From IMG/VR virus record IMGVR_UViG_3300027806_000040: a DNA stretch of 64,000 nucleotides, one strand, 5' to 3'. The notes under the pieces were generated by a model. It saw nothing but the letters and a program-made list of their open reading frames with translations, did not search any database and was not told the origin of the DNA. Source of the stretch: an uncultured virus (IMG/VR IMGVR_UViG_3300027806_000040). Its lineage: Duplodnaviria; Heunggongvirae; Uroviricota; Caudoviricetes. A program made the translations under genes and the position numbers. How positions within the stretch are numbered: position 1 is the stretch's first letter; each line of letters begins with the position of its first letter. Positions 1 through 64,000 of this stretch are shown piece by piece.

Positions 1-2
1 TC

Positions 3-188
3 AAGCCGGACACCGTGACCAAGTTGCTCGAGGGGAACTATGACGACCGGGAAGCGAAGCAGAAAAGCAAGCCGGTCACCTTCGGCCAGCAGCGGCAGCA
101 GAACACGCTGGACCTGCTGGAGCGGCTGAAGGCTCAGGATGCGGCAGCGGCGGGTGTGGCAGGATTCATCGGGGAGGTGGGGAAATGA
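3..188 (+). CDS. C-terminal end of phage replication initiator (partial, phage A)
   Basis: Open frame from the window start reads KPDTVTKLLEGNYDD...; KxLEGxY is typical of phage O-like/replisome-organiser C-termini; a helicase-loader-like gene lies downstream. Confidence 0.55.
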   Translation, partial: KPDTVTKLLEGNYDDREAKQKSKPVTFGQQRQQNTLDLLERLKAQDAAAAGVAGFIGEVGK

Positions 189-1030
189 GAATCTTAAACC
201 TTGGGGCTGGCGTTCAGTCAACGACGCTTTTCCTGATGCTTATCGACGGCGATTTGTTGCCAGTTGACTACGCCATTTTTGCGGACACGGGCGACGAACC
301 GCAGGACGTTTACCGGCACCTTGAATTTTTGCGTGGGCTTGGCGGGCCGGAAATTGTTGTCTGCCGGGCAAGCGAAACTAGCCTCGGGGATAACTTGCGG
401 CACGGAATCAACAGCACTGGCCAGCGTCACATTTCAATCCCAACTTATCTGGCAGATGATGTTGGCAAGCCTGTGACGATGGGTCGTCGTCAATGCACCG
501 CCGAATATAAAGTTAAGCCAATCGAGCAGGCAATCAGGGGGCTGGCTGGACTTGAAAAGGGCCAGCGTAAACCGAAGGAGCTGGAAATCACGCAGCTGTT
601 CGGCCTGTCGTTTGATGAGCCTCGGCGAGTGGATAGGGTGAAGGCTCAATTTACCGGCCGAGCTGGATGGCGGGCCGAGTTCCCGCTGTTTGATGACTTT
701 ATGACCCGCACCGACTGCGTGGCGTGGCTGCGGAAGCGACTGCCGGGCTACACAGTGCCACGTTCGGCCTGCGTGTTCTGCCCATACCGAAGCGACGACG
801 AATGGCTGCGGCTTAAGGAAACGGACCCGCAAGGCTGGCAGCGGGCTCTAGAAATTGACGAGGCCATTAGAGGCGAAACGTCGAAATGCGTGCAAGGAAT
901 GAATTACACGCAATACGTGCACCGCAGTTGCCAGCCGCTGGCCTTGGTGCAGCTACAGGCCAAGCCAGCGGACGGGCAAATGAAGTTTCAGTTTTCGCAG
1001 ATGGACTGCGAAGGGATGTGTGGCAACTAA
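185..1030 (+). CDS. PAPS-reductase-like / PP-loop (adenine nucleotide alpha hydrolase) protein
   Basis: N-terminal LGAGVQST PP-loop, FADTGDE, RQCT..YK, RSACVFCPY, C-terminal CEGMC; GGGGAGG RBS. Confidence 0.8.
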   Translation: MRILNLGAGVQSTTLFLMLIDGDLLPVDYAIFADTGDEPQDVYRHLEFLRGLGGPEIVVCRASETSLGDNLRHGINSTGQRHISIPTYLADDVGKPVTMGRRQCTAEYKVKPIEQAIRGLAGLEKGQRKPKELEITQLFGLSFDEPRRVDRVKAQFTGRAGWRAEFPLFDDFMTRTDCVAWLRKRLPGYTVPRSACVFCPYRSDDEWLRLKETDPQGWQRALEIDEAIRGETSKCVQGMNYTQYVHRSCQPLALVQLQAKPADGQMKFQFSQMDCEGMCGN

Positions 1031-1042
1031 GGAGGCATCGAA

Positions 1043-1411
1043 ATGACAACCAAGCACGAACTGGGCCTGATGATGGCCGCACTGTTTTCGGCATTCGGTC
1101 GTGAGATGACCGAGCTTGACGTGCAGTCCTGGCATATGGTGCTGGGCGACTTGCCTCGTGACGAGGTGGCGGGTGCCATCTGGCAAGCGTGCCGGGCGTT
1201 TGACGCCATGCCTGCTGCGTCCAAGATTCGGCGGCTTGTGCTGGACCGGCGGGTATCGGCGGCCAAGAACATGACGACCACGACGCAGCACAGCCTGCGG
1301 ATTTCTGTGGCGGCCAAGGACTACCGCAGGGCGAACCCCGGCTGCACGGCGGACGACGTGGCGGAGTACGTGAGCAAGCTGGAACGAGGGCTGGCCAGTG
1401 TCAGAAGCTGA
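1043..1411 (+). CDS. Replicative helicase loader/inhibitor-like protein (G39P/lambda P N-terminal-like)
   Basis: W..VL.DLP..EV..A....CR....MP..S.IR pattern; AAGGAGG RBS; replication context. Confidence 0.55.
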   Translation: MTTKHELGLMMAALFSAFGREMTELDVQSWHMVLGDLPRDEVAGAIWQACRAFDAMPAASKIRRLVLDRRVSAAKNMTTTTQHSLRISVAAKDYRRANPGCTADDVAEYVSKLERGLASVRS

Positions 1412-1604
1412 ACTGGTCGCACTGTGGGAGGAGCGAGCCGCCATCATCGAAGAGGGGTGCCACAGCGACCCGTTCTGGCGTTACCAGTCGCCCCAGTGGC
1501 GAAAACACGAGGCTGAACGGCTTGCTTACTGGGATATCAAGCGGCTTTATGGTGTGGAACGCATGCCAAAACACTGCTTTCGTGCGAAGATCGCGGCTGT
1601 TTAG
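1398..1604 (+). CDS. Hypothetical protein (WEERAAI motif)
   Basis: Overlaps upstream stop; EERAAI motif is common in small phage proteins. Confidence 0.55.
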   Translation: MSEAELVALWEERAAIIEEGCHSDPFWRYQSPQWRKHEAERLAYWDIKRLYGVERMPKHCFRAKIAAV

Positions 1605-2022
1605 TGGAGATAAATCAGCCGTTAAGGTTTGAATTCGCGAGGTTTCTTGGGTCTTTCGCGTGTGTGTAGCGTGGTCAGCCGCTTAAAACGCGGTGTTTTT
1701 GCGTGTGGGCTACTGTTCGAGCATGCGGAAACACGGGGTTTTCGGCCTGTTTTCGGCCTATTTTCGACGTGTTTAGGGGCGTTTGGAGTGGAAATTGGTG
1801 CACCTTAACGCGGAGGAAACATCAAAAAACCGCGTGTTTTTGAGGGGTACAGGCCCCGGTTTTGGGTCCTTTTACGCCCTAAACCGGCCGATGGAGGGCC
1901 TTGCAATTGCTGATTTTTAGCACTTAGTCCGGGTAGGGGGCTGGTTTTCCCTTAATGGTTGTTTTGCTTGGTTTAGAGGGGTTTTGTTTTCCATTAGCGT
2001 GGTTTTGCAGGGAGCGACAGCG

Positions 2023-2418
2023 ATGGTGAAGGATTCGGCAGAAATTCAAAGTTTTGACCCGACGTTTGTGGCGAGGCTGGAAGTTGCCAGAGCGCGAGGC
2101 AATCTCGAAATGGCCCTGCAGCTGGTTCGGCAGCAGTTCGAAGGACAGCCGCCAGAGCCGGTGACGATTCACTCGCCGGTGTCGATGGTCTACGACACGC
2201 GGCTGGCGAACACGCTGGAGGCGATGGGCATCTACACGATGCTCGAACTCGGGCAGACCAGGGCCGAACTGCTTCTGGCCCATCCTCAGATCGGGCCGCG
2301 AATGATGGAACGGATTATCGAGGGCTTTGAGATTCACCTAGGCATGCGTCGGCGGCTGAAGTCGGCGGTTGCGGCCGAGCCACAGGCAGAAAGTCAGAAA
2401 GGCGAAACAAGCCGTTAA
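2023..2418 (+). CDS. RNA polymerase alpha-subunit C-terminal-domain-like (HhH) protein
   Basis: TRLANTLEAMGIYTMLELGQTRAELLLAHPQIGPRMMERI resembles the alphaCTD pattern R..N.L...GI.T..EL......LL.....G......I; GGGAG RBS before ATG 2023. Confidence 0.65.
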   Translation: MVKDSAEIQSFDPTFVARLEVARARGNLEMALQLVRQQFEGQPPEPVTIHSPVSMVYDTRLANTLEAMGIYTMLELGQTRAELLLAHPQIGPRMMERIIEGFEIHLGMRRRLKSAVAAEPQAESQKGETSR

Positions 2419-2516
2419 CGGCTTTGGTGAGATTGACCAACCCCCCAGTCGATTTGGCAAGATGCGGCCTCTCGAAATCGAGTGGTTGCAATTCACTAGC
2501 CTGTGAGGGTTCGAAG

Positions 2517-3047
2517 ATGAAGTCTGCCTCGGTCATGCTGACCTGTCTGCTGTTGTGTTTCGCTGCTCAGTGCAGCGTGGTGGCTCAAGAGCCTGTTTCT
2601 GTTTCGGTGCTGGAAGTTGCACCGGCTGTCGATGGTGACGGCGGCGAGGTAGACCGCGAGCGAGTGTTGGCGGTCAAGGTTGCTTTGCGGCAGCTGGCAG
2701 AGACCAAGCGTTTCCGACTGATTGAAGCGATGAAGCTCCGCCGGGCCGCGAATGATGACGCTGTTTGTGAATATCTGGCCCTGAAATATCAGCAGGAGTT
2801 CGACGAAATCGAGGCTCAGGCTGCAGCGGGCGACCAGTTTCTGAAATGGATTGAATGGGCGATTAAGAACCAAGATTCAATCATCAAGTTTGTGACGACG
2901 CTGATTGATTTGTTCAGCGGCAAGACTGCATTTGACAACCAGTTGTTGGTAGCCGGTCCAGTGTCTCGCGCGTGGCAGCTGCAGAAGGCGACCCGATATC
3001 GAGTGCGGAATTTCGAACAGCGGGTAGTTGCTCGCGTTCGAGGTTAA
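2517..3047 (+). CDS. Secreted/membrane protein with amphipathic C-terminal helix
   Basis: Signal peptide MKSASVMLTCLLLCFAAQCSVVA; helix FLKWIEWAIKNQDSIIKFVTTLIDLF. Confidence 0.65.
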   Translation: MKSASVMLTCLLLCFAAQCSVVAQEPVSVSVLEVAPAVDGDGGEVDRERVLAVKVALRQLAETKRFRLIEAMKLRRAANDDAVCEYLALKYQQEFDEIEAQAAAGDQFLKWIEWAIKNQDSIIKFVTTLIDLFSGKTAFDNQLLVAGPVSRAWQLQKATRYRVRNFEQRVVARVRG

Positions 3048-3113
3048 GCGTTCGCCTGGTTGCCGGTCGGTCTTTTCAATTCACAAACCCGCTCGCTAGT
3101 GGAGCCGCAAACA

Positions 3114-4232
3114 ATGCCCTCGAAACGATTCGTCTCTGTTGTTCTCAGCTTCGCCCTGGTTGTTCTGTTTTCAGCTTCGGCTGAGGCCCAGCTGTTCCGC
3201 AAGGGTTGGCGGGCTCCGGCCAATAACTGCCCCGATGGCAGTTGCCCGCCGATGGTGATCAATCCAGCTCCTCCGGTCGTTCCGGTGGTGCCTGTGGTGC
3301 CTGTTGAGACCGAAGGCGAGACCGCTGAATCGACTTGGTTCAAGGTTTTGAGGGTGCCGACCGGTCACAGCCTTACCAAGGCGGAAGAGACTGAGATTCG
3401 CAGCTGGGCCGGGCGGGCGGTTCGGATTCTCAACGGCAACTCGTGCGGCACTGGCAGCCTTTGCGGGCGCGACGATACAGGGATTTACATCCTGACCAAT
3501 GCTCACGTCGCGAGCTCGAAGATTGGAAACGTGGTTCAGTGCGAGGCACTCAAGGCCGATAAGAGCGGGACAGAGAAATTTTCGGCCCGAGTGATTGAAG
3601 CGGCCTACAGTTCGCGGACCTCGACCGACTGGGCCCTGCTCAAGGCTGACAACAAATTCATGAAAGGGCTGGAGCCGATCAAACTCTCGACTACTGACCC
3701 GGATTCGAGCGAGCTGACTGGAACTTGGGGCTGCCCGCGGTGCGAAGTCCCGAGCGGCCAACTGTGCAAGACGACCAGCCTGGGCAGCCTCTGGTACTGG
3801 CAACCCAACTCGATTGGCGGCCAGAGCGGCTCGGCAGTCGTTCAGGATGGCAAGCAAAAGGGCCTGCTGACTTGGACGATTAACGGCAACGGGGCTGGTC
3901 AAAAGACGGCAACGATTTGGAAGCAAAGCAAAGAAAAGAACACCGACGGCCCAGCTCGGGTGGATGGTTTAGAGTTCCCGAGTGCGACGGGTCAATGGTC
4001 TGGCGTGGAACTGATTGAAGGCTACCACTGCGAGACTTCGAGTTTGAGTGATTACCCGATTTGGGATGTCGGACCGCCTAGCGACGGTGGTGGAAATGGC
4101 GGCGGGGACGGGGGCGGAACTCAACCTCCACCGCCGGCAATGAGTGCAGCCGAAAAGGAACTGCGATCAAAGGTTGGCGACTGGGAGAAGTTTGTCCAGG
4201 CGGTGCTGAGTTTGTTCAAGCTCGTGAAGTAG
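3114..4232 (+). CDS. Secreted trypsin-like serine protease
   Basis: Signal peptide, Pro/Val-rich linker, catalytic triad motifs ILTNAHV, DWALL, GGQSGS; Gly/Pro linker and amphipathic C-terminus. Confidence 0.85.
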   Translation: MPSKRFVSVVLSFALVVLFSASAEAQLFRKGWRAPANNCPDGSCPPMVINPAPPVVPVVPVVPVETEGETAESTWFKVLRVPTGHSLTKAEETEIRSWAGRAVRILNGNSCGTGSLCGRDDTGIYILTNAHVASSKIGNVVQCEALKADKSGTEKFSARVIEAAYSSRTSTDWALLKADNKFMKGLEPIKLSTTDPDSSELTGTWGCPRCEVPSGQLCKTTSLGSLWYWQPNSIGGQSGSAVVQDGKQKGLLTWTINGNGAGQKTATIWKQSKEKNTDGPARVDGLEFPSATGQWSGVELIEGYHCETSSLSDYPIWDVGPPSDGGGNGGGDGGGTQPPPPAMSAAEKELRSKVGDWEKFVQAVLSLFKLVK

Positions 4233-4290
4233 TTGGCGGTTTGGTTCGGTCGGTTCCTTCCTGGTTGATTTGATTTTCAAAGGGTGAAGC

Positions 4291-4632
4291 ATGCCTCAAG
4301 TTCTCGGTGTTCAGCCGGTCAATGAGACGGTGACGATTGCCAACGGTGCCACTGCCAGCTCGACGATCGACTGCCGCAGACAGCAGCTGGTCGGGTTCTA
4401 CACCCCAGCGGCTTTGACTGGCACAACTTGGAGTTTGCAGTCCAGTCACGACGGCACCAACTTTTTCACCGCCTTGGATGAAGGCGAATCCTACAGCAAG
4501 ACGATGGCGGCGAGCCGGTATATTTCGGTTAAGCCGGGACTGACTGCAGGCATGCAATACGTGAAGATCGTGAGCGGAAGTGCTGAGGGGGACGAGCGTT
4601 CACTGGTGATTATTAAACGTCCAGTTGGCTAA
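4291..4632 (+). CDS. Small beta-rich virion-associated protein
   Basis: T/S/A-rich, LQSSHDGTNF motif common in phage structural proteins; precedes fibre genes. Confidence 0.55.
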   Translation: MPQVLGVQPVNETVTIANGATASSTIDCRRQQLVGFYTPAALTGTTWSLQSSHDGTNFFTALDEGESYSKTMAASRYISVKPGLTAGMQYVKIVSGSAEGDERSLVIIKRPVG

Positions 4633-4749
4633 AGGTGCCGCCATTCGTGCTTTTTGTGGCTTCACTTCAGCGAGGTGGTCTAAGTGTCAGTCACTGACGG
4701 CCCCGAATTCCCATCAGTCAATTGTGACACCAGAAACGGAGCGAAGTAG

Positions 4750-6834
4750 ATGGGCCTTTTGATGTTGATGGGTGGCGTATCTGACCCGAACCCGCAATCA
4801 CTATTTGTCAATAACGAACTGGGCCTCGCCATCGACATCGGGGACCGCAACGGAGCGAGTGAAGCCAAGCGGACTTGGCGGCGGAATCTGCTGACGTATT
4901 CAGACCAGTATTCCAACGCAATTTGGAGCAAGCCAAACGCCACGATAACGGCAAATACCACAGCTAACCCGTTAGATGGGCTCGTTACGGCAGACACCCT
5001 CGATGAAGGGGCTGCGACCGCCTATCACCAATGCCAACAAACCGTCACAACGACAGTTGGTGCAACTTATACGTTATCGGTTTACTTGAAATATACCGAC
5101 CGCCGATATGTAAACTTGTCCATCTATTCAAATGGCGGGCTTGGGCTTTACGCTGCCGCATCGTTTGACATTCAAAACGGTACTGTTTCTAACAGCGGTG
5201 TTTCTGGAGCTGGTTATGCCATCGTTGGAACGCCAACGATTAGCGACGCTGGTAACGGTTGGTATCGCTGCTCAATTACAGCCACAATCGGGTCAACGGC
5301 AGCAAATACAATCGCAATTGCTCCGAGCGATTTAGGCACTGTTTCAAGCTATGGGCTTAACTCATACGCCGGAACTAATAAAACATTTTTGTTTTTTGGT
5401 TCTCAGTTTGAAATCGGCTCGCTCTCCACCTACCAGCCCATCACCGACTTCAACACCGAGTTCAAAGCAGCCTACCCCAATCACTCACTCTACGTCGATT
5501 CAAATGGCGTGGCCCCTGCGGTTTACCCCGGCGACCAAGTTGGACTCGTAATTGATTCGAGCCGTGGCGGGCTGGAGAATCTTGGGGCGGAAAAATGGGT
5601 TCATGCCAGTGTTGATGTAAACTCAACTGAAAGCCAAATACTCGGAAACCAATCGTATAGGATTTATTCGTCTGCTGGTTCTAACTCAATGGTTCGAGTT
5701 CTAGGAGCAACAACCGTTGGGAAATGGTACAGGGTTGAGTTTACAATTAACTCAATTGCTGTTGCTGGGTCTGGTGTTCGTATTGCAGACACAGGGGCTA
5801 TTTTTACAACGACCGGGACAAAGGTTAGCTACTGGCTTGCGGACGCAACGCAAGCGTTTATCAAGCGAAATGTTGCTGCCTGCGACTACACAATCAGCAA
5901 TGTGTCGTTCAAGGAAATCCCCGGCATCCACCCCTACCAGACGACCAGCGGAAGTCGCCCGGCCTTGTGTCGTACTCCCGATGGTGGCAGGCGGAATCTG
6001 CTGACCGGCACCGATGCGATGGCAACGCAGTCGCTGACAGTGCTGGCGGTTCAGCACACGCTTAGTTTTCAGGGAACCGGAACTGTAACGCTCAGCGGTG
6101 CGTCAACATCCGGCCCACTTGTCGGCACTGGAGCGACAAACATTGTTTCGCTTACGTTTACGCCGACGGCCGGGTCGTTGACTTTGACCGTTACCGGAAC
6201 CGTTCAGCTTGCACAGCTGGAAACAGGTGCATCACGAACAGCCTACCAAAAAGTCGGCCTGACCTCTGACGTTACCGAATCCGGCAAGCGAGATTGCTGG
6301 GGGCTGCTCTTTGACGGCAGCGACGACAGTTTGCAGACGGCCAGCGTGGACTTTTCGGCCACCGACAAGATGACCGTGATGACGGGGGTGCGGAAGAATA
6401 CAAGTTCGGCAGGAATAGTTGTTGAGCTTGGGGCCAGCTTTAGCGCAAACACTGGCTCAGTCTACTTACTTGGAGGAAACGACCCCACTGATAGATGGTG
6501 GTCAGCTTCGCGTGGCACGCAGGTTTCCAATGCAGATCAGGTGGCAAGCGTAACTGTTGCCGCACCAGATACAGCGGTTATCTCGTCTGTCCATGATATA
6601 GCAGGCGACTCAACAACAATTCGACGCAATTCGGTCGCTGACACTACTGCAACTGGCGAAAAAGGTTCTGGCAACTTTAGAAACGACATTCTTTATATCG
6701 GCTCCCGTTCTGGCTCCCTCCGCTTCAACGGCCTCATCTACACGCTCATCGTGCGTGGAGCGACAACGCCGACCGGGACGATTGCGGACTTCGAGCGTAA
6801 CTTACTGGCTCGGCGCTGCGGGGTGACTTTCTAA
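4750..6834 (+). CDS. Fibre/head-spike protein with carbohydrate-binding-like and LamG-like modules
   Basis: Two RRNLLT modules, GNGWYRC, GSQFE/AQLE, C-terminal LLFDGSDD...LYIG LamG-like domain. Confidence 0.7.
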   Translation: MGLLMLMGGVSDPNPQSLFVNNELGLAIDIGDRNGASEAKRTWRRNLLTYSDQYSNAIWSKPNATITANTTANPLDGLVTADTLDEGAATAYHQCQQTVTTTVGATYTLSVYLKYTDRRYVNLSIYSNGGLGLYAAASFDIQNGTVSNSGVSGAGYAIVGTPTISDAGNGWYRCSITATIGSTAANTIAIAPSDLGTVSSYGLNSYAGTNKTFLFFGSQFEIGSLSTYQPITDFNTEFKAAYPNHSLYVDSNGVAPAVYPGDQVGLVIDSSRGGLENLGAEKWVHASVDVNSTESQILGNQSYRIYSSAGSNSMVRVLGATTVGKWYRVEFTINSIAVAGSGVRIADTGAIFTTTGTKVSYWLADATQAFIKRNVAACDYTISNVSFKEIPGIHPYQTTSGSRPALCRTPDGGRRNLLTGTDAMATQSLTVLAVQHTLSFQGTGTVTLSGASTSGPLVGTGATNIVSLTFTPTAGSLTLTVTGTVQLAQLETGASRTAYQKVGLTSDVTESGKRDCWGLLFDGSDDSLQTASVDFSATDKMTVMTGVRKNTSSAGIVVELGASFSANTGSVYLLGGNDPTDRWWSASRGTQVSNADQVASVTVAAPDTAVISSVHDIAGDSTTIRRNSVADTTATGEKGSGNFRNDILYIGSRSGSLRFNGLIYTLIVRGATTPTGTIADFERNLLARRCGVTF

Positions 6835-7202
6835 TGAGTGACACCCTCTGGACCTACAGCATCGTGATGATTGCACCAGCGGCAACCAAGGACGGGGCCA
6901 ACGTGATTGCGGAAGCGCTGGGCCACGGGGCGAACAACTTTTCAGCAACGCTCTCCACTGACGGCCAGTCAATCACGCACTACGGTTGCCGAACACAGGC
7001 ACAGCAGAGCTTCGTGGACTTGCTGGCCGGGATGGGACAAGGCGAGTTTCCGCCCATCGAGGGAGCCGACCCGCAAATCATCGGGGCGATTCTCGGAAGT
7101 TTGATTATCGACATTTCGGAGAACGAGGACGGGTTCAGCCATTTCAACCGGGTCATCGAGGCCAACGGGCTGACACGGTTTGAAGTGGAACCCATTCAGT
7201 AA
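6834..7202 (+). CDS. Hypothetical protein (possible fibre chaperone)
   Basis: Translationally coupled (TAATG) to the fibre gene. Confidence 0.6.
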   Translation: MSDTLWTYSIVMIAPAATKDGANVIAEALGHGANNFSATLSTDGQSITHYGCRTQAQQSFVDLLAGMGQGEFPPIEGADPQIIGAILGSLIIDISENEDGFSHFNRVIEANGLTRFEVEPIQ

Positions 7203-7232
7203 CAAACCACGATAGATGGAAAGGTTTAGGAC

Positions 7233-7610
7233 ATGCCATTTCTCAACGACCGGGTATTTGACAACGGCCTGACGGTGCTGGACACCGAAGGCAACCGGCT
7301 GGACATCTGCTCCAGCGAGCCGACGACGTACACGCAGGCCACCAGCACGCTGACCCTCGGCAATAAAACGCTCAGTGCTGGTGACGTTGGCGCACCTGCT
7401 GCCGGTTCGCCAAACGGTCGGCAGGTTACGGTTCAGGCCCTGACCAGCGGCAGCGTGACTGCCACCGGCACGGCGACCCACTACGCCATAACCGACACGG
7501 GCAACTCACGCCTGCTGGCGACTGGTGCTCTGTCTGCGTCGCAATCCGTGACCAACGGCAACACGTTTTCCACCAGTTCATTCACCATTCGCATCCCGCA
7601 GGCGAGCTAA
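7233..7610 (+). CDS. Phage structural protein (tail-fibre-associated family)
   Basis: DRVFDNGL...TGTATHYAI.D...LLATG.L pattern typical of phage structural proteins. Confidence 0.6.
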   Translation: MPFLNDRVFDNGLTVLDTEGNRLDICSSEPTTYTQATSTLTLGNKTLSAGDVGAPAAGSPNGRQVTVQALTSGSVTATGTATHYAITDTGNSRLLATGALSASQSVTNGNTFSTSSFTIRIPQAS

Positions 7611-7613
7611 CAC

Positions 7614-8063
7614 ATGGCAGACAATGTAGGCATCACACCGGGCAGCGGAGCAACCGCAGCGTCTGATGACATTGGCGGCGTCCAGTTCCAGAGAATTAAG
7701 CTGGTGCATGGCGCAGATGGGGTCAACGATGGCGACGTTTCGTCGGCCAATGGCCTGCCCGTAAAAGGTGTGGGCGAGTTGGTCGAAGCAATCGAAGCGA
7801 TGCGAATGGCGGTCCAATCGCTGGTGAGCACAATCGGGATGGCTTTGCCCAATGCTCAAGGATTTCCAATCATGGAAGTCCGGCAGGCAACGGCGGCAAA
7901 CATGAACGTAACCGCGACCGTTAGCGGAACCGTGACCTCCAACATCGGAACCGGCTCACTCGCCAATCAAACTCAGATGGGCGGGTTTGCCGCAAACGAC
8001 CAAATTCCGGCATTGATGCACTTGCAAGCCGACAGCCTTCGACGAAATATCACCGTTACCTAA
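7614..8063 (+). CDS. Structural/decoration protein; C-terminal part shared with 62234..62812
   Basis: MADN...DDIGGVQFQRIKL N-terminus; GELVEAIEAMRMAV... to the end near-identical to the second copy. Confidence 0.7.
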   Translation: MADNVGITPGSGATAASDDIGGVQFQRIKLVHGADGVNDGDVSSANGLPVKGVGELVEAIEAMRMAVQSLVSTIGMALPNAQGFPIMEVRQATAANMNVTATVSGTVTSNIGTGSLANQTQMGGFAANDQIPALMHLQADSLRRNITVT

Positions 8064-9251
8064 GAGGAAAACATGCCAACAACCAACGGCAATCGAAGAA
8101 TACTAGATTTGAAGCGGTGGGAGTCCTGCTCACTGTACCCGCTTTCTGCGACAGCGGCGGCGCATTTCATCGTGTCGAGCCGACACCACAGGCAACAGCA
8201 ATTGCTGGTTTCGTCTAACACTGTCGCTCACATGTATAACCCGAATGAAAATGCGTGGATTTCCTTGCCTTCGCCGGGTCTTGCGGGCACGTTTGGCGCT
8301 GGTGCTTGTGGAGTTGCTGGTTCGTTCTCGACCGGAACCACTGTGGCAGCGTCGAGCCTGACGGCGACCGCAGGAACCACGACCAGTATCACGACCAATC
8401 AAACGCTTGCCCGTGACCTTCGCGGCTACTCGGTTTACTTTGTCGGCGGAACCAATGCGGGCAAACTCAAGACGATTGCCTCAAACACAATCGGAACGAA
8501 TGCCATCATTACGTTTACCGATGCGGAGGCAGTCGCGTTTGACAACACTTCGCAATATCGTCTCAAGACTCCGGTGTTTTATGCGGTCGGTGCGGGAACG
8601 CTGGCTTCGGCCAGTTTCCGTAAATACTGTTTCGCAACAAACTCTTGGACAACACTGAGTCAGACCGGCCTACCGGCGACGATTGGAACTGACGGGAAGC
8701 TCGTTTCCACTCCAGCTTGGATTGATAGTGGCTTCAAGAGTTTTGCGACCGGGACGGCAACATCGGGCGCGGCGGCAACGCTTACCAATACTGGCAAGAA
8801 TTGGACGGTCAACCAGTGGACGAATTATCAGATTCGAATCACTGCCGGGACCGGGGCCGGGCAGATTCGAACGGTTGCGAGCAACACTTCGACCGTTATC
8901 ACGGTTTCAAGCAACTGGACGACCCAGCCAGACGCAACCTCGCAGTATAGCCTTGAAGGAAATGATGATTTCATCTACTTCATGGGCAATAATGCCGTCA
9001 CGCTCTATCGGTATTCAATCGCTGGCAACACTTGGTCAACGCTGACACCTGTTGCTGCGCGTGCCGCCGCGCCGGGTGCTGGAATGTCAGGACACTGGAT
9101 TCATTCAGTTTCGGCAAGCGATTGGACAAACGAAAACGCAATCCTGAACGGTCGCTACATCTACAGCTTCCAAGGCGGCAACACGACCAACCTGCATCGG
9201 TACGACATTGCCGGTAACACTTGGGCCACGATTACCTACGCACCTCCCGGC
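7773..9251 (+). repeat. Direct repeat copy 1 (partner 62522-64000, offset 54,749 bp)
   Basis: Direct comparison: apparently identical ~7970-8964, mostly synonymous differences at 7773-7970 and ~8965-9110. Confidence 0.95.
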
Positions 9252-9512
9252 GATGCCATGAGTACCGGGACAAAATGGGCGTACAACAAGGACCGGCTCT
9301 ACATGCAGCGTGACAACACTGGACGCTGGTTCTACTTTGACTTTGCTGAGCAGGCAATGCAGCCTTGGAGCACGATGCTTTACCCGCAGGGCTCGGGTAT
9401 CGTCGGTGACACGGCGTTCGACGTTACCTACAAGGATGGAGCGACGGAAATCGACTACATCTACATGGTATTGAACACATCCAACATCATGCTTCGCCAG
9501 ATGGTGATTTAA
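8073..9512 (+). CDS. Kelch-like beta-propeller structural protein
   Basis: Repeated YRYSIAGNTW / HRYDIAGNTW / KYCFATNSW blades with inserted T/G-rich beta domains; AGAGG RBS. Confidence 0.7.
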   Translation: MPTTNGNRRILDLKRWESCSLYPLSATAAAHFIVSSRHHRQQQLLVSSNTVAHMYNPNENAWISLPSPGLAGTFGAGACGVAGSFSTGTTVAASSLTATAGTTTSITTNQTLARDLRGYSVYFVGGTNAGKLKTIASNTIGTNAIITFTDAEAVAFDNTSQYRLKTPVFYAVGAGTLASASFRKYCFATNSWTTLSQTGLPATIGTDGKLVSTPAWIDSGFKSFATGTATSGAAATLTNTGKNWTVNQWTNYQIRITAGTGAGQIRTVASNTSTVITVSSNWTTQPDATSQYSLEGNDDFIYFMGNNAVTLYRYSIAGNTWSTLTPVAARAAAPGAGMSGHWIHSVSASDWTNENAILNGRYIYSFQGGNTTNLHRYDIAGNTWATITYAPPGDAMSTGTKWAYNKDRLYMQRDNTGRWFYFDFAEQAMQPWSTMLYPQGSGIVGDTAFDVTYKDGATEIDYIYMVLNTSNIMLRQMVI

Positions 9513-9679
9513 TGACAATTGAATATATTATTTCGATTTTGGAGCGCAAGGTAGCAAACCTTGGCTCGGCCAAAACCAGTGCCGAACTGATAGGCGATTT
9601 GGAACGTGTAGAATCGCTACACGCAGAGATTGTTGAGACTCAAAACTCAATCGCAAACCTTAAAACCCTTTTGGAGTAA
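9512..9679 (+). CDS. Small coiled-coil protein (55 aa, not in the ORF track)
   Basis: TAATG coupling; MTIEYIISILERKVANL...NLKTLLE*. Confidence 0.65.
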   Translation: MTIEYIISILERKVANLGSAKTSAELIGDLERVESLHAEIVETQNSIANLKTLLE

Positions 9680-9681
9680 AC

Positions 9682-9837
9682 ATGAACCCAGAACAAGCGT
9701 TACAGATTCTCGACCAAGTTTGCCAAAACGTGCCGGGTACTCGCAAAGACCATGAGGCGATTGCTCAAGCAATTTCCGTTTTGGCTGAAGCAATCAAGCC
9801 AAAAAAGGAAGGTGAACAATGCCCGACCCAATCGTAA
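9682..9837 (+). CDS. Small hypothetical protein (51 aa, not in the ORF track)
   Basis: GGAG RBS; MNPEQALQILDQVCQNVPGTRKDHEAIAQAI... Confidence 0.6.
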   Translation: MNPEQALQILDQVCQNVPGTRKDHEAIAQAISVLAEAIKPKKEGEQCPTQS

Positions 9838-10142
9838 TTCCACTCGACCAGCCAGTTCAAATTCCATCATCGCCCGCAAAGCAATTTGAGGCGATGTGGA
9901 TTACCCAAGTTTTGGTTCGCACCTTGCTGCCGACTGACCAATCCGGTGGTGGCTTGGTTTCGATTGAATACGTCCCGATGAACGCGACGACTGGCGAGGT
10001 TCTGCCTCAGCCAACAGCAATCAGCAGCGACCGGCTGATGCAAGCGGTCAGCGAAGTGCCCGAAGTTGCTCAGGCAATGGGGGCAATTCTGCTTGCAATT
10101 CAACCGTTCAGAAATTGGATCGCAGCACAGCAACCGGAGTAA
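9819..10142 (+). CDS. Hypothetical protein
   Basis: GGAAGG RBS; operon context. Confidence 0.65.
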   Translation: MPDPIVIPLDQPVQIPSSPAKQFEAMWITQVLVRTLLPTDQSGGGLVSIEYVPMNATTGEVLPQPTAISSDRLMQAVSEVPEVAQAMGAILLAIQPFRNWIAAQQPE

Positions 10143-10145
10143 GAA

Positions 10146-11243
10146 ATGGCGACTCAGCAAATCGAGTTTTCGGCGGCAACTGGATTGACTCTTACGGCTA
10201 CGCTGCACGCGGCAGGCTCGGACGCGATTGCCTACACGGCTTCCGCAGTTGTCGAGCAAACCAACCGCAAAGGGGTGTACCGTGCGACGTTTGCCGGCAT
10301 TGCCGCAGGGACTTATCAGCTAGTCGCCTTTTCTGGTTCGACTCCCGTCGCCGTTTGGTGGGGGTTCGCTCAAGACACGGCAAGTACGTTTGTCTTTGGG
10401 GAAATCTCAGGTAGCCTCATCGCAAATTCAATCAACTCATCGACGTTTGCCAGCGGTACAAGTGTTGGCGCAAATGTGCTGTCAATCTCCGGCGCCTCAG
10501 CCGCAACCATCGCAGACGAAGTGCGGGTGGAACTGGCGACCGAACTTGCCAGAATCGACGTGGCGACTTCAACGCGGCTGGCGACTGCCGGTTACACTGC
10601 TCCAGACAATGCGTCGATTGCAGACATTGAAACTAAGGTTGATACACTTCTTGGACGGATTACTGCAAATCTGTTCACAGGTATCACGTACTTGCGTAAC
10701 TGGTTAAGTGCTTTGGCTGGAAAGAATCCAGATCCGGGCACCCGAGCCGAAATCAATGCCACAACTGCTGGTGCAACGTATAACGAAACAACTGATAGCT
10801 TGGAAGCAATTACTGGGCTATCAGGGTTGTCCGAAGTGGATGCTAATCTTGTTGCAATCAACGGACAACCAATTTCGGCAGGACAACTCCGCCTCAACGT
10901 CATTAACACAAACGTGCTTAAGAACAGCGTGTTGACGTTGATGCGGAAAGACACGTACTCGGTGGACAATGGCAATCCCATCGATTTTGTAAGTGATGAC
11001 CTTCCTGATATGACGATTGCAACTGGGGCGACTTTGACAATTATGTCTAAGGCTCGCGTAGTGTTGCTTACTAAGTCGGGAACTGTGTCAGAAGTTGCAA
11101 AGCGTATTCGTTTCGAACTTACCGAAGCCAATACAACGCTTGTTGTAGCTAATGATAATCGCTACGATGTTGTTCTCAACTACGCTACAGGGCACCAAAC
11201 AGTGTTCTCTGGCATCAACGTGATTCTGGACGACTGGTCATAG
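10146..11243 (+). CDS. Mosaic structural protein (Ig-like N-terminus; C-terminal domain paralogous to 11252..11962)
   Basis: LTLMRKDTYSVDNGNPIDF vs LTLTRGDTYSIANGNPIEF in the next gene. Confidence 0.65.
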   Translation: MATQQIEFSAATGLTLTATLHAAGSDAIAYTASAVVEQTNRKGVYRATFAGIAAGTYQLVAFSGSTPVAVWWGFAQDTASTFVFGEISGSLIANSINSSTFASGTSVGANVLSISGASAATIADEVRVELATELARIDVATSTRLATAGYTAPDNASIADIETKVDTLLGRITANLFTGITYLRNWLSALAGKNPDPGTRAEINATTAGATYNETTDSLEAITGLSGLSEVDANLVAINGQPISAGQLRLNVINTNVLKNSVLTLMRKDTYSVDNGNPIDFVSDDLPDMTIATGATLTIMSKARVVLLTKSGTVSEVAKRIRFELTEANTTLVVANDNRYDVVLNYATGHQTVFSGINVILDDWS

Positions 11244-11251
11244 GAGCAAGT

Positions 11252-11962
11252 ATGCTTAAGAACACAGCCGGCCAGAACTGGGTCGTCCATGCGATTGATA
11301 CTACGACTGGCAATAACAAGACAGGCGATGCTGCAAACATTACCGCCAAAATATCAAAAGATGGCGGAGCGTTTGTAGCATTGACTGATACTAACCCCGT
11401 TGAAATTGAAGCAGGCCGCTATGCTTTTGATATCAGTCAAGCTGAAATCAATTGCACACGGTTTTTCATTGTGCCGAGAAGTTCAACCGCAAATGTTCGA
11501 GTGGAGAATGAAGAAAAGGTCTTTACTACTGTTCCTCCAATCCCGGAAGTGAATGTAGTCGAAGTCAACGGCAAAGATGCAGCGAGCGGCATTGTACGGA
11601 TAAATATAATCGACGCAAGCTACGTTCGAAAAGGTGTTCTCACGCTCACCCGGGGTGATACTTACTCTATTGCAAACGGGAACCCAATTGAGTTCATTTC
11701 GACCGAGTTTCCTGACTTAACAGTTCCAACTGGAGCCACGCTCAAACTGTTCAATAAAACAACGAGAACAACGCTTCTAACAAAGACAACAACTTTGTTG
11801 GACGATGTTGAGAAAAGTATCAAGTTTGAAGCGACTGCTGCAGATATGAACATTGCTATCAATGATAAGGACTATGTTTACTCTGTTGAGTTAACGTGCG
11901 CCATAGGTAAACGAACAGTAATCTCCGACAAGTTGATCATTAACGACGATTTGGTGCCGTAA
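11252..11962 (+). CDS. Structural protein with BppU-like C-terminal domain
   Basis: GGAG RBS; TGDAANITAKISKDGG.F...TDTNP motif; RGDT...IEF beta-sandwich. Confidence 0.6.
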   Translation: MLKNTAGQNWVVHAIDTTTGNNKTGDAANITAKISKDGGAFVALTDTNPVEIEAGRYAFDISQAEINCTRFFIVPRSSTANVRVENEEKVFTTVPPIPEVNVVEVNGKDAASGIVRINIIDASYVRKGVLTLTRGDTYSIANGNPIEFISTEFPDLTVPTGATLKLFNKTTRTTLLTKTTTLLDDVEKSIKFEATAADMNIAINDKDYVYSVELTCAIGKRTVISDKLIINDDLVP

Positions 11963-13614
11963 TGCACGCACTTGAAAAATTGATGCGAGAGCAAATCGTA
12001 ACAGGGCTTCGACAAAATTTGAAGATTCCCTGTCACGAATGGGTTGCTCGACACAGAATGATGGGTGATCCGTTTCCCGGCCCGTTCGGGTACAAGTATC
12101 ATCCGTGGTTGTATGAGATGCACGATGTTTCAGCCGAAGAAGTGGTTGGGCAGAAGGCGGCTCAGATGGGTTATACAGAGTGGGCAATTAACGTCTCTCT
12201 GTATCATATTAACTATGGCAAGAGTGTACTTTACATTCTGCCGTCTTCATCGGACGCAGGCGATTTTTCATCGGCTCGCTTCGACGCAGCACTCGACTTG
12301 AGTCCGTATCTTGCTCAATTGTTTGTTGACGTTAATAACGTTCGACTGAAACGAACTAAGGCAGCTTCGCTTTATATTCGCGGATCGCGAAGTCGAGCTA
12401 AGTTGAAATCTATTCCGGCCCCAATCATCGTATTGGACGAAATGGATGAAATGTCCGAAGAAGCGATTAACCTTGTGGCTGAACGCCAGTCTGGGCAAGT
12501 ATTTGCATTAACGTTGAAACTATCAACGCCTTCGATTGAGGACTTCGGAATAAATGCAGATTACAAGTTATCGACTCAAAATCTATATTTCTTTCGGTGT
12601 CCCGGTTGTTCTCGTTACATCAATTTGGAGTATCCAAGGAATTTCAAACTTCTGGGCGAAAGCCTGCTTGACCCAAAGCTGCAAGAAAGTTATTTCTATT
12701 GTCACGAATGTGGGAGACGAATTGACTCTAAGGAAAAACCAGAAGTATTGAAGCATAAAGCCTTCGGGGGTACTGGACATTTTGTCCCGACGTATCCGGG
12801 ACGCCTCAAAGAAGGGTTTATGATACATCAAATGTATTCCATGTCGCGATCAGGTCGAGAAGACATTTTTGCGGCAGCGGCGATGAAAGCTGAATTTGAT
12901 GCAACGTATGCCCAAGAGTTTTGGAACAGCAAAGTCGCTCAACCTTATACGGCTCGTGGTGCGAAAGTAAGCGACGATCAGATACAACAATGTATCCAAC
13001 ATTATTCACAAGGTGTAGGGGACAAACGAAGCGTTAGAACAATCGGCATTGACGTAGGTTTGCAGTTTCATGTTGTTATTTACGAATGGAAATTAGGGCA
13101 AACATACGCAGATGTGATGCTCAACGACGTTAGTGTGCCAACGGTATTGTTACAAACAACTGTAAGGGATGAATCCGAACTTTTAAGATTGTGGCGAGAG
13201 TACCAAATTGATTGGGGTATCATCGACGCAGAACCAGAACGCCGAATTTCTTTGCGATTGTGCCAAGAACTTGGTGGAGGTTTAATGGCTTGCGATTATT
13301 TGTTCAGCCAGCAAGGTAAGACCGTTACTCGTCAAGATGACGATCTAATGGTCAAGGTTAATCGAACAGCTTGGCTAGACCAAACAATGTTTCGGTACAA
13401 AAATGGCACGATTCGACTTCCAATTGATATCGACGAAGAATTTAAGCTTCATATTAAGGAGCCTGTACGTATAACTCGACGCGACAAATGGGGACAAGAG
13501 TATGGTGTGTATGTTAACAAGAAAGCAGACCACTATGCTCACGCAAGCACTTACGCAGAGTTGGCGTTGACTTTGCTAGAATTGGGAGAAGTTCAAACTA
13601 TCAAGGTCTACTGA
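11962..13614 (+). CDS. terL: Terminase large subunit (lambda GpA family)
   Basis: KAAQMGYTE Walker A, IVLDEMD Walker B, STP motif, CPGC/CHECG zinc finger, IGIDVG and ADHYAHA nuclease motifs. Confidence 0.92.
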   Translation: MHALEKLMREQIVTGLRQNLKIPCHEWVARHRMMGDPFPGPFGYKYHPWLYEMHDVSAEEVVGQKAAQMGYTEWAINVSLYHINYGKSVLYILPSSSDAGDFSSARFDAALDLSPYLAQLFVDVNNVRLKRTKAASLYIRGSRSRAKLKSIPAPIIVLDEMDEMSEEAINLVAERQSGQVFALTLKLSTPSIEDFGINADYKLSTQNLYFFRCPGCSRYINLEYPRNFKLLGESLLDPKLQESYFYCHECGRRIDSKEKPEVLKHKAFGGTGHFVPTYPGRLKEGFMIHQMYSMSRSGREDIFAAAAMKAEFDATYAQEFWNSKVAQPYTARGAKVSDDQIQQCIQHYSQGVGDKRSVRTIGIDVGLQFHVVIYEWKLGQTYADVMLNDVSVPTVLLQTTVRDESELLRLWREYQIDWGIIDAEPERRISLRLCQELGGGLMACDYLFSQQGKTVTRQDDDLMVKVNRTAWLDQTMFRYKNGTIRLPIDIDEEFKLHIKEPVRITRRDKWGQEYGVYVNKKADHYAHASTYAELALTLLELGEVQTIKVY

Positions 13615-15269
13615 TGTTCATTTACCCGTTTGAAGATTATGAAGAAATCAAACGCTGGCGGTATGCGTATCGCGGCGGACGCGACTTCGTTAATTTGTAT
13701 CTTGAGAAGCTCTCGACCAAAGAGGACGATGATGACTTCGCAGCCCGCAAGCGATTGACGTATTGTCCATCGTTTGCTGCTGAGGCAATTGATGAAATCA
13801 AAGACGCTATCATCCACCGTGCAACTGATATTGTACGGACTGGTGGACCTGAAACTTATCGCAAAGCCATCAATGGCGAATTGGGTGGCGTAGACCTGCG
13901 GGGAAGCTCAATGAGCATGTTCCTCGGTAACTACGTTTTGCCCGAACTGCTCCCAATGTCAACTGTTGGGGTGCTTGTTGATAACTTTGACAATTTGGGT
14001 CGAACGCTTGCGGACAAAGGCAACAAGCACCCTTATTTTACTGTGTTTGCACGGGAAAACATTCTTGCACACACGCCAGAGATTCCGTTCAATGGCTATG
14101 ATAGTGTGCTGTTGCAAGAAACGATTTACGAAGTTGATAAGTATGGCCGCAAAGCCATGTTTCCAACTACTCGCAATCGGTATTATGAAAAAGTTGATAC
14201 TAACACCATTCTCGTAAAAATCGGAAATGTTGACGCTGACTGGAAAAATGGAAAAGAATACATTCTGAACATTCCAGAGATTCCTTTCCATATTTTCCAA
14301 TTGCGACGTTCTTTGATGAAAGACGTTGCAGACTATCAAATTGCATTGTTGAATATTGAAAGCTCGGACATTTCGTTCATTCGTTGTGCAAACTTCCCGA
14401 TTTATTACGAGTTCTATAAGGCACGCGGATCGGCGGGCGACTACAGCAAGCCGACACGTACAGCTGATACTCGCGAGGTTGAAGTTGGAGCTGGTACAGG
14501 TCGTCGATTCCCTGATGGACTTGAGAAGCCAGGTTTCATTGCTCCTAACGCTGACACTTTGCGAGCTTCGATGGAGAAGGGAGCACAAATCAAGAAAGAT
14601 ATTCGCTCCCTTGTTCGTCTCAATCTGTCGATGCTTGAACCGCAACGTCAATCAGTTGAGTCGAAAGGTTACGACGAACGTTCACTTGAATCAGGTTTGA
14701 GTCAACTTGGTTTGATACTCCAGACTGGTGAACAAGAGTTGGCCAAATACTGGTCGTACTTCGAAGGAGCCGAGAACGACGTTAAGATTGGCTATCCCAA
14801 GACTTACGACTTGCAGAATGATGAAACAAGATTGCGTTATAGTGATAAGCTCCGTAGTCTTGCAAACAGTGTTCCTTCGGACTCATTCCAACGTGAAGTG
14901 CAGAAATTGCTATCATACAAATTGATGGGCCATGTTCTGCCAAAGAGCACAATGGATGAAATCTTCGAGGAAATTGAAGAATCCGAAACAATCACATCGG
15001 ACCCGAATATCATTTTGTCAGCACACAAAGCTGGACTTTGTTCTGACTACGATGCCGCTAAGGCTCTTGGGTTCAGTGAAGAATCAGTTGACCAAGCCCG
15101 TAAGGACCGAGCAGAGCGTATCAAGTTGACACTTGAAGCACAAGGCGGAGCGGACAACGCAGACGCCAACCGGGGAGCACCTGAATTTGATAAGGGTGTT
15201 CCGTCCGACGAGAAAGAAGGCAAAGCAGGTCGAGGCAATCAAGACAACACGAACATTGGTGGTGAATAA
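13614..15269 (+). CDS. Portal protein
   Basis: Follows terL; W...Y.GG......YL....E....F..R N-terminal portal pattern; 551 aa. Confidence 0.8.
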   Translation: MFIYPFEDYEEIKRWRYAYRGGRDFVNLYLEKLSTKEDDDDFAARKRLTYCPSFAAEAIDEIKDAIIHRATDIVRTGGPETYRKAINGELGGVDLRGSSMSMFLGNYVLPELLPMSTVGVLVDNFDNLGRTLADKGNKHPYFTVFARENILAHTPEIPFNGYDSVLLQETIYEVDKYGRKAMFPTTRNRYYEKVDTNTILVKIGNVDADWKNGKEYILNIPEIPFHIFQLRRSLMKDVADYQIALLNIESSDISFIRCANFPIYYEFYKARGSAGDYSKPTRTADTREVEVGAGTGRRFPDGLEKPGFIAPNADTLRASMEKGAQIKKDIRSLVRLNLSMLEPQRQSVESKGYDERSLESGLSQLGLILQTGEQELAKYWSYFEGAENDVKIGYPKTYDLQNDETRLRYSDKLRSLANSVPSDSFQREVQKLLSYKLMGHVLPKSTMDEIFEEIEESETITSDPNIILSAHKAGLCSDYDAAKALGFSEESVDQARKDRAERIKLTLEAQGGADNADANRGAPEFDKGVPSDEKEGKAGRGNQDNTNIGGE

Positions 15270-15715
15270 TGTACGGAACACTTGTTGACTCGAATACTTA
15301 TTTCAGCACATTGAGGTACGATCGTCAAGCCATTTGGGCCAATAGCTCAGAGGCAGCACGGACAGCTTGTCTGGGAGAAGCAACGAACCTCATTGATATG
15401 CTCAACTTCGAAGGTGATAAGACCGACGAAGAACAAGAGCTAGAGTTCCCACGCGATGGTGATACCGAGGTTCCAACTCCTATCATTCACGCTGCATACG
15501 AGATTGCCTACCAAATCTTGTCCGGTCGTGATGTTGATATCGAGCTTGAGAACGTCGAGAAAGTAGCGGTAGCCTTTGGGCAACGCCGCGTTGATAAGGA
15601 AAAGAGCTTCGTCTCGGAAGCTAAGACCAACGGTATTCCAAGTGAACGTGCTTGGAAACTTCTCAAACCTTTTTTGCGCGACCCGCACAAAGTAAAAATC
15701 ATTAGGAGTACGTGA
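15269..15715 (+). CDS. Head-tail adaptor-like ('DnaT-like' phage family) protein
   Basis: Y.T......YF...AT..ID...F.G.K....Q.LEFPR...VP..I..A..E.A pattern. Confidence 0.65.
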   Translation: MYGTLVDSNTYFSTLRYDRQAIWANSSEAARTACLGEATNLIDMLNFEGDKTDEEQELEFPRDGDTEVPTPIIHAAYEIAYQILSGRDVDIELENVEKVAVAFGQRRVDKEKSFVSEAKTNGIPSERAWKLLKPFLRDPHKVKIIRST

Positions 15716-16512
15716 TGAAACATTTCTGGCTATTGGCGACCAACACACCGTGGTACAAAGAGGGTGAAGGAAACGGTGACGGGCAGCAACCGCCCAAGAC
15801 CTTCACGCAAGAAGAAGTCGAGAAGATGATACAAGGTCGTCTCTCGAAACAGAAACAACGAGAGACAGAGCTTTTGACCAAGCTCAAAAGCCTCGAAACA
15901 AAAGGTCTGTCGGATGCCGACCGCGAAGCTCTGGAACAGCAAATCCAACAGCTTCAAGAGCAGAACATGAGCAAAGAGGAATTGTTCAAGGAACGCGAAA
16001 CCAAGCTGAAATCTGAGCATGATAAGATTCTCAAGAAAACCGTTGAAGAATCAACTCGCTGGAAAGGTTTCTTTGAAAGTTCCTCAATCAGACAAGCGAT
16101 CACGGCTGCTGCAATTTCTGCGGAAGCCGAGAATGTGGAGCAGATGTTGATGATGTTCCAAGGTTCTTCTCGTCTGGAAGAAGAAATTGAGAACAACAAA
16201 CCGACTGGCCGGTTTATCGCCAAGATGAAAATTGTTGGTATTGACCCTGACACTAAGGCCAAAAAGGAATTTGACCTGCCAGTGGCAGAGGCTATCACTA
16301 AGCTGCGAGAAGATGGTTTGAACGCCAATCTTTTCAAGCACAAATCTACTGGAGGAACTGGAACCGTCGGAAACGGCGGTACTGGCAGCTCAGGACGAGC
16401 TTCCAACAGTATGCCGCAACCTGAACAGTTTGCGAACCCTGCCGAGTTCCAAGTGGCGTATACATCTTGGCGGCAAAAATACAATCTTGATGGTTCTGAA
16501 AGGAAAATCTGA
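15715..16512 (+). CDS. Capsid scaffolding protein
   Basis: KTFTQEEVEKMIQGRL motif, coiled coil, Gly-rich C-terminus, directly before the capsid gene. Confidence 0.85.
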   Translation: MKHFWLLATNTPWYKEGEGNGDGQQPPKTFTQEEVEKMIQGRLSKQKQRETELLTKLKSLETKGLSDADREALEQQIQQLQEQNMSKEELFKERETKLKSEHDKILKKTVEESTRWKGFFESSSIRQAITAAAISAEAENVEQMLMMFQGSSRLEEEIENNKPTGRFIAKMKIVGIDPDTKAKKEFDLPVAEAITKLREDGLNANLFKHKSTGGTGTVGNGGTGSSGRASNSMPQPEQFANPAEFQVAYTSWRQKYNLDGSERKI

Positions 16513-17900
16513 TGCCTAATAACACTGATGCATTTGTACCCGAACTGTGGGCAGCAGAAGCTGTCAACCAGCTTTGGGAAAACATGATTTTTGCAGGCAC
16601 CGTTCATCGCGATTTCGAAAACGAACTCGCTTCGTACGGCGATGTTGTGAACACCCGCAAGCCGGGTGCCTTCGTTGCAAAGCGGAAACAGAACGATCTC
16701 GATGATGTCGAGATTCAAGACGTGACCGCGACCAACATCCAAGTCAAGCTGAATCAACGTGTTTACGTTGCGTTCATGCTTGGCGACAAGGCCCAATCGC
16801 TCTCGTTCCAAGATTTGGTTCAGATTTATCTGTCTCAAGCTATCATGGCGAACGCTCGCCACTTGGACCGTGTGATTGGTGCCCAAGTTTATCAGTTCTT
16901 GAACAACACCGCTGGTGGCCTCGGTCAAATGACCGCGATCAACTCGCACGACTATCTGCTCGATATGCGACAGGTGTTCAACGATAACTACGTTCCAACT
17001 ATGGATCGTTGGCTGGCGTTGTGCTCTCGAACTGAAACCCTGATGCAAAAGAATGACCTGTTTAAGCAGGCATACAGCATCGGCGATTCGGGCCAAGCTC
17101 TACGGAATGCAATCCTTGGTCGCGTTGATGGTTGGAACACGTTCCTCGAACTGAACACCGCAAGTGTTCGTGTCGCTTCGGACGCAACCGCCACCGCAAC
17201 TGTCAATGGCGCACATGCTGCTGGCGTTACTGTTCTCAACGTTGACGATGCCACCGATATCACGGCTGGTATGTACCTCGTTGTCGCGGGTGACTGGACT
17301 CCAGTGAAGGTTCTGTCCAAGGCAACCAATGCCTTGACTCTGAATCGTCCATTGAAGAAGGCGGTTGCTGACAATGCGGTGATCACCAAGCTGACCCTGA
17401 CCAACGTGGACCAAAGCTCTGCAATCGCCGCTGGCGATGATGGTGTTTTGGCTGTCTCCAATGGTTATCCCGCTGGTTGGTTGAAGCCGATCAATGTCAA
17501 CGCCACCGCGATTCCTCGCGTCGGTCAGTTGGTATCATTCGGTGCAACCAGCACCGTCGAGTACGGCATCATCAACGTTGAAACCAACGGTTCTGATTAC
17601 CTGATCACTCTCGACCGTCCGCTTGAAGAAGCCATTGCCCACAACGGCGTGGTTTGCTTGGGCCCGGCTGGCGATTATAACTTTGCTTACCAACGCAACG
17701 CTGTTGCTTTGGTTAGTCGTCCGCTGCTGGTTCCTCGCTCCGAGACTGGTGTTCGTGCCGCTACCGCAGTTGCCCACAACATGGCTCTGCGTGTTGAAAT
17801 CAGCCGCAACAGCTTGAAGCAAGGTCACTTGGTCGTGGTCGATGGTATCTTTGGCGTAGCCAAGCTGGATGCAGCCCTCGGCGGTTGCTTGTTCGGCTAA
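16512..17900 (+). CDS. Major capsid protein (P22 gp5-like HK97 fold) with internal insertion
   Basis: FVPELWAAEA...V.RDFE......GDVVNTRKPG N-terminus; D.IFGV..LD C-terminus. Confidence 0.88.
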   Translation: MPNNTDAFVPELWAAEAVNQLWENMIFAGTVHRDFENELASYGDVVNTRKPGAFVAKRKQNDLDDVEIQDVTATNIQVKLNQRVYVAFMLGDKAQSLSFQDLVQIYLSQAIMANARHLDRVIGAQVYQFLNNTAGGLGQMTAINSHDYLLDMRQVFNDNYVPTMDRWLALCSRTETLMQKNDLFKQAYSIGDSGQALRNAILGRVDGWNTFLELNTASVRVASDATATATVNGAHAAGVTVLNVDDATDITAGMYLVVAGDWTPVKVLSKATNALTLNRPLKKAVADNAVITKLTLTNVDQSSAIAAGDDGVLAVSNGYPAGWLKPINVNATAIPRVGQLVSFGATSTVEYGIINVETNGSDYLITLDRPLEEAIAHNGVVCLGPAGDYNFAYQRNAVALVSRPLLVPRSETGVRAATAVAHNMALRVEISRNSLKQGHLVVVDGIFGVAKLDAALGGCLFG

Positions 17901-17917
17901 TTGAAAAGGAACGGGAA

Positions 17918-18325
17918 ATGGATGCGGCAATTCGCCTACAGATTTGGTCCGACTTATACGAAATGGAACGCATGTATGGGCGTCCGGCGACTTACGTCCA
18001 GATGCGTGCCCAACAGTTCAACCCTCAGACTGGCAAGTATGATGAAGACGATGTAGTGCGAATTGCCCTCCTTTCCCTTCCTTCTTTTGAAGAAGATATT
18101 GGCTACCCGCCGGCCACACAAGCAGGCGGAGCGTCTCCGGGTCTTTTTTCAGACTTCGAACAAGGGGACAAAGTTTTTCTGCTCTCGACCCGTTTGCTTG
18201 ATAGTAGTTTTGAAGCCAGACAACAAGACCACATTGAGCAAGATGGAGAAAAATACAAGTTCAAACGTATCATAAGCCTGATGCCCCGGGCGGGATACAT
18301 TATTCATGGGAGACGTGTCCAATGA
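17918..18325 (+). CDS. Head-closure protein (putative)
   Basis: Position after the capsid gene; FNPQTG motif; size. Confidence 0.55.
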   Translation: MDAAIRLQIWSDLYEMERMYGRPATYVQMRAQQFNPQTGKYDEDDVVRIALLSLPSFEEDIGYPPATQAGGASPGLFSDFEQGDKVFLLSTRLLDSSFEARQQDHIEQDGEKYKFKRIISLMPRAGYIIHGRRVQ

Positions 18326-18756
18326 TAGAATGGTTCCGTTGGGCTAAGGCATCAATCTACAACCACTTCAATCAGTTATCATTCAACAAGAAATTTGACG
18401 GAATTGAAACTGATAAGACTGAGTTTCAAGATTGGTGCGAAATTCGAATCGAAGGTCCACGATTGATGGAGACCACCCGTGAGAATTTCATTTATGATTA
18501 CGGTGTGAACATTGAATGTCTCTCGACGGATATGAAAGATGCATACAAGTTGGACGCAATGATCGGTGAGGTTGTTGCGTATATGCTTGAATGTATTCCG
18601 TTGAAGAAGTTTGGCGAATTGACAGAGGAGACTGGAGAATACTTGATACGTTCGAGCGAAGTTCAAATGTATCCGTTCTCCACACCCGCTGGCGTAGAAG
18701 TCAAACGTTGTCAGATTGAAACCAATTATCGTTTACGTTTGAATAGGAGCCTGTGA
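18322..18756 (+). CDS. Tail terminator/completion protein (putative)
   Basis: ATGA coupling; position before the tail tube. Confidence 0.5.
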   Translation: MIEWFRWAKASIYNHFNQLSFNKKFDGIETDKTEFQDWCEIRIEGPRLMETTRENFIYDYGVNIECLSTDMKDAYKLDAMIGEVVAYMLECIPLKKFGELTEETGEYLIRSSEVQMYPFSTPAGVEVKRCQIETNYRLRLNRSL

Positions 18757-19265
18757 TGGCACGACAGATTTACTCGCTGAAAGATGCGACGATCAAGTTG
18801 AAAGACGGTACCACTCCTACCGCAAAAGAAGTGGAAATCCTGATGGACGATGGGTCAATCAGTATCACTGAGTCGCGGAACATCGAATACAAGATGAACC
18901 GTGGCGTCCTTGGGGCGGACACCGCTGTCCGCGAAGGTGACGACGTTCCGATGGAAATCTCCATCACGGGACGTATGGATGGGTACAAGGGCGAAAGTGC
19001 CCTGTTGCTCACCCCGAGCGAGTTCATCAAGAACAATCACGCAGACATCTCACTCGTCTCGACTGGCGACGAATGTGCCCCGTTTGCGTGCGACATTTTC
19101 ATTGACTTCGCTCACCCAGACGGTTGCACTCCCGGCTACAATGCCGAGTTAATTGAACTGCCTGAGTTCCGTTGGGAACAATGCGTTGTCGATATCAAGG
19201 CTGGCACGATTCAGATTTCTGGAAAGTGCAAGGCCAAGACTCCGACTGTCACTCGACCTGCCTAA
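18756..19265 (+). CDS. Major tail tube protein (putative)
   Basis: Beta-rich 169 aa; precedes chaperone and tape measure. Confidence 0.65.
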   Translation: MARQIYSLKDATIKLKDGTTPTAKEVEILMDDGSISITESRNIEYKMNRGVLGADTAVREGDDVPMEISITGRMDGYKGESALLLTPSEFIKNNHADISLVSTGDECAPFACDIFIDFAHPDGCTPGYNAELIELPEFRWEQCVVDIKAGTIQISGKCKAKTPTVTRPA

Positions 19266-19281
19266 CTTTTCAAGGTGTACC

Positions 19282-19806
19282 ATGCGACTTAAAGGGAAAT
19301 CAGTCCCGTTACCTAAGCCCGTCACTGTGAACTTCCACCGTGGCGATGAAGTTTTTACATTGGTGGTTAAGGCGGTACTGGACGGAGAGGCTTTCAACAA
19401 GATTCTCTCCGAACCATTGCCGCCTATCATCACAAAAGTTGGCGGCTCTCAGAGTCCTGATCTTCGTGACAAGAAATACTTGGAAGCTAAGAAAGATTGG
19501 GAAGCAAAGCGGGCAACTTGGTTCTTGTTGGAATCGCTTTCAGCAACGCCGGACTTGGAATGGGATACCGTTGATACCCACAATCCGGATACTTATTCCA
19601 ATCTTGAGGAAGAACTGAAAGCGTTTACCCCGCAAGAACAAGCTCGCTTATTCGAAGCGATTAACGAAGCTCAGAATCCGACTGGTAAGACTGAGGAACA
19701 GGCGATTGAAAATTTTATTCAACGGCTGCTCCAACCGGTATCGCCCCAGTCCTCGGAGACAGCCGAACCCACCAGTACCGAATCTGGCGAAGCTGCGAAC
19801 GGTTAA
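19282..19806 (+). CDS. Tail assembly chaperone (gpG-like)
   Basis: Position; contains in-frame slippery heptamer A AAT TTT at 19710-19716. Confidence 0.75.
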   Translation: MRLKGKSVPLPKPVTVNFHRGDEVFTLVVKAVLDGEAFNKILSEPLPPIITKVGGSQSPDLRDKKYLEAKKDWEAKRATWFLLESLSATPDLEWDTVDTHNPDTYSNLEEELKAFTPQEQARLFEAINEAQNPTGKTEEQAIENFIQRLLQPVSPQSSETAEPTSTESGEAANG

Positions 19807-19937
19807 ACTTAACGCCTCCCGGTGTTAAGAAAGAGTGGGACAACAACGATTGGTGGACGCAACAATTGATACTTGCTTACTGTTACGGTCGTGACGTGGA
19901 GGACATGAAACTTGCTGTCAGCAAAGCGGGCTTTTGA
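19710..19937 (+). CDS. -1 frameshift extension of tail chaperone (gpGT-like)
   Basis: -1 frame is open from the slip site to TGA 19935-19937: FYSTAAPTG...YRIWRSCERLNLTPPGVKKEWDNNDWWTQQLILAY... Confidence 0.7.
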   Translation, partial: KFYSTAAPTGIAPVLGDSRTHQYRIWRSCERLNLTPPGVKKEWDNNDWWTQQLILAYCYGRDVEDMKLAVSKAGF

Positions 19938-20526
19938 CCTCTACAAGTTTGATGCCGAAGGTTTGTCCAAGACATTGGAGAAACGGTTGGGTCAAATACT
20001 GCGACAGTCTGCAAGAGAATGGTTGCGGACCATGATAGTATACGTTCCGGTTGAAACGGGGATGGCGAAATCCGCATTGGCTCCACTTGGAGCCTTTTTG
20101 CGGGTCGCCGTCCCCATTGAACCGATTCGTAAGCCTTATATCAAACGTAAGCCTCCAACTTATGGAGGCAAACCGATTAGTATGCCGCAAGGACGGTACA
20201 GAAGTAAGTTTACTATCATTGATGATAAGACTGCACCTGGGACATACCAGTACGTGTTCGAGTGGAGCACAACAGTCCTACATTACTACCTGGCACACTA
20301 TTACAAAGGGTATGGATTACCCGGTGAATTTGCAATCCACGAAGCTAACATGGCTTTCTGGACTCACTTTGAAACTCAAATCGTAAGGGCCATGCCGGAT
20401 ATTCAAAAGTTTATCAGGCGATACAAACCAAGAGGTTACGCTCAGAACCAACAAACTATTGTTGATTGGAAAATTGAGCACATGGGCGACAACAGCAGGG
20501 GTAGCGGTTGGGACACTCCGTTCTAG
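19912..20526 (+). CDS. HK97 gp10-like tail-completion protein
   Basis: VPVETGMAK resembles the PVDTG.L motif; start codon uncertain. Confidence 0.6.
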   Translation: MLSAKRAFDLYKFDAEGLSKTLEKRLGQILRQSAREWLRTMIVYVPVETGMAKSALAPLGAFLRVAVPIEPIRKPYIKRKPPTYGGKPISMPQGRYRSKFTIIDDKTAPGTYQYVFEWSTTVLHYYLAHYYKGYGLPGEFAIHEANMAFWTHFETQIVRAMPDIQKFIRRYKPRGYAQNQQTIVDWKIEHMGDNSRGSGWDTPF

Positions 20527-20533
20527 GTGACAA

Positions 20534-23500
20534 ATGACAAAAAGCGAGAAATTTGAACTTGATGCAAAACAGGCAATCCAAGAACTTGGAAAGCTGGCAA
20601 GCAAGTTTGAGACACTTAACGACCGCGTTAAGATTGTCAACAGCACTTTCAAGGCTCTTGAGAAAGCTCGCGACGTACAAGTCGGTAAGCTCAAGGAATG
20701 GGTCGCCAAGCTCAAAGATACTGAGCGAGGTTTGTACCAGTTCACTGTCAAGTTGGGCCGTCTGACCTCGGCCCTTGATAGTACGATTGCTCACATCAAG
20801 AGTCTCAGGAACAACACGCAGCAGAACAACAGTGTTCTCAAGAACGCCACGATTGCTCAAGAAGTTATCACGGCAGCAATCACCAAGAACTGGCACGCTT
20901 TGTCCGCAGAAGCCCAAGCGTGGGTAGAGAAAACCGAAGAAGGTAAGCGATTCGCCGAAGCAGCGAAGCATATCAATGATTCGCTGACAGACCAAGCTCG
21001 CGTTATGCGAGAAAGCGAAGCAGCTACAAAGAAAGAGACACAAGCTCAACGAATCCTAGAAGCCGTAATCAAACAAACGGCTGTGGGTCTCAACGCCGAA
21101 GAACAAACAATTCTTCAAAACATGCTGGCTACGATCCAGCTAGCGGAAGCCAAGAGCTTACTATCACGGCAAGTAAACAAGACTCGTCGCGACCAAGAGA
21201 AAGCGGATCGTGAGCGTGATGCTGCATTAAAGAAGCAGCAAGCTGAAACCGAACGACAGCGTATCATTCAAGAAATTTACAATCGGGTTATCAATAACAC
21301 GACTGCGGCTCTTTCTGCCGAAGCACAGGCCATGATGGCCAGTATCACGGCAACGCAACAACTTGCCCGTGCAAAAGCCCAACTTAACAAACAACAGTTT
21401 GGTGCAATTGATGCGGCAGAGAAAGCTGCCGAACAACAACGTAAGAACCGTATTGCAGGCGAACTGTTTGCGTACGCTCAATCGGGCGGTACGACAACTT
21501 TGTCAGCCGAAGCGGATCAAGTACGCCAAAACATTGAAGCCAGCAAGCAGCTTGCTGCCGCAACCAAAGTTATCGAACAGCGGATGTACGGTAAGAACGT
21601 CGCTCTCGATAAGCAAGGTAAACTGTGGAAACAAGATACTTTGGCCATGTTGCAGAACTCCCACCAACTTGAGTGGGTGTCGCGACGTATGGCTCGTTTT
21701 GGTCAAATCTTGCAGAATATTGTTGGCTATGGCGGTTTCTTCCTATTGTTCAACAAACTGCGAGACTCCGTAAAAGATGCAGAAGCGTGGGCAGAAAAAG
21801 TATCAGAGATCAGAACAATCTCGGATCGTGCCGCAGTATCATCTGCTGAGTGGACGAAGCAACTTGAAGCCATTAGCTCTGCTTATGGGATTGAGTTCAC
21901 TGTGGCAGCGGAAGCAGCTTACGCCGCATTGTCCGATCAAGTCACAGAGGCTGGTGATACTTTTGGCTATTTGCGTAAGCAAATCCAATTAGCTTACACA
22001 GCAGTCGGATCGTTGGACTCTGCCGTTCAAGCCACAAACTCTTACTTAACTTCGTTCGGCAAGAGCACCGAATACGCATCTTACGCTAATGCAATCTTGT
22101 TCAAGACGGTTGACTTGGGTCGTGTTCGTCTTGAGGAGATGGGTACTACGCTTGGACGTGTCAATATCTTGAGCGACCAACTTGGCATCAGCTTCATGGA
22201 GCAACAGGCGTCATTGACGGTCCTGTCGCGGAAAGGTATTCCGTTCTCCGAAGCTATGACGTTGATGCGTAACGTCATGCAGAAGTTGATCAAACCTACC
22301 GAGTATACAGAGAATCTGTTGCGGTCCTGGGGTTTCACATCAGGCGAAGCAGCCGTACGGTCGTTGGGCCTTATTGGCGTTATTCAACGTTTCGCCCAAC
22401 AGGCTCTAGCGTCCGGAGATGCTGCCGCCGAGTTTGGCGAAATCATGGGACGTATGCGTGCAATCGTTGGTTTGGCCGGTACCAGCCAAGCCGATTTGAA
22501 CGCTGAAATGGCGGAGTTTCAGAAATCGTTTGATAGCAACTTTGATGCTTACGAAGAACGTTTGAAGTCTGTTGATATCACGTTGAAAGTTGCACGTGAA
22601 TCCTTCAACAATTTCTTTGTAACGGCTTTTGGTGATCCTGCAATTCGCAAGATTGCCGATATGATCCAAAAGACAGACGGCATCAAGCAAGCTCTGCAAG
22701 AGATGAAAGAAACCGTGCGTTTCTTGATCATTGAAGCAGGCAGTCTTTGGGCTGCGTTACGTCTTGTAAACGGTGGTATTGCTCTTTATACAACGTACAC
22801 GACCGCCGCCACAACAGCAACGGTAGCTCAAACTGCGGCGACGGGACAAGCTCGACGGGCTTTGATGCTAATGTCAGCCGCACGCGGAGCGGCAACACTT
22901 GGTCTAAGTATTTTTGTCACGGTACTTATTACAAAATTCTTTGAGGCAGGCGATGCAGTAAGCCGTTTCAATGCGATTCTTGATGATACAAAAACCAAAC
23001 TCCTTAAGCTACAAGAACTCAATCTTGCCCGGTGGCAAAAAGAAGTTGACAAAAATACCGCTGCGGTTGAGTTGCGGTTCAAGAGTTTGGCTGAAACAAT
23101 TTCACGCGTATCTGCCAACCTGCAAATTAAGGTTGATAACGTAACCAAAAGTATCAAGAAGGCTTGGGAAGAAGTTGGCGTAACCTTCAAGTTTGTAAGC
23201 CGCAATATCGGTAAAGAGATCGGTGCCGCTCTTGCACAAGCTGATTCAAAGATCGAGGAACTGTCCCAACTAATCGAACGGGTCCAGAATGGTATGACCC
23301 GTGACGAGGCTAAGGTTGACGGGCAACAAGGTATCCTTGATATTGAGGGCGACGAATCGTTGTCCCAACAAGACAAGGTTGATAAGCTCAAAGCACTTAT
23401 CAAGACAATGGAAGCTGAGGCCGATAAAGCCTTGGCCGCTGGGGATATGACTTACTTCAACGCAATGAACGAGCAGATCACCGCTGCTACGACTGCGATG

Positions 23501-24904
23501 AAGGATCAGTTGAAGAAGATGTTAGCTGACGCCAATATCATCCAGCAAGAGTTCGTACGTGATGCGTGGGGCAATATCAAGTTTGACCGTGCCGGTCGTC
23601 CCCGCGTCAAACAAACAAAGGTAAAAGACCCGCAGCTTGTCCAAGATTTGGAAGCCCAAATCAATCAAGCTGAAAAGGATCGTGTAGCTATCCTTGAACG
23701 ACAAATCAAACTCAAGGATGACTATCTTGCCCGACTTAAGACCGAGAAAGAAGAACTTGAAAAGCAACGTCAAGTACAACAAGATAACCTTGAACGCTAT
23801 CAAGCTCTGATCGAAGAACTTGGGACCGTTGACCTTGGCGGCGATCTTGAGGAGTTCAAAAAGAAGTTCCAAGAGCTACGCGGCTTGGGTGGTGCGATCG
23901 GTTTGGACCCGTCGGAACAAATTAAAGTGTTCCGTGAACTGAACGCCAAGCAACAATTGATGCAGCAACAGCAAGCTCAAGAAGCCGAACAGCAACGTAT
24001 CAACCAATACAACGCTATCCAACAAGAGTTGCAGAATCGTATGACTGCGGCTCAAGATGCTTTGCAAACCAACTCAACTCAAGCTCTTGATAAGCAGAAC
24101 GAAAGTGCAACCGAACTTGGAACAAACATTAAAGGTTTGGCTGCTTTCCTTCAAAAAGTTAGAGGAGACCTTTGGGCACAAGGTGTCCAGCTTCCGGAGA
24201 ATCAGACAAAAGAAGGCAGAGATCGCCTGATGAAACAATCAGCTGATTTGTCTGAGGCAAATGCAGCATTGAATTTTATCAGCCGACGTTTGGAAGTAGC
24301 AATGCAGTCTGGCAGCCAAGAAGAATTGGCACGGGCCATGCAGTTTGCAACTTCAACCTTAAAAGGATTTGATCCTATTATCAAATCTTTATACAACGTA
24401 GACCAAAAAGCATTTGCTCCTAGTGGGCTGTTAACAGGTCAAAATGCTAGGAAGATTGTAGACCCCATGTCGGGTCTAGTTGATATCGAATACGCAGGTC
24501 AAAGTCTTAAGGGCCTAACTCGTAACATTGAAACGGCTTTGGCCCTGAACGCAGAAAGCATTGCTCTTCAAGGTAAAGCCGCACAAGCAGCAAGTGACGT
24601 TAAGACCTTAAGTGAAACTCTAACAAATGCCATTAAGAATCTGCCCACTGACCTTCAAAAACTAATTGATATTAACAATCCAGTCGCAAGTCCGGCTGGG
24701 TATCAAACGTCTCAATTGACACAGACCTTAGAAGATTTGTCCATGAGTATCAAGGGACAAGCGGTCGAAGTATCAATTGGAGACATTTACATCCAGACGC
24801 AGGGCACAACGCAACAACAGGCAAACGAAATCATTCAAGTCATTCAACGCAACATCAGGAACGGAGCACTCAATGTTCAGAATGGGAACGTTCGAAGGCC
24901 GTGA
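20534..24904 (+). CDS. Tape measure protein
   Basis: 1456 aa A/Q/K-rich helical protein, TP901-like core (FKTVDLGRVRLEEMG), LSAEA repeats, hydrophobic segments. Confidence 0.92.
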   Translation: MTKSEKFELDAKQAIQELGKLASKFETLNDRVKIVNSTFKALEKARDVQVGKLKEWVAKLKDTERGLYQFTVKLGRLTSALDSTIAHIKSLRNNTQQNNSVLKNATIAQEVITAAITKNWHALSAEAQAWVEKTEEGKRFAEAAKHINDSLTDQARVMRESEAATKKETQAQRILEAVIKQTAVGLNAEEQTILQNMLATIQLAEAKSLLSRQVNKTRRDQEKADRERDAALKKQQAETERQRIIQEIYNRVINNTTAALSAEAQAMMASITATQQLARAKAQLNKQQFGAIDAAEKAAEQQRKNRIAGELFAYAQSGGTTTLSAEADQVRQNIEASKQLAAATKVIEQRMYGKNVALDKQGKLWKQDTLAMLQNSHQLEWVSRRMARFGQILQNIVGYGGFFLLFNKLRDSVKDAEAWAEKVSEIRTISDRAAVSSAEWTKQLEAISSAYGIEFTVAAEAAYAALSDQVTEAGDTFGYLRKQIQLAYTAVGSLDSAVQATNSYLTSFGKSTEYASYANAILFKTVDLGRVRLEEMGTTLGRVNILSDQLGISFMEQQASLTVLSRKGIPFSEAMTLMRNVMQKLIKPTEYTENLLRSWGFTSGEAAVRSLGLIGVIQRFAQQALASGDAAAEFGEIMGRMRAIVGLAGTSQADLNAEMAEFQKSFDSNFDAYEERLKSVDITLKVARESFNNFFVTAFGDPAIRKIADMIQKTDGIKQALQEMKETVRFLIIEAGSLWAALRLVNGGIALYTTYTTAATTATVAQTAATGQARRALMLMSAARGAATLGLSIFVTVLITKFFEAGDAVSRFNAILDDTKTKLLKLQELNLARWQKEVDKNTAAVELRFKSLAETISRVSANLQIKVDNVTKSIKKAWEEVGVTFKFVSRNIGKEIGAALAQADSKIEELSQLIERVQNGMTRDEAKVDGQQGILDIEGDESLSQQDKVDKLKALIKTMEAEADKALAAGDMTYFNAMNEQITAATTAMKDQLKKMLADANIIQQEFVRDAWGNIKFDRAGRPRVKQTKVKDPQLVQDLEAQINQAEKDRVAILERQIKLKDDYLARLKTEKEELEKQRQVQQDNLERYQALIEELGTVDLGGDLEEFKKKFQELRGLGGAIGLDPSEQIKVFRELNAKQQLMQQQQAQEAEQQRINQYNAIQQELQNRMTAAQDALQTNSTQALDKQNESATELGTNIKGLAAFLQKVRGDLWAQGVQLPENQTKEGRDRLMKQSADLSEANAALNFISRRLEVAMQSGSQEELARAMQFATSTLKGFDPIIKSLYNVDQKAFAPSGLLTGQNARKIVDPMSGLVDIEYAGQSLKGLTRNIETALALNAESIALQGKAAQAASDVKTLSETLTNAIKNLPTDLQKLIDINNPVASPAGYQTSQLTQTLEDLSMSIKGQAVEVSIGDIYIQTQGTTQQQANEIIQVIQRNIRNGALNVQNGNVRRP

Positions 24905-25217
24905 CCCAGAGTTCGGTGATAGCACGGAGCTTAACAATCAAGATCGTGAAGCACATGGTATCAATGGACCCTTGCGTCAATGGCAGAATGATACACACAT
25001 CAAGTATCGTGTATTTAACTTTGTATTTGAACCGTTGACTCTTACACAGAAAAATACTTTTGTCACGGAATACAATAGTAACAAAGGTAAAGCAGTAGAG
25101 TGTGAGATCGAACACTTAAACTTAACGGCTGACTTCGTGCTCTCCGGTTTGAAAGTTTCAACGTTGAGAGATAATTGTTCCTACCGTATTGAGGTAACAT
25201 TACAATGTTTGTCTTAA
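24873..25217 (+). CDS. Minor tail (distal-tail-like) protein
   Basis: Position after tape measure; DPEFGD motif parallels DPELQD in the next gene. Confidence 0.55.
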   Translation: MFRMGTFEGRDPEFGDSTELNNQDREAHGINGPLRQWQNDTHIKYRVFNFVFEPLTLTQKNTFVTEYNSNKGKAVECEIEHLNLTADFVLSGLKVSTLRDNCSYRIEVTLQCLS

Positions 25218-25558
25218 CTGCGGCACCGGACTCTTTAACTCTGCCCGATCCCGAACTCCAAGACAAGATGTCTTATGAAGATGAAATAGTCATCAAATAC
25301 ACTGAGGCAGGGACCGTTTATACAACAATAAATAAACGAGCCACCGTTAGAGAGTATCAATTTATTCTCTCTAAGGCTGAATATGATGATGCAGTAACAT
25401 TCTTTGAAGTGTTACGTGCCCGGACGGTTACTGTGTCCGGTTTTGCATCGTTTACGGGTAAGATTGAATATAGCTCCCGTAAAATGTCTGGGCTGAGGCG
25501 AGGGGCTGATTGTAACGGCGATGATGTATTCGAACTGACACTGGTGTTCTATGCGTAG
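25205..25558 (+). CDS. Minor tail (distal-tail-like) protein
   Basis: GAGG RBS; LPDPELQD...G.VYT pattern. Confidence 0.55.
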   Translation: MFVLTAAPDSLTLPDPELQDKMSYEDEIVIKYTEAGTVYTTINKRATVREYQFILSKAEYDDAVTFFEVLRARTVTVSGFASFTGKIEYSSRKMSGLRRGADCNGDDVFELTLVFYA

Positions 25559-28361
25559 TATCCCAACTGCCTTGTCGAACTATCTTCAAACTCACCAAGG
25601 ACTAATTCAACAATTGGTCGTTGATGTGATGTGGGACGATGAATGGGTCCGCTATGACAATGATCTTATCGAACTTGGTGAAGTCACTCAACAAGTAACA
25701 CAGTTCGATAAGACCATCGGTTCAGTATCAGTAACCATTATCGCCGAAGGTTTGGACGAAATCCATTACCACAAAGTGCCTGCACGAATTGTTTTCGTGC
25801 TTGTTGATACTGGCGAGTTGTTATTTGAAGAAGCAGAACTTGTCCTGTTCGAGGGCCAAGTATCATCGCCTTTTGAAATCAAAGACAACAAGCGAGTATC
25901 ATTCGACATTGTTAGCGAAATCGAAACGATGGAGCTTGGTTTCTCACCTGACGAGGGCCAACTCGATTTTGTTCCGCGTGAGTTTGCTGACGTTGTATGG
26001 CCGCTTGGGTTTGGCTTCATCCAGAAGGCTCCAGCCGTAAAGGTCAAAGATGCACAGTCTATGATACTGTCCACCAATTTGACTTTGGCTGATCCATCGC
26101 TACCGCAAAAGATTGCTGCTGCGTTGGAAGGCTTCTACTACGCGATGTACATGTGCCGCTTCTGGCTATCAACTATCCAACTCAATGAGGATAAGGTTGA
26201 TAATCTTGGAGCAGAGGTCAAGGTATTCTTTCAAGCATACCGTATCAATGTTGTTGAAGTGCAAAACGCAATCAACGACCTCCAACTCAAAACAAATTTA
26301 CACCAGCAAGACCCCAACAATGTATTCCGCAAGGCGGATATGATAACCGCAGAAATCTTTCTGCAAAACACTATCAATACAGCCAATGCAGCCCTAGCTG
26401 CTCTTTACACTAAGCTGAACCGTCTCAACCTGCTCATTGAAAAGAATCGGTACAAACGAGGAGCAACGACTAAGTTTCTTGATGCCTACATGGAAGCAAA
26501 GGAAGCTGCCGCTGGGTATCATGAACTGGTTCTCATGTATTGCCAACAGTTGCAGTATCAAGACGGACACCAACTCGTTGAGAACAGCGACGACTTCGAG
26601 CAGAACGTAGAGTTCGATTTCTTTATCAAAAACGTAAAGTTTCGCGGTTATGTAGATGGTCGGGACCTCTACATCTCGGAAGGCCCACTCAATACTTACG
26701 AGAACGTTCCACTCGACCCATGGACTCCAGATGATGAAGCAATCTGCGAGCCTGAAAATGAATCCATGAATATGTTCCGTTGCAGCACTAACCTGACCAA
26801 CCAATATGTATTGGTTAAGGATGTGTATGACGAGTATCATATTATCGGAATCACAGGTCAAATTGATAACAAAGTCTACTTTGACCTTGTGCGTTGGGAA
26901 CAGGATCGCGTCGGCCGGGCCGAACGGTATGATATTGATACCGTTGTTGGAACCTTGGTCGAGATGCCCGTAGCCGCTGTCGCTATGAACGCTTTCCCGC
27001 CCAATACTATCTTCTCTGGATCGTTCGACCCACAGAAATGGAACCGTAAAGAGACTGCGCGGTACCTCCAACTTATCAGCGGACTCACCAATCCAACGCC
27101 AGAAGAAAAAGCAACAATGGCGTGGATCGCATGGCTGGAGCCGTGGGACGCTGTTGATGAAGCAAATCTCTTGATCCAAGTGCCCACTATCCGGGATACT
27201 TACACCTTGGTTGGACCTGACATTGCCGAGATTATCGCCACTAGCGGTATGATGCGGGCAGAATGGTTGGCCAATTATCCTGTGCCCTATGAGGAGATAC
27301 AGTCGAATTTGTTCTGGCAAGCCGAACCTGGAAGCACAGTTGTCCAAGGTAACACTTGCCGTATTTATATCGTTAACTGCGTCCCGTCTACAATCTACGG
27401 TGTATACGGTTACCGAACAAATAATAACGGCGAACGGTTCCTTGCTCCAATCCCAAGCCGGTACTATACAAAGCTGGAAAATCACAATCTTGGCTCTATG
27501 AACGTTTGTGCCTTGGTATTCAACCAAGAAGTACCCGGTTACGAAGACGAAGTATTTGTAACATACGAATCGAGCGTAGGACCACGTATCACTGATATTT
27601 TGATCTACTTGATTGAGAACTACACCGATAAGACTTGGGACGTCGAATCGTTCCAAAACCTTGAGGCCAAGTTTCAAGACAAGTACCCCGCCAACTTTGT
27701 TCTGTATGACCGTACAGACGTTCTCGAAGAAATGCAACGTATCGCACGTGAGGCTCGTTGTCGCCTCTGGATGCGGGACGGCGTATTTTACATCAAGTAC
27801 CTGTCCGAGCGACCTGTATCGGTTAAAACTATCACCGGTACAACCATCGTGTCCAACACAACTGTCAAGCAGATGAAGGATACGGAAGAAATCTACACCA
27901 AGTATACTGCGATCTGGAAGCCAGATTACTTGCCCGATACCCGCGAACGTAAGATCATTGTCCGCTACAACGTCAAACGGTACGGTATCCGGGAGTATCA
28001 AGAAGAATACCACATCTTCAACGAGTACGATTTGGTTCATAAGTCTGCCACTTTCTGGGCCATTCGGCACGCAAATACGTTCAAACGGATACAAGTCGAG
28101 ACAACAATCGACAATTTGGACCTTGAAATCAATGATTCAATCACGTACAAGGGCCAACTTTGCACTATCATTGGTTGGCAATACAGCAAAAATGGTCTCA
28201 TTTTGACCTTAGAACTGCCAATTAGACTAGGCGAAACAGAAGAATACCCGTATTATTGGCCCAGTTCGCTGCCTGCCGATTACGAGTTCCCACCTGCAAA
28301 CGACGATTATGCTGGTGGTTTCGGTCCTAATAGCAACGTAACAGGAACAATCCCATGCTAG
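25551..28361 (+). CDS. Tail tip / baseplate hub protein
   Basis: MRSIP..L N-terminus, LFEGQV, WPLGFG, C-terminal YG..E hub-like region; 936 aa. Confidence 0.7.
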   Translation: MRSIPTALSNYLQTHQGLIQQLVVDVMWDDEWVRYDNDLIELGEVTQQVTQFDKTIGSVSVTIIAEGLDEIHYHKVPARIVFVLVDTGELLFEEAELVLFEGQVSSPFEIKDNKRVSFDIVSEIETMELGFSPDEGQLDFVPREFADVVWPLGFGFIQKAPAVKVKDAQSMILSTNLTLADPSLPQKIAAALEGFYYAMYMCRFWLSTIQLNEDKVDNLGAEVKVFFQAYRINVVEVQNAINDLQLKTNLHQQDPNNVFRKADMITAEIFLQNTINTANAALAALYTKLNRLNLLIEKNRYKRGATTKFLDAYMEAKEAAAGYHELVLMYCQQLQYQDGHQLVENSDDFEQNVEFDFFIKNVKFRGYVDGRDLYISEGPLNTYENVPLDPWTPDDEAICEPENESMNMFRCSTNLTNQYVLVKDVYDEYHIIGITGQIDNKVYFDLVRWEQDRVGRAERYDIDTVVGTLVEMPVAAVAMNAFPPNTIFSGSFDPQKWNRKETARYLQLISGLTNPTPEEKATMAWIAWLEPWDAVDEANLLIQVPTIRDTYTLVGPDIAEIIATSGMMRAEWLANYPVPYEEIQSNLFWQAEPGSTVVQGNTCRIYIVNCVPSTIYGVYGYRTNNNGERFLAPIPSRYYTKLENHNLGSMNVCALVFNQEVPGYEDEVFVTYESSVGPRITDILIYLIENYTDKTWDVESFQNLEAKFQDKYPANFVLYDRTDVLEEMQRIAREARCRLWMRDGVFYIKYLSERPVSVKTITGTTIVSNTTVKQMKDTEEIYTKYTAIWKPDYLPDTRERKIIVRYNVKRYGIREYQEEYHIFNEYDLVHKSATFWAIRHANTFKRIQVETTIDNLDLEINDSITYKGQLCTIIGWQYSKNGLILTLELPIRLGETEEYPYYWPSSLPADYEFPPANDDYAGGFGPNSNVTGTIPC

Positions 28362-29167
28362 ACAAAGGCAAGAAATACCTAAGCGATGCGGCTGATCCTC
28401 AACGTTTGCCAAGTCTTATCAATGTCGAACAGGATTATTCTCCGGTACCAATCGGTGTTAAACGGCAATTCAAAGCCGATAAGCCACATTTGCGTCCTGA
28501 TCTCAAGCAAGAACCGACTATCGATCCAATACCGGAAACTATTTTCGGTGTCGTTCATACGATTGCGAACAACGTAATCACTATCATGGACCGCAATTTG
28601 GTTAAGCGGGACTGTCGATTGTTGTTCGATATACAAAGCAAGAAGTTCCGTATCGGACAAGAAGTTGCAGCCTTCCGGCCAAGTGAGGACGACGAATGGT
28701 TCATCGTAGGCGACAAGGCCCGTGATCCAATCAAACAAATGACCTTCGAACTTACTGATCTATCCCCAATCACTTGGGCTAACGAAACAGACTTCGAGTA
28801 TCCAATTGAAAACGAGATTGCTGAGATTGATGGCGTAGCGATCAATGTCCTTGAGACCGGTTACTATGATATCGAACTTGATATCAATCTCGAAGTCGAA
28901 ACTACTGGAGCCGGTTGGACCGGTGTTGGCGTCGTAACAATGACACAAGTTGCAGGGTCCGCTGGTTCCAATACAACTCAGTGTTCTTGGACGTATGATA
29001 TTTACAACGCCAACACGAACGCCAAGGTTATTGGACCGACGGGACTTGGAACATACCCATATAAGCGTCCCGCACTTGGAGCGTTGACCAAAGCGACGTA
29101 CGGTCTTTGGCATGATACGTTGGGTCTTATCTGGTGCAATGAAACTCTGGAGACAGAAGTATGTTAA
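28355..29167 (+). CDS. Tail tip protein (putative)
   Basis: Operon position; OB-like N-terminus and beta-rich C-terminus. Confidence 0.5.
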   Translation: MLDKGKKYLSDAADPQRLPSLINVEQDYSPVPIGVKRQFKADKPHLRPDLKQEPTIDPIPETIFGVVHTIANNVITIMDRNLVKRDCRLLFDIQSKKFRIGQEVAAFRPSEDDEWFIVGDKARDPIKQMTFELTDLSPITWANETDFEYPIENEIAEIDGVAINVLETGYYDIELDINLEVETTGAGWTGVGVVTMTQVAGSAGSNTTQCSWTYDIYNANTNAKVIGPTGLGTYPYKRPALGALTKATYGLWHDTLGLIWCNETLETEVC

Positions 29168-29412
29168 AGGTCAAAGTCAACGGTGTGACCAAGAAAGAGG
29201 TCAATACCGATACTAATGTCAACAAATTCACCACCAGTACGGCGAACAAGCCAAGCCAGAAAGTATCAATCCACGTATCAATGCGTATCTTTTTGCAAGC
29301 GGGAGACGCAATAACACTTGATACTGCGGACCTGTTTCCGACTGGTAATCAACTCAAAGCATCATCTGAGTCAGGACGTTTGACTGTAACAAAGGTGCCG
29401 ATGTATGACTGA
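29161..29412 (+). CDS. Small beta-rich tail-associated protein
   Basis: Overlapping start/stop; C1q-like LQAGD.ITL. Confidence 0.5.
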   Translation: MLKVKVNGVTKKEVNTDTNVNKFTTSTANKPSQKVSIHVSMRIFLQAGDAITLDTADLFPTGNQLKASSESGRLTVTKVPMYD

Positions 29413-30343
29413 TAAATTCTTGGTGAAAGACACTGGCAAGTTCGCCCTTCGGAATAACAAGTTTCAAGTCAGCAACGAGTGTGAATGTTGTATCTATGAT
29501 CCTTGCCCGGGCAGTACCACCGGCGACTTGCTAGATGATTTCGATCCACCGTTCCATAATAGCGGCCTTCCAAACGGTTCGCACGAACTTGGTTTTGGTA
29601 TTTATGCCGACTATGAAGGCTGGTCAAATCCTACAGGGCAGCAATGGCGTACGGCTGGTAAGATGCGACCATTGGCTAATTTATCTGTGGCTCCACTTTG
29701 GCCTCCTACAAAATACACCAATGGCAGTACGAAGTACGAAGATCATTTCGTTTATTCATTTGATATGGTGAATAACGATTATGAGTTCACGATTGATGCT
29801 TACATCCCTACGGGTTGCACACCTGTAGCCAATGGCGGCGTTCCTCCTGGAACCTCAACCACTGTTGGACCGATGTTGGCGTTCTATATGAACGGTCTGG
29901 ACACAATGAACGCGTCTGCAATAGTTTTGCAATGGCTCAAAAATCCTGATGATGTTTGGGAACTCTGGAGAAGAGTATCATACCCGACAGCCATCAATAC
30001 TTGGACCAATAACGATGTTGTAATTACTCCTGCAACCAGCCACGAACTCAAGATCAGAATGGAGATCGACGGGTCACGAACTTCAACATTCGTGAACGTG
30101 CGCACAAAACTATACGTTGATGGTGTTCTCCTTGCAACATCTTACTCTGCGTCTATTGCTAAGTTTCTTTTGTCTCCTCGGTGTCGAGGAGATTATATTT
30201 GCAGCCTTCGTGGTTGGGTCCGAGGAAATACTTGGGCCGCAGCTAACATTATTCCTTCTCAAATTATAGATCAAATACATAACAGCGATATCAGTAATGA
30301 TGTTTACTTCAAAGATTTCTTCGTAGATGAGATACCGGCATGA
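29405..30343 (+). CDS. Putative receptor-binding protein with Cys-rich N-terminus
   Basis: ECECC..DPC then a lectin-like domain (KLYVDGVLL). Confidence 0.55.
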   Translation: MTDKFLVKDTGKFALRNNKFQVSNECECCIYDPCPGSTTGDLLDDFDPPFHNSGLPNGSHELGFGIYADYEGWSNPTGQQWRTAGKMRPLANLSVAPLWPPTKYTNGSTKYEDHFVYSFDMVNNDYEFTIDAYIPTGCTPVANGGVPPGTSTTVGPMLAFYMNGLDTMNASAIVLQWLKNPDDVWELWRRVSYPTAINTWTNNDVVITPATSHELKIRMEIDGSRTSTFVNVRTKLYVDGVLLATSYSASIAKFLLSPRCRGDYICSLRGWVRGNTWAAANIIPSQIIDQIHNSDISNDVYFKDFFVDEIPA

Positions 30344-30624
30344 GCAAGCACCGTATCCACCAGATCATTACGTTCACGCGAGCTATCATTGCTCATATAA
30401 AAAGAGGGCAAGGTTACTTGCCCGAAGAACAAGTCCTTGCCCGCTTTGAGATTTGTAAAACTTGTGATCAATTCAGTGGCAAGAAGTGTAGAGCTTGTGG
30501 CTGCTGCCTTGATGCCAAGACCAAGTTCCTCAACAAGTTGTCTTACCCTCTGGAGGCATGTCCTCTGGGAAAATGGCCTGCAATAACTTCCGAAGATTCG
30601 GCTTCGGGTGATCAGCAGGTTTGA
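30340..30624 (+). CDS. Cys-rich zinc-binding protein (DUF6171-like)
   Basis: R..ICKTC...CRACGC...K......CPLGKW. Confidence 0.7.
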   Translation: MSKHRIHQIITFTRAIIAHIKRGQGYLPEEQVLARFEICKTCDQFSGKKCRACGCCLDAKTKFLNKLSYPLEACPLGKWPAITSEDSASGDQQV

Positions 30625-30940
30625 GCAACTTACCGTCCTCACGGAACTTGTATCCAGAAGCGAACTTCATGATGTTATTCAAATCGACTTCCATTTGGAA
30701 CGGTTCGTCCGGCACACCCATGATACAAAGGATGTGAGTCGCGACGAATCGCACGTCACAGACGCCATCAACGATCTCAACAACGTCATTGTTTTTGAGA
30801 GCCTCGACGAGTTCCTTTGTTTCTTCCATGATAAGATCGGCCAACAAGTTCCGCACCTTATCCGTCATTTGGATATTATTGCTGGTATAGCCCATCATAT
30901 CGGTGAACATTTGACACAGTTCGTAGTGCTTGCTGATCAT
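30530..30940 (-). CDS. MazG-like nucleotide pyrophosphohydrolase (PRA-PH/DR2231 type)
   Basis: LIMEE..EL...EIVDGVCD...V; N..K....REDGK.LKP. Confidence 0.8.
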   Translation of the reverse strand: MISKHYELCQMFTDMMGYTSNNIQMTDKVRNLLADLIMEETKELVEALKNNDVVEIVDGVCDVRFVATHILCIMGVPDEPFQMEVDLNNIMKFASGYKFREDGKLLKPADHPKPNLRKLLQAIFPEDMPPEGKTTC

Positions 30941-31587
30941 AGAGTTGGCAACCTTTTGTTGAGGGAGAAGTTTTCAATCATTTTCTTGTAGACCATTGCC
31001 GTGATACGTGCATCGTAGTACGCATCGTGCAATGATCCGTCGTCCACATCCAACCCAAGACGCTTGGCTACCGCTGATAACCGAATCGTGTGCGGGAAAG
31101 GAATAGACGAAGTATCAAAGTCTGCAATATCATTGATGCTGGATGCAAGGGCCATGCTGCAACGATACTGATGGAAGAAGTATTCTTCGAACAATTGTGT
31201 CCCGAACCAACGAAGCAAGAAGGCACGGTCAAAGACCCAGTTATGGGCCAATGGTGCAATTTTCTTACCTTGCGGTAGCTCAAGCCGTTCAATCCAGTTG
31301 CACACGATATCAAATGCCTTATCAGCAGGTATGCCGTGTTCAAGGATATCAAGCCACCGTTGACCGCCAATGGCTCGAATCGCTCCATCCTCAGCCATAT
31401 CAGGCCGGTTCGGACGAATCAAGATATCAAGCGGCGTAACGCCTGGCAACGGGTCTAGCGTTGCAGTGAGTGGCACGATAGCAATTTGTACCAACTCATG
31501 CACTTCGGGGTCAAGTCCCGTGGTTTCTACGTCAAGGGAACAAATTTGGTTCCCGTTGAGATGGATGAAAGTTCTTTTAACTGTCAT
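30937..31587 (-). CDS. DEDDh 3'-5' exonuclease (DnaQ-like)
   Basis: LDVETTGL, AHN..FD..FL, HDAYYDA. Confidence 0.9.
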   Translation of the reverse strand: MTVKRTFIHLNGNQICSLDVETTGLDPEVHELVQIAIVPLTATLDPLPGVTPLDILIRPNRPDMAEDGAIRAIGGQRWLDILEHGIPADKAFDIVCNWIERLELPQGKKIAPLAHNWVFDRAFLLRWFGTQLFEEYFFHQYRCSMALASSINDIADFDTSSIPFPHTIRLSAVAKRLGLDVDDGSLHDAYYDARITAMVYKKMIENFSLNKRLPTL

Positions 31588-32407
31588 ATTTGATCCAAAT
31601 ACTCTCCGTATCAAGAGGTACTGCACCTGTAGGTGTAGATGCGATCCGTACATTCCAGTTGTAACGTTCATTCCAAAACGAACAACTATCAATGTGAGGG
31701 CAAGGTCGATGCGATAGAATCACTCGTCCTTTGCACTCACTTATCAATGATAACAACTTCTTATGTTCCTCCAGTCCCCACCCATGAGCGTACCCATCTT
31801 GACCTTCATCCAGATAAGGCGGGTCAAGATAGAGAACAGTATCAGGACTATCAAAGTCTTTGATACATTGGAAACAGTCAAGATTCTCAATGAGAAACGA
31901 TTTGAAGCGGTGTGATACTGACTCAAATACTTTGAGAGCAGTATCAATCCGGTTCAAAGGCGTGGTCTGACGAGCAAACGTCGTACCGATTTGACTGAAT
32001 GATACTCGAACATGGTAGAACCATTTGGCCGCACGGACAATAGGATCAGTTTCCGTGACCCATTCTCGCCGTGCATTGGTCCATTCTTCACGGGACCAAG
32101 GGTGCATTTGGTTAATGTAGGCTTCGAGGTCGGATCGTCTGTCCCGTAAGACACGGTAAAAGTCAATCAGGCCACTGTTCCTATCATTGTAAATCTTCAT
32201 TTTACAATCGGGAACGTTCAATGATACCACACCCGTTCCACCAAACACATCAACCCAAGTGCTTTTGGGTGTGATACCCAAGCGAGGGAGAATGTATGGT
32301 AGCGAGTCAACCTTTGATCCCGGAAACGAAATTGGTGCCTTTACTATCACCGTGCGTTCTGGTTCAGTATCAGTAACATCCATGAAAAGATTAAATAACT
32401 CGTTCAT
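31577..32407 (-). CDS. dam: DNA adenine methyltransferase (Dam/D12 class; target unknown)
   Basis: PISFPGSK, VDVFGGTG, YNDRN, YLDPPY. Confidence 0.9.
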   Translation of the reverse strand: MNELFNLFMDVTDTEPERTVIVKAPISFPGSKVDSLPYILPRLGITPKSTWVDVFGGTGVVSLNVPDCKMKIYNDRNSGLIDFYRVLRDRRSDLEAYINQMHPWSREEWTNARREWVTETDPIVRAAKWFYHVRVSFSQIGTTFARQTTPLNRIDTALKVFESVSHRFKSFLIENLDCFQCIKDFDSPDTVLYLDPPYLDEGQDGYAHGWGLEEHKKLLSLISECKGRVILSHRPCPHIDSCSFWNERYNWNVRIASTPTGAVPLDTESIWIKYDS

Positions 32408-35079
32408 GCTATCCTCAAGTATTCATTGACACAGATCAACGGTGCAGACGGTTCTGCATTTTGGTCAAAGGACATATTACCCCAACACCATGTAGCTCCC
32501 TTGGTCGAACGTCCTTTCACGAACTGACTGGGCATGTGCTTTGATACTTTGGCCTTGGTCCACACGTAACGTTCAGCCGGTTCGAGCCACTCAAGATACT
32601 TGTTGTAGAAGTCCTCAAGTGTAACAGTTGACCCAGGAACATGGTAACACTGTTCCCGAATGAACGCTTCAAGTCTCGTTTGATTCGCCTCTTGAGCCAT
32701 CTGTTTATCAGCGGTCAACAAGGCTGGAAGCATCAAACGCTCGGTTGATTCGGGCAACTTGAGTTGCATCAAAGCACCGAGGAAGTCTGGAGCTTCCATA
32801 TCAAGCAGAGAAAAGAGCGTACGTTTCGGGATTTGTTGTTCCGGAGCGTTCTCAACATGTATCATAGTGATACGAGTATCACCCGGAAAGATTGGGCAGT
32901 ACGTCCGACTGTTGCAACAATGCACCCAATGCGATGTGTTTGGGGCCGTATACGGCGTACAACGCTTGTGATGAATTGATAACGTCGGACTTGTGACCCA
33001 ATCCTTGATTCGATTGTACGCATTTTTGTTATCTTGCAGGTTTCTTTCTTCGATTACGCACAAGATAGCTCCCTCAAGTTCGCCTGTAAACCCACCTGAG
33101 TTGGTCAATGCGTTCTCAGCGAACACAAAACCCGGCGAAAAGAGCGTATACAACGACTCATGGAACATACTTTTTCCCGTATTTTGGTTCTCACCATAGA
33201 TGAAAAGATACGGTAACGGCTCAAACGGGAACTGAAACATTGATGCGATCCAACACATCAAGTAATCTTCGCCCGTCTTGACGCCATTTGTTCGGCACCA
33301 TTCATTCTCATGAACGTATGCATCCACGCCTTTGCCGACGTGTTGTAAGATACGTCGCCATGTTGGGAATGATAAATTCGGGTCCATCTTCGGTTTGTAC
33401 TTGAGTTGCGGAGCCGATTTGTTCCACAATCGTCCACCGGGGTACTCAGGTTCAAAGGGCCGAACAACAAGTTTCCACGGTTTCAAAACAGAGGAGCCGA
33501 TGATAGTTTTGACCTCCCCATCCTTGATCCCCATAGACTCAAGAGCCGACTTAACGTGAACCATAGGTTCGTTGATCCAAGCTCCGTTTGAGGCAATAGA
33601 CCAACCAGCATTTTGGCCTCCGTCAGTAACGATATGACGAATGATATCATCGTAGTTACCGATTTCAACTTCCGTTTCAGAGCTACCTGTACGGGTATTA
33701 AGTTGAAAAACCTTGAGCCACATCTTACCTTTGTCGAGCCAACCTTGAATTGGTTGGTCCGTGGACTCACGCGGAATCTCAACAATCACTTTTCCGGGAC
33801 TCTTTTTCGTATTGACCCGCCCGATCCGGTGCCGAAGTAGTGCGGGAATTGATACTTGCAGCCCTAGCCGCATAAAAGCATCGGCCAATTGTTGGGAGGT
33901 TGGGAAATTGTAGTTACCCTTTTCATCCTCCAATGATCCAAACATCGCTGCGACGGTCTGGAAATCGGCCTCACGATTGAAGAAACATCGTGTCCAACCC
34001 TTACCATCTTGTACCCATGATGCATGTTCTTCTACGCCAAGTGTGTAGCGTCGTACGCTCCATGCACCGTTACGCATCGGGTACGCGAAACAATTTTGTT
34101 CGTTCAAGTTTGTTGCTGGACTGTTCGTATCGAATACGCCTCGCATATCAAGGCTTTCGTGAGCCTCTTTCAAGTGTCTCGTATGCGTCACGAGCATGTG
34201 GGTATCAGCGTCCCACCAGAAAAACTTATCATTTTCAGCCATCCAAGCCAACAACTTACGGTGTTCTTGGTCGAGCGTGATATTCTGTTTCTGGTTTGCA
34301 AGCTCGTCAAAACGTGTCAACGATTCGTCTGTTGACAACGGAGCATGACGTACACGCTTACGCTCACCTGTAACAACATCACAATGATCACGCCAGTTAT
34401 CAGGGATATCATACAAAGGTTCTCCCTGCTTGATAATTGTGAATCCATCTTCGGCCTGCTTCCTTGCCCACACCCACATGTTACCGCCGCATACGTCCAC
34501 CTTCGCTTGCAGGTCAATACCTGTTGTGCATGATAGTTTGGCGAGGATCGCACGGGCCAACGCTGCATGTTGCGTATGATTTGATACAATAGGCGACTCA
34601 CCAATGAACACATACAAGTGCAAGCCGCGTCCAGACGTTGAACGTCGCAACGTTACCCACGGCACTTGTGTCACACGTTCACGCAACTCGGACAACTCAC
34701 GTGTGTCCAACTTCTTTTGATGCTTGGAACTGTGTCCCATGATAGCATCAAAGTCAAACGCTACCCACCGAGACTTGAGTTCTTTCCAGTCCCAGCCAGT
34801 CATACCGATTGCATCAAAGTGATCAACACTGAATGTCAAGTCGGGATTATCGTATGATGGACTGCTCTTGGCGTTGTGCGGAATACGGAAACTTTTCCAA
34901 GTAGTGATGCCATCCGAGTACCCAACCCAATTGATATTCTGGAACGTACCTTCAATACGCTCGCCACCGTCAGCAGCAACGTTTACTTGGCACTCCATTC
35001 CCGCATGATACAGAGATGCTAGGTCAGGGCGTGCCCGCATCTCTAAGAATCGTTTGATAGCCTCAGTCCGAGTTGCCAT
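32404..35079 (-). CDS. AEP primase-polymerase fused to SF3/D5-like helicase
   Basis: FDFD and STSGRGLHLY primase motifs; GENQNTGKS Walker A, VIEE Walker B, GDTR. Confidence 0.85.
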   Translation of the reverse strand: MATRTEAIKRFLEMRARPDLASLYHAGMECQVNVAADGGERIEGTFQNINWVGYSDGITTWKSFRIPHNAKSSPSYDNPDLTFSVDHFDAIGMTGWDWKELKSRWVAFDFDAIMGHSSKHQKKLDTRELSELRERVTQVPWVTLRRSTSGRGLHLYVFIGESPIVSNHTQHAALARAILAKLSCTTGIDLQAKVDVCGGNMWVWARKQAEDGFTIIKQGEPLYDIPDNWRDHCDVVTGERKRVRHAPLSTDESLTRFDELANQKQNITLDQEHRKLLAWMAENDKFFWWDADTHMLVTHTRHLKEAHESLDMRGVFDTNSPATNLNEQNCFAYPMRNGAWSVRRYTLGVEEHASWVQDGKGWTRCFFNREADFQTVAAMFGSLEDEKGNYNFPTSQQLADAFMRLGLQVSIPALLRHRIGRVNTKKSPGKVIVEIPRESTDQPIQGWLDKGKMWLKVFQLNTRTGSSETEVEIGNYDDIIRHIVTDGGQNAGWSIASNGAWINEPMVHVKSALESMGIKDGEVKTIIGSSVLKPWKLVVRPFEPEYPGGRLWNKSAPQLKYKPKMDPNLSFPTWRRILQHVGKGVDAYVHENEWCRTNGVKTGEDYLMCWIASMFQFPFEPLPYLFIYGENQNTGKSMFHESLYTLFSPGFVFAENALTNSGGFTGELEGAILCVIEERNLQDNKNAYNRIKDWVTSPTLSIHHKRCTPYTAPNTSHWVHCCNSRTYCPIFPGDTRITMIHVENAPEQQIPKRTLFSLLDMEAPDFLGALMQLKLPESTERLMLPALLTADKQMAQEANQTRLEAFIREQCYHVPGSTVTLEDFYNKYLEWLEPAERYVWTKAKVSKHMPSQFVKGRSTKGATWCWGNMSFDQNAEPSAPLICVNEYLRIA

Positions 35080-35125
35080 GATATGATACCTTTGTTTGTT
35101 GGTTAAAATCGACACTTCCCGCAAT

Positions 35126-35182
35126 ATACTAACGTATGTTAGTTAAAATGTTATTCACGTTTTTGGTACGAAAATCGTGAAT
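35126..35182 (-). promoter_or_regulatory. 30-bp palindromic box plus ECF-like promoter facing the primase operon
   Basis: Box ATTCACGTTTTTGGTACGAAAATCGTGAAT at 35153-35182; the minus strand reads GTGAAT-N17-ACGTTAGTAT. Confidence 0.6.
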
Positions 35183-35518
35183 CGTTCACAAACGCGGGGA
35201 AAATGGCCGTTTCGCTCTAATGCCACAGAATAGGCCCTAGAATCGACGATCGCCATTAAACGTCCGAACATACCAACCGCCCGCCGAACGCCCGCCAGCC
35301 GGCCAGCCAGCCCGTAGAATCGACGCCTAAGCCTACCGGCTCCCGGCAGGGTGAAACCGGGAATAACGTCAACCCTGTAACAACCCCTATTCTATGTTAT
35401 TAAGTTTGGAAAATAGATTTTCTAAGGGTATACGCTCCCTAATGTTAGTTGTTATTTGTTATTCCAAGTTGGCAGTATCAGTATCCTTAGTATCATATCA
35501 TAGAAACTTTATTTTCCG

Positions 35519-35550
35519 GTGAATAAAACCGGCTCTCAACACGTTAGTAT
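35519..35550 (+). promoter_or_regulatory. ECF-like promoter facing the parB/replication operon
   Basis: GTGAAT-N16-ACGTTAGTAT; same 10-mer as at 35126 (minus strand) and 56154. Confidence 0.55.
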
Positions 35551-35679
35551 GTTGAAATGGCGATCAGGTCGATTCTCACCCGTTGAGTATCGTATCATGA
35601 GAACCGGGTAAAACCAGTATCATGGTGAGACTGGTTCAGTAAGTCTGGGTTCCGGCCCTTTTATCATGGAGAATTTGCT

Positions 35680-36699
35680 ATGTCCAATTCTGCGACCGCA
35701 GAAGCTCCTGCTATTCAGCAGGAAAGTATCAAGGTTACTGGCGACGTGAAGATGATTTCGACTGCCAAGGTTGTGCCGTCGAAGATCGCCCTTCGCGGAG
35801 TCAAGGACCAAACCGAGGAGTTCCAAAACCTGCTCAACAGTATTCGTCTGCACGGTATCATGAACAGCATCACTGTTCGTGAACTGCCGGATGGTACTTA
35901 CGGTCTGGTTGACGGTCTGCAACGTTTCACTTGTGCCCAACGCTTGGGCATGGAAACTGTTCCGGCCCGTATCATGGCGATGGACGATGCTGAGACTTTG
36001 AAGGCTCAGATCATCACCAACGTTCACCGCGTCAAGCAACGCCCTGCCGAAGTCGCACAACACCTGTTGCGTATCTTGAGCTTGGACCCGCTGCTGACTG
36101 TGAACGAACTGGCTCGCCAGATGGCTCAGTCACCAGCGTGGGTCGAACAGCAACTCGACCTCAACAACCTGTTGCCGGAAGCAAAGGTTGCGGTTGATAA
36201 CGGTTCGCTGAACCTGAGTTCGGCCTACATGCTCTCAAAGCTGCCTCTGGACCGCCAGAAGGACGAGTTCGAGAACGCATTGAAGGAACCGTCGCTCCAG
36301 TTCGTCGCTCGGATGCGGGAAGTCGTCAAGAAGATTCGTGACGACAAGAACGCTGGCCGTGATAGCGGCAAGATCGAATGGCGTCCGCCTGTCCACCTGC
36401 GTCCTTTCGCTTCCGTCGAGACGGAATACAAGGCGATTCTGGATGGCAAGGAATCCACCGTCCTCAAGATGCTGGAAGCCGAAGGCGTGAAGGTCACGGA
36501 GCAAGTCAAGCAAACCGCTCTCCGCGTTGTTGCTTGGGCTTTGCACCAAGATACTGCGACCAAGGAAGCTGCTCAAGCCGAGCATGACCGTCGCGTCAAG
36601 GCCAAGGAAGCTGAGAAGGCAGCACGTGAAGCTGAAAAGCAGAAGCAACGTGAAGCCAAGGCAGCCGAAGCCTCGACCTCCAAGACTATCTTCGAGTAG
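35680..36699 (+). CDS. parB: ParB/Spo0J-like protein 1
   Basis: SIRLHGIMNSITV, LVDGLQRF, TNVHR, HTH ELARQMAQSPAWV; GGAG RBS. Confidence 0.85.
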   Translation: MSNSATAEAPAIQQESIKVTGDVKMISTAKVVPSKIALRGVKDQTEEFQNLLNSIRLHGIMNSITVRELPDGTYGLVDGLQRFTCAQRLGMETVPARIMAMDDAETLKAQIITNVHRVKQRPAEVAQHLLRILSLDPLLTVNELARQMAQSPAWVEQQLDLNNLLPEAKVAVDNGSLNLSSAYMLSKLPLDRQKDEFENALKEPSLQFVARMREVVKKIRDDKNAGRDSGKIEWRPPVHLRPFASVETEYKAILDGKESTVLKMLEAEGVKVTEQVKQTALRVVAWALHQDTATKEAAQAEHDRRVKAKEAEKAAREAEKQKQREAKAAEASTSKTIFE

Positions 36700-36748
36700 T
36701 CGGTAGTCTTTCTCTTTCTTTTACAGTTACCAGTTAGGAGATTTTATC

Positions 36749-37402
36749 GTGAACGACCTTTCAGTTCTTTCCAATGCTGTTGCCGTTTCGTCCGTTGATA
36801 TGAAGGAATTATCATCGGTTGTCGGTGGTGGAGCCTTTCTCCCTTATATCACGCTGTGTGGATCGTCCTCCGACCTTGCGAAAGAGGGCAAAATCCCAAT
36901 GGGCAATTTCGCCCTTGTTCGAGGCAAAGATAACGCGGCCGATTTGGGCAAGACCTTCGTAATGGTGGTCTTGGCTGTTCGTCCCGTTGCTTTGAAGTTC
37001 TCGGAGGGAGATCGGTTCTACGACCCGAAGTCGGCAGAGTTCCAAGATATTCGACGCCAAGCTGACGGCCCCGGTCAAACGGGTTGTGGCTACGGCCCTG
37101 AGTTCTTGGTCTGGCTCCCAGAGCATGGTTGCTTTGCCCAGTATGGATTGTTCTCCAAGACTGGCCGTAACGAGTCGCCCAATTTGGTTGGACCATTGAC
37201 CAAGAGTGGGCCATTTGTTTGTACGCAAACCTCGCACCTTATCACTGGTAAGGGTCCGAACCCTTACAAGTGGCATGGACCGCGTACCGGCGAATACAAT
37301 CTTGACGTTCAGCTCCCAGACGTTGAAGCGGTCAAGCACGAGGTTGATAAGTTTATCAATCCGCCGGTGGTTGAGAAAGTTGACGAACAACTGGATCGGT
37401 AG
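36749..37402 (+). CDS. Putative single-stranded DNA-binding protein
   Basis: AGGAG RBS; FLPYITL..SSS....EG pattern, acidic tail, upstream of helicase/PolA. Confidence 0.45.
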   Translation: MNDLSVLSNAVAVSSVDMKELSSVVGGGAFLPYITLCGSSSDLAKEGKIPMGNFALVRGKDNAADLGKTFVMVVLAVRPVALKFSEGDRFYDPKSAEFQDIRRQADGPGQTGCGYGPEFLVWLPEHGCFAQYGLFSKTGRNESPNLVGPLTKSGPFVCTQTSHLITGKGPNPYKWHGPRTGEYNLDVQLPDVEAVKHEVDKFINPPVVEKVDEQLDR

Positions 37403-37421
37403 TCTAGTTGTCCTTTGGGTG

Positions 37422-37453
37422 GGCACACGGGTCGAAAGGCCCGTGTGTTTTTT
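37422..37453 (+). terminator. Intrinsic terminator
   Basis: GGCACACGGGTC-GAAA-GGCCCGTGTGTT followed by T-tract. Confidence 0.8.
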
Positions 37454-37768
37454 ATGTTTGCGAAATTCACTCCTGAAAAATTTAATGCCCTCTACAAAGA
37501 GGGTTTTGGCGTATCATCGTTCAACACTACCAAACATTCATGTTTGCAGTTGTTAGGCGATCCCAACGTTCATGCCTATGAGACGTACCTAAGTATCATA
37601 CCTGAGCATCAACTGTTGGACTTAATTAACAGCGGTCTTGGTCAGATAACAATCAAACGCTGCTCTCAATATCCTCACTTGTTCATGGTGGCAATCACCA
37701 CCAACGACTGGAGCCGATTAAATGCCTTCAACGTCAACCCTCCTCCGGCAGGAAAAATTCACGGTTAA
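37454..37768 (+). CDS. Hypothetical protein
   Basis: ATG just after the terminator; fills the operon gap. Confidence 0.5.
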   Translation: MFAKFTPEKFNALYKEGFGVSSFNTTKHSCLQLLGDPNVHAYETYLSIIPEHQLLDLINSGLGQITIKRCSQYPHLFMVAITTNDWSRLNAFNVNPPPAGKIHG

Positions 37769-39581
37769 GTGGATTGGACAGAAATACTACCGTGATATCG
37801 AGTGTACCGTTCGCGGTTCTCGCATCTCGGTCAAGTTCCCGTATGATAAGTTCCTACTCGATGCGGTCAAGACCTCGTTCGAGGGTCGCACGTGGGACAT
37901 GGAAAAGAAGGAATGGTCTTTTCCTATCACCCAACGCAACTTGTTTCAATTTGAATTGTTGCAAGGGAAATACGGACCAGAGCCAAAGACTAATTGGCCG
38001 GTCAACATTGAAATACAGAAAGAGGATATCGACGCGGTTATTGAAGGTCGCGGTATCACTCTCTACCAGCATCAATACGAAATCATCAGCCACATCCTAT
38101 TGAAGCGTCAGTTCCTTGTCGCGGCGGATATGGGTCTTGGCAAAACACTGTGTACTATCGTGGCAATGGAAATTCTTGCCGGTGATAGTAATCCTTACAT
38201 CTTGTGGGTCGGTCCCAAGGGGCCGTTGACCGCAGCAAGGTTGGAGTTTGCAAAGTGGCGTAGCCCTTTGCGACCAGAGTTCATGACGTATGATGCGCTT
38301 AGGATTGCGTTACAGAGGTGGGACCGACCCACTCCTCAAATTTTTGTCATGGATGAAATCTCTTGCTGCAAGACGGCGACCTCGCAACGTACCAAGGCTT
38401 GCCAGTACGTTGCGGACTCTATGCGTGACGAGAAAGTCCAGCCCATGATAGTTGGGTTGACTGGTACGCCCTCGCCAAAGACACCTGTTGACTGGTGGGC
38501 AGAGGTTGAGATCATTCGTCCCGGTTGGATCACTGAGAAGTCTCCCCGTGACTTACAGGCCCGTCTTGGCGTGTTGTCGGAGCATGATGATGGGATCACT
38601 AAGTTCAAGAAACTTGAAACGTGGAAAGATAGCACAGACAAATGCGATATCTGTGGTAAGACGGAGCAGGAACATGCAAACGCCCCTTGGGACTTCAACC
38701 ATCCGTATGTTGCCGGTTCGGATGAGGTATCAGCGTTTGGCAAACGGCTCCGTGGTCCGGTTGGAGTCTGGCTCAAGTCCGACTGTCTTGATTTGCCAGA
38801 GAAGCGTTACGAATGTATCCAGTTCGAGCCAACACAAGAAATACTATCATTGGCTCGTACCGTTGTCAACCGTACCAAACGTGCTGCGGATGCACTCATC
38901 AAGCTACGTACGCTGTCCGATGGCTTTCTCTATGAAGAAGTTGAAACGGGGTCCGAACCTTGCACGGAGTGCATCAATGGGCAGGTGAATATCAGCCCAG
39001 ATGAAATGGGACCGTGTGCCATTTGTTCCGGGTCTGGTCGTGCCCCAGTTATGACTCGCGTTACTAAGGAGTTCGCTTGTCCTAAGATTGACTTGTTGAT
39101 ACAATTGCTTTCCGAGCATGAGGAAGTTGGTCGCTTGTGCGTTTATGCAGGCTTCCAAGGTTCTGTGGATCGGATTCAAAAGGTTGGGTTACAACAGGGA
39201 TGGTCAGTGTTTAAGGCTGATGGTCGTGGGTGGTCATTCACAACTCACGAAGGCTTGATCCCAATGACTCAAGAAGCGATGGTCGAACGCTTCCAATCAA
39301 AGGATGATAGGATCATGTTCGTTGGACAACCGGGTGCAGCAGGTATGGGTCTCACCCTTACTGCTTCACCTACGACCTATTTCTACTCCAACGACTTCAA
39401 CCCACAGTCCCGGTTCCAAGCCGAGGATCGTATTCATCGTATTGGTATGGACGTTATTCGTGGCGGTCGTATCATTGATGTTATTCATCTGCCCTCAGAT
39501 GAAAAGGTAATTAACAGCCTTGTTAATAGTCGTAATCTACAAAGTATCACAATGGACGAATTGAGAGGCTACTATGTATAA
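37722..39581 (+). CDS. SNF2-family helicase with Zn-finger insertions
   Basis: DMGLGKT, MDEIS, LTGTP, GMGLTL, QAEDRIHRIG. Confidence 0.9.
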   Translation: MPSTSTLLRQEKFTVKWIGQKYYRDIECTVRGSRISVKFPYDKFLLDAVKTSFEGRTWDMEKKEWSFPITQRNLFQFELLQGKYGPEPKTNWPVNIEIQKEDIDAVIEGRGITLYQHQYEIISHILLKRQFLVAADMGLGKTLCTIVAMEILAGDSNPYILWVGPKGPLTAARLEFAKWRSPLRPEFMTYDALRIALQRWDRPTPQIFVMDEISCCKTATSQRTKACQYVADSMRDEKVQPMIVGLTGTPSPKTPVDWWAEVEIIRPGWITEKSPRDLQARLGVLSEHDDGITKFKKLETWKDSTDKCDICGKTEQEHANAPWDFNHPYVAGSDEVSAFGKRLRGPVGVWLKSDCLDLPEKRYECIQFEPTQEILSLARTVVNRTKRAADALIKLRTLSDGFLYEEVETGSEPCTECINGQVNISPDEMGPCAICSGSGRAPVMTRVTKEFACPKIDLLIQLLSEHEEVGRLCVYAGFQGSVDRIQKVGLQQGWSVFKADGRGWSFTTHEGLIPMTQEAMVERFQSKDDRIMFVGQPGAAGMGLTLTASPTTYFYSNDFNPQSRFQAEDRIHRIGMDVIRGGRIIDVIHLPSDEKVINSLVNSRNLQSITMDELRGYYV

Positions 39582-40515
39582 GAACGTTCCACTTAACGAA
39601 ATTTACTTGGACCATGAGTTCAATTGTCGCGGAAGATTTCTTCCAATTGATTGTGTCGAGTTGGCACGTTCAATACAGGAGATTGGCCTTCAACAACCTA
39701 TCACGGTACGGGAACTGCGTGCAGAAGCCAGTCCCGGTCGTGTTGGCGAAGCAGACTTGATAGCCAAGGGCTACAAGTACAAAGTCATCACCGGACACCG
39801 ACGCTTCACGGCTTGCAAGATCAACAAAGCTGAGACGGTTGAAGCTAAGATTCTTCCGGCTGATACTTACGATGCAGCTTGCGAGGATGCCAACCTTGTT
39901 GAGAACATTCAACGGGCCGACTTGACAATTGAACAAGAGGCCAAGGCTCTCAAGCGGTACGTCAATCGTGGCGAGTCTGCCCAAGCGATTGCGGATCGGT
40001 TGGGTATGTCCAACGGTTGGGTGCGAACCCGTGTGATGTTGCTCGACTTGCCGGACGAAGTGCAAACGTTGGCAGGGAAAGGCTTCATCAATCAAAATGA
40101 TATTCGGGAGCTTCATCGCCACCGTGTATCAGACCGACGGGTGATCGAACTTGCAGCCAAGTTGAGGGATGCACGTATCAACCACCAGAAGGCCAGTGTT
40201 GATCGTCTTGTGAAGAACAAGCCAGTATCAAAGAAAGAGAAAAAGGAACGTGGTCCTAACGCCGTTTCTGATTTGATGGAACAGGTTCGTTCTCTTTTCT
40301 GCTCCATCAACAGGGACATTTCAATCCCTGTCCATGATTGGGTATCAGCCGAAGGAAACAGTATCGTGACAGCGGTACTGGCATGGTCAGGAGGATTCAT
40401 CAACAATGACGAACTTTGGGATCGAATTGAGCAATTTGGAAGCACTTTCGGTGTACGAGTCGAGCGGCCCGTTTTCGCCGAGGATGAACAGACTGTTGCT
40501 GGAATCGCTAGTTAA
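39574..40515 (+). CDS. parB: ParB/Spo0J-like protein 2
   Basis: SIQEIGLQQPITV, ITGHRRF, ENIQRADL, HTH AIADRLGMSNGWV. Confidence 0.9.
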   Translation: MYKNVPLNEIYLDHEFNCRGRFLPIDCVELARSIQEIGLQQPITVRELRAEASPGRVGEADLIAKGYKYKVITGHRRFTACKINKAETVEAKILPADTYDAACEDANLVENIQRADLTIEQEAKALKRYVNRGESAQAIADRLGMSNGWVRTRVMLLDLPDEVQTLAGKGFINQNDIRELHRHRVSDRRVIELAAKLRDARINHQKASVDRLVKNKPVSKKEKKERGPNAVSDLMEQVRSLFCSINRDISIPVHDWVSAEGNSIVTAVLAWSGGFINNDELWDRIEQFGSTFGVRVERPVFAEDEQTVAGIAS

Positions 40516-40768
40516 TCCCGGACACTCCCGTTGTGATATTTGTAAATCGTATTCAATACTTTACAGTCGCAACGGGAGTCATCGTTGCAGGAAGCATTAC
40601 CCTTTGCTGCCCCGTGATAAGGATGTGACTGTTAATCTTGACTGTGGGTGTGAGTTAATAATTCACAAACGACATACTGAACTGTTATTTCGCACTTGCG
40701 GTGAGCATGATAAGAACCTCGCGTTGAGGTACTACTTTATAATGGACACAGGTGATCCAGATTTGTAA
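40484..40768 (+). CDS. Small Cys/His-rich protein
   Basis: CDIC, CRKH, CGC, CGEH. Confidence 0.5.
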   Translation: MNRLLLESLVNPGHSRCDICKSYSILYSRNGSHRCRKHYPLLPRDKDVTVNLDCGCELIIHKRHTELLFRTCGEHDKNLALRYYFIMDTGDPDL

Positions 40769-40779
40769 AAGGAGCTAGG

Positions 40780-43293
40780 ATGCTTTTCTTTGATACTGAA
40801 ACTTGCGGGTTCAATGGCCCGTTGATTTTGATCCAGTACGCTGTCGATGATTACGACCCGGTACTGTGGAATGTTTGGACCGAACCTGTACTGGACTCAT
40901 TATCCGTACTTGAAGAGTTCGGTAAACAAGACGTTGTTGGTTTCAACCTTTCGTTTGACTGGTTCCACATCGTAAAGATACATGCGATGCTCCAGCTTCT
41001 CTATGAGCGTAAGGGCAACGTACAACCAATCGGTTTCATCCAAGAGATGGCGGCTCTTGAGGCCGATGCTCGGTTCGGACCATGTATCAAACCTAAGTCG
41101 GCTTTGGACCTAATGCTCTTTGCTCGTAAGGGTCCATATCAATCTACGATGGACCGTAAGCCGGTTTATATTCGCAAGATTCCAACCGCAATGGTGGAGC
41201 CTATCATTACTGAGTTGACTTCTCGTTTGCAACTCAAGACTCTGTACCGTGGACAGTGGAAACAACGGCTCGTCGCTCCCGGTATGTCTGACTTACTTCT
41301 TCGCTTCAATCCAACTGGATCGTTGAAGGCTCTCGTCGTTGATACTGGTATCCGAGATACACGATCCACGTATGAAAGCCTCAAGGCTCCGCCTCCACCG
41401 TACGAGGCATCTTGGGCACCATTTGCAACCGCAATCTCGAAAGGCCCAATGTGGCGTGTCGAGCGAAAGGTTACTTGGCCGGGTATCATTCTCGATCACA
41501 TTGGATATTGGGCATACTCAAATGAAGCTCAACAGTACGCTTTGGCTGATGTTGTTGATACTCGTGCTTTATATCGTCATTTCGGTAACCCTGAAACTGG
41601 CGACGATGATAGCGAGTTGGCTTGTATGGTCGGGGCTGTACGTTGGAGAGGTTACAGTATCGATGTTGAGGCTGCCAAGCGAGAATACGACCGACTAGGC
41701 GAACTTGCGAAGTCTGCTCCCACAGGTGATAAGAAAGCGTATGCTTGGCTATCACAGGTCATGACTCCGATGGAACTGGAACACTTGCGGGATGATAAGA
41801 ACAAGATCAGTACCGCCAAGTTGATACTCCAAGAGATTTCTGCATGGAACACGGATTGTAGTTGCGTAACTTACGAAAAGAAACTTGTTGAGAAAAAGGG
41901 TGGCTTCGGTGGAACAATCAAGTCCTACGAAACGGAACGACATTTTGTTCCTACTTGCTCATGTATCGAGGGCAACATCAGACATCTTGCAGCTGTGCGT
42001 GCTGAAGCCATCCTCACAGCACGACAGTCCAAACAAAAAAGAGCTACGCTTCGCAAGCTACTTGATGCTGGACGTTTCCACCCGTCAGCTTCTGTTATTG
42101 GAAGCCTTTCGGGCCGCATGTCGGGACGAACCACTGGAGCTAGCGGCGAACGGATTAAAGGTCTCAATGCTCTCGGTATCAATCGAGACCGCCGAGTTCG
42201 AGAGCTATTCACCTTCGCTGATACCGGTTACGCACTCGATGGAGGTGACTTTGAGGCTTACGAAATAGCCATTGCCGCCGCTGCGTACAATGATACTGCG
42301 TTGAATAACCAACTTCTATCATGTAACGAGTGCGGACACATTTACGACCCGGACGAGTACCGTAAGTTCGATCATTGTCCGTCTTGTGGCTGCTCGTATA
42401 CCAACTGTAAGACTTGCAAGGGTCAGACGGTTGTACGCGGCAATGATATCGTAAAGCCTTGTCGCTGCGGTAAGAACAACATTGGCAAGGGACGCGAGAA
42501 TACGACTCGTAAGATACATGCTCTGTTCGCAATGGAACTGTATCCCGGAAAGACTTACAATGATATTGTCGCGTCAAAAAGTACGGCCCATGATATGTAC
42601 GATGCCGGTAAACGGTCAATATTCGGCGGTCTACTATATGGCGGTGACGAGAACACGATGCTTCGACGGGTTGGTATACCCTTGGAAGTTGGTAAGCCGG
42701 CCCGTGATAAGTTCTTCAACCGCTTCCCCGGTATTAAGGCTGAGCAGACTGCGTGCTATGAGCGATTCTGTTCTATGCGTCAGGAAGGCGGACTCGGAAC
42801 CAAAGTGAGTTGGGTTGATCCTCAAGAGTACGTTGAATCCTTGACAGGGTTTCGACGATACTTTACTCTTGAGAACCAAATTGCAAAAACTCTGTACACT
42901 ATGGCCTCAGACCCGCCCGAATCGCTCGCGAAGTATAAGGGAAATATCATACGGCGAGATAAGGAGCAAACCTTTCTTGGAGCCGTACGGTCGGCCCTTT
43001 ACGGAGCAGCCTTCCAGTTGCAGGCCGCGTGTATGCGAGCCGCTTTGAACCATCGCATCCAGTCTACTGGTGCGATTCTAACCAAGCGGTTGCAGCGTAA
43101 GATATGGGACCATCAACCTAGCGGGGTTCATGAGTTCCTTGTCGTACCGATGCAGGTGCATGACGAAGTTATTTGTCCATCAAAAGTTGATTTGTTCTCG
43201 ACCATTGAACAGTTCATCAATGATACAAAGGAGCTTGTACCGTTGATTCACATTCAATGGAAAAGTGGTCTCAAGAATTGGAGCGAGAAATGA
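40780..43293 (+). CDS. polA: Family A DNA polymerase with 3'-5' exonuclease and Cys-rich insertions
   Basis: FFDTET, GFNLSFD, SGRMS, DFEAYE (motif A), KRSIFGGLLYG (B), N..IQ, VHDE (C); AAAGGAG RBS. Confidence 0.92.
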   Translation: MLFFDTETCGFNGPLILIQYAVDDYDPVLWNVWTEPVLDSLSVLEEFGKQDVVGFNLSFDWFHIVKIHAMLQLLYERKGNVQPIGFIQEMAALEADARFGPCIKPKSALDLMLFARKGPYQSTMDRKPVYIRKIPTAMVEPIITELTSRLQLKTLYRGQWKQRLVAPGMSDLLLRFNPTGSLKALVVDTGIRDTRSTYESLKAPPPPYEASWAPFATAISKGPMWRVERKVTWPGIILDHIGYWAYSNEAQQYALADVVDTRALYRHFGNPETGDDDSELACMVGAVRWRGYSIDVEAAKREYDRLGELAKSAPTGDKKAYAWLSQVMTPMELEHLRDDKNKISTAKLILQEISAWNTDCSCVTYEKKLVEKKGGFGGTIKSYETERHFVPTCSCIEGNIRHLAAVRAEAILTARQSKQKRATLRKLLDAGRFHPSASVIGSLSGRMSGRTTGASGERIKGLNALGINRDRRVRELFTFADTGYALDGGDFEAYEIAIAAAAYNDTALNNQLLSCNECGHIYDPDEYRKFDHCPSCGCSYTNCKTCKGQTVVRGNDIVKPCRCGKNNIGKGRENTTRKIHALFAMELYPGKTYNDIVASKSTAHDMYDAGKRSIFGGLLYGGDENTMLRRVGIPLEVGKPARDKFFNRFPGIKAEQTACYERFCSMRQEGGLGTKVSWVDPQEYVESLTGFRRYFTLENQIAKTLYTMASDPPESLAKYKGNIIRRDKEQTFLGAVRSALYGAAFQLQAACMRAALNHRIQSTGAILTKRLQRKIWDHQPSGVHEFLVVPMQVHDEVICPSKVDLFSTIEQFINDTKELVPLIHIQWKSGLKNWSEK

Positions 43294-43631
43294 GGGAGTA
43301 CGTTCTTGGGATATTGGAGGCTTATATTGAAGGACAGATTGCAGCTTGGAGACGCAAGTTGTATCGTGTTCGCAAGATGAAGCTACCTATGTTTACGGCA
43401 GCAGATGATAAGCGTGTCAACACATTACTTCTGCACTCGCGATATGATGAATTGTACGTTGTCCTTGAATCAATGGAGAAGCGTGACTTTTCTGCCCTTA
43501 CGGTAATGGAGTTACGGAAAGAAGCTGCTCTCGTTGATATCAAGAATTACCAGTCTCTTAACAAGTCCCAGTTGGTTTCTTTACTTACGGAGTATTACAA
43601 TGGATATCTACACCATTCATCGAACTCTTGA
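43290..43631 (+). CDS. Protein with Rho_N-like C-terminal domain
   Basis: LTVMELRKEAALVDIKNYQSLNKSQLV fits the Rho N-terminal domain pattern. Confidence 0.65.
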   Translation: MREYVLGILEAYIEGQIAAWRRKLYRVRKMKLPMFTAADDKRVNTLLLHSRYDELYVVLESMEKRDFSALTVMELRKEAALVDIKNYQSLNKSQLVSLLTEYYNGYLHHSSNS

Positions 43632-43968
43632 CTACCAGTTGTCAGAAACAATCAAGAAGGAGTACAAGGACATTTGGAACCGATTCCCTGAAATCGTGTC
43701 CAAGTTTCCAGAACTCACCCAAGAGGATATCAAAGGTGAGTTGGCCGGTTTGCTGAAAACTGAGGCGTGGCAGAATGTCCAAGATGTTTGGTTCGAGCGT
43801 AATGCTTCGCCTGACTACTGGGCACGATTGGCTGCTCTCACGGGACGCAACATGTTGCCCGAACAGAAACGATTGGCCAAGGTTCGCAAGTTGTGTGCCG
43901 CCAAGGTCGAAGATATCATTGAACAATTGATCGCAGTCTCGCCAACGGGATTCTTGGATGGAACCTAA
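43600..43968 (+). CDS. Hypothetical protein
   Basis: GGAG RBS; operon context. Confidence 0.6.
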   Translation: MDIYTIHRTLDYQLSETIKKEYKDIWNRFPEIVSKFPELTQEDIKGELAGLLKTEAWQNVQDVWFERNASPDYWARLAALTGRNMLPEQKRLAKVRKLCAAKVEDIIEQLIAVSPTGFLDGT

Positions 43969-44320
43969 GAGCTTTGCCAGAGGTAAACCGGAAGAAGCTA
44001 TTCGTACGCAGCTTAAAGCGTATCTGGAAGTCCGTGGCTGGTTCGTTATCATTACACATGGTAACGCTTACCAGTCCGGGCTGCCGGACCTCTACGCTAC
44101 GCACAAAAAGTTTGGTGGACGATGGATTGAAGTCAAACTTCCGGGAATGGTAGGGTCCAAGTTCACAAATGCACAATTGGAAGTGTTTCCGAAGTTGTGC
44201 TTAAACGGTTCTCCTGTTTGGGTATTAACTGGAGCAACCAAAGACGAATATGATAAACTTTTTACTATGAAGCAAGGTAACTTCGAAGTTTACCTGATTC
44301 AGCAGATGTACAAGAGGTAG
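43958..44320 (+). CDS. VRR-NUC nuclease
   Basis: E..I......YL, GLPDL, WIEVK, T.AQ. Confidence 0.85.
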   Translation: MEPKSFARGKPEEAIRTQLKAYLEVRGWFVIITHGNAYQSGLPDLYATHKKFGGRWIEVKLPGMVGSKFTNAQLEVFPKLCLNGSPVWVLTGATKDEYDKLFTMKQGNFEVYLIQQMYKR

Positions 44321-44322
44321 GT

Positions 44323-44502
44323 ATGGCTGTTGCTCCTGGGGAATGTAATTGTAACGGTTGTGGAAAGAGTATGGAATTGATCAGCACCATCAAGAAAGGC
44401 AGGGTGAGGTCAGACGTACATTTGTGTATCAAGTGCGGAACGATCGCAAACACGCTTACCAAGTTTGCAAAAAAGAGTCCAAGGAAAGAAGGTGACAAAT
44501 GA
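44323..44502 (+). CDS. Small zinc-ribbon protein (59 aa, not in the ORF track)
   Basis: GAGG RBS; CNGCG...CIKCG; ATGA coupling to the next gene. Confidence 0.6.
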   Translation: MAVAPGECNCNGCGKSMELISTIKKGRVRSDVHLCIKCGTIANTLTKFAKKSPRKEGDK

Positions 44503-44726
44503 GATACTGGATTCTTAAAGCTAAGGGCCTAACGTTTGACTACGATGTGGCTAACGGTTTCGTTGTTGCGGCTGCGTCCGCGAAAGATGCTCGCGTGATA
44601 GCTGCAATGAACTGTGGAGACGAAGGTCCAGATTACTGGATGGATTCAAAGAAATCAACGTGCGGTCACTTGCCCACGTACCCGGCCAAACCCAGACTTA
44701 TCATGAGGGACTTCAACAATGGGTGA
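44499..44726 (+). CDS. Hypothetical phage protein
   Basis: YD...GFVVAA.S...AR..A pattern of a small phage family. Confidence 0.65.
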   Translation: MRYWILKAKGLTFDYDVANGFVVAAASAKDARVIAAMNCGDEGPDYWMDSKKSTCGHLPTYPAKPRLIMRDFNNG

Positions 44727-45120
44727 GTCTACAATAATCGACGATGAAGGCAATCTTAGAACAGTTGATAGCTGGGCCGCAGGTGAAATTATTCGCTTAC
44801 GTCGCTTGATACGGAGAGACAACATGGCCAAGATTGGTGATGCAGTTTTACTGCCCTTTGGGCATGAACATAGAATCGCACGGGTTATTGCAATTGCTGG
44901 CAACGGCGGCGTAATTGCTGAGCCATATCCGGGAAGAAGTGACCTGATCAAAGTCGAGCGTGTGCCCGGTGAATGGCCTATGATAGGCTACTACACAATG
45001 AGGCGGGAAGTCTCATGGTTCTGGTGGCTTGGTATCGCTGATAAAATTGTGTATGAATTTATCCCAAATGGAGTTGTTACATGTCCACGTTCGGAACACA
45101 CGGAAACTGCATCAAAGTAG
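44719..45120 (+). CDS. Hypothetical protein
   Basis: Operon packing; alternative start near 44824. Confidence 0.5.
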   Translation: MGESTIIDDEGNLRTVDSWAAGEIIRLRRLIRRDNMAKIGDAVLLPFGHEHRIARVIAIAGNGGVIAEPYPGRSDLIKVERVPGEWPMIGYYTMRREVSWFWWLGIADKIVYEFIPNGVVTCPRSEHTETASK

Positions 45121-45638
45121 CCAGCGGCAAGTACGTTGACCTTGTTGACCCTGACCCGGCTACAATTGATATTGAGAGCATTGGAGCGGCTCTTGGTAAG
45201 TTGTGCCGGTTCGGTGGTCACTGTCCACGGTTCTACTCGGTTGCAGAACATTGTATCCATGCTTCCAAGTTGGCCTTGGATGATGGTTACATGGGCGATG
45301 CGTTGCGGGCTGTGTTCCTGCACGATGCAGCGGAAGCGTATGTTGGAGATATGGTCCGTCCTCTCAAGATGCACATCTCACAGTATCATGAGTTTGAGGC
45401 TCGAATCGAAAAGGCCATTGAGGCTCGTTTCAACATTCAGTTCGAACCGTGGCGAGATATCATCAAGAAGTACGACCAAGAGATGCTGAAAACGGAACGT
45501 TACCAAATGTGGCCGTTGGACAAGACCGAATGGGCAGGTATGGACGGAGCGTATCATGTTGTATTGCTCCGCTACTACCCGCCAAACGAAGCAACGTTTT
45601 ATTTTGAACAGTTCGCTCAAACATTGAAGATAACATGA
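45081..45638 (+). CDS. HD-domain phosphohydrolase (YfbR/YfdR-like)
   Basis: RFGGH...YSVAEH, LHDAAEAYVGD, D..ML..E. Confidence 0.88.
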   Translation: MSTFGTHGNCIKVASGKYVDLVDPDPATIDIESIGAALGKLCRFGGHCPRFYSVAEHCIHASKLALDDGYMGDALRAVFLHDAAEAYVGDMVRPLKMHISQYHEFEARIEKAIEARFNIQFEPWRDIIKKYDQEMLKTERYQMWPLDKTEWAGMDGAYHVVLLRYYPPNEATFYFEQFAQTLKIT

Positions 45639-45973
45639 AATACGAAGCAACAGTTCTTGATGTGATTGATGGCGATACGCTTGACGTATTGGTCAATCTC
45701 GGCTTTGGAGTCAGTATCAAACAACGAGTCCGCTTGTATCAAATTGATGCTCCCGAGTTGAGTTCGGAAGCAGGGAAGAAAGCCCTTGACTATGTTAAGA
45801 CGTTAGGTCTTGGTCGAGTCCAGCTTGATGTTCCTAGTGGAGTTCGAGACAAGTACGGTCGTTGCTTAGGTGATGTTTTCTTTCTCTACAACGGAGATTA
45901 CTACAGCCTTTGCAACATGCTTTTGATAAACGATCACGCACGTCGTCTTTTATACGGAGAAGAACATGATTGA
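45635..45973 (+). CDS. Thermonuclease (SNase-like)
   Basis: VIDGDT, VRL..IDAPE, DKYGR.L. Confidence 0.9.
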   Translation: MKYEATVLDVIDGDTLDVLVNLGFGVSIKQRVRLYQIDAPELSSEAGKKALDYVKTLGLGRVQLDVPSGVRDKYGRCLGDVFFLYNGDYYSLCNMLLINDHARRLLYGEEHD

Positions 45974-46406
45974 ACGTGAGATTAGTCAAGAAGAAATTCG
46001 AGCTTTGACGTTTGGTTTCAATGATTGGACGAAATACCGAGTTTTACGTTACAATGATACTCGTCGCGAGGGCGAGCTTGTGGCTGAGTATGATCATTTG
46101 TACAATACTTATTGTGCAAACAAACCGAAAACAGAAGTGCTGGGGACGGCACTACGATGTTTACCGTATGAAGGACTGGTCGAGATCGGGAAAATCTTCG
46201 AGGAGGGCCGCAAGAAATATGGCCTTGACAATTGGAAGAAAGGCATCAATGATACTGCCTACCAAGAAGAACGACTCGAACATGCTTTGCGGCACTTGAT
46301 GTTGTGGTCGAATGGTGATAGGGCTGAGAACCATCTTGCAAAGGTGGCTTGGTTCTGTCTCACTCAACTTTACTTTGAGGCACGTAACAATGGGAGCAGT
46401 TCTTAA
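45966..46406 (+). CDS. dATP/dGTP diphosphohydrolase-like protein (DUF5664)
   Basis: LP...L......FE.G..KYG.DNW.KG...ALRHL..W..G....HLA. Confidence 0.8.
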   Translation: MIEREISQEEIRALTFGFNDWTKYRVLRYNDTRREGELVAEYDHLYNTYCANKPKTEVLGTALRCLPYEGLVEIGKIFEEGRKKYGLDNWKKGINDTAYQEERLEHALRHLMLWSNGDRAENHLAKVAWFCLTQLYFEARNNGSSS

Positions 46407-46482
46407 TGCGGTTATGGCTGTTCTGGTAGCTGGAGCTATCGGAGCGATTCTTTACCACCTTTTCGTAGAGGAGGACTTCTAG
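46390..46482 (+). CDS. Small single-pass membrane protein (30 aa)
   Basis: GAGG RBS; MGAVLNAVMAVLVAGAIGAILYHLFVEEDF. Confidence 0.5.
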   Translation: MGAVLNAVMAVLVAGAIGAILYHLFVEEDF

Positions 46483-46775
46483 TGAAAGGTATTGCGTTTT
46501 TTGCTTTTTTCGTGTTGGTTTGTATCATGGCCCCCGCATCTTTCGCCCAATGTACGGGCGGGAGTTGCGAGTACGCCCGTCAGATGCAGGCCACTGGTGT
46601 GTTCAGGCATGACGCCAGCTATCGCGGGGCGGAAGTGATCTACTGGAGTAGCGGGACTGCCACCGCTGCACAGGCCCGACGATCATGGATGCGTTCGCCC
46701 GCACACAGGCGTTTGCTCCTGACCGGACGTATCAAGAACGTTAGTTGCTTCGGCAACTATTGTGTAGGTCGATAA
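46482..46775 (+). CDS. Secreted minimal CAP/SCP-domain protein
   Basis: Signal peptide; A..M....F.H....AE...W..SP.H..LL CAP motifs; GAGGAGG RBS. Confidence 0.75.
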   Translation: MKGIAFFAFFVLVCIMAPASFAQCTGGSCEYARQMQATGVFRHDASYRGAEVIYWSSGTATAAQARRSWMRSPAHRRLLLTGRIKNVSCFGNYCVGR

Positions 46776-46782
46776 CTTTACG

Positions 46783-46821
46783 GGCCACGGTTCCGCTTGC
46801 GGGGCCGTGGCTTTTTCTTTT
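46783..46821 (+). terminator. Intrinsic terminator
   Basis: GCCACGGTTCCGC-TT-GCGGGGCCGTGGC followed by TTTTTCTTTT. Confidence 0.8.
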
Positions 46822-46831
46822 GGAGTTTAAT

Positions 46832-47239
46832 ATGATACTGCTTGTTGATACTGTTTCCATTGGTGCGAAACTTTACAAAAAGTATGATGGTTCTAAGCTC
46901 GACTACGGGCGTTTCGTGCAACACGTACGTAGTGTGCATGAGGTAGAGGCCATGTTCGCGTACTTCGGTAAACAACCGACTAACAAAAACCTATCATTTG
47001 GTTGGCTACTTGACAAAATCGGTTTCGAGTTACTTTACGATGTGCCCGATGGTCAGTGGCTTGATGTGTTGCGAAAGTTATTAAATACGAAAAAGGAACT
47101 TATCATCGCAACAACGAACTCGGCCAGCAAATTCTGTTTGAAAGGAAAATCGTTTGAACTTTACACGGTAGGCGATGTGCCTGACCTACGTAGGTTCGCA
47201 ACTGATACACACGACCTCTCAGAGTTCATTTTGCGATGA
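46832..47239 (+). CDS. NYN/LabA-like PIN-domain protein (degenerate)
   Basis: ILLVD..S....LDY..F...AY.......F...L...GF; acidic catalytic residues partly missing. Confidence 0.5.
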   Translation: MILLVDTVSIGAKLYKKYDGSKLDYGRFVQHVRSVHEVEAMFAYFGKQPTNKNLSFGWLLDKIGFELLYDVPDGQWLDVLRKLLNTKKELIIATTNSASKFCLKGKSFELYTVGDVPDLRRFATDTHDLSEFILR

Positions 47240-47369
47240 AGTATCGTATCATGAGAAAGCTGGATGTCCTATTGTAAATGGCGTGGTCATCTGTTCTATT
47301 AACGGACCCGATCGGCAACTGCCGGAAACGGGGACAAGTATCGTATCATGGGAAACAGGAGCAAGTATC

Positions 47370-47573
47370 ATGGCAAGAGTCGCCATTGACGATGGCAACT
47401 GGAGCGAGTATCGTGAAGTTCGTCGCGTGATTGAATATCGTGACAATGCAATTTACAGAACTGAGTTTTTGAAATACGTCCGAGCCGACTATCAACCCGG
47501 CGAGGATGAGGTAATTTGTCCGCTGCCGACCAGCATGTTGCTGAACGGGCGAACGATTCTTGTAACTGAGTGA
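47370..47573 (+). CDS. Hypothetical protein
   Basis: AGGAG RBS then GTATC-ATG; MARVAIDDG... Confidence 0.55.
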   Translation: MARVAIDDGNWSEYREVRRVIEYRDNAIYRTEFLKYVRADYQPGEDEVICPLPTSMLLNGRTILVTE

Positions 47574-47583
47574 GGACTGTATC

Positions 47584-47967
47584 ATGGATTACTTGAACAT
47601 TGGCTGCACGCCGCCAGATGAACCCTGCGTTGGGGTTGGCAACGACGACTATGATAAGGGATCGCGAATCGAGACTCTGGTCTACAAAGATCAGTTGGCT
47701 CGTATGTTCCCGGAAGGGCGGTTCACGGTCAAGTCGTTTCCACACGACTTCGGTGCGTACCGCGAAGTTGTGGCGTACCTGACTGGCGACGAAGCAACTG
47801 ATAAAGCTGCGTTCGACGCGGAAGGAGGCGGCCCGCTTGAGTGGGACGAGATTGCTTTGAAAATGTTAGCCGAACGCGGCTATCATAAGTGCGAGTGTCG
47901 GTTGTGCGGTATGCAGTTTATTTCGTTGAACGGTTCGAAAGAAGTTTGTGTTGACTGTGGAGAGTAA
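47584..47967 (+). CDS. Hypothetical phage protein
   Basis: IG.TP.DE.C..VG...PHDFG.Y.EV family pattern; C-terminal CxxC pair. Confidence 0.7.
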   Translation: MDYLNIGCTPPDEPCVGVGNDDYDKGSRIETLVYKDQLARMFPEGRFTVKSFPHDFGAYREVVAYLTGDEATDKAAFDAEGGGPLEWDEIALKMLAERGYHKCECRLCGMQFISLNGSKEVCVDCGE

Positions 47968-47968
47968 C

Positions 47969-49246
47969 ATGTTTATCATGATTGGTAACGAAGGCGTTTG
48001 CGACATTGAATCGTTTACCCTTCTTGGTGCGTCCTCTGCCCGTGGCACGGATGCGATTGGTCAATTCGGTTCCGGTGCCAAGCACGCTATCAACCTGTGC
48101 CTCCGCGAAGGTGTGCCGGTTGTTGTGTTCATTGGGACCGAGCGTTACGAGTTCACCATGCGGCCACGTATTGTGAATGGTAAGACTTTTAATCAGGTCT
48201 ACTGCAATGATACTCCCAAGGATTGGGTGGTCGAGTTCGGTGCATTGGACTGGACCGGCATGGAGCTTGCGTTGCGAGAGTTCATCTCAAACGCAATCGA
48301 CCAAGTTGGCTGGTCCAAGATGGTCGTGACTACGGAGACGGAAGCCGTAGGCGTTGAGGGTCAGACCCGGGTGTACGTCGGTGCTCACCCTGATGCGTTG
48401 AAGATGTTTGGTCGCCTTGATACTTACTTCCTCCATGCATCCGGCCGGGACAAGGAAACGTTCTTGCCCGGTATATCCGATGTGTTGCGAGTATACCGAC
48501 GCGGTGTGCTTGTGTTCGAGCAAAAGGTTGGCGTGTGCCTCGGAGCTTACAACTTTAAGGATATCAAAGTGTCCGAGTGCCGTGTGGCCAAGGCGTCGGA
48601 CGTATCATGGGAAGTTGGATGCCTGTTGCGGAATGATATGGAGTTCTTCCAGACTGTGCTGAAAGCGTACCGACGTGACCTGTGGGAAGCGTGTGACGCA
48701 TGGTTCCTCAGCGGGAGCGAGGAAGAACAACTGGCCTCATTCTACAAAGTCTTTGGTGAAGATGCCGTTCTACTCCAAGGCGACGCGACACATGCAGCAG
48801 CGTCCGGCAAGAAGATCATTGATATTGGTTCCTCAATCGGGTTCCATCTTGCTTCGCGAGTCAAGGTTCCAGTATCATCGGCCTTTGTACCCAAGTATAA
48901 AGAGCTGACACAAACTGTATCCGCCCCGTCACCGAAGCTGATGAAGAAGGTGAAATACTTGTGGCGTATGATCGTCCGCTACAAGATGCATCACGGCAAG
49001 GCGTGTCCGCTCGTCTGGTCGTACACTCGGTCGATGAAAGGCGGGGCACTGGTTCGTGGTTTCTATGATAACGGAGCCATTTTCATCGAGTCCGATTCCG
49101 AGGATTTGCAAACGATCCTTGAAGAATTGGCACACCATGCGTCCGGTGCGGCGGACGGTACTAGGGATTTCCAAGAATGGATTCTGAAATTCACTTGTAA
49201 AATGATGAAGGAGAAGATCGATGGACTGTCTGCAAAGAGCCTTTGA
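47969..49246 (+). CDS. GHKL/HATPase-like ATPase with C-terminal zincin-like motif
   Basis: LGASS, IGQFGSGAK, ALREFISNAID; ILEELAHH. Confidence 0.75.
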   Translation: MFIMIGNEGVCDIESFTLLGASSARGTDAIGQFGSGAKHAINLCLREGVPVVVFIGTERYEFTMRPRIVNGKTFNQVYCNDTPKDWVVEFGALDWTGMELALREFISNAIDQVGWSKMVVTTETEAVGVEGQTRVYVGAHPDALKMFGRLDTYFLHASGRDKETFLPGISDVLRVYRRGVLVFEQKVGVCLGAYNFKDIKVSECRVAKASDVSWEVGCLLRNDMEFFQTVLKAYRRDLWEACDAWFLSGSEEEQLASFYKVFGEDAVLLQGDATHAAASGKKIIDIGSSIGFHLASRVKVPVSSAFVPKYKELTQTVSAPSPKLMKKVKYLWRMIVRYKMHHGKACPLVWSYTRSMKGGALVRGFYDNGAIFIESDSEDLQTILEELAHHASGAADGTRDFQEWILKFTCKMMKEKIDGLSAKSL

Positions 49247-49601
49247 GTACGTGTACGACCTGCAACTCGGAGCGTTGGACGGTTGTAACCACTATCAACA
49301 GGTGATGGAGCGGTTAGGTGTTCCTATCATTGCTATTGAGGCCATGCCTCAGTACGATGGTAGGGACTGTTTTGTGGACCCGCACAAGCGGTTCCAAGGT
49401 TACTTACAGGGACAAGGAGTGTTAGCAGGGACGATGAATGGCAAGTATCATGCGATCGGGTGGCTCGGACCCGGCAAGTGGTACAGTGATGGAAAGGTGC
49501 ATAACTCGTGGCCGGAGATGGGAATGAAAGTGTTGTATGTGATACCGAAGCCCTACGACTTGTTTTTATCGCTGAGCGAGTTGCTCGGCGATACGGACTA
49601 G
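49221..49601 (+). CDS. Hypothetical protein (possible peptidase-like fold)
   Basis: AAGGAG RBS; DC near the N-terminus, HAI motif. Confidence 0.5.
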   Translation: MDCLQRAFEYVYDLQLGALDGCNHYQQVMERLGVPIIAIEAMPQYDGRDCFVDPHKRFQGYLQGQGVLAGTMNGKYHAIGWLGPGKWYSDGKVHNSWPEMGMKVLYVIPKPYDLFLSLSELLGDTD

Positions 49602-49924
49602 AGCCAAAGTATTGCGAAGCATACGAACTTTACCTCAAGGGTAAGGGTATGCGTTACGTTGAATCTTGCCTGCATTGGGCGTACAAGACGGACCTGCGTC
49701 GTCGTAAGGTCGAGTCTTTGCCCGATGGGGCGTGTGACCACCATGATACGGTGGACATTTGGGATGTAATAAGCAAGGTGGCGGACGATCTGGAAGTCCA
49801 GATTGTTCGTCACCTTGAGGCGGGGTACACAATGCTTGAGATCGGTTTGATACTCAACATTGCACCCGCCACGGTACACGGTCGTATTGATTCTTTACGC
49901 AAACGATTGGAGAATGAACTATGA
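49508..49924 (+). CDS. Minimal sigma-70/ECF-like factor (region 4 HTH)
   Basis: GYTMLEIGLILNIAPATVHGRIDSLRKRL; D.RRR resembles the region 2 end; start uncertain. Confidence 0.65.
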   Translation: MAGDGNESVVCDTEALRLVFIAERVARRYGLEPKYCEAYELYLKGKGMRYVESCLHWAYKTDLRRRKVESLPDGACDHHDTVDIWDVISKVADDLEVQIVRHLEAGYTMLEIGLILNIAPATVHGRIDSLRKRLENEL

Positions 49925-50274
49925 ACATGAGAGACGCAATCAAGACTTGGGACAAGTATCGTAGGATGTCGGAAGCTGATCGCAAGATCACACGGTCCGC
50001 GATGTATCAAGCACTTGGGAAAGTGGCGAAAGACTACTTCCAAGCAATGGACCGTCCACTGCGTACCCATCGTCTGTCCGAACGTGTGTTGTTGGTCAAG
50101 TTTCGACGCAAGATTTGGCCCGCAGTTGATACTGCGTTGGCTGAAAATATGAGAGCCGGTGCCCCGTACAAAGTGACTTGTACCCGTCGGTTCACCATTC
50201 GTGAGGGTGCCGAGTGCGTTGCTGCGGCCAAGTGGTTGGGATGGAACTCAGTGGTGGTAACTTATGTTGATTAA
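49921..50274 (+). CDS. Hypothetical protein
   Basis: ATGA coupling; GGAG RBS. Confidence 0.6.
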   Translation: MNMRDAIKTWDKYRRMSEADRKITRSAMYQALGKVAKDYFQAMDRPLRTHRLSERVLLVKFRRKIWPAVDTALAENMRAGAPYKVTCTRRFTIREGAECVAAAKWLGWNSVVVTYVD

Positions 50275-50542
50275 CATTTGTCTCGTCGTGATAATTTTTG
50301 TAACTTTTGGCATATTGGAGCTTCTCAGTGGACCAAAAAAGCTTGGATGAAAAGATTCGTCGGCCTCAAGGTGTTTGTACCAGTGTGGCCAACAAGTTGA
50401 TTGATAACATGCTCATTGTTGGGCATATCATGGGTACATTTTCCGTGTGTGAGTTGGAACGTGCGTCCCGGACAGCAGATGACTGGGAGCCTGTGACCGA
50501 TCTTCCAATGAACTTCGAAACCTACCGCTACAGGGTGAAGCA

Positions 50543-51034
50543 ATGAACTACGAGTATCATTTGCAGAAAGACTTCTCGGCGAAAGATTACGAGAAGCAGC
50601 ACATCATCAATGCAACGTTTGATGAGTGCAAGTTTGACCATTCGTCCTTCCGTTATGCGAAGGTCGAGAACTGTGTGTTCTTGCGTTGCAGCATGATAGG
50701 CGTTCGGGCTACGGATTGCTCGTTCGTTGGGTCCGATTTCAGTCAGTGCAACTTTCTGGGTGCATACCTGATGGGTACGAAGCTGGATACTCGCCAGATA
50801 CATACCAACTGTATGAATAATGCAGAGTTGGATGAACCGTTCTGTCGGTTGGACGTTGGTACTTGGACCGTTACGGTTGGGCCAGAGGAGACGTGCATTG
50901 GCTGCAAGACACGTCCCAACTGGTTCTGGTTGCAGGCCGATGATTGGGATATCGCGGAGCTTGCTCCGGGTGCGGTGGCTTGGTGGGAGGCACACGGCGA
51001 TTTAATTAAAAAGGTAATAGGAGAAATCCAATGA
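50543..51034 (+). CDS. Pentapeptide-repeat protein 1
   Basis: F/L every fifth residue (ATFDE CKFDH SSFRY...), C-terminal IGC..R...W domain. Confidence 0.85.
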   Translation: MNYEYHLQKDFSAKDYEKQHIINATFDECKFDHSSFRYAKVENCVFLRCSMIGVRATDCSFVGSDFSQCNFLGAYLMGTKLDTRQIHTNCMNNAELDEPFCRLDVGTWTVTVGPEETCIGCKTRPNWFWLQADDWDIAELAPGAVAWWEAHGDLIKKVIGEIQ

Positions 51035-51582
51035 TAGATGGCATGGTTGAACACATGGCTTGGTTGCACAATCGAGCCGGTACACGGTTGGAGTGTGTTG
51101 AGCAGGAGATCAAGCACGAATCGTTCTACAACACGTGTTACAACAAGGCCATATTCAAGGGTTGTTGGTTCCGGAACATTGCGTTCTCGAACTGTACGTT
51201 CCTTGATACTATGTTCTACAGTTGTAAGTTCTATTTGTGTACGTTCTCCAATTGTCGGTTCAACGGAGCTTTGTTCTCAGGTGATATGGATCGGTGCGTG
51301 TTCAATTATTGCGACTGGCGAAAGGCAAAGGTTTTTCAACATTTGTTCCACGGTCAGAGCATAACGGGCACGAAGTTCGATTTCCCTATCATTCGCATAG
51401 ACATCGCACCTTGGACCATTACGGTGTTGAAGGATCAAACGATGATCGGGTGTCAGACGCGTTCCAATTCGTTTTGGCTTGATCCTTGCATTGACGAGAT
51501 CAATGAGATGGACGAACAAGCATTGGAATGGTGGCAGGCGAACGGTTCAATCATTCAAGCAGCAATTAGGAGAGTATCATGA
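51031..51582 (+). CDS. Pentapeptide-repeat protein 2
   Basis: AIFKG CWFRN IAFSN CTFLD...; same C-terminal domain as the preceding gene. Confidence 0.85.
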   Translation: MIDGMVEHMAWLHNRAGTRLECVEQEIKHESFYNTCYNKAIFKGCWFRNIAFSNCTFLDTMFYSCKFYLCTFSNCRFNGALFSGDMDRCVFNYCDWRKAKVFQHLFHGQSITGTKFDFPIIRIDIAPWTITVLKDQTMIGCQTRSNSFWLDPCIDEINEMDEQALEWWQANGSIIQAAIRRVS

Positions 51583-51938
51583 AAGGTATACCTACTGGTT
51601 ATAAGTTCGTACGGTTCGGTAAACCATTGATGGAGGAGACTGTGCTCGATGCGTTCACTGGTCGCGTTCGTAAGGCTGGGAGTACCACCGAAACGTATCA
51701 TGTGATCGTCGAGGCTGAGGAGAAGTTTCGTCCGTTCGAAAGTAAGAGTGAGTTCATGCCCTTCTGGGATGAACGAGTCGCGTTCGTTGCGGACCAACGG
51801 CTTGATCTTCGTGTCATCAACGCTGACGACAAAGGCATCTATATCATGATGGATCGTTTGCTCCATTATGATTGGAAGAACGCCTACTTGCATATCATGT
51901 TTGTTCCAAGCAAAAAGCCTTTCGGAGTAGAATTGTGA
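51579..51938 (+). CDS. Hypothetical protein
   Basis: AGGAG RBS; IP.GY..VRFG.P, RPF, PFG motifs. Confidence 0.65.
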   Translation: MKGIPTGYKFVRFGKPLMEETVLDAFTGRVRKAGSTTETYHVIVEAEEKFRPFESKSEFMPFWDERVAFVADQRLDLRVINADDKGIYIMMDRLLHYDWKNAYLHIMFVPSKKPFGVEL

Positions 51939-52675
51939 AAAGCATTGTCATGACCTCGTACGATTACCGCAAGCTCAACCCCGGATGGTTCAGTCCGGGC
52001 CGTTGGGCCATGTCGGAGAAGTTTGATGGCGAACGTGCCTACTGGACTGGTAGCTCGCTTGTATCACGGTACGGAAACAAGATTCATGCCCCGCCTTGGT
52101 GGGTAGATCGTTGGATCGGTGGTTACATGGGCCGACTAGACGGGGAGCTTTGGCTCGGTCGCGGTCGTTTCCAAGAACTCCGGTCCATTGTATCACGTAC
52201 TGTGAACTATGTTGACTGGACCAATGTTCAGTATTGTATCTTCGATGCTCCAGTTGTTGGCGTTGGTTTCACGCATCTTGACCCCAAAATCAATGTTGCG
52301 TATACCTTGCCTGCTTCGTGGAGTGAGGTCGAGGATGCGGTTGGTAGGGTCGTAGGTGACGGCGGCGAAGGTGTAATGCTTCGGAGACTTGGTTCCTATT
52401 GGGTTGATAAACGTTCCCGCGATCTGGTCAAGATTAAACCTTGGCTCGATGATGTTGGGACCGTTGTCGGGTACTCGGACGGTGTTGGCCGCCTTAGCGG
52501 GATGGTTGGTGCCGTGTTGGTTGTTTGGAACGGCAAGGAGTTCGGTATCAGTGGCTTCACCGATGCAGAACGACTTGTTGCAAAGGATCGTTGGCCCGTT
52601 GGTTCAGCGATACGGTTCAGGTACGTTGGATTGACGGATGATGGTGTACCGCGTGAAGCACGCTTTTTTCGGTAG
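51935..52675 (+). CDS. Minimal ATP-dependent DNA ligase
   Basis: SEKFDG.RA.W, LDGELW, FDAP, EGVMLR, K.K; C-terminal OB domain ending G.PR. Confidence 0.92.
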   Translation: MKSIVMTSYDYRKLNPGWFSPGRWAMSEKFDGERAYWTGSSLVSRYGNKIHAPPWWVDRWIGGYMGRLDGELWLGRGRFQELRSIVSRTVNYVDWTNVQYCIFDAPVVGVGFTHLDPKINVAYTLPASWSEVEDAVGRVVGDGGEGVMLRRLGSYWVDKRSRDLVKIKPWLDDVGTVVGYSDGVGRLSGMVGAVLVVWNGKEFGISGFTDAERLVAKDRWPVGSAIRFRYVGLTDDGVPREARFFR

Positions 52676-52683
52676 GAGTAAAC

Positions 52684-53472
52684 ATGAAACTTAAAATTGG
52701 AACACGTGATTGGCCCTTATCCCCCTCAGCGTTGAACCTTTGGTTGACGGACAAGCGGGAGTTCTTGTGCAGGTATCTTGGCAAGAGTGGCTTCGTTCAG
52801 TCGTTACCAATGGCCGTCGGCTCTGCATTTGACTCTGTAGTTAAATCGCGGTTACTTGGTACGGAGATAGAGTGGAACGGGATCGAGATACCAGAGAAGG
52901 GGTCGGCATACGCTGCCGGGCTAGAGTGCATGAAAGTGTACGAAGCTGATGGTGGTTGGGCAGAACTCTTACGGCTCATTGGTGGTCGGCCCTTTGACGT
53001 TGGGGTTGATAAGAAGGTTGAGATCAATGGCGTCTGGTTCCGGATTAAACCTGACCTAGTGATAGATGGATGGTTGGTACTGGACTGGAAGGTCTCAGGC
53101 TACTGTTCGTCGGCATCGCCGCAACCCGGCTACCTTGGACACAAGGACTGCATGCTGGGTTATCATGAGGGTATTATGTGTGATGTATCTGGTCAGCTGT
53201 GGCGTAAACGCGACTGGGCGTTACAGCTATTGTTGTACTCTTGGGGCATGGTTGGGGAGGTTACCGATAAGGCCCTTGGGTGCATCGATCAGTTGTCGTT
53301 CCGTAGCGGCAAAGGTAGGTACACGGCTATTCGTTCTGTGCTTGATGCCCGTGATATTTGGGCCAAGATTGAGGAACTGATGGCTTGGGAAGTACCGGAC
53401 GAAGATGTTACGGCTATGGACAACATGAAGGCACTTTCACCCGAATGGAGAGATTTACTAGGTCGTGCATAA
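52684..53472 (+). CDS. PD-(D/E)XK nuclease (Cas4/RecB-like exonuclease)
   Basis: LSPSAL, GSAFD, KPDL, LDWK, QLLLY; AGGAG RBS. Confidence 0.8.
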   Translation: MKLKIGTRDWPLSPSALNLWLTDKREFLCRYLGKSGFVQSLPMAVGSAFDSVVKSRLLGTEIEWNGIEIPEKGSAYAAGLECMKVYEADGGWAELLRLIGGRPFDVGVDKKVEINGVWFRIKPDLVIDGWLVLDWKVSGYCSSASPQPGYLGHKDCMLGYHEGIMCDVSGQLWRKRDWALQLLLYSWGMVGEVTDKALGCIDQLSFRSGKGRYTAIRSVLDARDIWAKIEELMAWEVPDEDVTAMDNMKALSPEWRDLLGRA

Positions 53473-53508
53473 TTTTGGGCAAAAGTTCATTTTTTCGTAA
53501 AATGATAC

Positions 53509-53538
53509 TTTCACGAAATTGGTACGAAAAACGTGAAT
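53509..53538. promoter_or_regulatory. 30-bp palindromic box copy
   Basis: TTTCACGAAATTGGTACGAAAAACGTGAAT. Confidence 0.7.
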
Positions 53539-53570
53539 AAATGGTTCAATAGAGCCACGAACTGGAGGAA

Positions 53571-53668
53571 TGGCCCAGAGGACCAAGGGAGCTATGAACT
53601 AGCGTCCTTGGTCCCACTGGTGCAACGTGGGAAGGTGCTAGGGTCACTAGCTACCCGGTTGCAGGCCA
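53571..53668. ncRNA. Candidate structured RNA/ssDNA element (three-way junction)
   Basis: TGGCC/GGCCA closing stem enclosing two long hairpins; predicted by eye only. Confidence 0.35.
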
Positions 53669-53764
53669 AAACCGGAAAATAACGAAAAACATCTAACAAT
53701 AGGGAGCGTATTTATATTGGAATCTTAAATTCCAATATTTACTATACAAAATAGCAGTTAGGTA

Positions 53765-53794
53765 ATTCACGTTCTTGGTACGAAAAACGTGAAT
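53765..53794. promoter_or_regulatory. 30-bp palindromic box copy
   Basis: ATTCACGTTCTTGGTACGAAAAACGTGAAT. Confidence 0.7.
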
Positions 53795-54092
53795 CGTACT
53801 TTGAAGATAGTTGCAACACCCTTCGGGTAAAAACAGTAAAGTCGAGCGTCCAAATAATTGTACGCATGGATCGTTGAACCCGCCCCGGTTTTGCCCTGAA
53901 AATGATACCAGAATTTTCGAGAATTGGCTGTAGTAAAAGTCTCAGCCCGCCCTTCCTCGCGCTTAAAACACGCGTATATGGGCACCAGCGATCGACCACC
54001 CTAGGCCCGTGCAGGCGTACGCACGCGTGCCCGCACACCGTGAGAGCCTGGCGCTTGCGAGAAGTATCATCGAAACTTCGTCCCGTACGCTC

Positions 54093-54180
54093 GTATACCT
54101 AATGAACGCCTGTACACTAATGAACGCCTGTACACTATGTTCGCCCGTACACCTAGTGAACAGTTGTACACTAATTGACA
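54093..54180. repeat. ~18-bp tandem repeats (iteron-like)
   Basis: CTAATGAACGCCTGTACA twice exactly (54099, 54117); GTACAC at 54112, 54130, 54147, 54166. Confidence 0.8.
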
Positions 54181-54266
54181 ATCATTTCATGATAAACAAT
54201 TCACGACAATTGTGTCGTATGTCGCAGGCAATAACACCCCCCATGAGGGTGCGACAATTTGACGCT

Positions 54267-54295
54267 TTGCAAGGCATTTGCCATGATGGTATAAT
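54267..54295 (+). promoter_or_regulatory. Sigma-70 promoter (likely early)
   Basis: TTGCAA-N17-TATAAT with extended -10 TGn. Confidence 0.75.
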
Positions 54296-54350
54296 GGAAG
54301 GACTGGCCAACGGTGGCCGGGACGAAACCCACTCAAACGGAGCCGACACG

Positions 54351-54578
54351 ATGACCACCCGCAAAGACACAATCGACACAATCGACCGCCAACTGTTCCG
54401 CGTGAACGCTGCATTGTGCGAGATTGACGCACAATCCGAACGTTACGACCGCTTGACCGATTCAGAACTGGCGACACTTCAAACCGCCATCGCAGCCCTT
54501 GGCGACCTTGCCGCCAAAATTGAAACATACGGCGGCCTCATTTTATTTTCCCGACACTCCGTTGACTTTTACGCATAA
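54351..54578 (+). CDS. Small hypothetical early protein
   Basis: GGAG RBS, downstream of the sigma-70 promoter. Confidence 0.6.
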   Translation: MTTRKDTIDTIDRQLFRVNAALCEIDAQSERYDRLTDSELATLQTAIAALGDLAAKIETYGGLILFSRHSVDFYA

Positions 54579-54661
54579 GGAGAACAGACCGACAAGCAAA
54601 AGTATCGTATCATGCCGATTTTAGTTTTTGACGATTTTCACCATTCCAAAGGAAAAGTATC

Positions 54662-55798
54662 ATGACGAAGAAAAACGCAACCAAGACGACCGAAACCCAC
54701 GCCGAGATCACTTGGCTGCCCGTGAGCGAAGTTTACACGGCGACGAAAAACGGCCAGTTTGCCGACAATCTCGGACGCCTAAGCATCGACGATCAAGGGA
54801 TTGCAACCTTGGTCGCTTCCATGCTGAAAGCAGCCGAATCCGGCGAGCCTTACCGCTTTTCGGCAGGACCGATCAACGTAGTTTCGGACCCCGCCACCCC
54901 TTCCAGTTTCGACTACTTCCCAGAATTGATAGTCAAAACGCCCAAAGGGGACACTGGCGACAACGAAAAGGAACAATGGACCGAACACAAGGTAGATCGT
55001 GCATCCCTTGTCAAAAAGTGGAGCGAACGCAGCCCCGGTTACCGGGCGATCGACGGCCAACGACGAACGATCGCGGCCTTTATTGCATCGGTGATACTTG
55101 GGCGAGATTTTCTGCTCCCCTGCGTCGTGCAAACCAACTCGGCAGACTCACTTGAGCGAGTACGCCAGAACGCCCGATCGGGACAACGTGACTACAGCAA
55201 GCAAGAACTGGCATATGCCACCTGCGAGCTGTTTACACGCAAACCGACCGCCACTATGGGCGATATCGCGTCGCTGTTTAACTGGACAACGATCGCCAGT
55301 AGCAGCGGCAAACCGATCCCAGAACGTAACGGGGAACGGCAGCACCTTCTCGCCATTGGGCGGCTTCATTCCCGCAATCCGGGCTTGAAAATCAAGGACC
55401 GGCTTGCCTTGCCGCCAACCGATCCGGATTACATTGACGCAAAGGCCCTCACCCGTGACGCCCTGCCCTTCGTTCTGCAAACGAAGGAAATCAAGGATGC
55501 TGCCGGTAATGACTTCGTTCAGAAGGTAATCGCTCCGATTGCTGGCGAGTATCATCCGGACGCAGACGGACGATTCAGCGAGGAACAAATTGACGGAATC
55601 ATCCGCCAGATGCAGAACGGCAGCAAACCGAAGGCGACTACCATCGCCCCGGACAAGTGGCGAGCGATCGTAAACAATATGCCCGCCGGGTGTCTGCCTG
55701 CCATGATAGCGGCCGCTCACCTTGCAGGCGATGAAACCCGATTGCTTGATGCATTGGCAGCCGTGACCGCATTGGAGAACGCCGCCAAGATCAAATAG
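54662..55798 (+). CDS. Divergent ParB/Srx-fold protein 3 (DGQRR motif)
   Basis: AIDGQRRTIA, N..R near the N-terminus, RQN...RDYS, HTH-like ATMGDIASLF. Confidence 0.65.
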   Translation: MTKKNATKTTETHAEITWLPVSEVYTATKNGQFADNLGRLSIDDQGIATLVASMLKAAESGEPYRFSAGPINVVSDPATPSSFDYFPELIVKTPKGDTGDNEKEQWTEHKVDRASLVKKWSERSPGYRAIDGQRRTIAAFIASVILGRDFLLPCVVQTNSADSLERVRQNARSGQRDYSKQELAYATCELFTRKPTATMGDIASLFNWTTIASSSGKPIPERNGERQHLLAIGRLHSRNPGLKIKDRLALPPTDPDYIDAKALTRDALPFVLQTKEIKDAAGNDFVQKVIAPIAGEYHPDADGRFSEEQIDGIIRQMQNGSKPKATTIAPDKWRAIVNNMPAGCLPAMIAAAHLAGDETRLLDALAAVTALENAAKIK

Positions 55799-55826
55799 GC
55801 CAAGATTCTACAACTTGAAAACCTAG

Positions 55827-55876
55827 ACCCTCCCCAGTCTGCCCTTAATAAAGCAGGCCGGGGAGGGTTATTTTTT
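55827..55876 (+). terminator. Intrinsic terminator
   Basis: ACCCTCCCC...GGGGAGGGT stem followed by TATTTTTT. Confidence 0.7.
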
Positions 55877-55930
55877 GGGTCAAATGACCCAAATTTTTTT
55901 CCTACGGCATGACACCAGTACCCACTTGCA

Positions 55931-56053
55931 AAGGCACAAGATTCTAGGAACAACGATCCAAATAAATTAAGGCACAAGATTCTAGGGACGAGGTTACAAA
56001 GGCACAAGATTCTAGGGACGACGATCCATACCGCCCAAAGACACAAGATTCTA
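55931..56053 (+). repeat. Four direct repeats AAG(G/A)CACAAGATTCTA upstream of putative terS
   Basis: Copies at 55931, 55969, 55999, 56038; core CAAGATTCTA also at 55801. Confidence 0.85.
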
Positions 56054-56106
56054 ACACAATGATACATACCCGTGGGAGGGTTAAACACTTTTGCCTAGAA
56101 ACCATT

Positions 56107-56207
56107 ATTCACGTATTTGGTACGAAAAGTATGAACTATTTTTTCGACTTGTGACGTTAGTATAGTGGAAGGCCTCCCATCACAGTTTTGGTACGAAAAA
56201 CATGAAT
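56107..56207 (+). promoter_or_regulatory. Box + ECF-like promoter + second box over the terS start
   Basis: Box 56107-56136, N17, ACGTTAGTAT 56154-56163; box 56178-56207 overlaps ATG 56202. Confidence 0.65.
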
Positions 56208-56789
56208 CGCCAGTTATACGAAGCAGAGCCGCATGATGATATGCGGTGCAAAGGAGCCGGGACAGGTGCCGAAGGGCAATGCCGGTATCTTTCGATGAAA
56301 GGTATGATTCGTGAAGGTTTCTTGGAAGATGAACCAAGCAATCATCAAGACTATTGCCCAAAGCATGGTAAGACCCGTGCAATGGCTCAACAAAAGAAAG
56401 AGTATCATGACTACCTTTCTGGGGTGTGGCAATTAGAGCTTGAGAAATTTGCTTCCTCAGACAAAGTTAAGTCACTTCGCGGCGAACTTGGTGTCTTGCG
56501 TCTTTTGGTTCAAAAGACCTTGGAAAAGTGCCAAACGTCAGATGACTTGCTCATGTATTCGACCAAGCTATCATCCTTGGCGATGCAGATTGAGAAGCTC
56601 GTTGTGTCGTGCGACAAGCTCGAAGTCAGAATGGGTGAACTGTTGACCCGTGAGGTTGCACTCAATTTTGCTTCCTCTATCATTGCAATCCTGCAAGAAC
56701 AAATCAAAGACGAAATGGTCATTGACCAAATTGCCACCAAGATACTTGCGTCCTTCAAAGATATGTCCAATAAGGAGTTGACACTGTGA
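56202..56789 (+). CDS. Putative terminase small subunit
   Basis: RC......GQC...YCPKHG Zn motif, SLRGELGVLR coiled coil; heads the late operon. Confidence 0.55.
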   Translation: MNRQLYEAEPHDDMRCKGAGTGAEGQCRYLSMKGMIREGFLEDEPSNHQDYCPKHGKTRAMAQQKKEYHDYLSGVWQLELEKFASSDKVKSLRGELGVLRLLVQKTLEKCQTSDDLLMYSTKLSSLAMQIEKLVVSCDKLEVRMGELLTREVALNFASSIIAILQEQIKDEMVIDQIATKILASFKDMSNKELTL

Positions 56790-57037
56790 ACGTGATTCAA
56801 ATTCTCACTCTGATCCTCCAGTACAAAGACGAGATCATTGAGCTGATTAAGCTCATCGAACGTCTCTTTGCTGAGCAACCTTACGCTTCCACCGCCGAAC
56901 TCGCGGCCCAAGTCCAACAAGAATACCCAACCTTGGCGAAGGGTAACTTGCTCGAACTCATTGAGTTCCTGCTGCAAAACAAAGACAGTATCATTGAGTT
57001 GATTGACTACATCAAGTCCTTGTTCAAAGGTAACTGA
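56786..57037 (+). CDS. Small amphipathic helical protein with internal repeat
   Basis: ILTLILQYKDEIIELIKLIERLF / LIEFLLQNKDSIIELIDYIKSLF; AAGGAG RBS. Confidence 0.7.
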   Translation: MNVIQILTLILQYKDEIIELIKLIERLFAEQPYASTAELAAQVQQEYPTLAKGNLLELIEFLLQNKDSIIELIDYIKSLFKGN

Positions 57038-57039
57038 TC

Positions 57040-57741
57040 ATGTTCCGATGCTTCTTCCTCCTTTTGTTACTGGTTACGAGCTACGCCACGGCTCAGGATG
57101 CTACAGTAACAAAGACTCGTACGCTCCTGAACGTTACCGCTCCCCGTATCATTGGCAACCGTTTGTTTGTTGGCCAAGATACTCAAGACGTTCGGGCCGT
57201 TGATTCGTTCCTTCTAACCTACCCAACGGGTTATAAGGTCGAACGCGTACGGGTTAAGAAAAATGGTACCAAGGCTGAGGGTATCATTATTTCCGAGGAT
57301 GCCGGGAACCGTGTCTTGCTCTACACGGAACCGGGAACCTACTCCATCGACGTTATTCTCTTGGACCTAGAGAAAGGAACCGTCGATTTGGAGGAAGAAG
57401 TGGTTTTGGGATCGGGGCCGGGACCGCTGCCGCCCGGCCCCGACCCTGAACCAGAGCCGGAACCTGAACCAGAGCCCACGCCACCCGGCCCATTCAACAA
57501 TATTGCTCAGCGAGTATCAAAAGTCAAAGTTCAGGATCGTACGCTCTGGAAAGCAACGATCCAATCTCTCGTCGCCAAGATGACAGATTTCAGTATCAAA
57601 ACAGAGCAAGGTATCAAGACTCACTTATCAATTCTTGCCGACAAAGAAATGAAAGAATTGATAGCAAACGAACCATCGGCCCAAAGCCTTGGTTGGCAAG
57701 ACCGAATCAAGTTTTTCCAAGAAGTTCTTAAGGGGTTGTAA
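57040..57741 (+). CDS. Secreted protein with Pro/Glu linker
   Basis: Signal peptide, PGTY beta domain, PGPDPEPEPEPEPEPTPP. Confidence 0.75.
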   Translation: MFRCFFLLLLLVTSYATAQDATVTKTRTLLNVTAPRIIGNRLFVGQDTQDVRAVDSFLLTYPTGYKVERVRVKKNGTKAEGIIISEDAGNRVLLYTEPGTYSIDVILLDLEKGTVDLEEEVVLGSGPGPLPPGPDPEPEPEPEPEPTPPGPFNNIAQRVSKVKVQDRTLWKATIQSLVAKMTDFSIKTEQGIKTHLSILADKEMKELIANEPSAQSLGWQDRIKFFQEVLKGL

Positions 57742-57742
57742 G

Positions 57743-58747
57743 ATGTCAATGTTCGGCTGGGGACTCCCGTCCCAAACACTCCAAGAGAAAATTGATGCAG
57801 AACGTCGGGAACGGGAAGCCTTGGAGCTTCTTGTTCCTGACCGTATGTGTCACCATGATAATCGGGCCGTTGCGAATGACCAATTGCTGGCTGAAGTCAA
57901 GCAGATTCAACAAGCCAACGGTATTGATGATGGCTTCTGCTTCTTGTACCTCATTGAAGCAATCTGGGGTTTCCAGTTCGAGTGGCTCCCACAACTCATT
58001 GGTTCGTGTGTCGCGTCCGGTGATATGCGAACGACTGCCTACCGCATGGCGGCGGAGGTTTTTCTGCTCAATCAACCGGAGAGTATCTTCGGTGATAAAA
58101 TTGTTGGACCAATGAACCTTGCTCCTTTCGCTCCGTACAATTACCGTATGGGTCGAGATGCAGCAGGGATCAACGGTTCCAGTGACGGCTCGCTGTGTCT
58201 ACCACACATCAAAGGGAAGATGAAGTACGGTCATCTCCCTTGCTCTACTCCTGGACTTGTAAGCGACGCCTTTCCGGAACCGCAAGACATGCCTCTCTAC
58301 CGTCGCTGGGGAGCAGGCAACACGCTGGCCAGTCAGTATCATTCTGTCGCCAGCCAATATGTGTTGGAAGAATCGGAGAATGTCAAGACTGTTGATACTG
58401 GCATCACTCTGATCAATCAGTTTAAGCCACAGAACAATTGTTCAGGTTTCGCTTTCAAGAAGCGAGGCCCGATTCCTGGTTGGAAGCTAGCCGATGGGTC
58501 ACAAGTTGACCTCTGGACAATTGATCCAGCCAACTCATGGCAACATAACATGAGTATCATTGGGTATGTGACCGTTAAGGGCACAATGTACGAGATTTGG
58601 GAAAACTCATGGGGCAAGTATCACAGCAACCGCCGTTGGTTCCCAATTTCGATGGACGATGCCGCTCGCGTAGTTGCTCGCTCGGAACGACAATCCGTTG
58701 GCGAAATGAATCTCACGAACACTGGACCAGCATGGCCGGAGGAATAA
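57743..58747 (+). CDS. Papain-like (C1) cysteine protease
   Basis: QLIGSCVA, WQHNMSIIGY, WENSWG catalytic motifs. Confidence 0.82.
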   Translation: MSMFGWGLPSQTLQEKIDAERREREALELLVPDRMCHHDNRAVANDQLLAEVKQIQQANGIDDGFCFLYLIEAIWGFQFEWLPQLIGSCVASGDMRTTAYRMAAEVFLLNQPESIFGDKIVGPMNLAPFAPYNYRMGRDAAGINGSSDGSLCLPHIKGKMKYGHLPCSTPGLVSDAFPEPQDMPLYRRWGAGNTLASQYHSVASQYVLEESENVKTVDTGITLINQFKPQNNCSGFAFKKRGPIPGWKLADGSQVDLWTIDPANSWQHNMSIIGYVTVKGTMYEIWENSWGKYHSNRRWFPISMDDAARVVARSERQSVGEMNLTNTGPAWPEE

Positions 58748-58748
58748 C

Positions 58749-59123
58749 ATGGAAGATGGTTGGGCAAAGTGGTTGGAAAATCAAGGCCCATTATGGGTCA
58801 TTTATTCCCTAACAATTGTTGGAATTGTAACACTTGTACGTCAATTATTCAAATATTTGCCGATTTTATTTGACAAACATTTGGCTTTACTCGAACGGAC
58901 AACTGATTCAGTATCAAAGTCGTCGGAAGCCATTGTGAAACTAACTGCGGCAGTAGAAGATAATACTTTTGAAGTGAATCGACAACAAATTCACATCTCT
59001 GATGCTGCCAGACCTTTCGCCAAGGCAATGGTTGCAATGGCCAATGCTGAAAGTAAAGACGATGTTCGTCAACACTTGAACGAAATGGAAAATATTCTGT
59101 CTCGAATGAAGAATGTAAATTAG
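58749..59123 (+). CDS. Holin-like single-TM coiled-coil protein
   Basis: GGAGG RBS; N-terminal TM GPLWVIYSLTIVGIVTLV then coiled coil. Confidence 0.5.
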   Translation: MEDGWAKWLENQGPLWVIYSLTIVGIVTLVRQLFKYLPILFDKHLALLERTTDSVSKSSEAIVKLTAAVEDNTFEVNRQQIHISDAARPFAKAMVAMANAESKDDVRQHLNEMENILSRMKNVN

Positions 59124-59230
59124 GTGGACCTGCAATACAACCCGAAGATATTAACTTGACACGGGTTTTGATAAACACTTCAATAAGATTGTTTCAGAAT
59201 AGCTGGCAACTTTCACCCCACAGGTCGTAA

Positions 59231-62200
59231 ATGCCTCCTCTTGCATTTTTAAGCAGTTCGATTCTCGATTCGACAGCGGCAGGCCGTTCTATCCTGACTG
59301 CGGCGAATGCTGCTGCGCAGCGGTCGCTGCTGGGACTCACGGCATGGGCGGTTGCGGCATACCCGTCCAATGCTTCTGGGATTTTGCGAAATAACGGGAC
59401 TGGCACGTTATCTTGGGACACCGCTACCTATTTGACCGGAAACCAAACGGTCACTTTATCTGGTGACGTTACTGGTTCGGGCGCAACGGCAATCACAGCC
59501 ACGATTGGAAATGGGGCGGTATCGCTCTCGAAAATGGCGAACCTCGCCGCCAATTCAATCGTTGGCAACAACACTGGTTCGGCGGCAACGCCTTTGGCGC
59601 TCACGGGCACGCAGGTTACCGCGATGCTCGACACGTTTACAAGCTCAGCGAAAGGGTTGGTCGCTGCTTCCGGTGGCGGGACGACTAATTTCCTCCGTGC
59701 AGACGGAACTTGGGCCGCGCCTCCTGGCGGCGGCGGCGCAGCGTGGGGAAGTATCACAGGAACGCTCTCCAGCCAAACAGACCTGAATACGGCGCTCAAT
59801 GCCCTTTTGCCGCTGGCCGGTGGAACAATGACCGGGACGATTACTTCGTCAATTGGCACCATTACGGCTTCGACTCCATCGCTCGACGCCACGCAAAACT
59901 GGAACAACTCAGGCGTGACGTTTACCGGCTGGCGACTCAACGTCACAGACACGGCGAGCGCGGTAGCATCGTTGTTGGTCAATCTTCAAGTTGGCGGCAC
60001 AAGTGTTTTCAGCGTCACGAAAGCTGGATTGGCCACTGTTACCGACAGGCTGGCGTTTTCGTCGGTTGCTGCTCAACCAAGATTGCGCCGCCAAGGCAAC
60101 ATCTTAGATGTTGTCTCTAACGATGAACTTTCTTTCGGAACATTTCGTTGCGGCACGTTTTCATTATGGACTGACACCATATTAGAGCGAGACGCGGCTG
60201 GAAATCTTGCCCAGCGCAACGGGGTCAACGCTCAAACCTTCCGCGTTTACAACACGTTTACTGATTCAAGCAACTACGAGCGAGCAAAGGTTGCGTGGGA
60301 ATCGAACGTCCTGCGAATTGGGACAGAGAAATTAGGGACCGGCACCGCCCGCGCATTGGAAATTCAAACCGATGGCGTTACGCGCATGACGTTTGCAACT
60401 AGCGCGACGGTTACGGTGAATGGAGGCCTAGCTGTTCAAAGTAGTGCTATCGCGCTGATTGGAAACGTGTCTGTCGCTGGGGCGGCAAACAACTTTTTGT
60501 ATGATGCCGCAGGTGGTAGTTCTTACACAGGAACTAGCCTTCAAACGGCATTATTCGCTGCGCGTTCAGGGTTTGCACCAACCAGCGGAACCATGACGTT
60601 CACTGGTTTCCTGTTTAACAGCACAATCAACCAAACTGGCGGTGCGAACGGAATTACTCGCGGGTTGCATATCAACCCTACATTTACAACCGCCGCCGAT
60701 TTCAGGGCAATCGAAACTACAGTAGGGCCGTGGGTTCTCACTGATTCTTATGCGGCTGGTTCTGGTTCTTTGGCTGGTTCTGCGTTATCAATCAGCCAAA
60801 CGTGGAACACTACCGGCACCCCAACTGCGATTCAGTTAAACGTCACTGACACGGCGAGCAATGCGCTAAGTTCGCTAGTGAATTTGCGGGTTGGTGGGTC
60901 GAGTCGGTTCAGGGTTGAAAAATCCGGTGTCGTTTACGCACAATCGTCTATCGTTTCAACCGCTGGAAACTTGCAGGCGGCAGGCGAGATTTACACTCAA
61001 GGTTCATCAAGTAGGATTGGCTGGCAACCGGGCGGAACGTGGGATTTAACGCTATTCCGTGATGCTGCGAACATACTCGCACAGCGCAACGGGGTCAACG
61101 CCCAAGCCTTCCGCGTTTACAACACATTCACCGATATCAACAACTTTGAACGCGGCAAGTTCGCTTGGGAATCGAACGTCCTGCGAATCGGTACGGAGAA
61201 ACTTGGGACCGGCACCGCCCGCGCATTGGAGCTTCAAACCGATGGCGTGCAGCGTTTAAGGGTCAGTCAATCTGCTCCTGAATTTTGGTTAGGTACGGAT
61301 GCGAACGCCGCTAGTATCTTCTCATTTACTGGTGGAAATTTCACTGGACAAGCAAACGGCAGGGGCTTGGCAATCTTTGCTAGAACTCCCGCTTCGACAA
61401 ATGAAATAGGACTCGCCCTAACTGGGGACGCAATAGCCTTAACAGGTGGTTCCGGCAATACTCACTTGCTGATTCACCGACAGTTTTCACCTACGAGCGG
61501 CACAGGTGTGATGAACCTTGCCGAGTTTCGACCGGTTATCAACCAAACTGGCGGCGCGAACGGAATCACTCGCGGCATTTTCATCAATCCAACGCTGACC
61601 GCAGCGGCAGACTGGCGAGCAATCGAAGTTGCAAGCGGCATTACGATTCTTGGTCCATCAACAACAAGCAAGGCCAGCCTCAACATTCCATCCGGCAGCG
61701 ACCCGACTTCTCCCGCTCAAGGCGACTTGTGGGTCAATACCAGCGGCGACCTGCGATACCGAAACGCTTCCTCGACAATCACGCTCGGCAGCGGTGGCGG
61801 TGTTTCCGATGGCGACAAAGGCGATATCACGGTTTCCGGTTCAGGCGCAACGTGGACGATTGATAACGATGCGGTGACTTACGCGAAAATACAAAATGTT
61901 TCTGCTGCTAGTCGCATACTTGGTCGCGGCGCCGGGGGTGGCTCTGGTGACGTTGAAGAGTTGACATTAGGGAGCTATTTATATCTCAATGGAACAGTTT
62001 TGGGTGTTGCTTTTCCAGAACCACTTGAAATATTCACATTTGCCAACATTGCCGTGTCCGGTCAATCGACAGTTTCGGCAGACGGTTCCTCTGACACATT
62101 GACTTTGGTAGCGGGAAGCGGAATTTCAATCACGACAAACGCGACAACTGATACCGTTACCATTTCAGCCACAGGCGGTGGTGGTGGTGGTGGTGGTTTG

Positions 62201-62233
62201 TCTCGATACACAGCAATTGCACTGGGTTGGTAA
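59231..62233 (+). CDS. Long fibre protein with internal duplication
   Basis: G/T/A-rich; LAQRNGVNAQ.FRVYNTFTD...GTGTARALE.QTDG and INQTGGANGITRG each twice; FLRADGTW, DGDKGDITVS motifs. Confidence 0.8.
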   Translation: MPPLAFLSSSILDSTAAGRSILTAANAAAQRSLLGLTAWAVAAYPSNASGILRNNGTGTLSWDTATYLTGNQTVTLSGDVTGSGATAITATIGNGAVSLSKMANLAANSIVGNNTGSAATPLALTGTQVTAMLDTFTSSAKGLVAASGGGTTNFLRADGTWAAPPGGGGAAWGSITGTLSSQTDLNTALNALLPLAGGTMTGTITSSIGTITASTPSLDATQNWNNSGVTFTGWRLNVTDTASAVASLLVNLQVGGTSVFSVTKAGLATVTDRLAFSSVAAQPRLRRQGNILDVVSNDELSFGTFRCGTFSLWTDTILERDAAGNLAQRNGVNAQTFRVYNTFTDSSNYERAKVAWESNVLRIGTEKLGTGTARALEIQTDGVTRMTFATSATVTVNGGLAVQSSAIALIGNVSVAGAANNFLYDAAGGSSYTGTSLQTALFAARSGFAPTSGTMTFTGFLFNSTINQTGGANGITRGLHINPTFTTAADFRAIETTVGPWVLTDSYAAGSGSLAGSALSISQTWNTTGTPTAIQLNVTDTASNALSSLVNLRVGGSSRFRVEKSGVVYAQSSIVSTAGNLQAAGEIYTQGSSSRIGWQPGGTWDLTLFRDAANILAQRNGVNAQAFRVYNTFTDINNFERGKFAWESNVLRIGTEKLGTGTARALELQTDGVQRLRVSQSAPEFWLGTDANAASIFSFTGGNFTGQANGRGLAIFARTPASTNEIGLALTGDAIALTGGSGNTHLLIHRQFSPTSGTGVMNLAEFRPVINQTGGANGITRGIFINPTLTAAADWRAIEVASGITILGPSTTSKASLNIPSGSDPTSPAQGDLWVNTSGDLRYRNASSTITLGSGGGVSDGDKGDITVSGSGATWTIDNDAVTYAKIQNVSAASRILGRGAGGGSGDVEELTLGSYLYLNGTVLGVAFPEPLEIFTFANIAVSGQSTVSADGSSDTLTLVAGSGISITTNATTDTVTISATGGGGGGGGLSRYTAIALGW

Positions 62234-62812
62234 ATGAAACGAGTTGACACGACCGGATATACATTCTCAGCGTCGGGAAAGACCGTCACGTTTTCGCAGT
62301 TTGCGACCATCGGACTGGGCAGAATCTTTCTCATCAACAACAACACTCGCGGCGTCGTCATATACGACCCGAGTCAAACCAGCACAAAGGGCACGCTCTC
62401 TGGCTCGGTGCTGACCTTGGATTTTGATACGACCGGACACAACAACGCCGATTCGCTCTCGATTTTCTGGGATGATGGCACATTTGTATCTTCGGATACA
62501 CCGATGCCGGTTGTTGCCTACGGCGAGTTGGTTGAAGCCATCGAAGCTATGCGAATGGCTGTCCAATCGCTGGTAAACACAATCGGGATGGCTTTGCCCA
62601 ATGCTCAAGGATTTCCAATCATGGAAGTCCGGCAGGCAACGGCGGCAAACATGAACGTAACCGCGTCCGTTAGCGGTACAGTGACCTCCAACATCGGAAC
62701 CGGCTCACTGGCTAACCAAACTCAGATGGGCGGGTTTGCCGCAAACGACCAAATTCCGGCATTGATGCACTTGCAAGCCGACAGCCTTCGACGAAATATC
62801 ACCGTTACCTAA
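62234..62812 (+). CDS. Structural/decoration protein; C-terminus shared with 7614..8063
   Basis: YTF....KTVTF...LI.N N-terminal domain; GELVEAIEAMRMAV... shared C-terminus. Confidence 0.75.
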   Translation: MKRVDTTGYTFSASGKTVTFSQFATIGLGRIFLINNNTRGVVIYDPSQTSTKGTLSGSVLTLDFDTTGHNNADSLSIFWDDGTFVSSDTPMPVVAYGELVEAIEAMRMAVQSLVNTIGMALPNAQGFPIMEVRQATAANMNVTASVSGTVTSNIGTGSLANQTQMGGFAANDQIPALMHLQADSLRRNITVT

Positions 62813-64000
62813 GAGGAAAACATGCCAACAACCAACGGCAATCGAAGAATACTAGATTTGAAGCGGTGGGAGTCCTGCTCACTGTACCCGCTTTCTGCGA
62901 CAGCGGCGGCGCATTTCATCGTGTCGAGCCGACACCACAGGCAACAGCAATTGCTGGTTTCGTCTAACACTGTCGCTCACATGTATAACCCGAATGAAAA
63001 TGCGTGGATTTCCTTGCCTTCGCCGGGTCTTGCGGGCACGTTTGGCGCTGGTGCTTGTGGAGTTGCTGGTTCGTTCTCGACCGGAACCACTGTGGCAGCG
63101 TCGAGCCTGACGGCGACCGCAGGAACCACGACCAGTATCACGACCAATCAAACGCTTGCCCGTGACCTTCGCGGCTACTCGGTTTACTTTGTCGGCGGAA
63201 CCAATGCGGGCAAACTCAAGACGATTGCCTCAAACACAATCGGAACGAATGCCATCATTACGTTTACCGATGCGGAGGCAGTCGCGTTTGACAACACTTC
63301 GCAATATCGTCTCAAGACTCCGGTGTTTTATGCGGTCGGTGCGGGAACGCTGGCTTCGGCCAGTTTCCGTAAATACTGTTTCGCAACAAACTCTTGGACA
63401 ACACTGAGTCAGACCGGCCTACCGGCGACGATTGGAACTGACGGGAAGCTCGTTTCCACTCCAGCTTGGATTGATAGTGGCTTCAAGAGTTTTGCGACCG
63501 GGACGGCAACATCGGGCGCGGCGGCAACGCTTACCAATACTGGCAAGAATTGGACGGTCAACCAGTGGACGAATTATCAGATTCGAATCACTGCCGGGAC
63601 CGGGGCCGGGCAGATTCGAACGGTTGCGAGCAACACTTCGACCGTTATCACGGTTTCAAGCAACTGGACGACCCAGCCAGACGCAACCTCGCAGTATAGC
63701 CTTGAAGGAAATGACGATTTCATTTACTTCATGGGCAATAATGCCGTCACGCTTTATCGGTATTCGATTGTGGGCAACACTTGGTCAACGCTAACTCCTG
63801 TTGCTGCCCGCGCTGCCGCGCCCGGTGCGGGAATGTCAGGCCACTGGATTCATTCGGTGTCGGCAAGCGATTGGACAAACGAAAACGCAATCCTGAACGG
63901 TCGCTACATCTACAGCTTCCAAGGCGGCAACACGACCAACCTGCATCGGTACGACATTGCCGGTAACACTTGGGCGACGATTACCTACGCACCTCCCGGC
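62522..64000 (+). repeat. Direct repeat copy 2 (partner 7773-9251), runs off the window
   Basis: Direct sequence comparison. Confidence 0.95.
62822..64000 (+). CDS. Kelch-like beta-propeller protein, second copy (partial)
   Basis: Near-identical to 8073..9512; open to the window end. Confidence 0.85.
   Translation, partial: MPTTNGNRRILDLKRWESCSLYPLSATAAAHFIVSSRHHRQQQLLVSSNTVAHMYNPNENAWISLPSPGLAGTFGAGACGVAGSFSTGTTVAASSLTATAGTTTSITTNQTLARDLRGYSVYFVGGTNAGKLKTIASNTIGTNAIITFTDAEAVAFDNTSQYRLKTPVFYAVGAGTLASASFRKYCFATNSWTTLSQTGLPATIGTDGKLVSTPAWIDSGFKSFATGTATSGAAATLTNTGKNWTVNQWTNYQIRITAGTGAGQIRTVASNTSTVITVSSNWTTQPDATSQYSLEGNDDFIYFMGNNAVTLYRYSIVGNTWSTLTPVAARAAAPGAGMSGHWIHSVSASDWTNENAILNGRYIYSFQGGNTTNLHRYDIAGNTWATITYAPPG

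Follow-up and report, generated by a model that had tools for sequence, protein, structure and literature searches.

Why should a virus spell the same short word about three times per kilobase, on both strands and inside genes of either orientation? The question is raised by a window of 64,000 nucleotides from an uncultured virus of the Caudoviricetes (IMGVR_UViG_3300027806_000040), most of which belongs to a phage that we call phage B. Counting by hand, a first-pass annotation had placed roughly 20 copies of GTATCA/TGATAC in 30361-35124, 50 in 10.6-30.4 kb and 100 in 30.4-59.1 kb, about 3 per kb with about 0.5 per kb expected, and a single copy in the first 10.6 kb. The computed counts bear this out: 21, 53 and 104 copies in the three intervals, and one match, at 8386, in the first 10.6 kb. 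Over both strands of the window, GTATCA occurs 162 times (99 on the plus strand and 63 on the minus strand), whereas 100 dinucleotide-preserving shuffles gave 22.69 (sd 4.88; maximum 34). Of these copies, 157 fall within the core of phage B (10601-59200), where 25.6 are expected, a density of 3.23 per kb as against 0.53 per kb. Gaps between the sites in the core are Poisson-like, with a coefficient of variation of 0.99.

The flanks of the window differ in history from the core (Table 1). The part assigned to a co-occurring phage A (1-7772) contains no GTATCA (2.8 expected), has a depth in X10 of about 44 compared with about 10 for phage B, and is the only part where CTAAA occurs at a normal rate; the contigs of three runs part ways at 9521. 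Next to it, 7773-10600 carries the C-terminal part of a small gene, a Kelch-repeat gene (8073-9512) and small ORFs, with one GTATCA (1.2 expected). At the other end, 59201-64000 carries a 1000-aa fibre gene (59231-62233), a 192-aa gene and a second copy of the Kelch-repeat gene starting at 62822, with four GTATCA (2.0 expected). These two stretches are one recently imported tail-fibre cassette of phage B without enrichment of the word, and the sequence is a mis-join of two phages, which the distribution of the word exposed; the phage B unit is 54,749 bp. The tail-fibre cassettes of the two phages are 96-100% identical and both phages avoid GCGC, but phage A lacks the word and does not share the purge of CTAAA seen in phage B. 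Among 47 contigs with a Kelch cassette, 46 have GTATCA at 0-1.9 times expectation and the remaining one (L138) is a stretch of the identical contig. Because the imported cassette, phage A and these 46 contigs show no enrichment of the word, the signal is a property of the lineage and not of the locality. The matches obtained from genome collections proved to be phage contigs placed in MAGs from unrelated phyla.

Table 1. Features of the 64,000-nt window that bear on the enriched word.
Feature	Coordinates	Strand	Evidence or remark
Part of a co-occurring different phage (A), joined to phage B through the shared cassette	1..7772	.	Depth, contig divergence, 0 GTATCA
Left part of imported tail-fibre cassette of phage B	7773..10600	.	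GC elevated; word no more frequent than by chance
Resident core of phage B with enriched aGTATCAw	10640..58916	.	157 GTATCA/TGATAC, 366 TATCA/TGATA; solitary, Poisson-spaced
Dam-family (D12-class) N6-adenine methyltransferase	31577..32407	-	Disfavoured as cause
P4-family primase-helicase, 906 aa, rival candidate reader	32404..35124	-	phrog_1829; DUF5906; TIGR01613 (P4-family primase C-terminal region) below cut-off
Only full palindromic site from phage B's own half-site, TGATAC-GA-GTATCA, plus one extra half-site	32859..32881	.	Inside primase gene
Tandem same-strand word cluster in the divergent primase/ParB1 intergenic region	35470..35625	+	AGTATCAGTATC..AGTATCATATCA; GAGTATCGTATCA; CCAGTATCA
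ParB1, ParB/Noc family (ParB_N + HTH), candidate reader	35680..36699	+	PF02195, E 5.9e-15
ParB2, canonical ParB/KorB type, second candidate reader	39574..40515	+	ParB_N (PF02195, E 5.3e-8), HTH_ParB and KorB domains
Right part of imported tail-fibre cassette of phage B	59201..64000	.	Word at chance level; no GCGC avoidance

The word is described more exactly by aGTATCAw, with seven letters, than by GTATCA. The excess grows with length, from TATCA (366 observed, 106 expected) and GTATCA to AGTATCA (81 and 6.6) and AGTATCAA (34 and 1.7), and any single base change inside TATCA lowers the 12-fold enrichment of AGTATCA to 0.3-2.7-fold. Although 91% of the sites are intragenic, protein sequence does not account for them. 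Coding sequences hold 146 sites, compared with 31.9 ± 5.2 when synonymous codons were reshuffled with the proteins kept (200 shuffles, maximum 45, z = 22), 24.0 ± 4.9 when codon order was shuffled (z = 25), and 83.7 ± 7.2 under the strictest null, in which synonymous swaps kept every codon-junction dinucleotide (30 runs, z = 8.6). The first-pass annotation had held that loss of the enrichment under a codon-preserving null would refute a selected mark; since the enrichment persists under such nulls, that refutation fails. The enrichment extends to all five allowed classes of reading frame and orientation (3.4- to 10.8-fold; z 8.8-15.3 under the protein-preserving null), and the coding-strand split of 92 to 54 is what the null predicts once the in-frame TGA stop is allowed for (60:40; p = 0.45). 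The choice of codons is visible in single dipeptides: 29 of 69 Val-Ser pairs are spelled GTATCA, 39 of 68 Asp-Thr pairs lie within T-GAT-AC, and 15 of the 92 rare ATA codons fall inside the word. The enrichment of every frame and orientation class, the codon null and the strand balance give the signal its DNA-level, selected look, and the data support a lineage-specific selected mark.

The additive character of the enrichment over positions, which a maximal-order Markov model absorbs by k = 5, is what a neutral lineage-specific mutation or repair bias might produce, as might a signature imposed by the host (Chi-like or another host-recognised word), and neither would need a reader. A slow bias would likewise leave recently acquired DNA without the word and give the lowest density in the most constrained genes, as in the capsid gene (0.7 sites per kb). 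We consider such an origin very unlikely, given that a 7-8-mer is in 12- to 20-fold excess and its specificity is sharp to the single base, and given the tandem and dyad arrangements at regulatory positions described below. The phage A comparison also speaks against it, with the limit that A lacks the CTAAA purge, so a common host is only possible. A Chi-like signal, one of the mechanisms offered initially, is disfavoured by the strand balance, with no asymmetry beyond the in-frame TGA effect, and by the dyads in relatives; Chi sites are unlike a strand-symmetric, A+T-rich word.

Solitary sites are the rule in phage B, with local exceptions. The three sites that the first-pass annotation had singled out within 32859-32881 resolve into one palindromic full site and one half-site, and this dyad (at 32868) is the only one that phage B forms from its own word. 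The 555-bp gap between the primase and ParB1 genes contains four GTATCA sites, and three overlapping 500-bp windows starting at 35390-35490 hold six same-strand sites each, making the tandem cluster a candidate nucleation or operator region. With 15 gene families tested, placement upstream of ParB1 is only moderately unlikely by chance, with a probability of about 0.1 on a rough, uncomputed estimate of our own. GTATC also stands immediately before ATG in three of 59 gene models (47584, 51579 and 54662; 0.14 expected, Poisson p = 4e-4); a fourth such case, reported earlier at 47370, has no start in the gene list.

The cluster adjoins the primase gene as well, and the word might be a recognition or initiation site, or a dispersed iteron, of this P4-type enzyme, enriched to the point where even a primase that needs a long recognition sequence would meet it every ~0.6-1.2 kb on each template strand. 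Spread over the two strands of 48.6 kb, the 157 sites have a mean spacing of about 620 nt per strand, and AGTATCA one of 1.2 kb. Such a spacing is the size of Okazaki fragments, and the founder of the P4 primase family binds origin iterons. A primase is nonetheless a very improbable reader. The inverted repeats of relatives indicate a dimer on double-stranded DNA and not the reading of a single-stranded template, and no switch in the orientation of the GTATCA sites was found along the genome beyond the gene-orientation effect. Moreover, the helicase-like match reaches residue 858-870 of the 906, and what remains is too short for a DNA-binding domain at the C terminus.

The first-pass annotation had raised co-occurrence in related phages, and this applies to the phenomenon and not to the letters: about 12 of 20 family genomes have a private dispersed 7-mer, but GTATCA itself is not common to all, and the word drifts family-wide between members. 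In several relatives the word is paired into palindromes. G004 has 42 copies of TGATA-N4-TATCA (0.5 expected per spacing) with the 16-bp consensus TTGATAC-NN-GTATCAA, the arm of which is the word of phage B. TGATTT-N3-AAATCA, forming dyads of 15-17 bp, occurs 50 times in G024 and 60 times in G025 (0.1 expected), GATTG-N2/3-CAATC occurs 14 + 19 times in G003, and TGTTA-N4-TAACA occurs 12 times in G021. The dyads of these five genomes all face inward alike, and no recurrent palindrome above shuffle level was found in three unrelated control genomes. This architecture points to a putative dimeric reader of double-stranded DNA.

The placement of the full sites in relatives is operator-like. In G004, G024 and G025, 28-36% of them lie in non-coding DNA, which makes up 8-10% of the genome (a 3- to 4-fold excess); the start of ParB1 is preceded by one at 26, 52 and 62 nt, respectively, and the genes for the primase, p217 and ParB2 also have full sites upstream. 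Pairs or tandems of the genome's own word are found 5' of ParB1 in phage B, G004, G005 and G003. The dyads and their non-coding excess would also fit a different phage regulator, a rapidly evolving small protein (a repressor, or an HTH protein resembling a sigma factor) that profiles miss and that acts on stoperator-like operators throughout the genome. A sub-threshold GerE/sigma-70-region-4-like match at 49508-49924 and many small ORFs without assignment leave room for such a protein, and the weak or negative co-variation of the ParB helices (below) counts in its favour. We judge it unlikely, in that G003-G006 gave no match to the GerE-like ORF while the site series looks family-wide, and most sites are intragenic and in both orientations while stoperators, as described in PMC4351075, follow the direction of transcription.

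The word could instead be the target of a DNA modification, by the Dam-family methyltransferase or an unrecognised hypermodification enzyme, multiplied for protection against host nucleases. The methyltransferase gene has the highest site density (nine sites, 10.8 per kb), and phage B encodes a MazG-like protein, an HD-domain dNMP phosphatase and a dATP/dGTP diphosphohydrolase-like domain, frequent companions of modified DNA. A precedent is offered by phage T-dioxygenases, described in 2026 as acting after replication with sequence preferences and requiring a ParB-like activator (PMC13229309); the activators described there have no DNA-binding domain, whereas the ParB proteins of phage B have one. 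The methyltransferase is disfavoured as the cause: G004, G012, G024 and G025 have strong words and no homologue of it, whereas G008, G015 and G020 encode one but show no clear word. GATC, which Dam-family enzymes usually target, is about as frequent as expected in phage B (177 observed, 189 expected), the 15-17 bp dyads of relatives are too long for a methyltransferase, and TET/JBP, glycosyltransferase and TGT-type domains were not found in any scanned ORF of phage B or the flanks. Modification is thus, in our view, rather improbable.

Which protein, then, could read the word? The only recognisable sequence-specific binders of double-stranded DNA conserved in the family are the two ParB/Noc/KorB HTH proteins, each shared by phage B with 18 of 19 other family genomes. 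A search of family contigs for ParB2 matched 17 of 22; completeness of the other five is 37-59%. In both proteins a ParB N-terminal domain of the CTPase fold is followed by an HTH DNA-binding domain, and solved structures of ParB, Noc, Spo0J and KorB match ParB1 or ParB2 over both domains (phmmer); those of Noc, Spo0J and ParB are the best solved relatives of ParB1. The nucleotide-binding motif, arginine-rich in the GxxRxxA type, reads GHRRF (GHRRFTA) in ParB2, while that of ParB1 is divergent, DGLQR (DGLQRFT), with one arginine only. Pfam scans of 90 ORFs of phage B and the flanks gave no other HTH family above threshold and no ParA-type family; since no ParA was found, phage B does not qualify as having a ParABS partition system in the strict sense.

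Co-variation of recognition helix and word gave no support for ParB2 and is ambiguous for ParB1. The ParB2 helix SRGWVQIR is identical in G003, G005, G016, G023 and G015, where the words differ or are absent. In ParB1, SPAWV is common to phage B and G004, but G024 and G025 share one site while four helix positions differ. No protein was found to be closer between phage B and G004, which have the same word, than between phage B and G003 or G005.

Taking these observations together, we tentatively propose, from sequence comparison, that aGTATCAw is the half-site of a phage-encoded, sequence-specific double-stranded-DNA-binding protein, most likely ParB1 or ParB2, with ParB1 slightly favoured. 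Weak selection, acting mostly on synonymous codons, would have produced the ~160 strict (GTATCA) and ~370 core (TATCA) copies, which would accumulate in all DNA long resident in the lineage. Relatives have this word, or a drifted form of it, paired into inverted repeats of 15-17 bp resembling parS or KorB operators; in phage B the solitary form dominates, comparable to the half-parS sites of Pseudomonas aeruginosa ParB. We infer that a protein binds the word. Nucleation of this protein, both on the tandem cluster 5' of its own gene and on the dispersed sites, may cover the entire phage genome with it, and this occupancy may serve genome-wide transcription control, compaction or positioning, or self-marking of the DNA. 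Several points weigh against a ParB reader. Canonical ParB sites are few and palindromic, and ~160 solitary intragenic half-sites would be unprecedented for a phage ParB; ParA is missing; five genomes with both ParB1 and ParB2 (G008, G013, G015, G017 and G020) have no clear private word, although G008 has ~15 dispersed dyad sites; and G029, the one control phage to have a private word (with a weak signal), has only a protein with a ParB N-terminal domain and no HTH. Of the mechanisms suggested at the outset, binding by a ParB-fold protein is therefore the best supported, though unproven, while a Dam-class target and a Chi-like signal are disfavoured.

The initial statement that no phage system of this kind has been described needs qualifying. 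The Cluster O mycobacteriophages (Corndog group) carry a private 17-bp dyad repeat, two 7-bp arms around a short spacer, in over 30 copies (34 in Corndog), about a third of them intragenic and of a function reported as unknown, and encode a protein with a ParB-like domain (PMC4351075). These repeats look the same in kind as the dyads of G004, G024 and G025, in tens of copies and partly intragenic; phage B differs in having almost only solitary half-sites, five- to ten-fold more of them and in all reading frames. Its family is also unrelated, uncultured and from freshwater, with a word that drifts between members.

Stoperators are sites of ~13 bp in a few dozen copies. In Cluster A phages they are asymmetric, dispersed through the genome and bound by one phage-encoded protein, a known repressor, and are described as oriented with transcription (PMC4351075; PMC6550527). 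The word of phage B has 7 bp and no orientation preference beyond the stop-codon effect, and sites oriented as stoperators are do not fit, as both orientations are enriched in every allowed frame. The tf-like Pseudomonas phages have a private nick-associated word, enriched across the family and conserved despite low sequence identity (PMC11780129). It is given there as 9 bp in ~9-13 copies on one strand, concentrated at one genome end; a motif of this type, with about ten copies per genome on one strand, likewise fits poorly with the 157 sites spread evenly over both strands of phage B.

Closer to the proposed ParB reader is the ParB of P. aeruginosa, which binds isolated half-parS heptanucleotides in the hundreds, each one arm of the palindromic site (PMC5961200), just as the word of phage B is one arm of the G004 palindrome. 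That case concerns a bacterial chromosome, genome-wide enrichment through codon choice is not mentioned in the available part of PMC5961200, and the reader in phage B is putative. A palindrome of ~16 bp near parB, as in ParB/parS, is seen in G004, G024 and G025, whereas phage B has only tandem half-sites and the one dyad. Noc and KorB, which are among the best solved relatives of the phage B proteins, belong to the ParB family and have its HTH but play no part in segregation; they act from several scattered palindromic sites in silencing or, in Bacillus Noc, nucleoid organisation. Their sites are far fewer per replicon than the word of phage B, and they are palindromic and located on cellular or plasmid replicons. 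On plasmid RK2, KorB acts from dispersed operators in long-range silencing, according to PMC11790492; a KorA or TrbA partner was not recognised in phage B.

Dispersed private repeats are thus known in phages, as in Cluster O and the stoperators, and are explained for stoperators only. Phage B is the most extreme form, with a solitary 7-bp word at ~3 sites per kb written purely through synonymous codons, and within the family one can follow, genome by genome, both its pairing and its drift. The word is a practical marker that separates long-resident DNA from recent imports within one phage genome. With two named proteins and one word, it also makes the role of orphan ParB-family proteins, common in lytic phages, open to test. 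A bolder and rather doubtful extension is that, in this lytic freshwater family, a switch protein of the ParB/Noc/KorB type loads on hundreds of codon-written solitary 7-bp half-sites, giving the DNA a protein-readable identity as self without any base modification; such a coat could time transcription, compact the genome or keep host nucleases and silencers away from it, fast drift would yield private words, and fresh imports would stay unmarked. Should a reader indeed coat the genome, it would represent a new means by which a virus distinguishes its own DNA from that of its host.

Recounting GTATCA and its complement TGATAC confirmed the hand counts of the first-pass annotation: the window holds 162 sites (99 GTATCA on the plus strand and 63 on the minus strand) against 22.7 ± 4.9 in 100 dinucleotide-preserving shuffles, the largest of which gave 34. 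The enrichment had been described as confined to phage B, the main phage of the window. This holds for its core, where 157 of the 162 sites lie, but does not extend to the two parts of its imported tail-fibre cassette (Table). Among nested words, 366 copies of TATCA were observed against 106 expected, 157 against 25.6 of GTATCA, 81 against 6.6 of AGTATCA, and 34 against 1.7 of AGTATCAA. An A is preferred ahead of the G and an A or T behind the last A, and by these word statistics the true motif is aGTATCAw. Any one-base change inside TATCA takes AGTATCA from 12-fold enrichment to 0.3–2.7-fold. A Vsr-like repair signature was considered and set aside as uninformative, because the depleted one-mismatch neighbours AGTATTA and AGTATAA (0.3-fold) hold stop triplets. 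An IHF-like extended consensus after TATCAA was also rejected, as the logo lacks the T-rich positions 4–6 nt downstream that are found in the IHF consensus.

The sites in phage B are solitary and Poisson-spaced (gap CV 0.99), and no preferred pair or dimer spacing was found among them. Among genes, the capsid gene is the poorest in sites (0.7 per kb) and the methyltransferase gene the richest (10.8 per kb); non-coding DNA, 2.4 kb in all, has 5.9 per kb and coding DNA 3.1 per kb. In three of the 59 gene models the ATG is immediately preceded by GTATC (0.14 expected, p = 4e-4), and use of the word at gene starts is possible. At the start at 51579, the ATG overlaps the stop codon of the upstream gene (ATGA).

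The enrichment is a DNA-level signal rather than a codon artefact, and it withstood both the reading-frame and the codon-null checks proposed by the first-pass annotation. On the coding strand, GTATCA occurs 29, 41 and 22 times in frames 0, 1 and 2, and TGATAC 0, 15 and 39 times, the zero arising because TGA in frame 0 would be a stop. All five allowed classes are enriched 3.4–10.8-fold (z 8.8–15.3) relative to 300 shuffles keeping proteins and codon usage. Coding sequences hold 146 sites. The null that keeps proteins and genome codon usage gives 31.9 ± 5.2 (z = 22), shuffling of codon order gives 24.0 ± 4.9 (z = 25), and a swap in which every codon-junction dinucleotide is fixed as well gives 83.7 ± 7.2 (z = 8.6). 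The strand ratio of these sites, 92:54, matches the 60:40 predicted by the null (p = 0.45). The pressure on the word acts via codon choice: of 69 Val-Ser dipeptides, for which 24 spellings exist, 29 are written GTATCA, 39 of 68 Asp-Thr dipeptides lie within T-GAT-AC, 15 of the 92 rare ATA codons fall inside the word, and dipeptide frequencies are barely shifted, with Tyr-His as the sole exception (z = 4).

Table. Word counts and features of the window, and private words (dispersed 7-mers enriched in one genome) and dyads of phage B and its relatives
Feature	Position or genome	Sequence or content	Observed	Expected
Phage B core	10601-59200	GTATCA	157 (3.23 per kb)	25.6
Phage A part	1-7772	GTATCA	0	2.8
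Left cassette part	7773-10600	GTATCA	1	1.2
Right cassette part	59201-64000	GTATCA	4	2.0
GTATC-ATG junctions	47579-47586, 51574-51581, 54657-54664			
Minus-strand block, phage B		MazG-like protein, exonuclease, Dam-family methyltransferase, P4-family primase-helicase		
After minus-strand block, phage B		two ParB-family proteins, SNF2/HARP-like helicase, family A polymerase, VRR-NUC, ligase, nucleotide-pool enzymes		
ParB1 (+)	35680-36699			
ParB2 (+)	39574-40515			
A/B join	1-7772 / 7773-9512 / 62522-64000	via 96-100% identical cassette		
Private word	B	AGTATCA		
Private word	G004	ATATCAA / GATATCA		
Private word	G005, G016	AAGATTA		
Private word	G006	CGAAAGC		
Private word	G012	CTAATAG		
Private word	G024, G025	TAAATCA(A)		
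Private word	G023	AAAGCTT		
Private word	G019	AGCTTCA		
Private word	G003	CAATCAA		
Private word	G007	CAAGATC		
Dyad	G004	TGATA-N4-TATCA (consensus TTGATAC-NN-GTATCAA)	42	0.5 per spacing
Dyad	G024	TGATTT-N3-AAATCA	50	0.1 per spacing
Dyad	G025	TGATTT-N3-AAATCA (TTGATTTA-S-TAAATCAA)	60	0.1 per spacing
Dyad	G003	GATTG-N2/3-CAATC	14+19	1.1 per spacing
Dyad	G021	TGTTA-N4-TAACA	12	0.9 per spacing

Phage B has a siphovirus-type genome with a GpA-type terminase, a portal, a P22-type coat protein and a tape measure. A second copy of its Kelch-repeat gene (8073-9512) runs from 62822, 54,749 bp further along and 96-100% identical, and we read phage B as a closed 54,749-bp unit (7773-62521) comprising a 48.6-kb core and a 6.1-kb higher-GC tail-fibre cassette. 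The gene order of relatives fits such a unit: in G003-G006, 0-4 kb separate the terminase from the homologue of 56202-56789 upstream of it, and coordinate arithmetic across the closure gives 9.9 kb for this upstream distance in B, of which 6.1 kb is cassette. The two-gene core of the cassette occurs in at least 40 viral contigs, with GC from 0.32 to 0.70 and no other B gene in common, and the cassette (a small gene and the Kelch-repeat gene) is a probable, very mobile receptor-binding module. Two adjacent pentapeptide-repeat proteins are encoded at 50543-51034 and 51031-51582; some proteins of this type mimic DNA and act on gyrase.

We read window 1-7772 as another co-occurring phage (phage A), joined to B through the shared cassette. 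Thirteen public runs contain at least half of the sampled words. Assembled contigs of four public runs, none of them marked as a possible source of the window, were placed on window 1-20000 for an abundance comparison, in which 1-4.6 kb versus B gave about 44 versus about 10 in run X10 and about 150 versus 114 in run X9, the gap between the phage A part and B reaching up to 4-fold in public runs. The abundance of the shared gene in X9 is approximately the sum of those of both sides, and at 9521 the contigs from three runs diverge from the window. Assigning both flanks to a single phage A is contradicted by abundance, by the contig divergence at 9521 and by word statistics. An IMG/VR contig identical to 8839-50438 crosses the left junction, but it may share the assembly and hence be non-independent. 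In the search for a host, the eight genome-collection matches proved to be phage contigs that had been assigned to MAGs from unrelated phyla.

CTAAA/TTTAG is purged from phage B, with no copy in its coding sequences against 45.3 ± 5.7 under a protein-preserving null (minimum 31), and a single copy in the whole core (54620, intergenic) against 106 expected from composition. The two cassette parts hold 0 against about 12, and 1-7772 holds 11 against 10; this loss from core and cassette, with normal counts in 1-7772, agrees with a separate phage there. In relatives the word stands at 0.2-1.15-fold. The purge has the look of selection against a 5-bp asymmetric target, either of restriction or defence or of a phage nuclease. 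Phage A encodes, at 185-1030, a phosphoadenosine-phosphosulfate-reductase-family protein (phrog_424, E 8e-38), a family often tied to phage DNA modification, and this protein may explain the tolerance of CTAAA sites in phage A. GCGC is avoided about 20-fold in the B core (8 vs 162), and for coding sequences the codon null gives 126 ± 10 where 9 are observed. The avoidance is about 6-fold in 1-7772 (8 vs 48), with none in the imported fibre region 59201-64000 (25 vs 25), and GCGC is also avoided in several relatives (G007, 0 vs 131; G003, 16 vs 276; G012, 8 vs 125).

These counts bear on whether GTATCA reflects a host-imposed or neutral bias, which would agree with the absence of the word from imported DNA. 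Such a bias is at odds with the sharp specificity and the regulatory clusters of the word, and with phage A, which lacks the word though it has the fibre cassette and GCGC avoidance in common with B. Because phage A lacks the CTAAA purge, a host common to both phages is not established.

Close relatives of B were sought in the phage collection by blastn without a match, and single-protein scans of IMG/VR and JGI metagenomes gave identical contigs only, plus one 50%-identity fragment. Distant relatives in IMG/VR have terminases 38-47% identical and genomes of 65-130 kb; 19 whole or nearly whole genomes were compared, making 20 with B. Co-occurrence of the signature in related phages, another check put forward earlier, was found in altered form: GTATCA itself is not generally conserved, but a dispersed 7-mer of its own, enriched 5-14-fold with Poisson-like genome-bin occupancy, is present in each of about 12 genomes out of the 20, counting B. 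No clear private word, or clumped repeats only, was found in G008, G011, G013, G014, G015, G017, G020 and G021 (4.8-fold in G021). For calibration, the best dispersed 7-mer was scored in 15-kb pieces: 29 of the 34 from the family fall at z 5.6-9.7, and 15 of the 17 from controls at z 6.2-10.6; the outliers are loci L046, L024, L041, L022 and L079 (z 11-21), the three pieces of B (z 15, 22, 21), and one control, L119/L120 (z 12-14), with a weak whole-genome signal. The top words of L021, L064, L050, L038, G011, G014 and G020 are clumped longer repeats and were dropped from the count. G029, the only control phage with a private word, was discarded as support, its ATCGAT/GATCGA being weak (4-5-fold) and its ParB-like protein lacking an HTH. 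ACATATGT of L047 in G003, at first sight the strongest private word (66 vs 0.8), was likewise left out of the count, being a local array confined to the final 4 kb of its contig. This 8-bp palindrome has 33 copies at G003:C1:108001-111971, beside the terminase at the end of a 112-kb relative, and the array is possibly packaging-related.

Some relatives also carry dyads, that is, full sites of two inverted half-sites. The word of B is the exact arm of the dyad of G004, which has 328 solitary half-sites as well. The dyads all have the same inward orientation, and a GAT/ATC core is common to many words. In G004, G024 and G025, the non-coding 8-10% of the genome holds 28-36% of the full sites, the remainder being intragenic. 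Half-sites are near-exclusively solitary in B, G005, G016, G006 and G012, and B has one own-word dyad, at 32868. A de novo scan of three unrelated control genomes gave no recurrent palindrome above shuffle level. Low-copy palindromes of G005, G007, G011, G016 and G019 form local arrays or lie at genome ends and were excluded. Local clusters of 4-5 long dyads at G011:C1:53231-53460 (CCATGATAAATTTATCATGG type) and G005:C1:33355-33670 (TGACAATTTTTGTCA type) are likely origins or operator arrays, separate from the dispersed words. The dyads do not agree with a primase recognition site, for which the per-strand spacing of the word would be suitable. As for the word being a nick motif, such motifs are described as confined to one strand and numbering about ten per genome (PMC11780129).

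A dyad whose arms are 7 bp long requires a reader that binds double-stranded DNA as a dimer. In this family, the recognisable conserved sequence-specific binders of double-stranded DNA are limited to two ParB-family proteins, ParB1 and ParB2. Each is present in 18 of the 19 relatives, and both match solved structures of ParB, Noc, Spo0J and KorB over the N-terminal and HTH domains; neither ParA nor another HTH family scored above threshold among the scanned ORFs of phage B. A tandem cluster of the word lies at 35470-35625 in the primase/ParB1 intergenic region of B, and own-word pairs or tandems occupy the same place in G004, G005 and G003. In G004, G024 and G025 a full site precedes the ParB1 start by 26, 52 and 62 nt, respectively, and further full sites in this comparison lie upstream of the primase, p217 and ParB2. 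This placement supports a tie between the word and ParB1. Counting against ParB1, its helix differs between G024 and G025 despite their common site, and counting against ParB2, its recognition helix is identical among genomes with different words; B and G004, which have the word in common, share no protein of unusual similarity. The reader of the word is therefore inferred rather than demonstrated. On present evidence neither p217 (Pam3_Gp34/DUF5895-like) nor p262 (PD-(D/E)XK nuclease-like, by language-model features only) counts as a reader of DNA sequence.

The first-pass annotation had also offered the Dam-class methyltransferase of phage B as the enzyme acting on the word. This explanation is disfavoured, since the enzyme does not track the trait across relatives and GATC is at expectation in B. 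Against DNA modification more broadly, the scanned ORFs of B include no recognisable hypermodification enzyme, of the TET/JBP type or any other. Three nucleotide-pool enzymes are present, a MazG/PRA-PH-like pyrophosphohydrolase (30530-30940), an HD-domain dNMP phosphatase-like protein (45081-45638) and a dATP/dGTP diphosphohydrolase N-terminal-like domain (45966-46406). Enzymes of these kinds are often found where a canonical base is replaced; among the scanned B genes, none was recognisable as PurZ-type, TET/JBP or a transferase. In the recently described ParB-activated T-dioxygenases, the ParBs lack a DNA-binding domain, as stated in the account of them (PMC13229309).

The nearest described cases are the Cluster O repeats, Cluster A stoperators, half-parS binding, and the KorB and Noc multi-site systems. 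Cluster O mycobacteriophages carry 17-bp dyad repeats, of which Corndog has 34 copies, one third intragenic and of unknown role, together with a ParB-like gene (PMC4351075), and P. aeruginosa ParB binds hundreds of half-parS heptamers (PMC5961200). Searches of open-access papers and bioRxiv yielded no account of a private heptamer enriched across a whole phage genome, of a solitary half-site at about 3 per kb in all frames via codon choice, or of private words drifting across one family with and without dyad pairing. The enrichment in phage B is real and strong, and the best reading of the word is as a selected binding word of a phage-encoded double-stranded-DNA-binding protein, probably of the ParB family, a reading that is directly testable.
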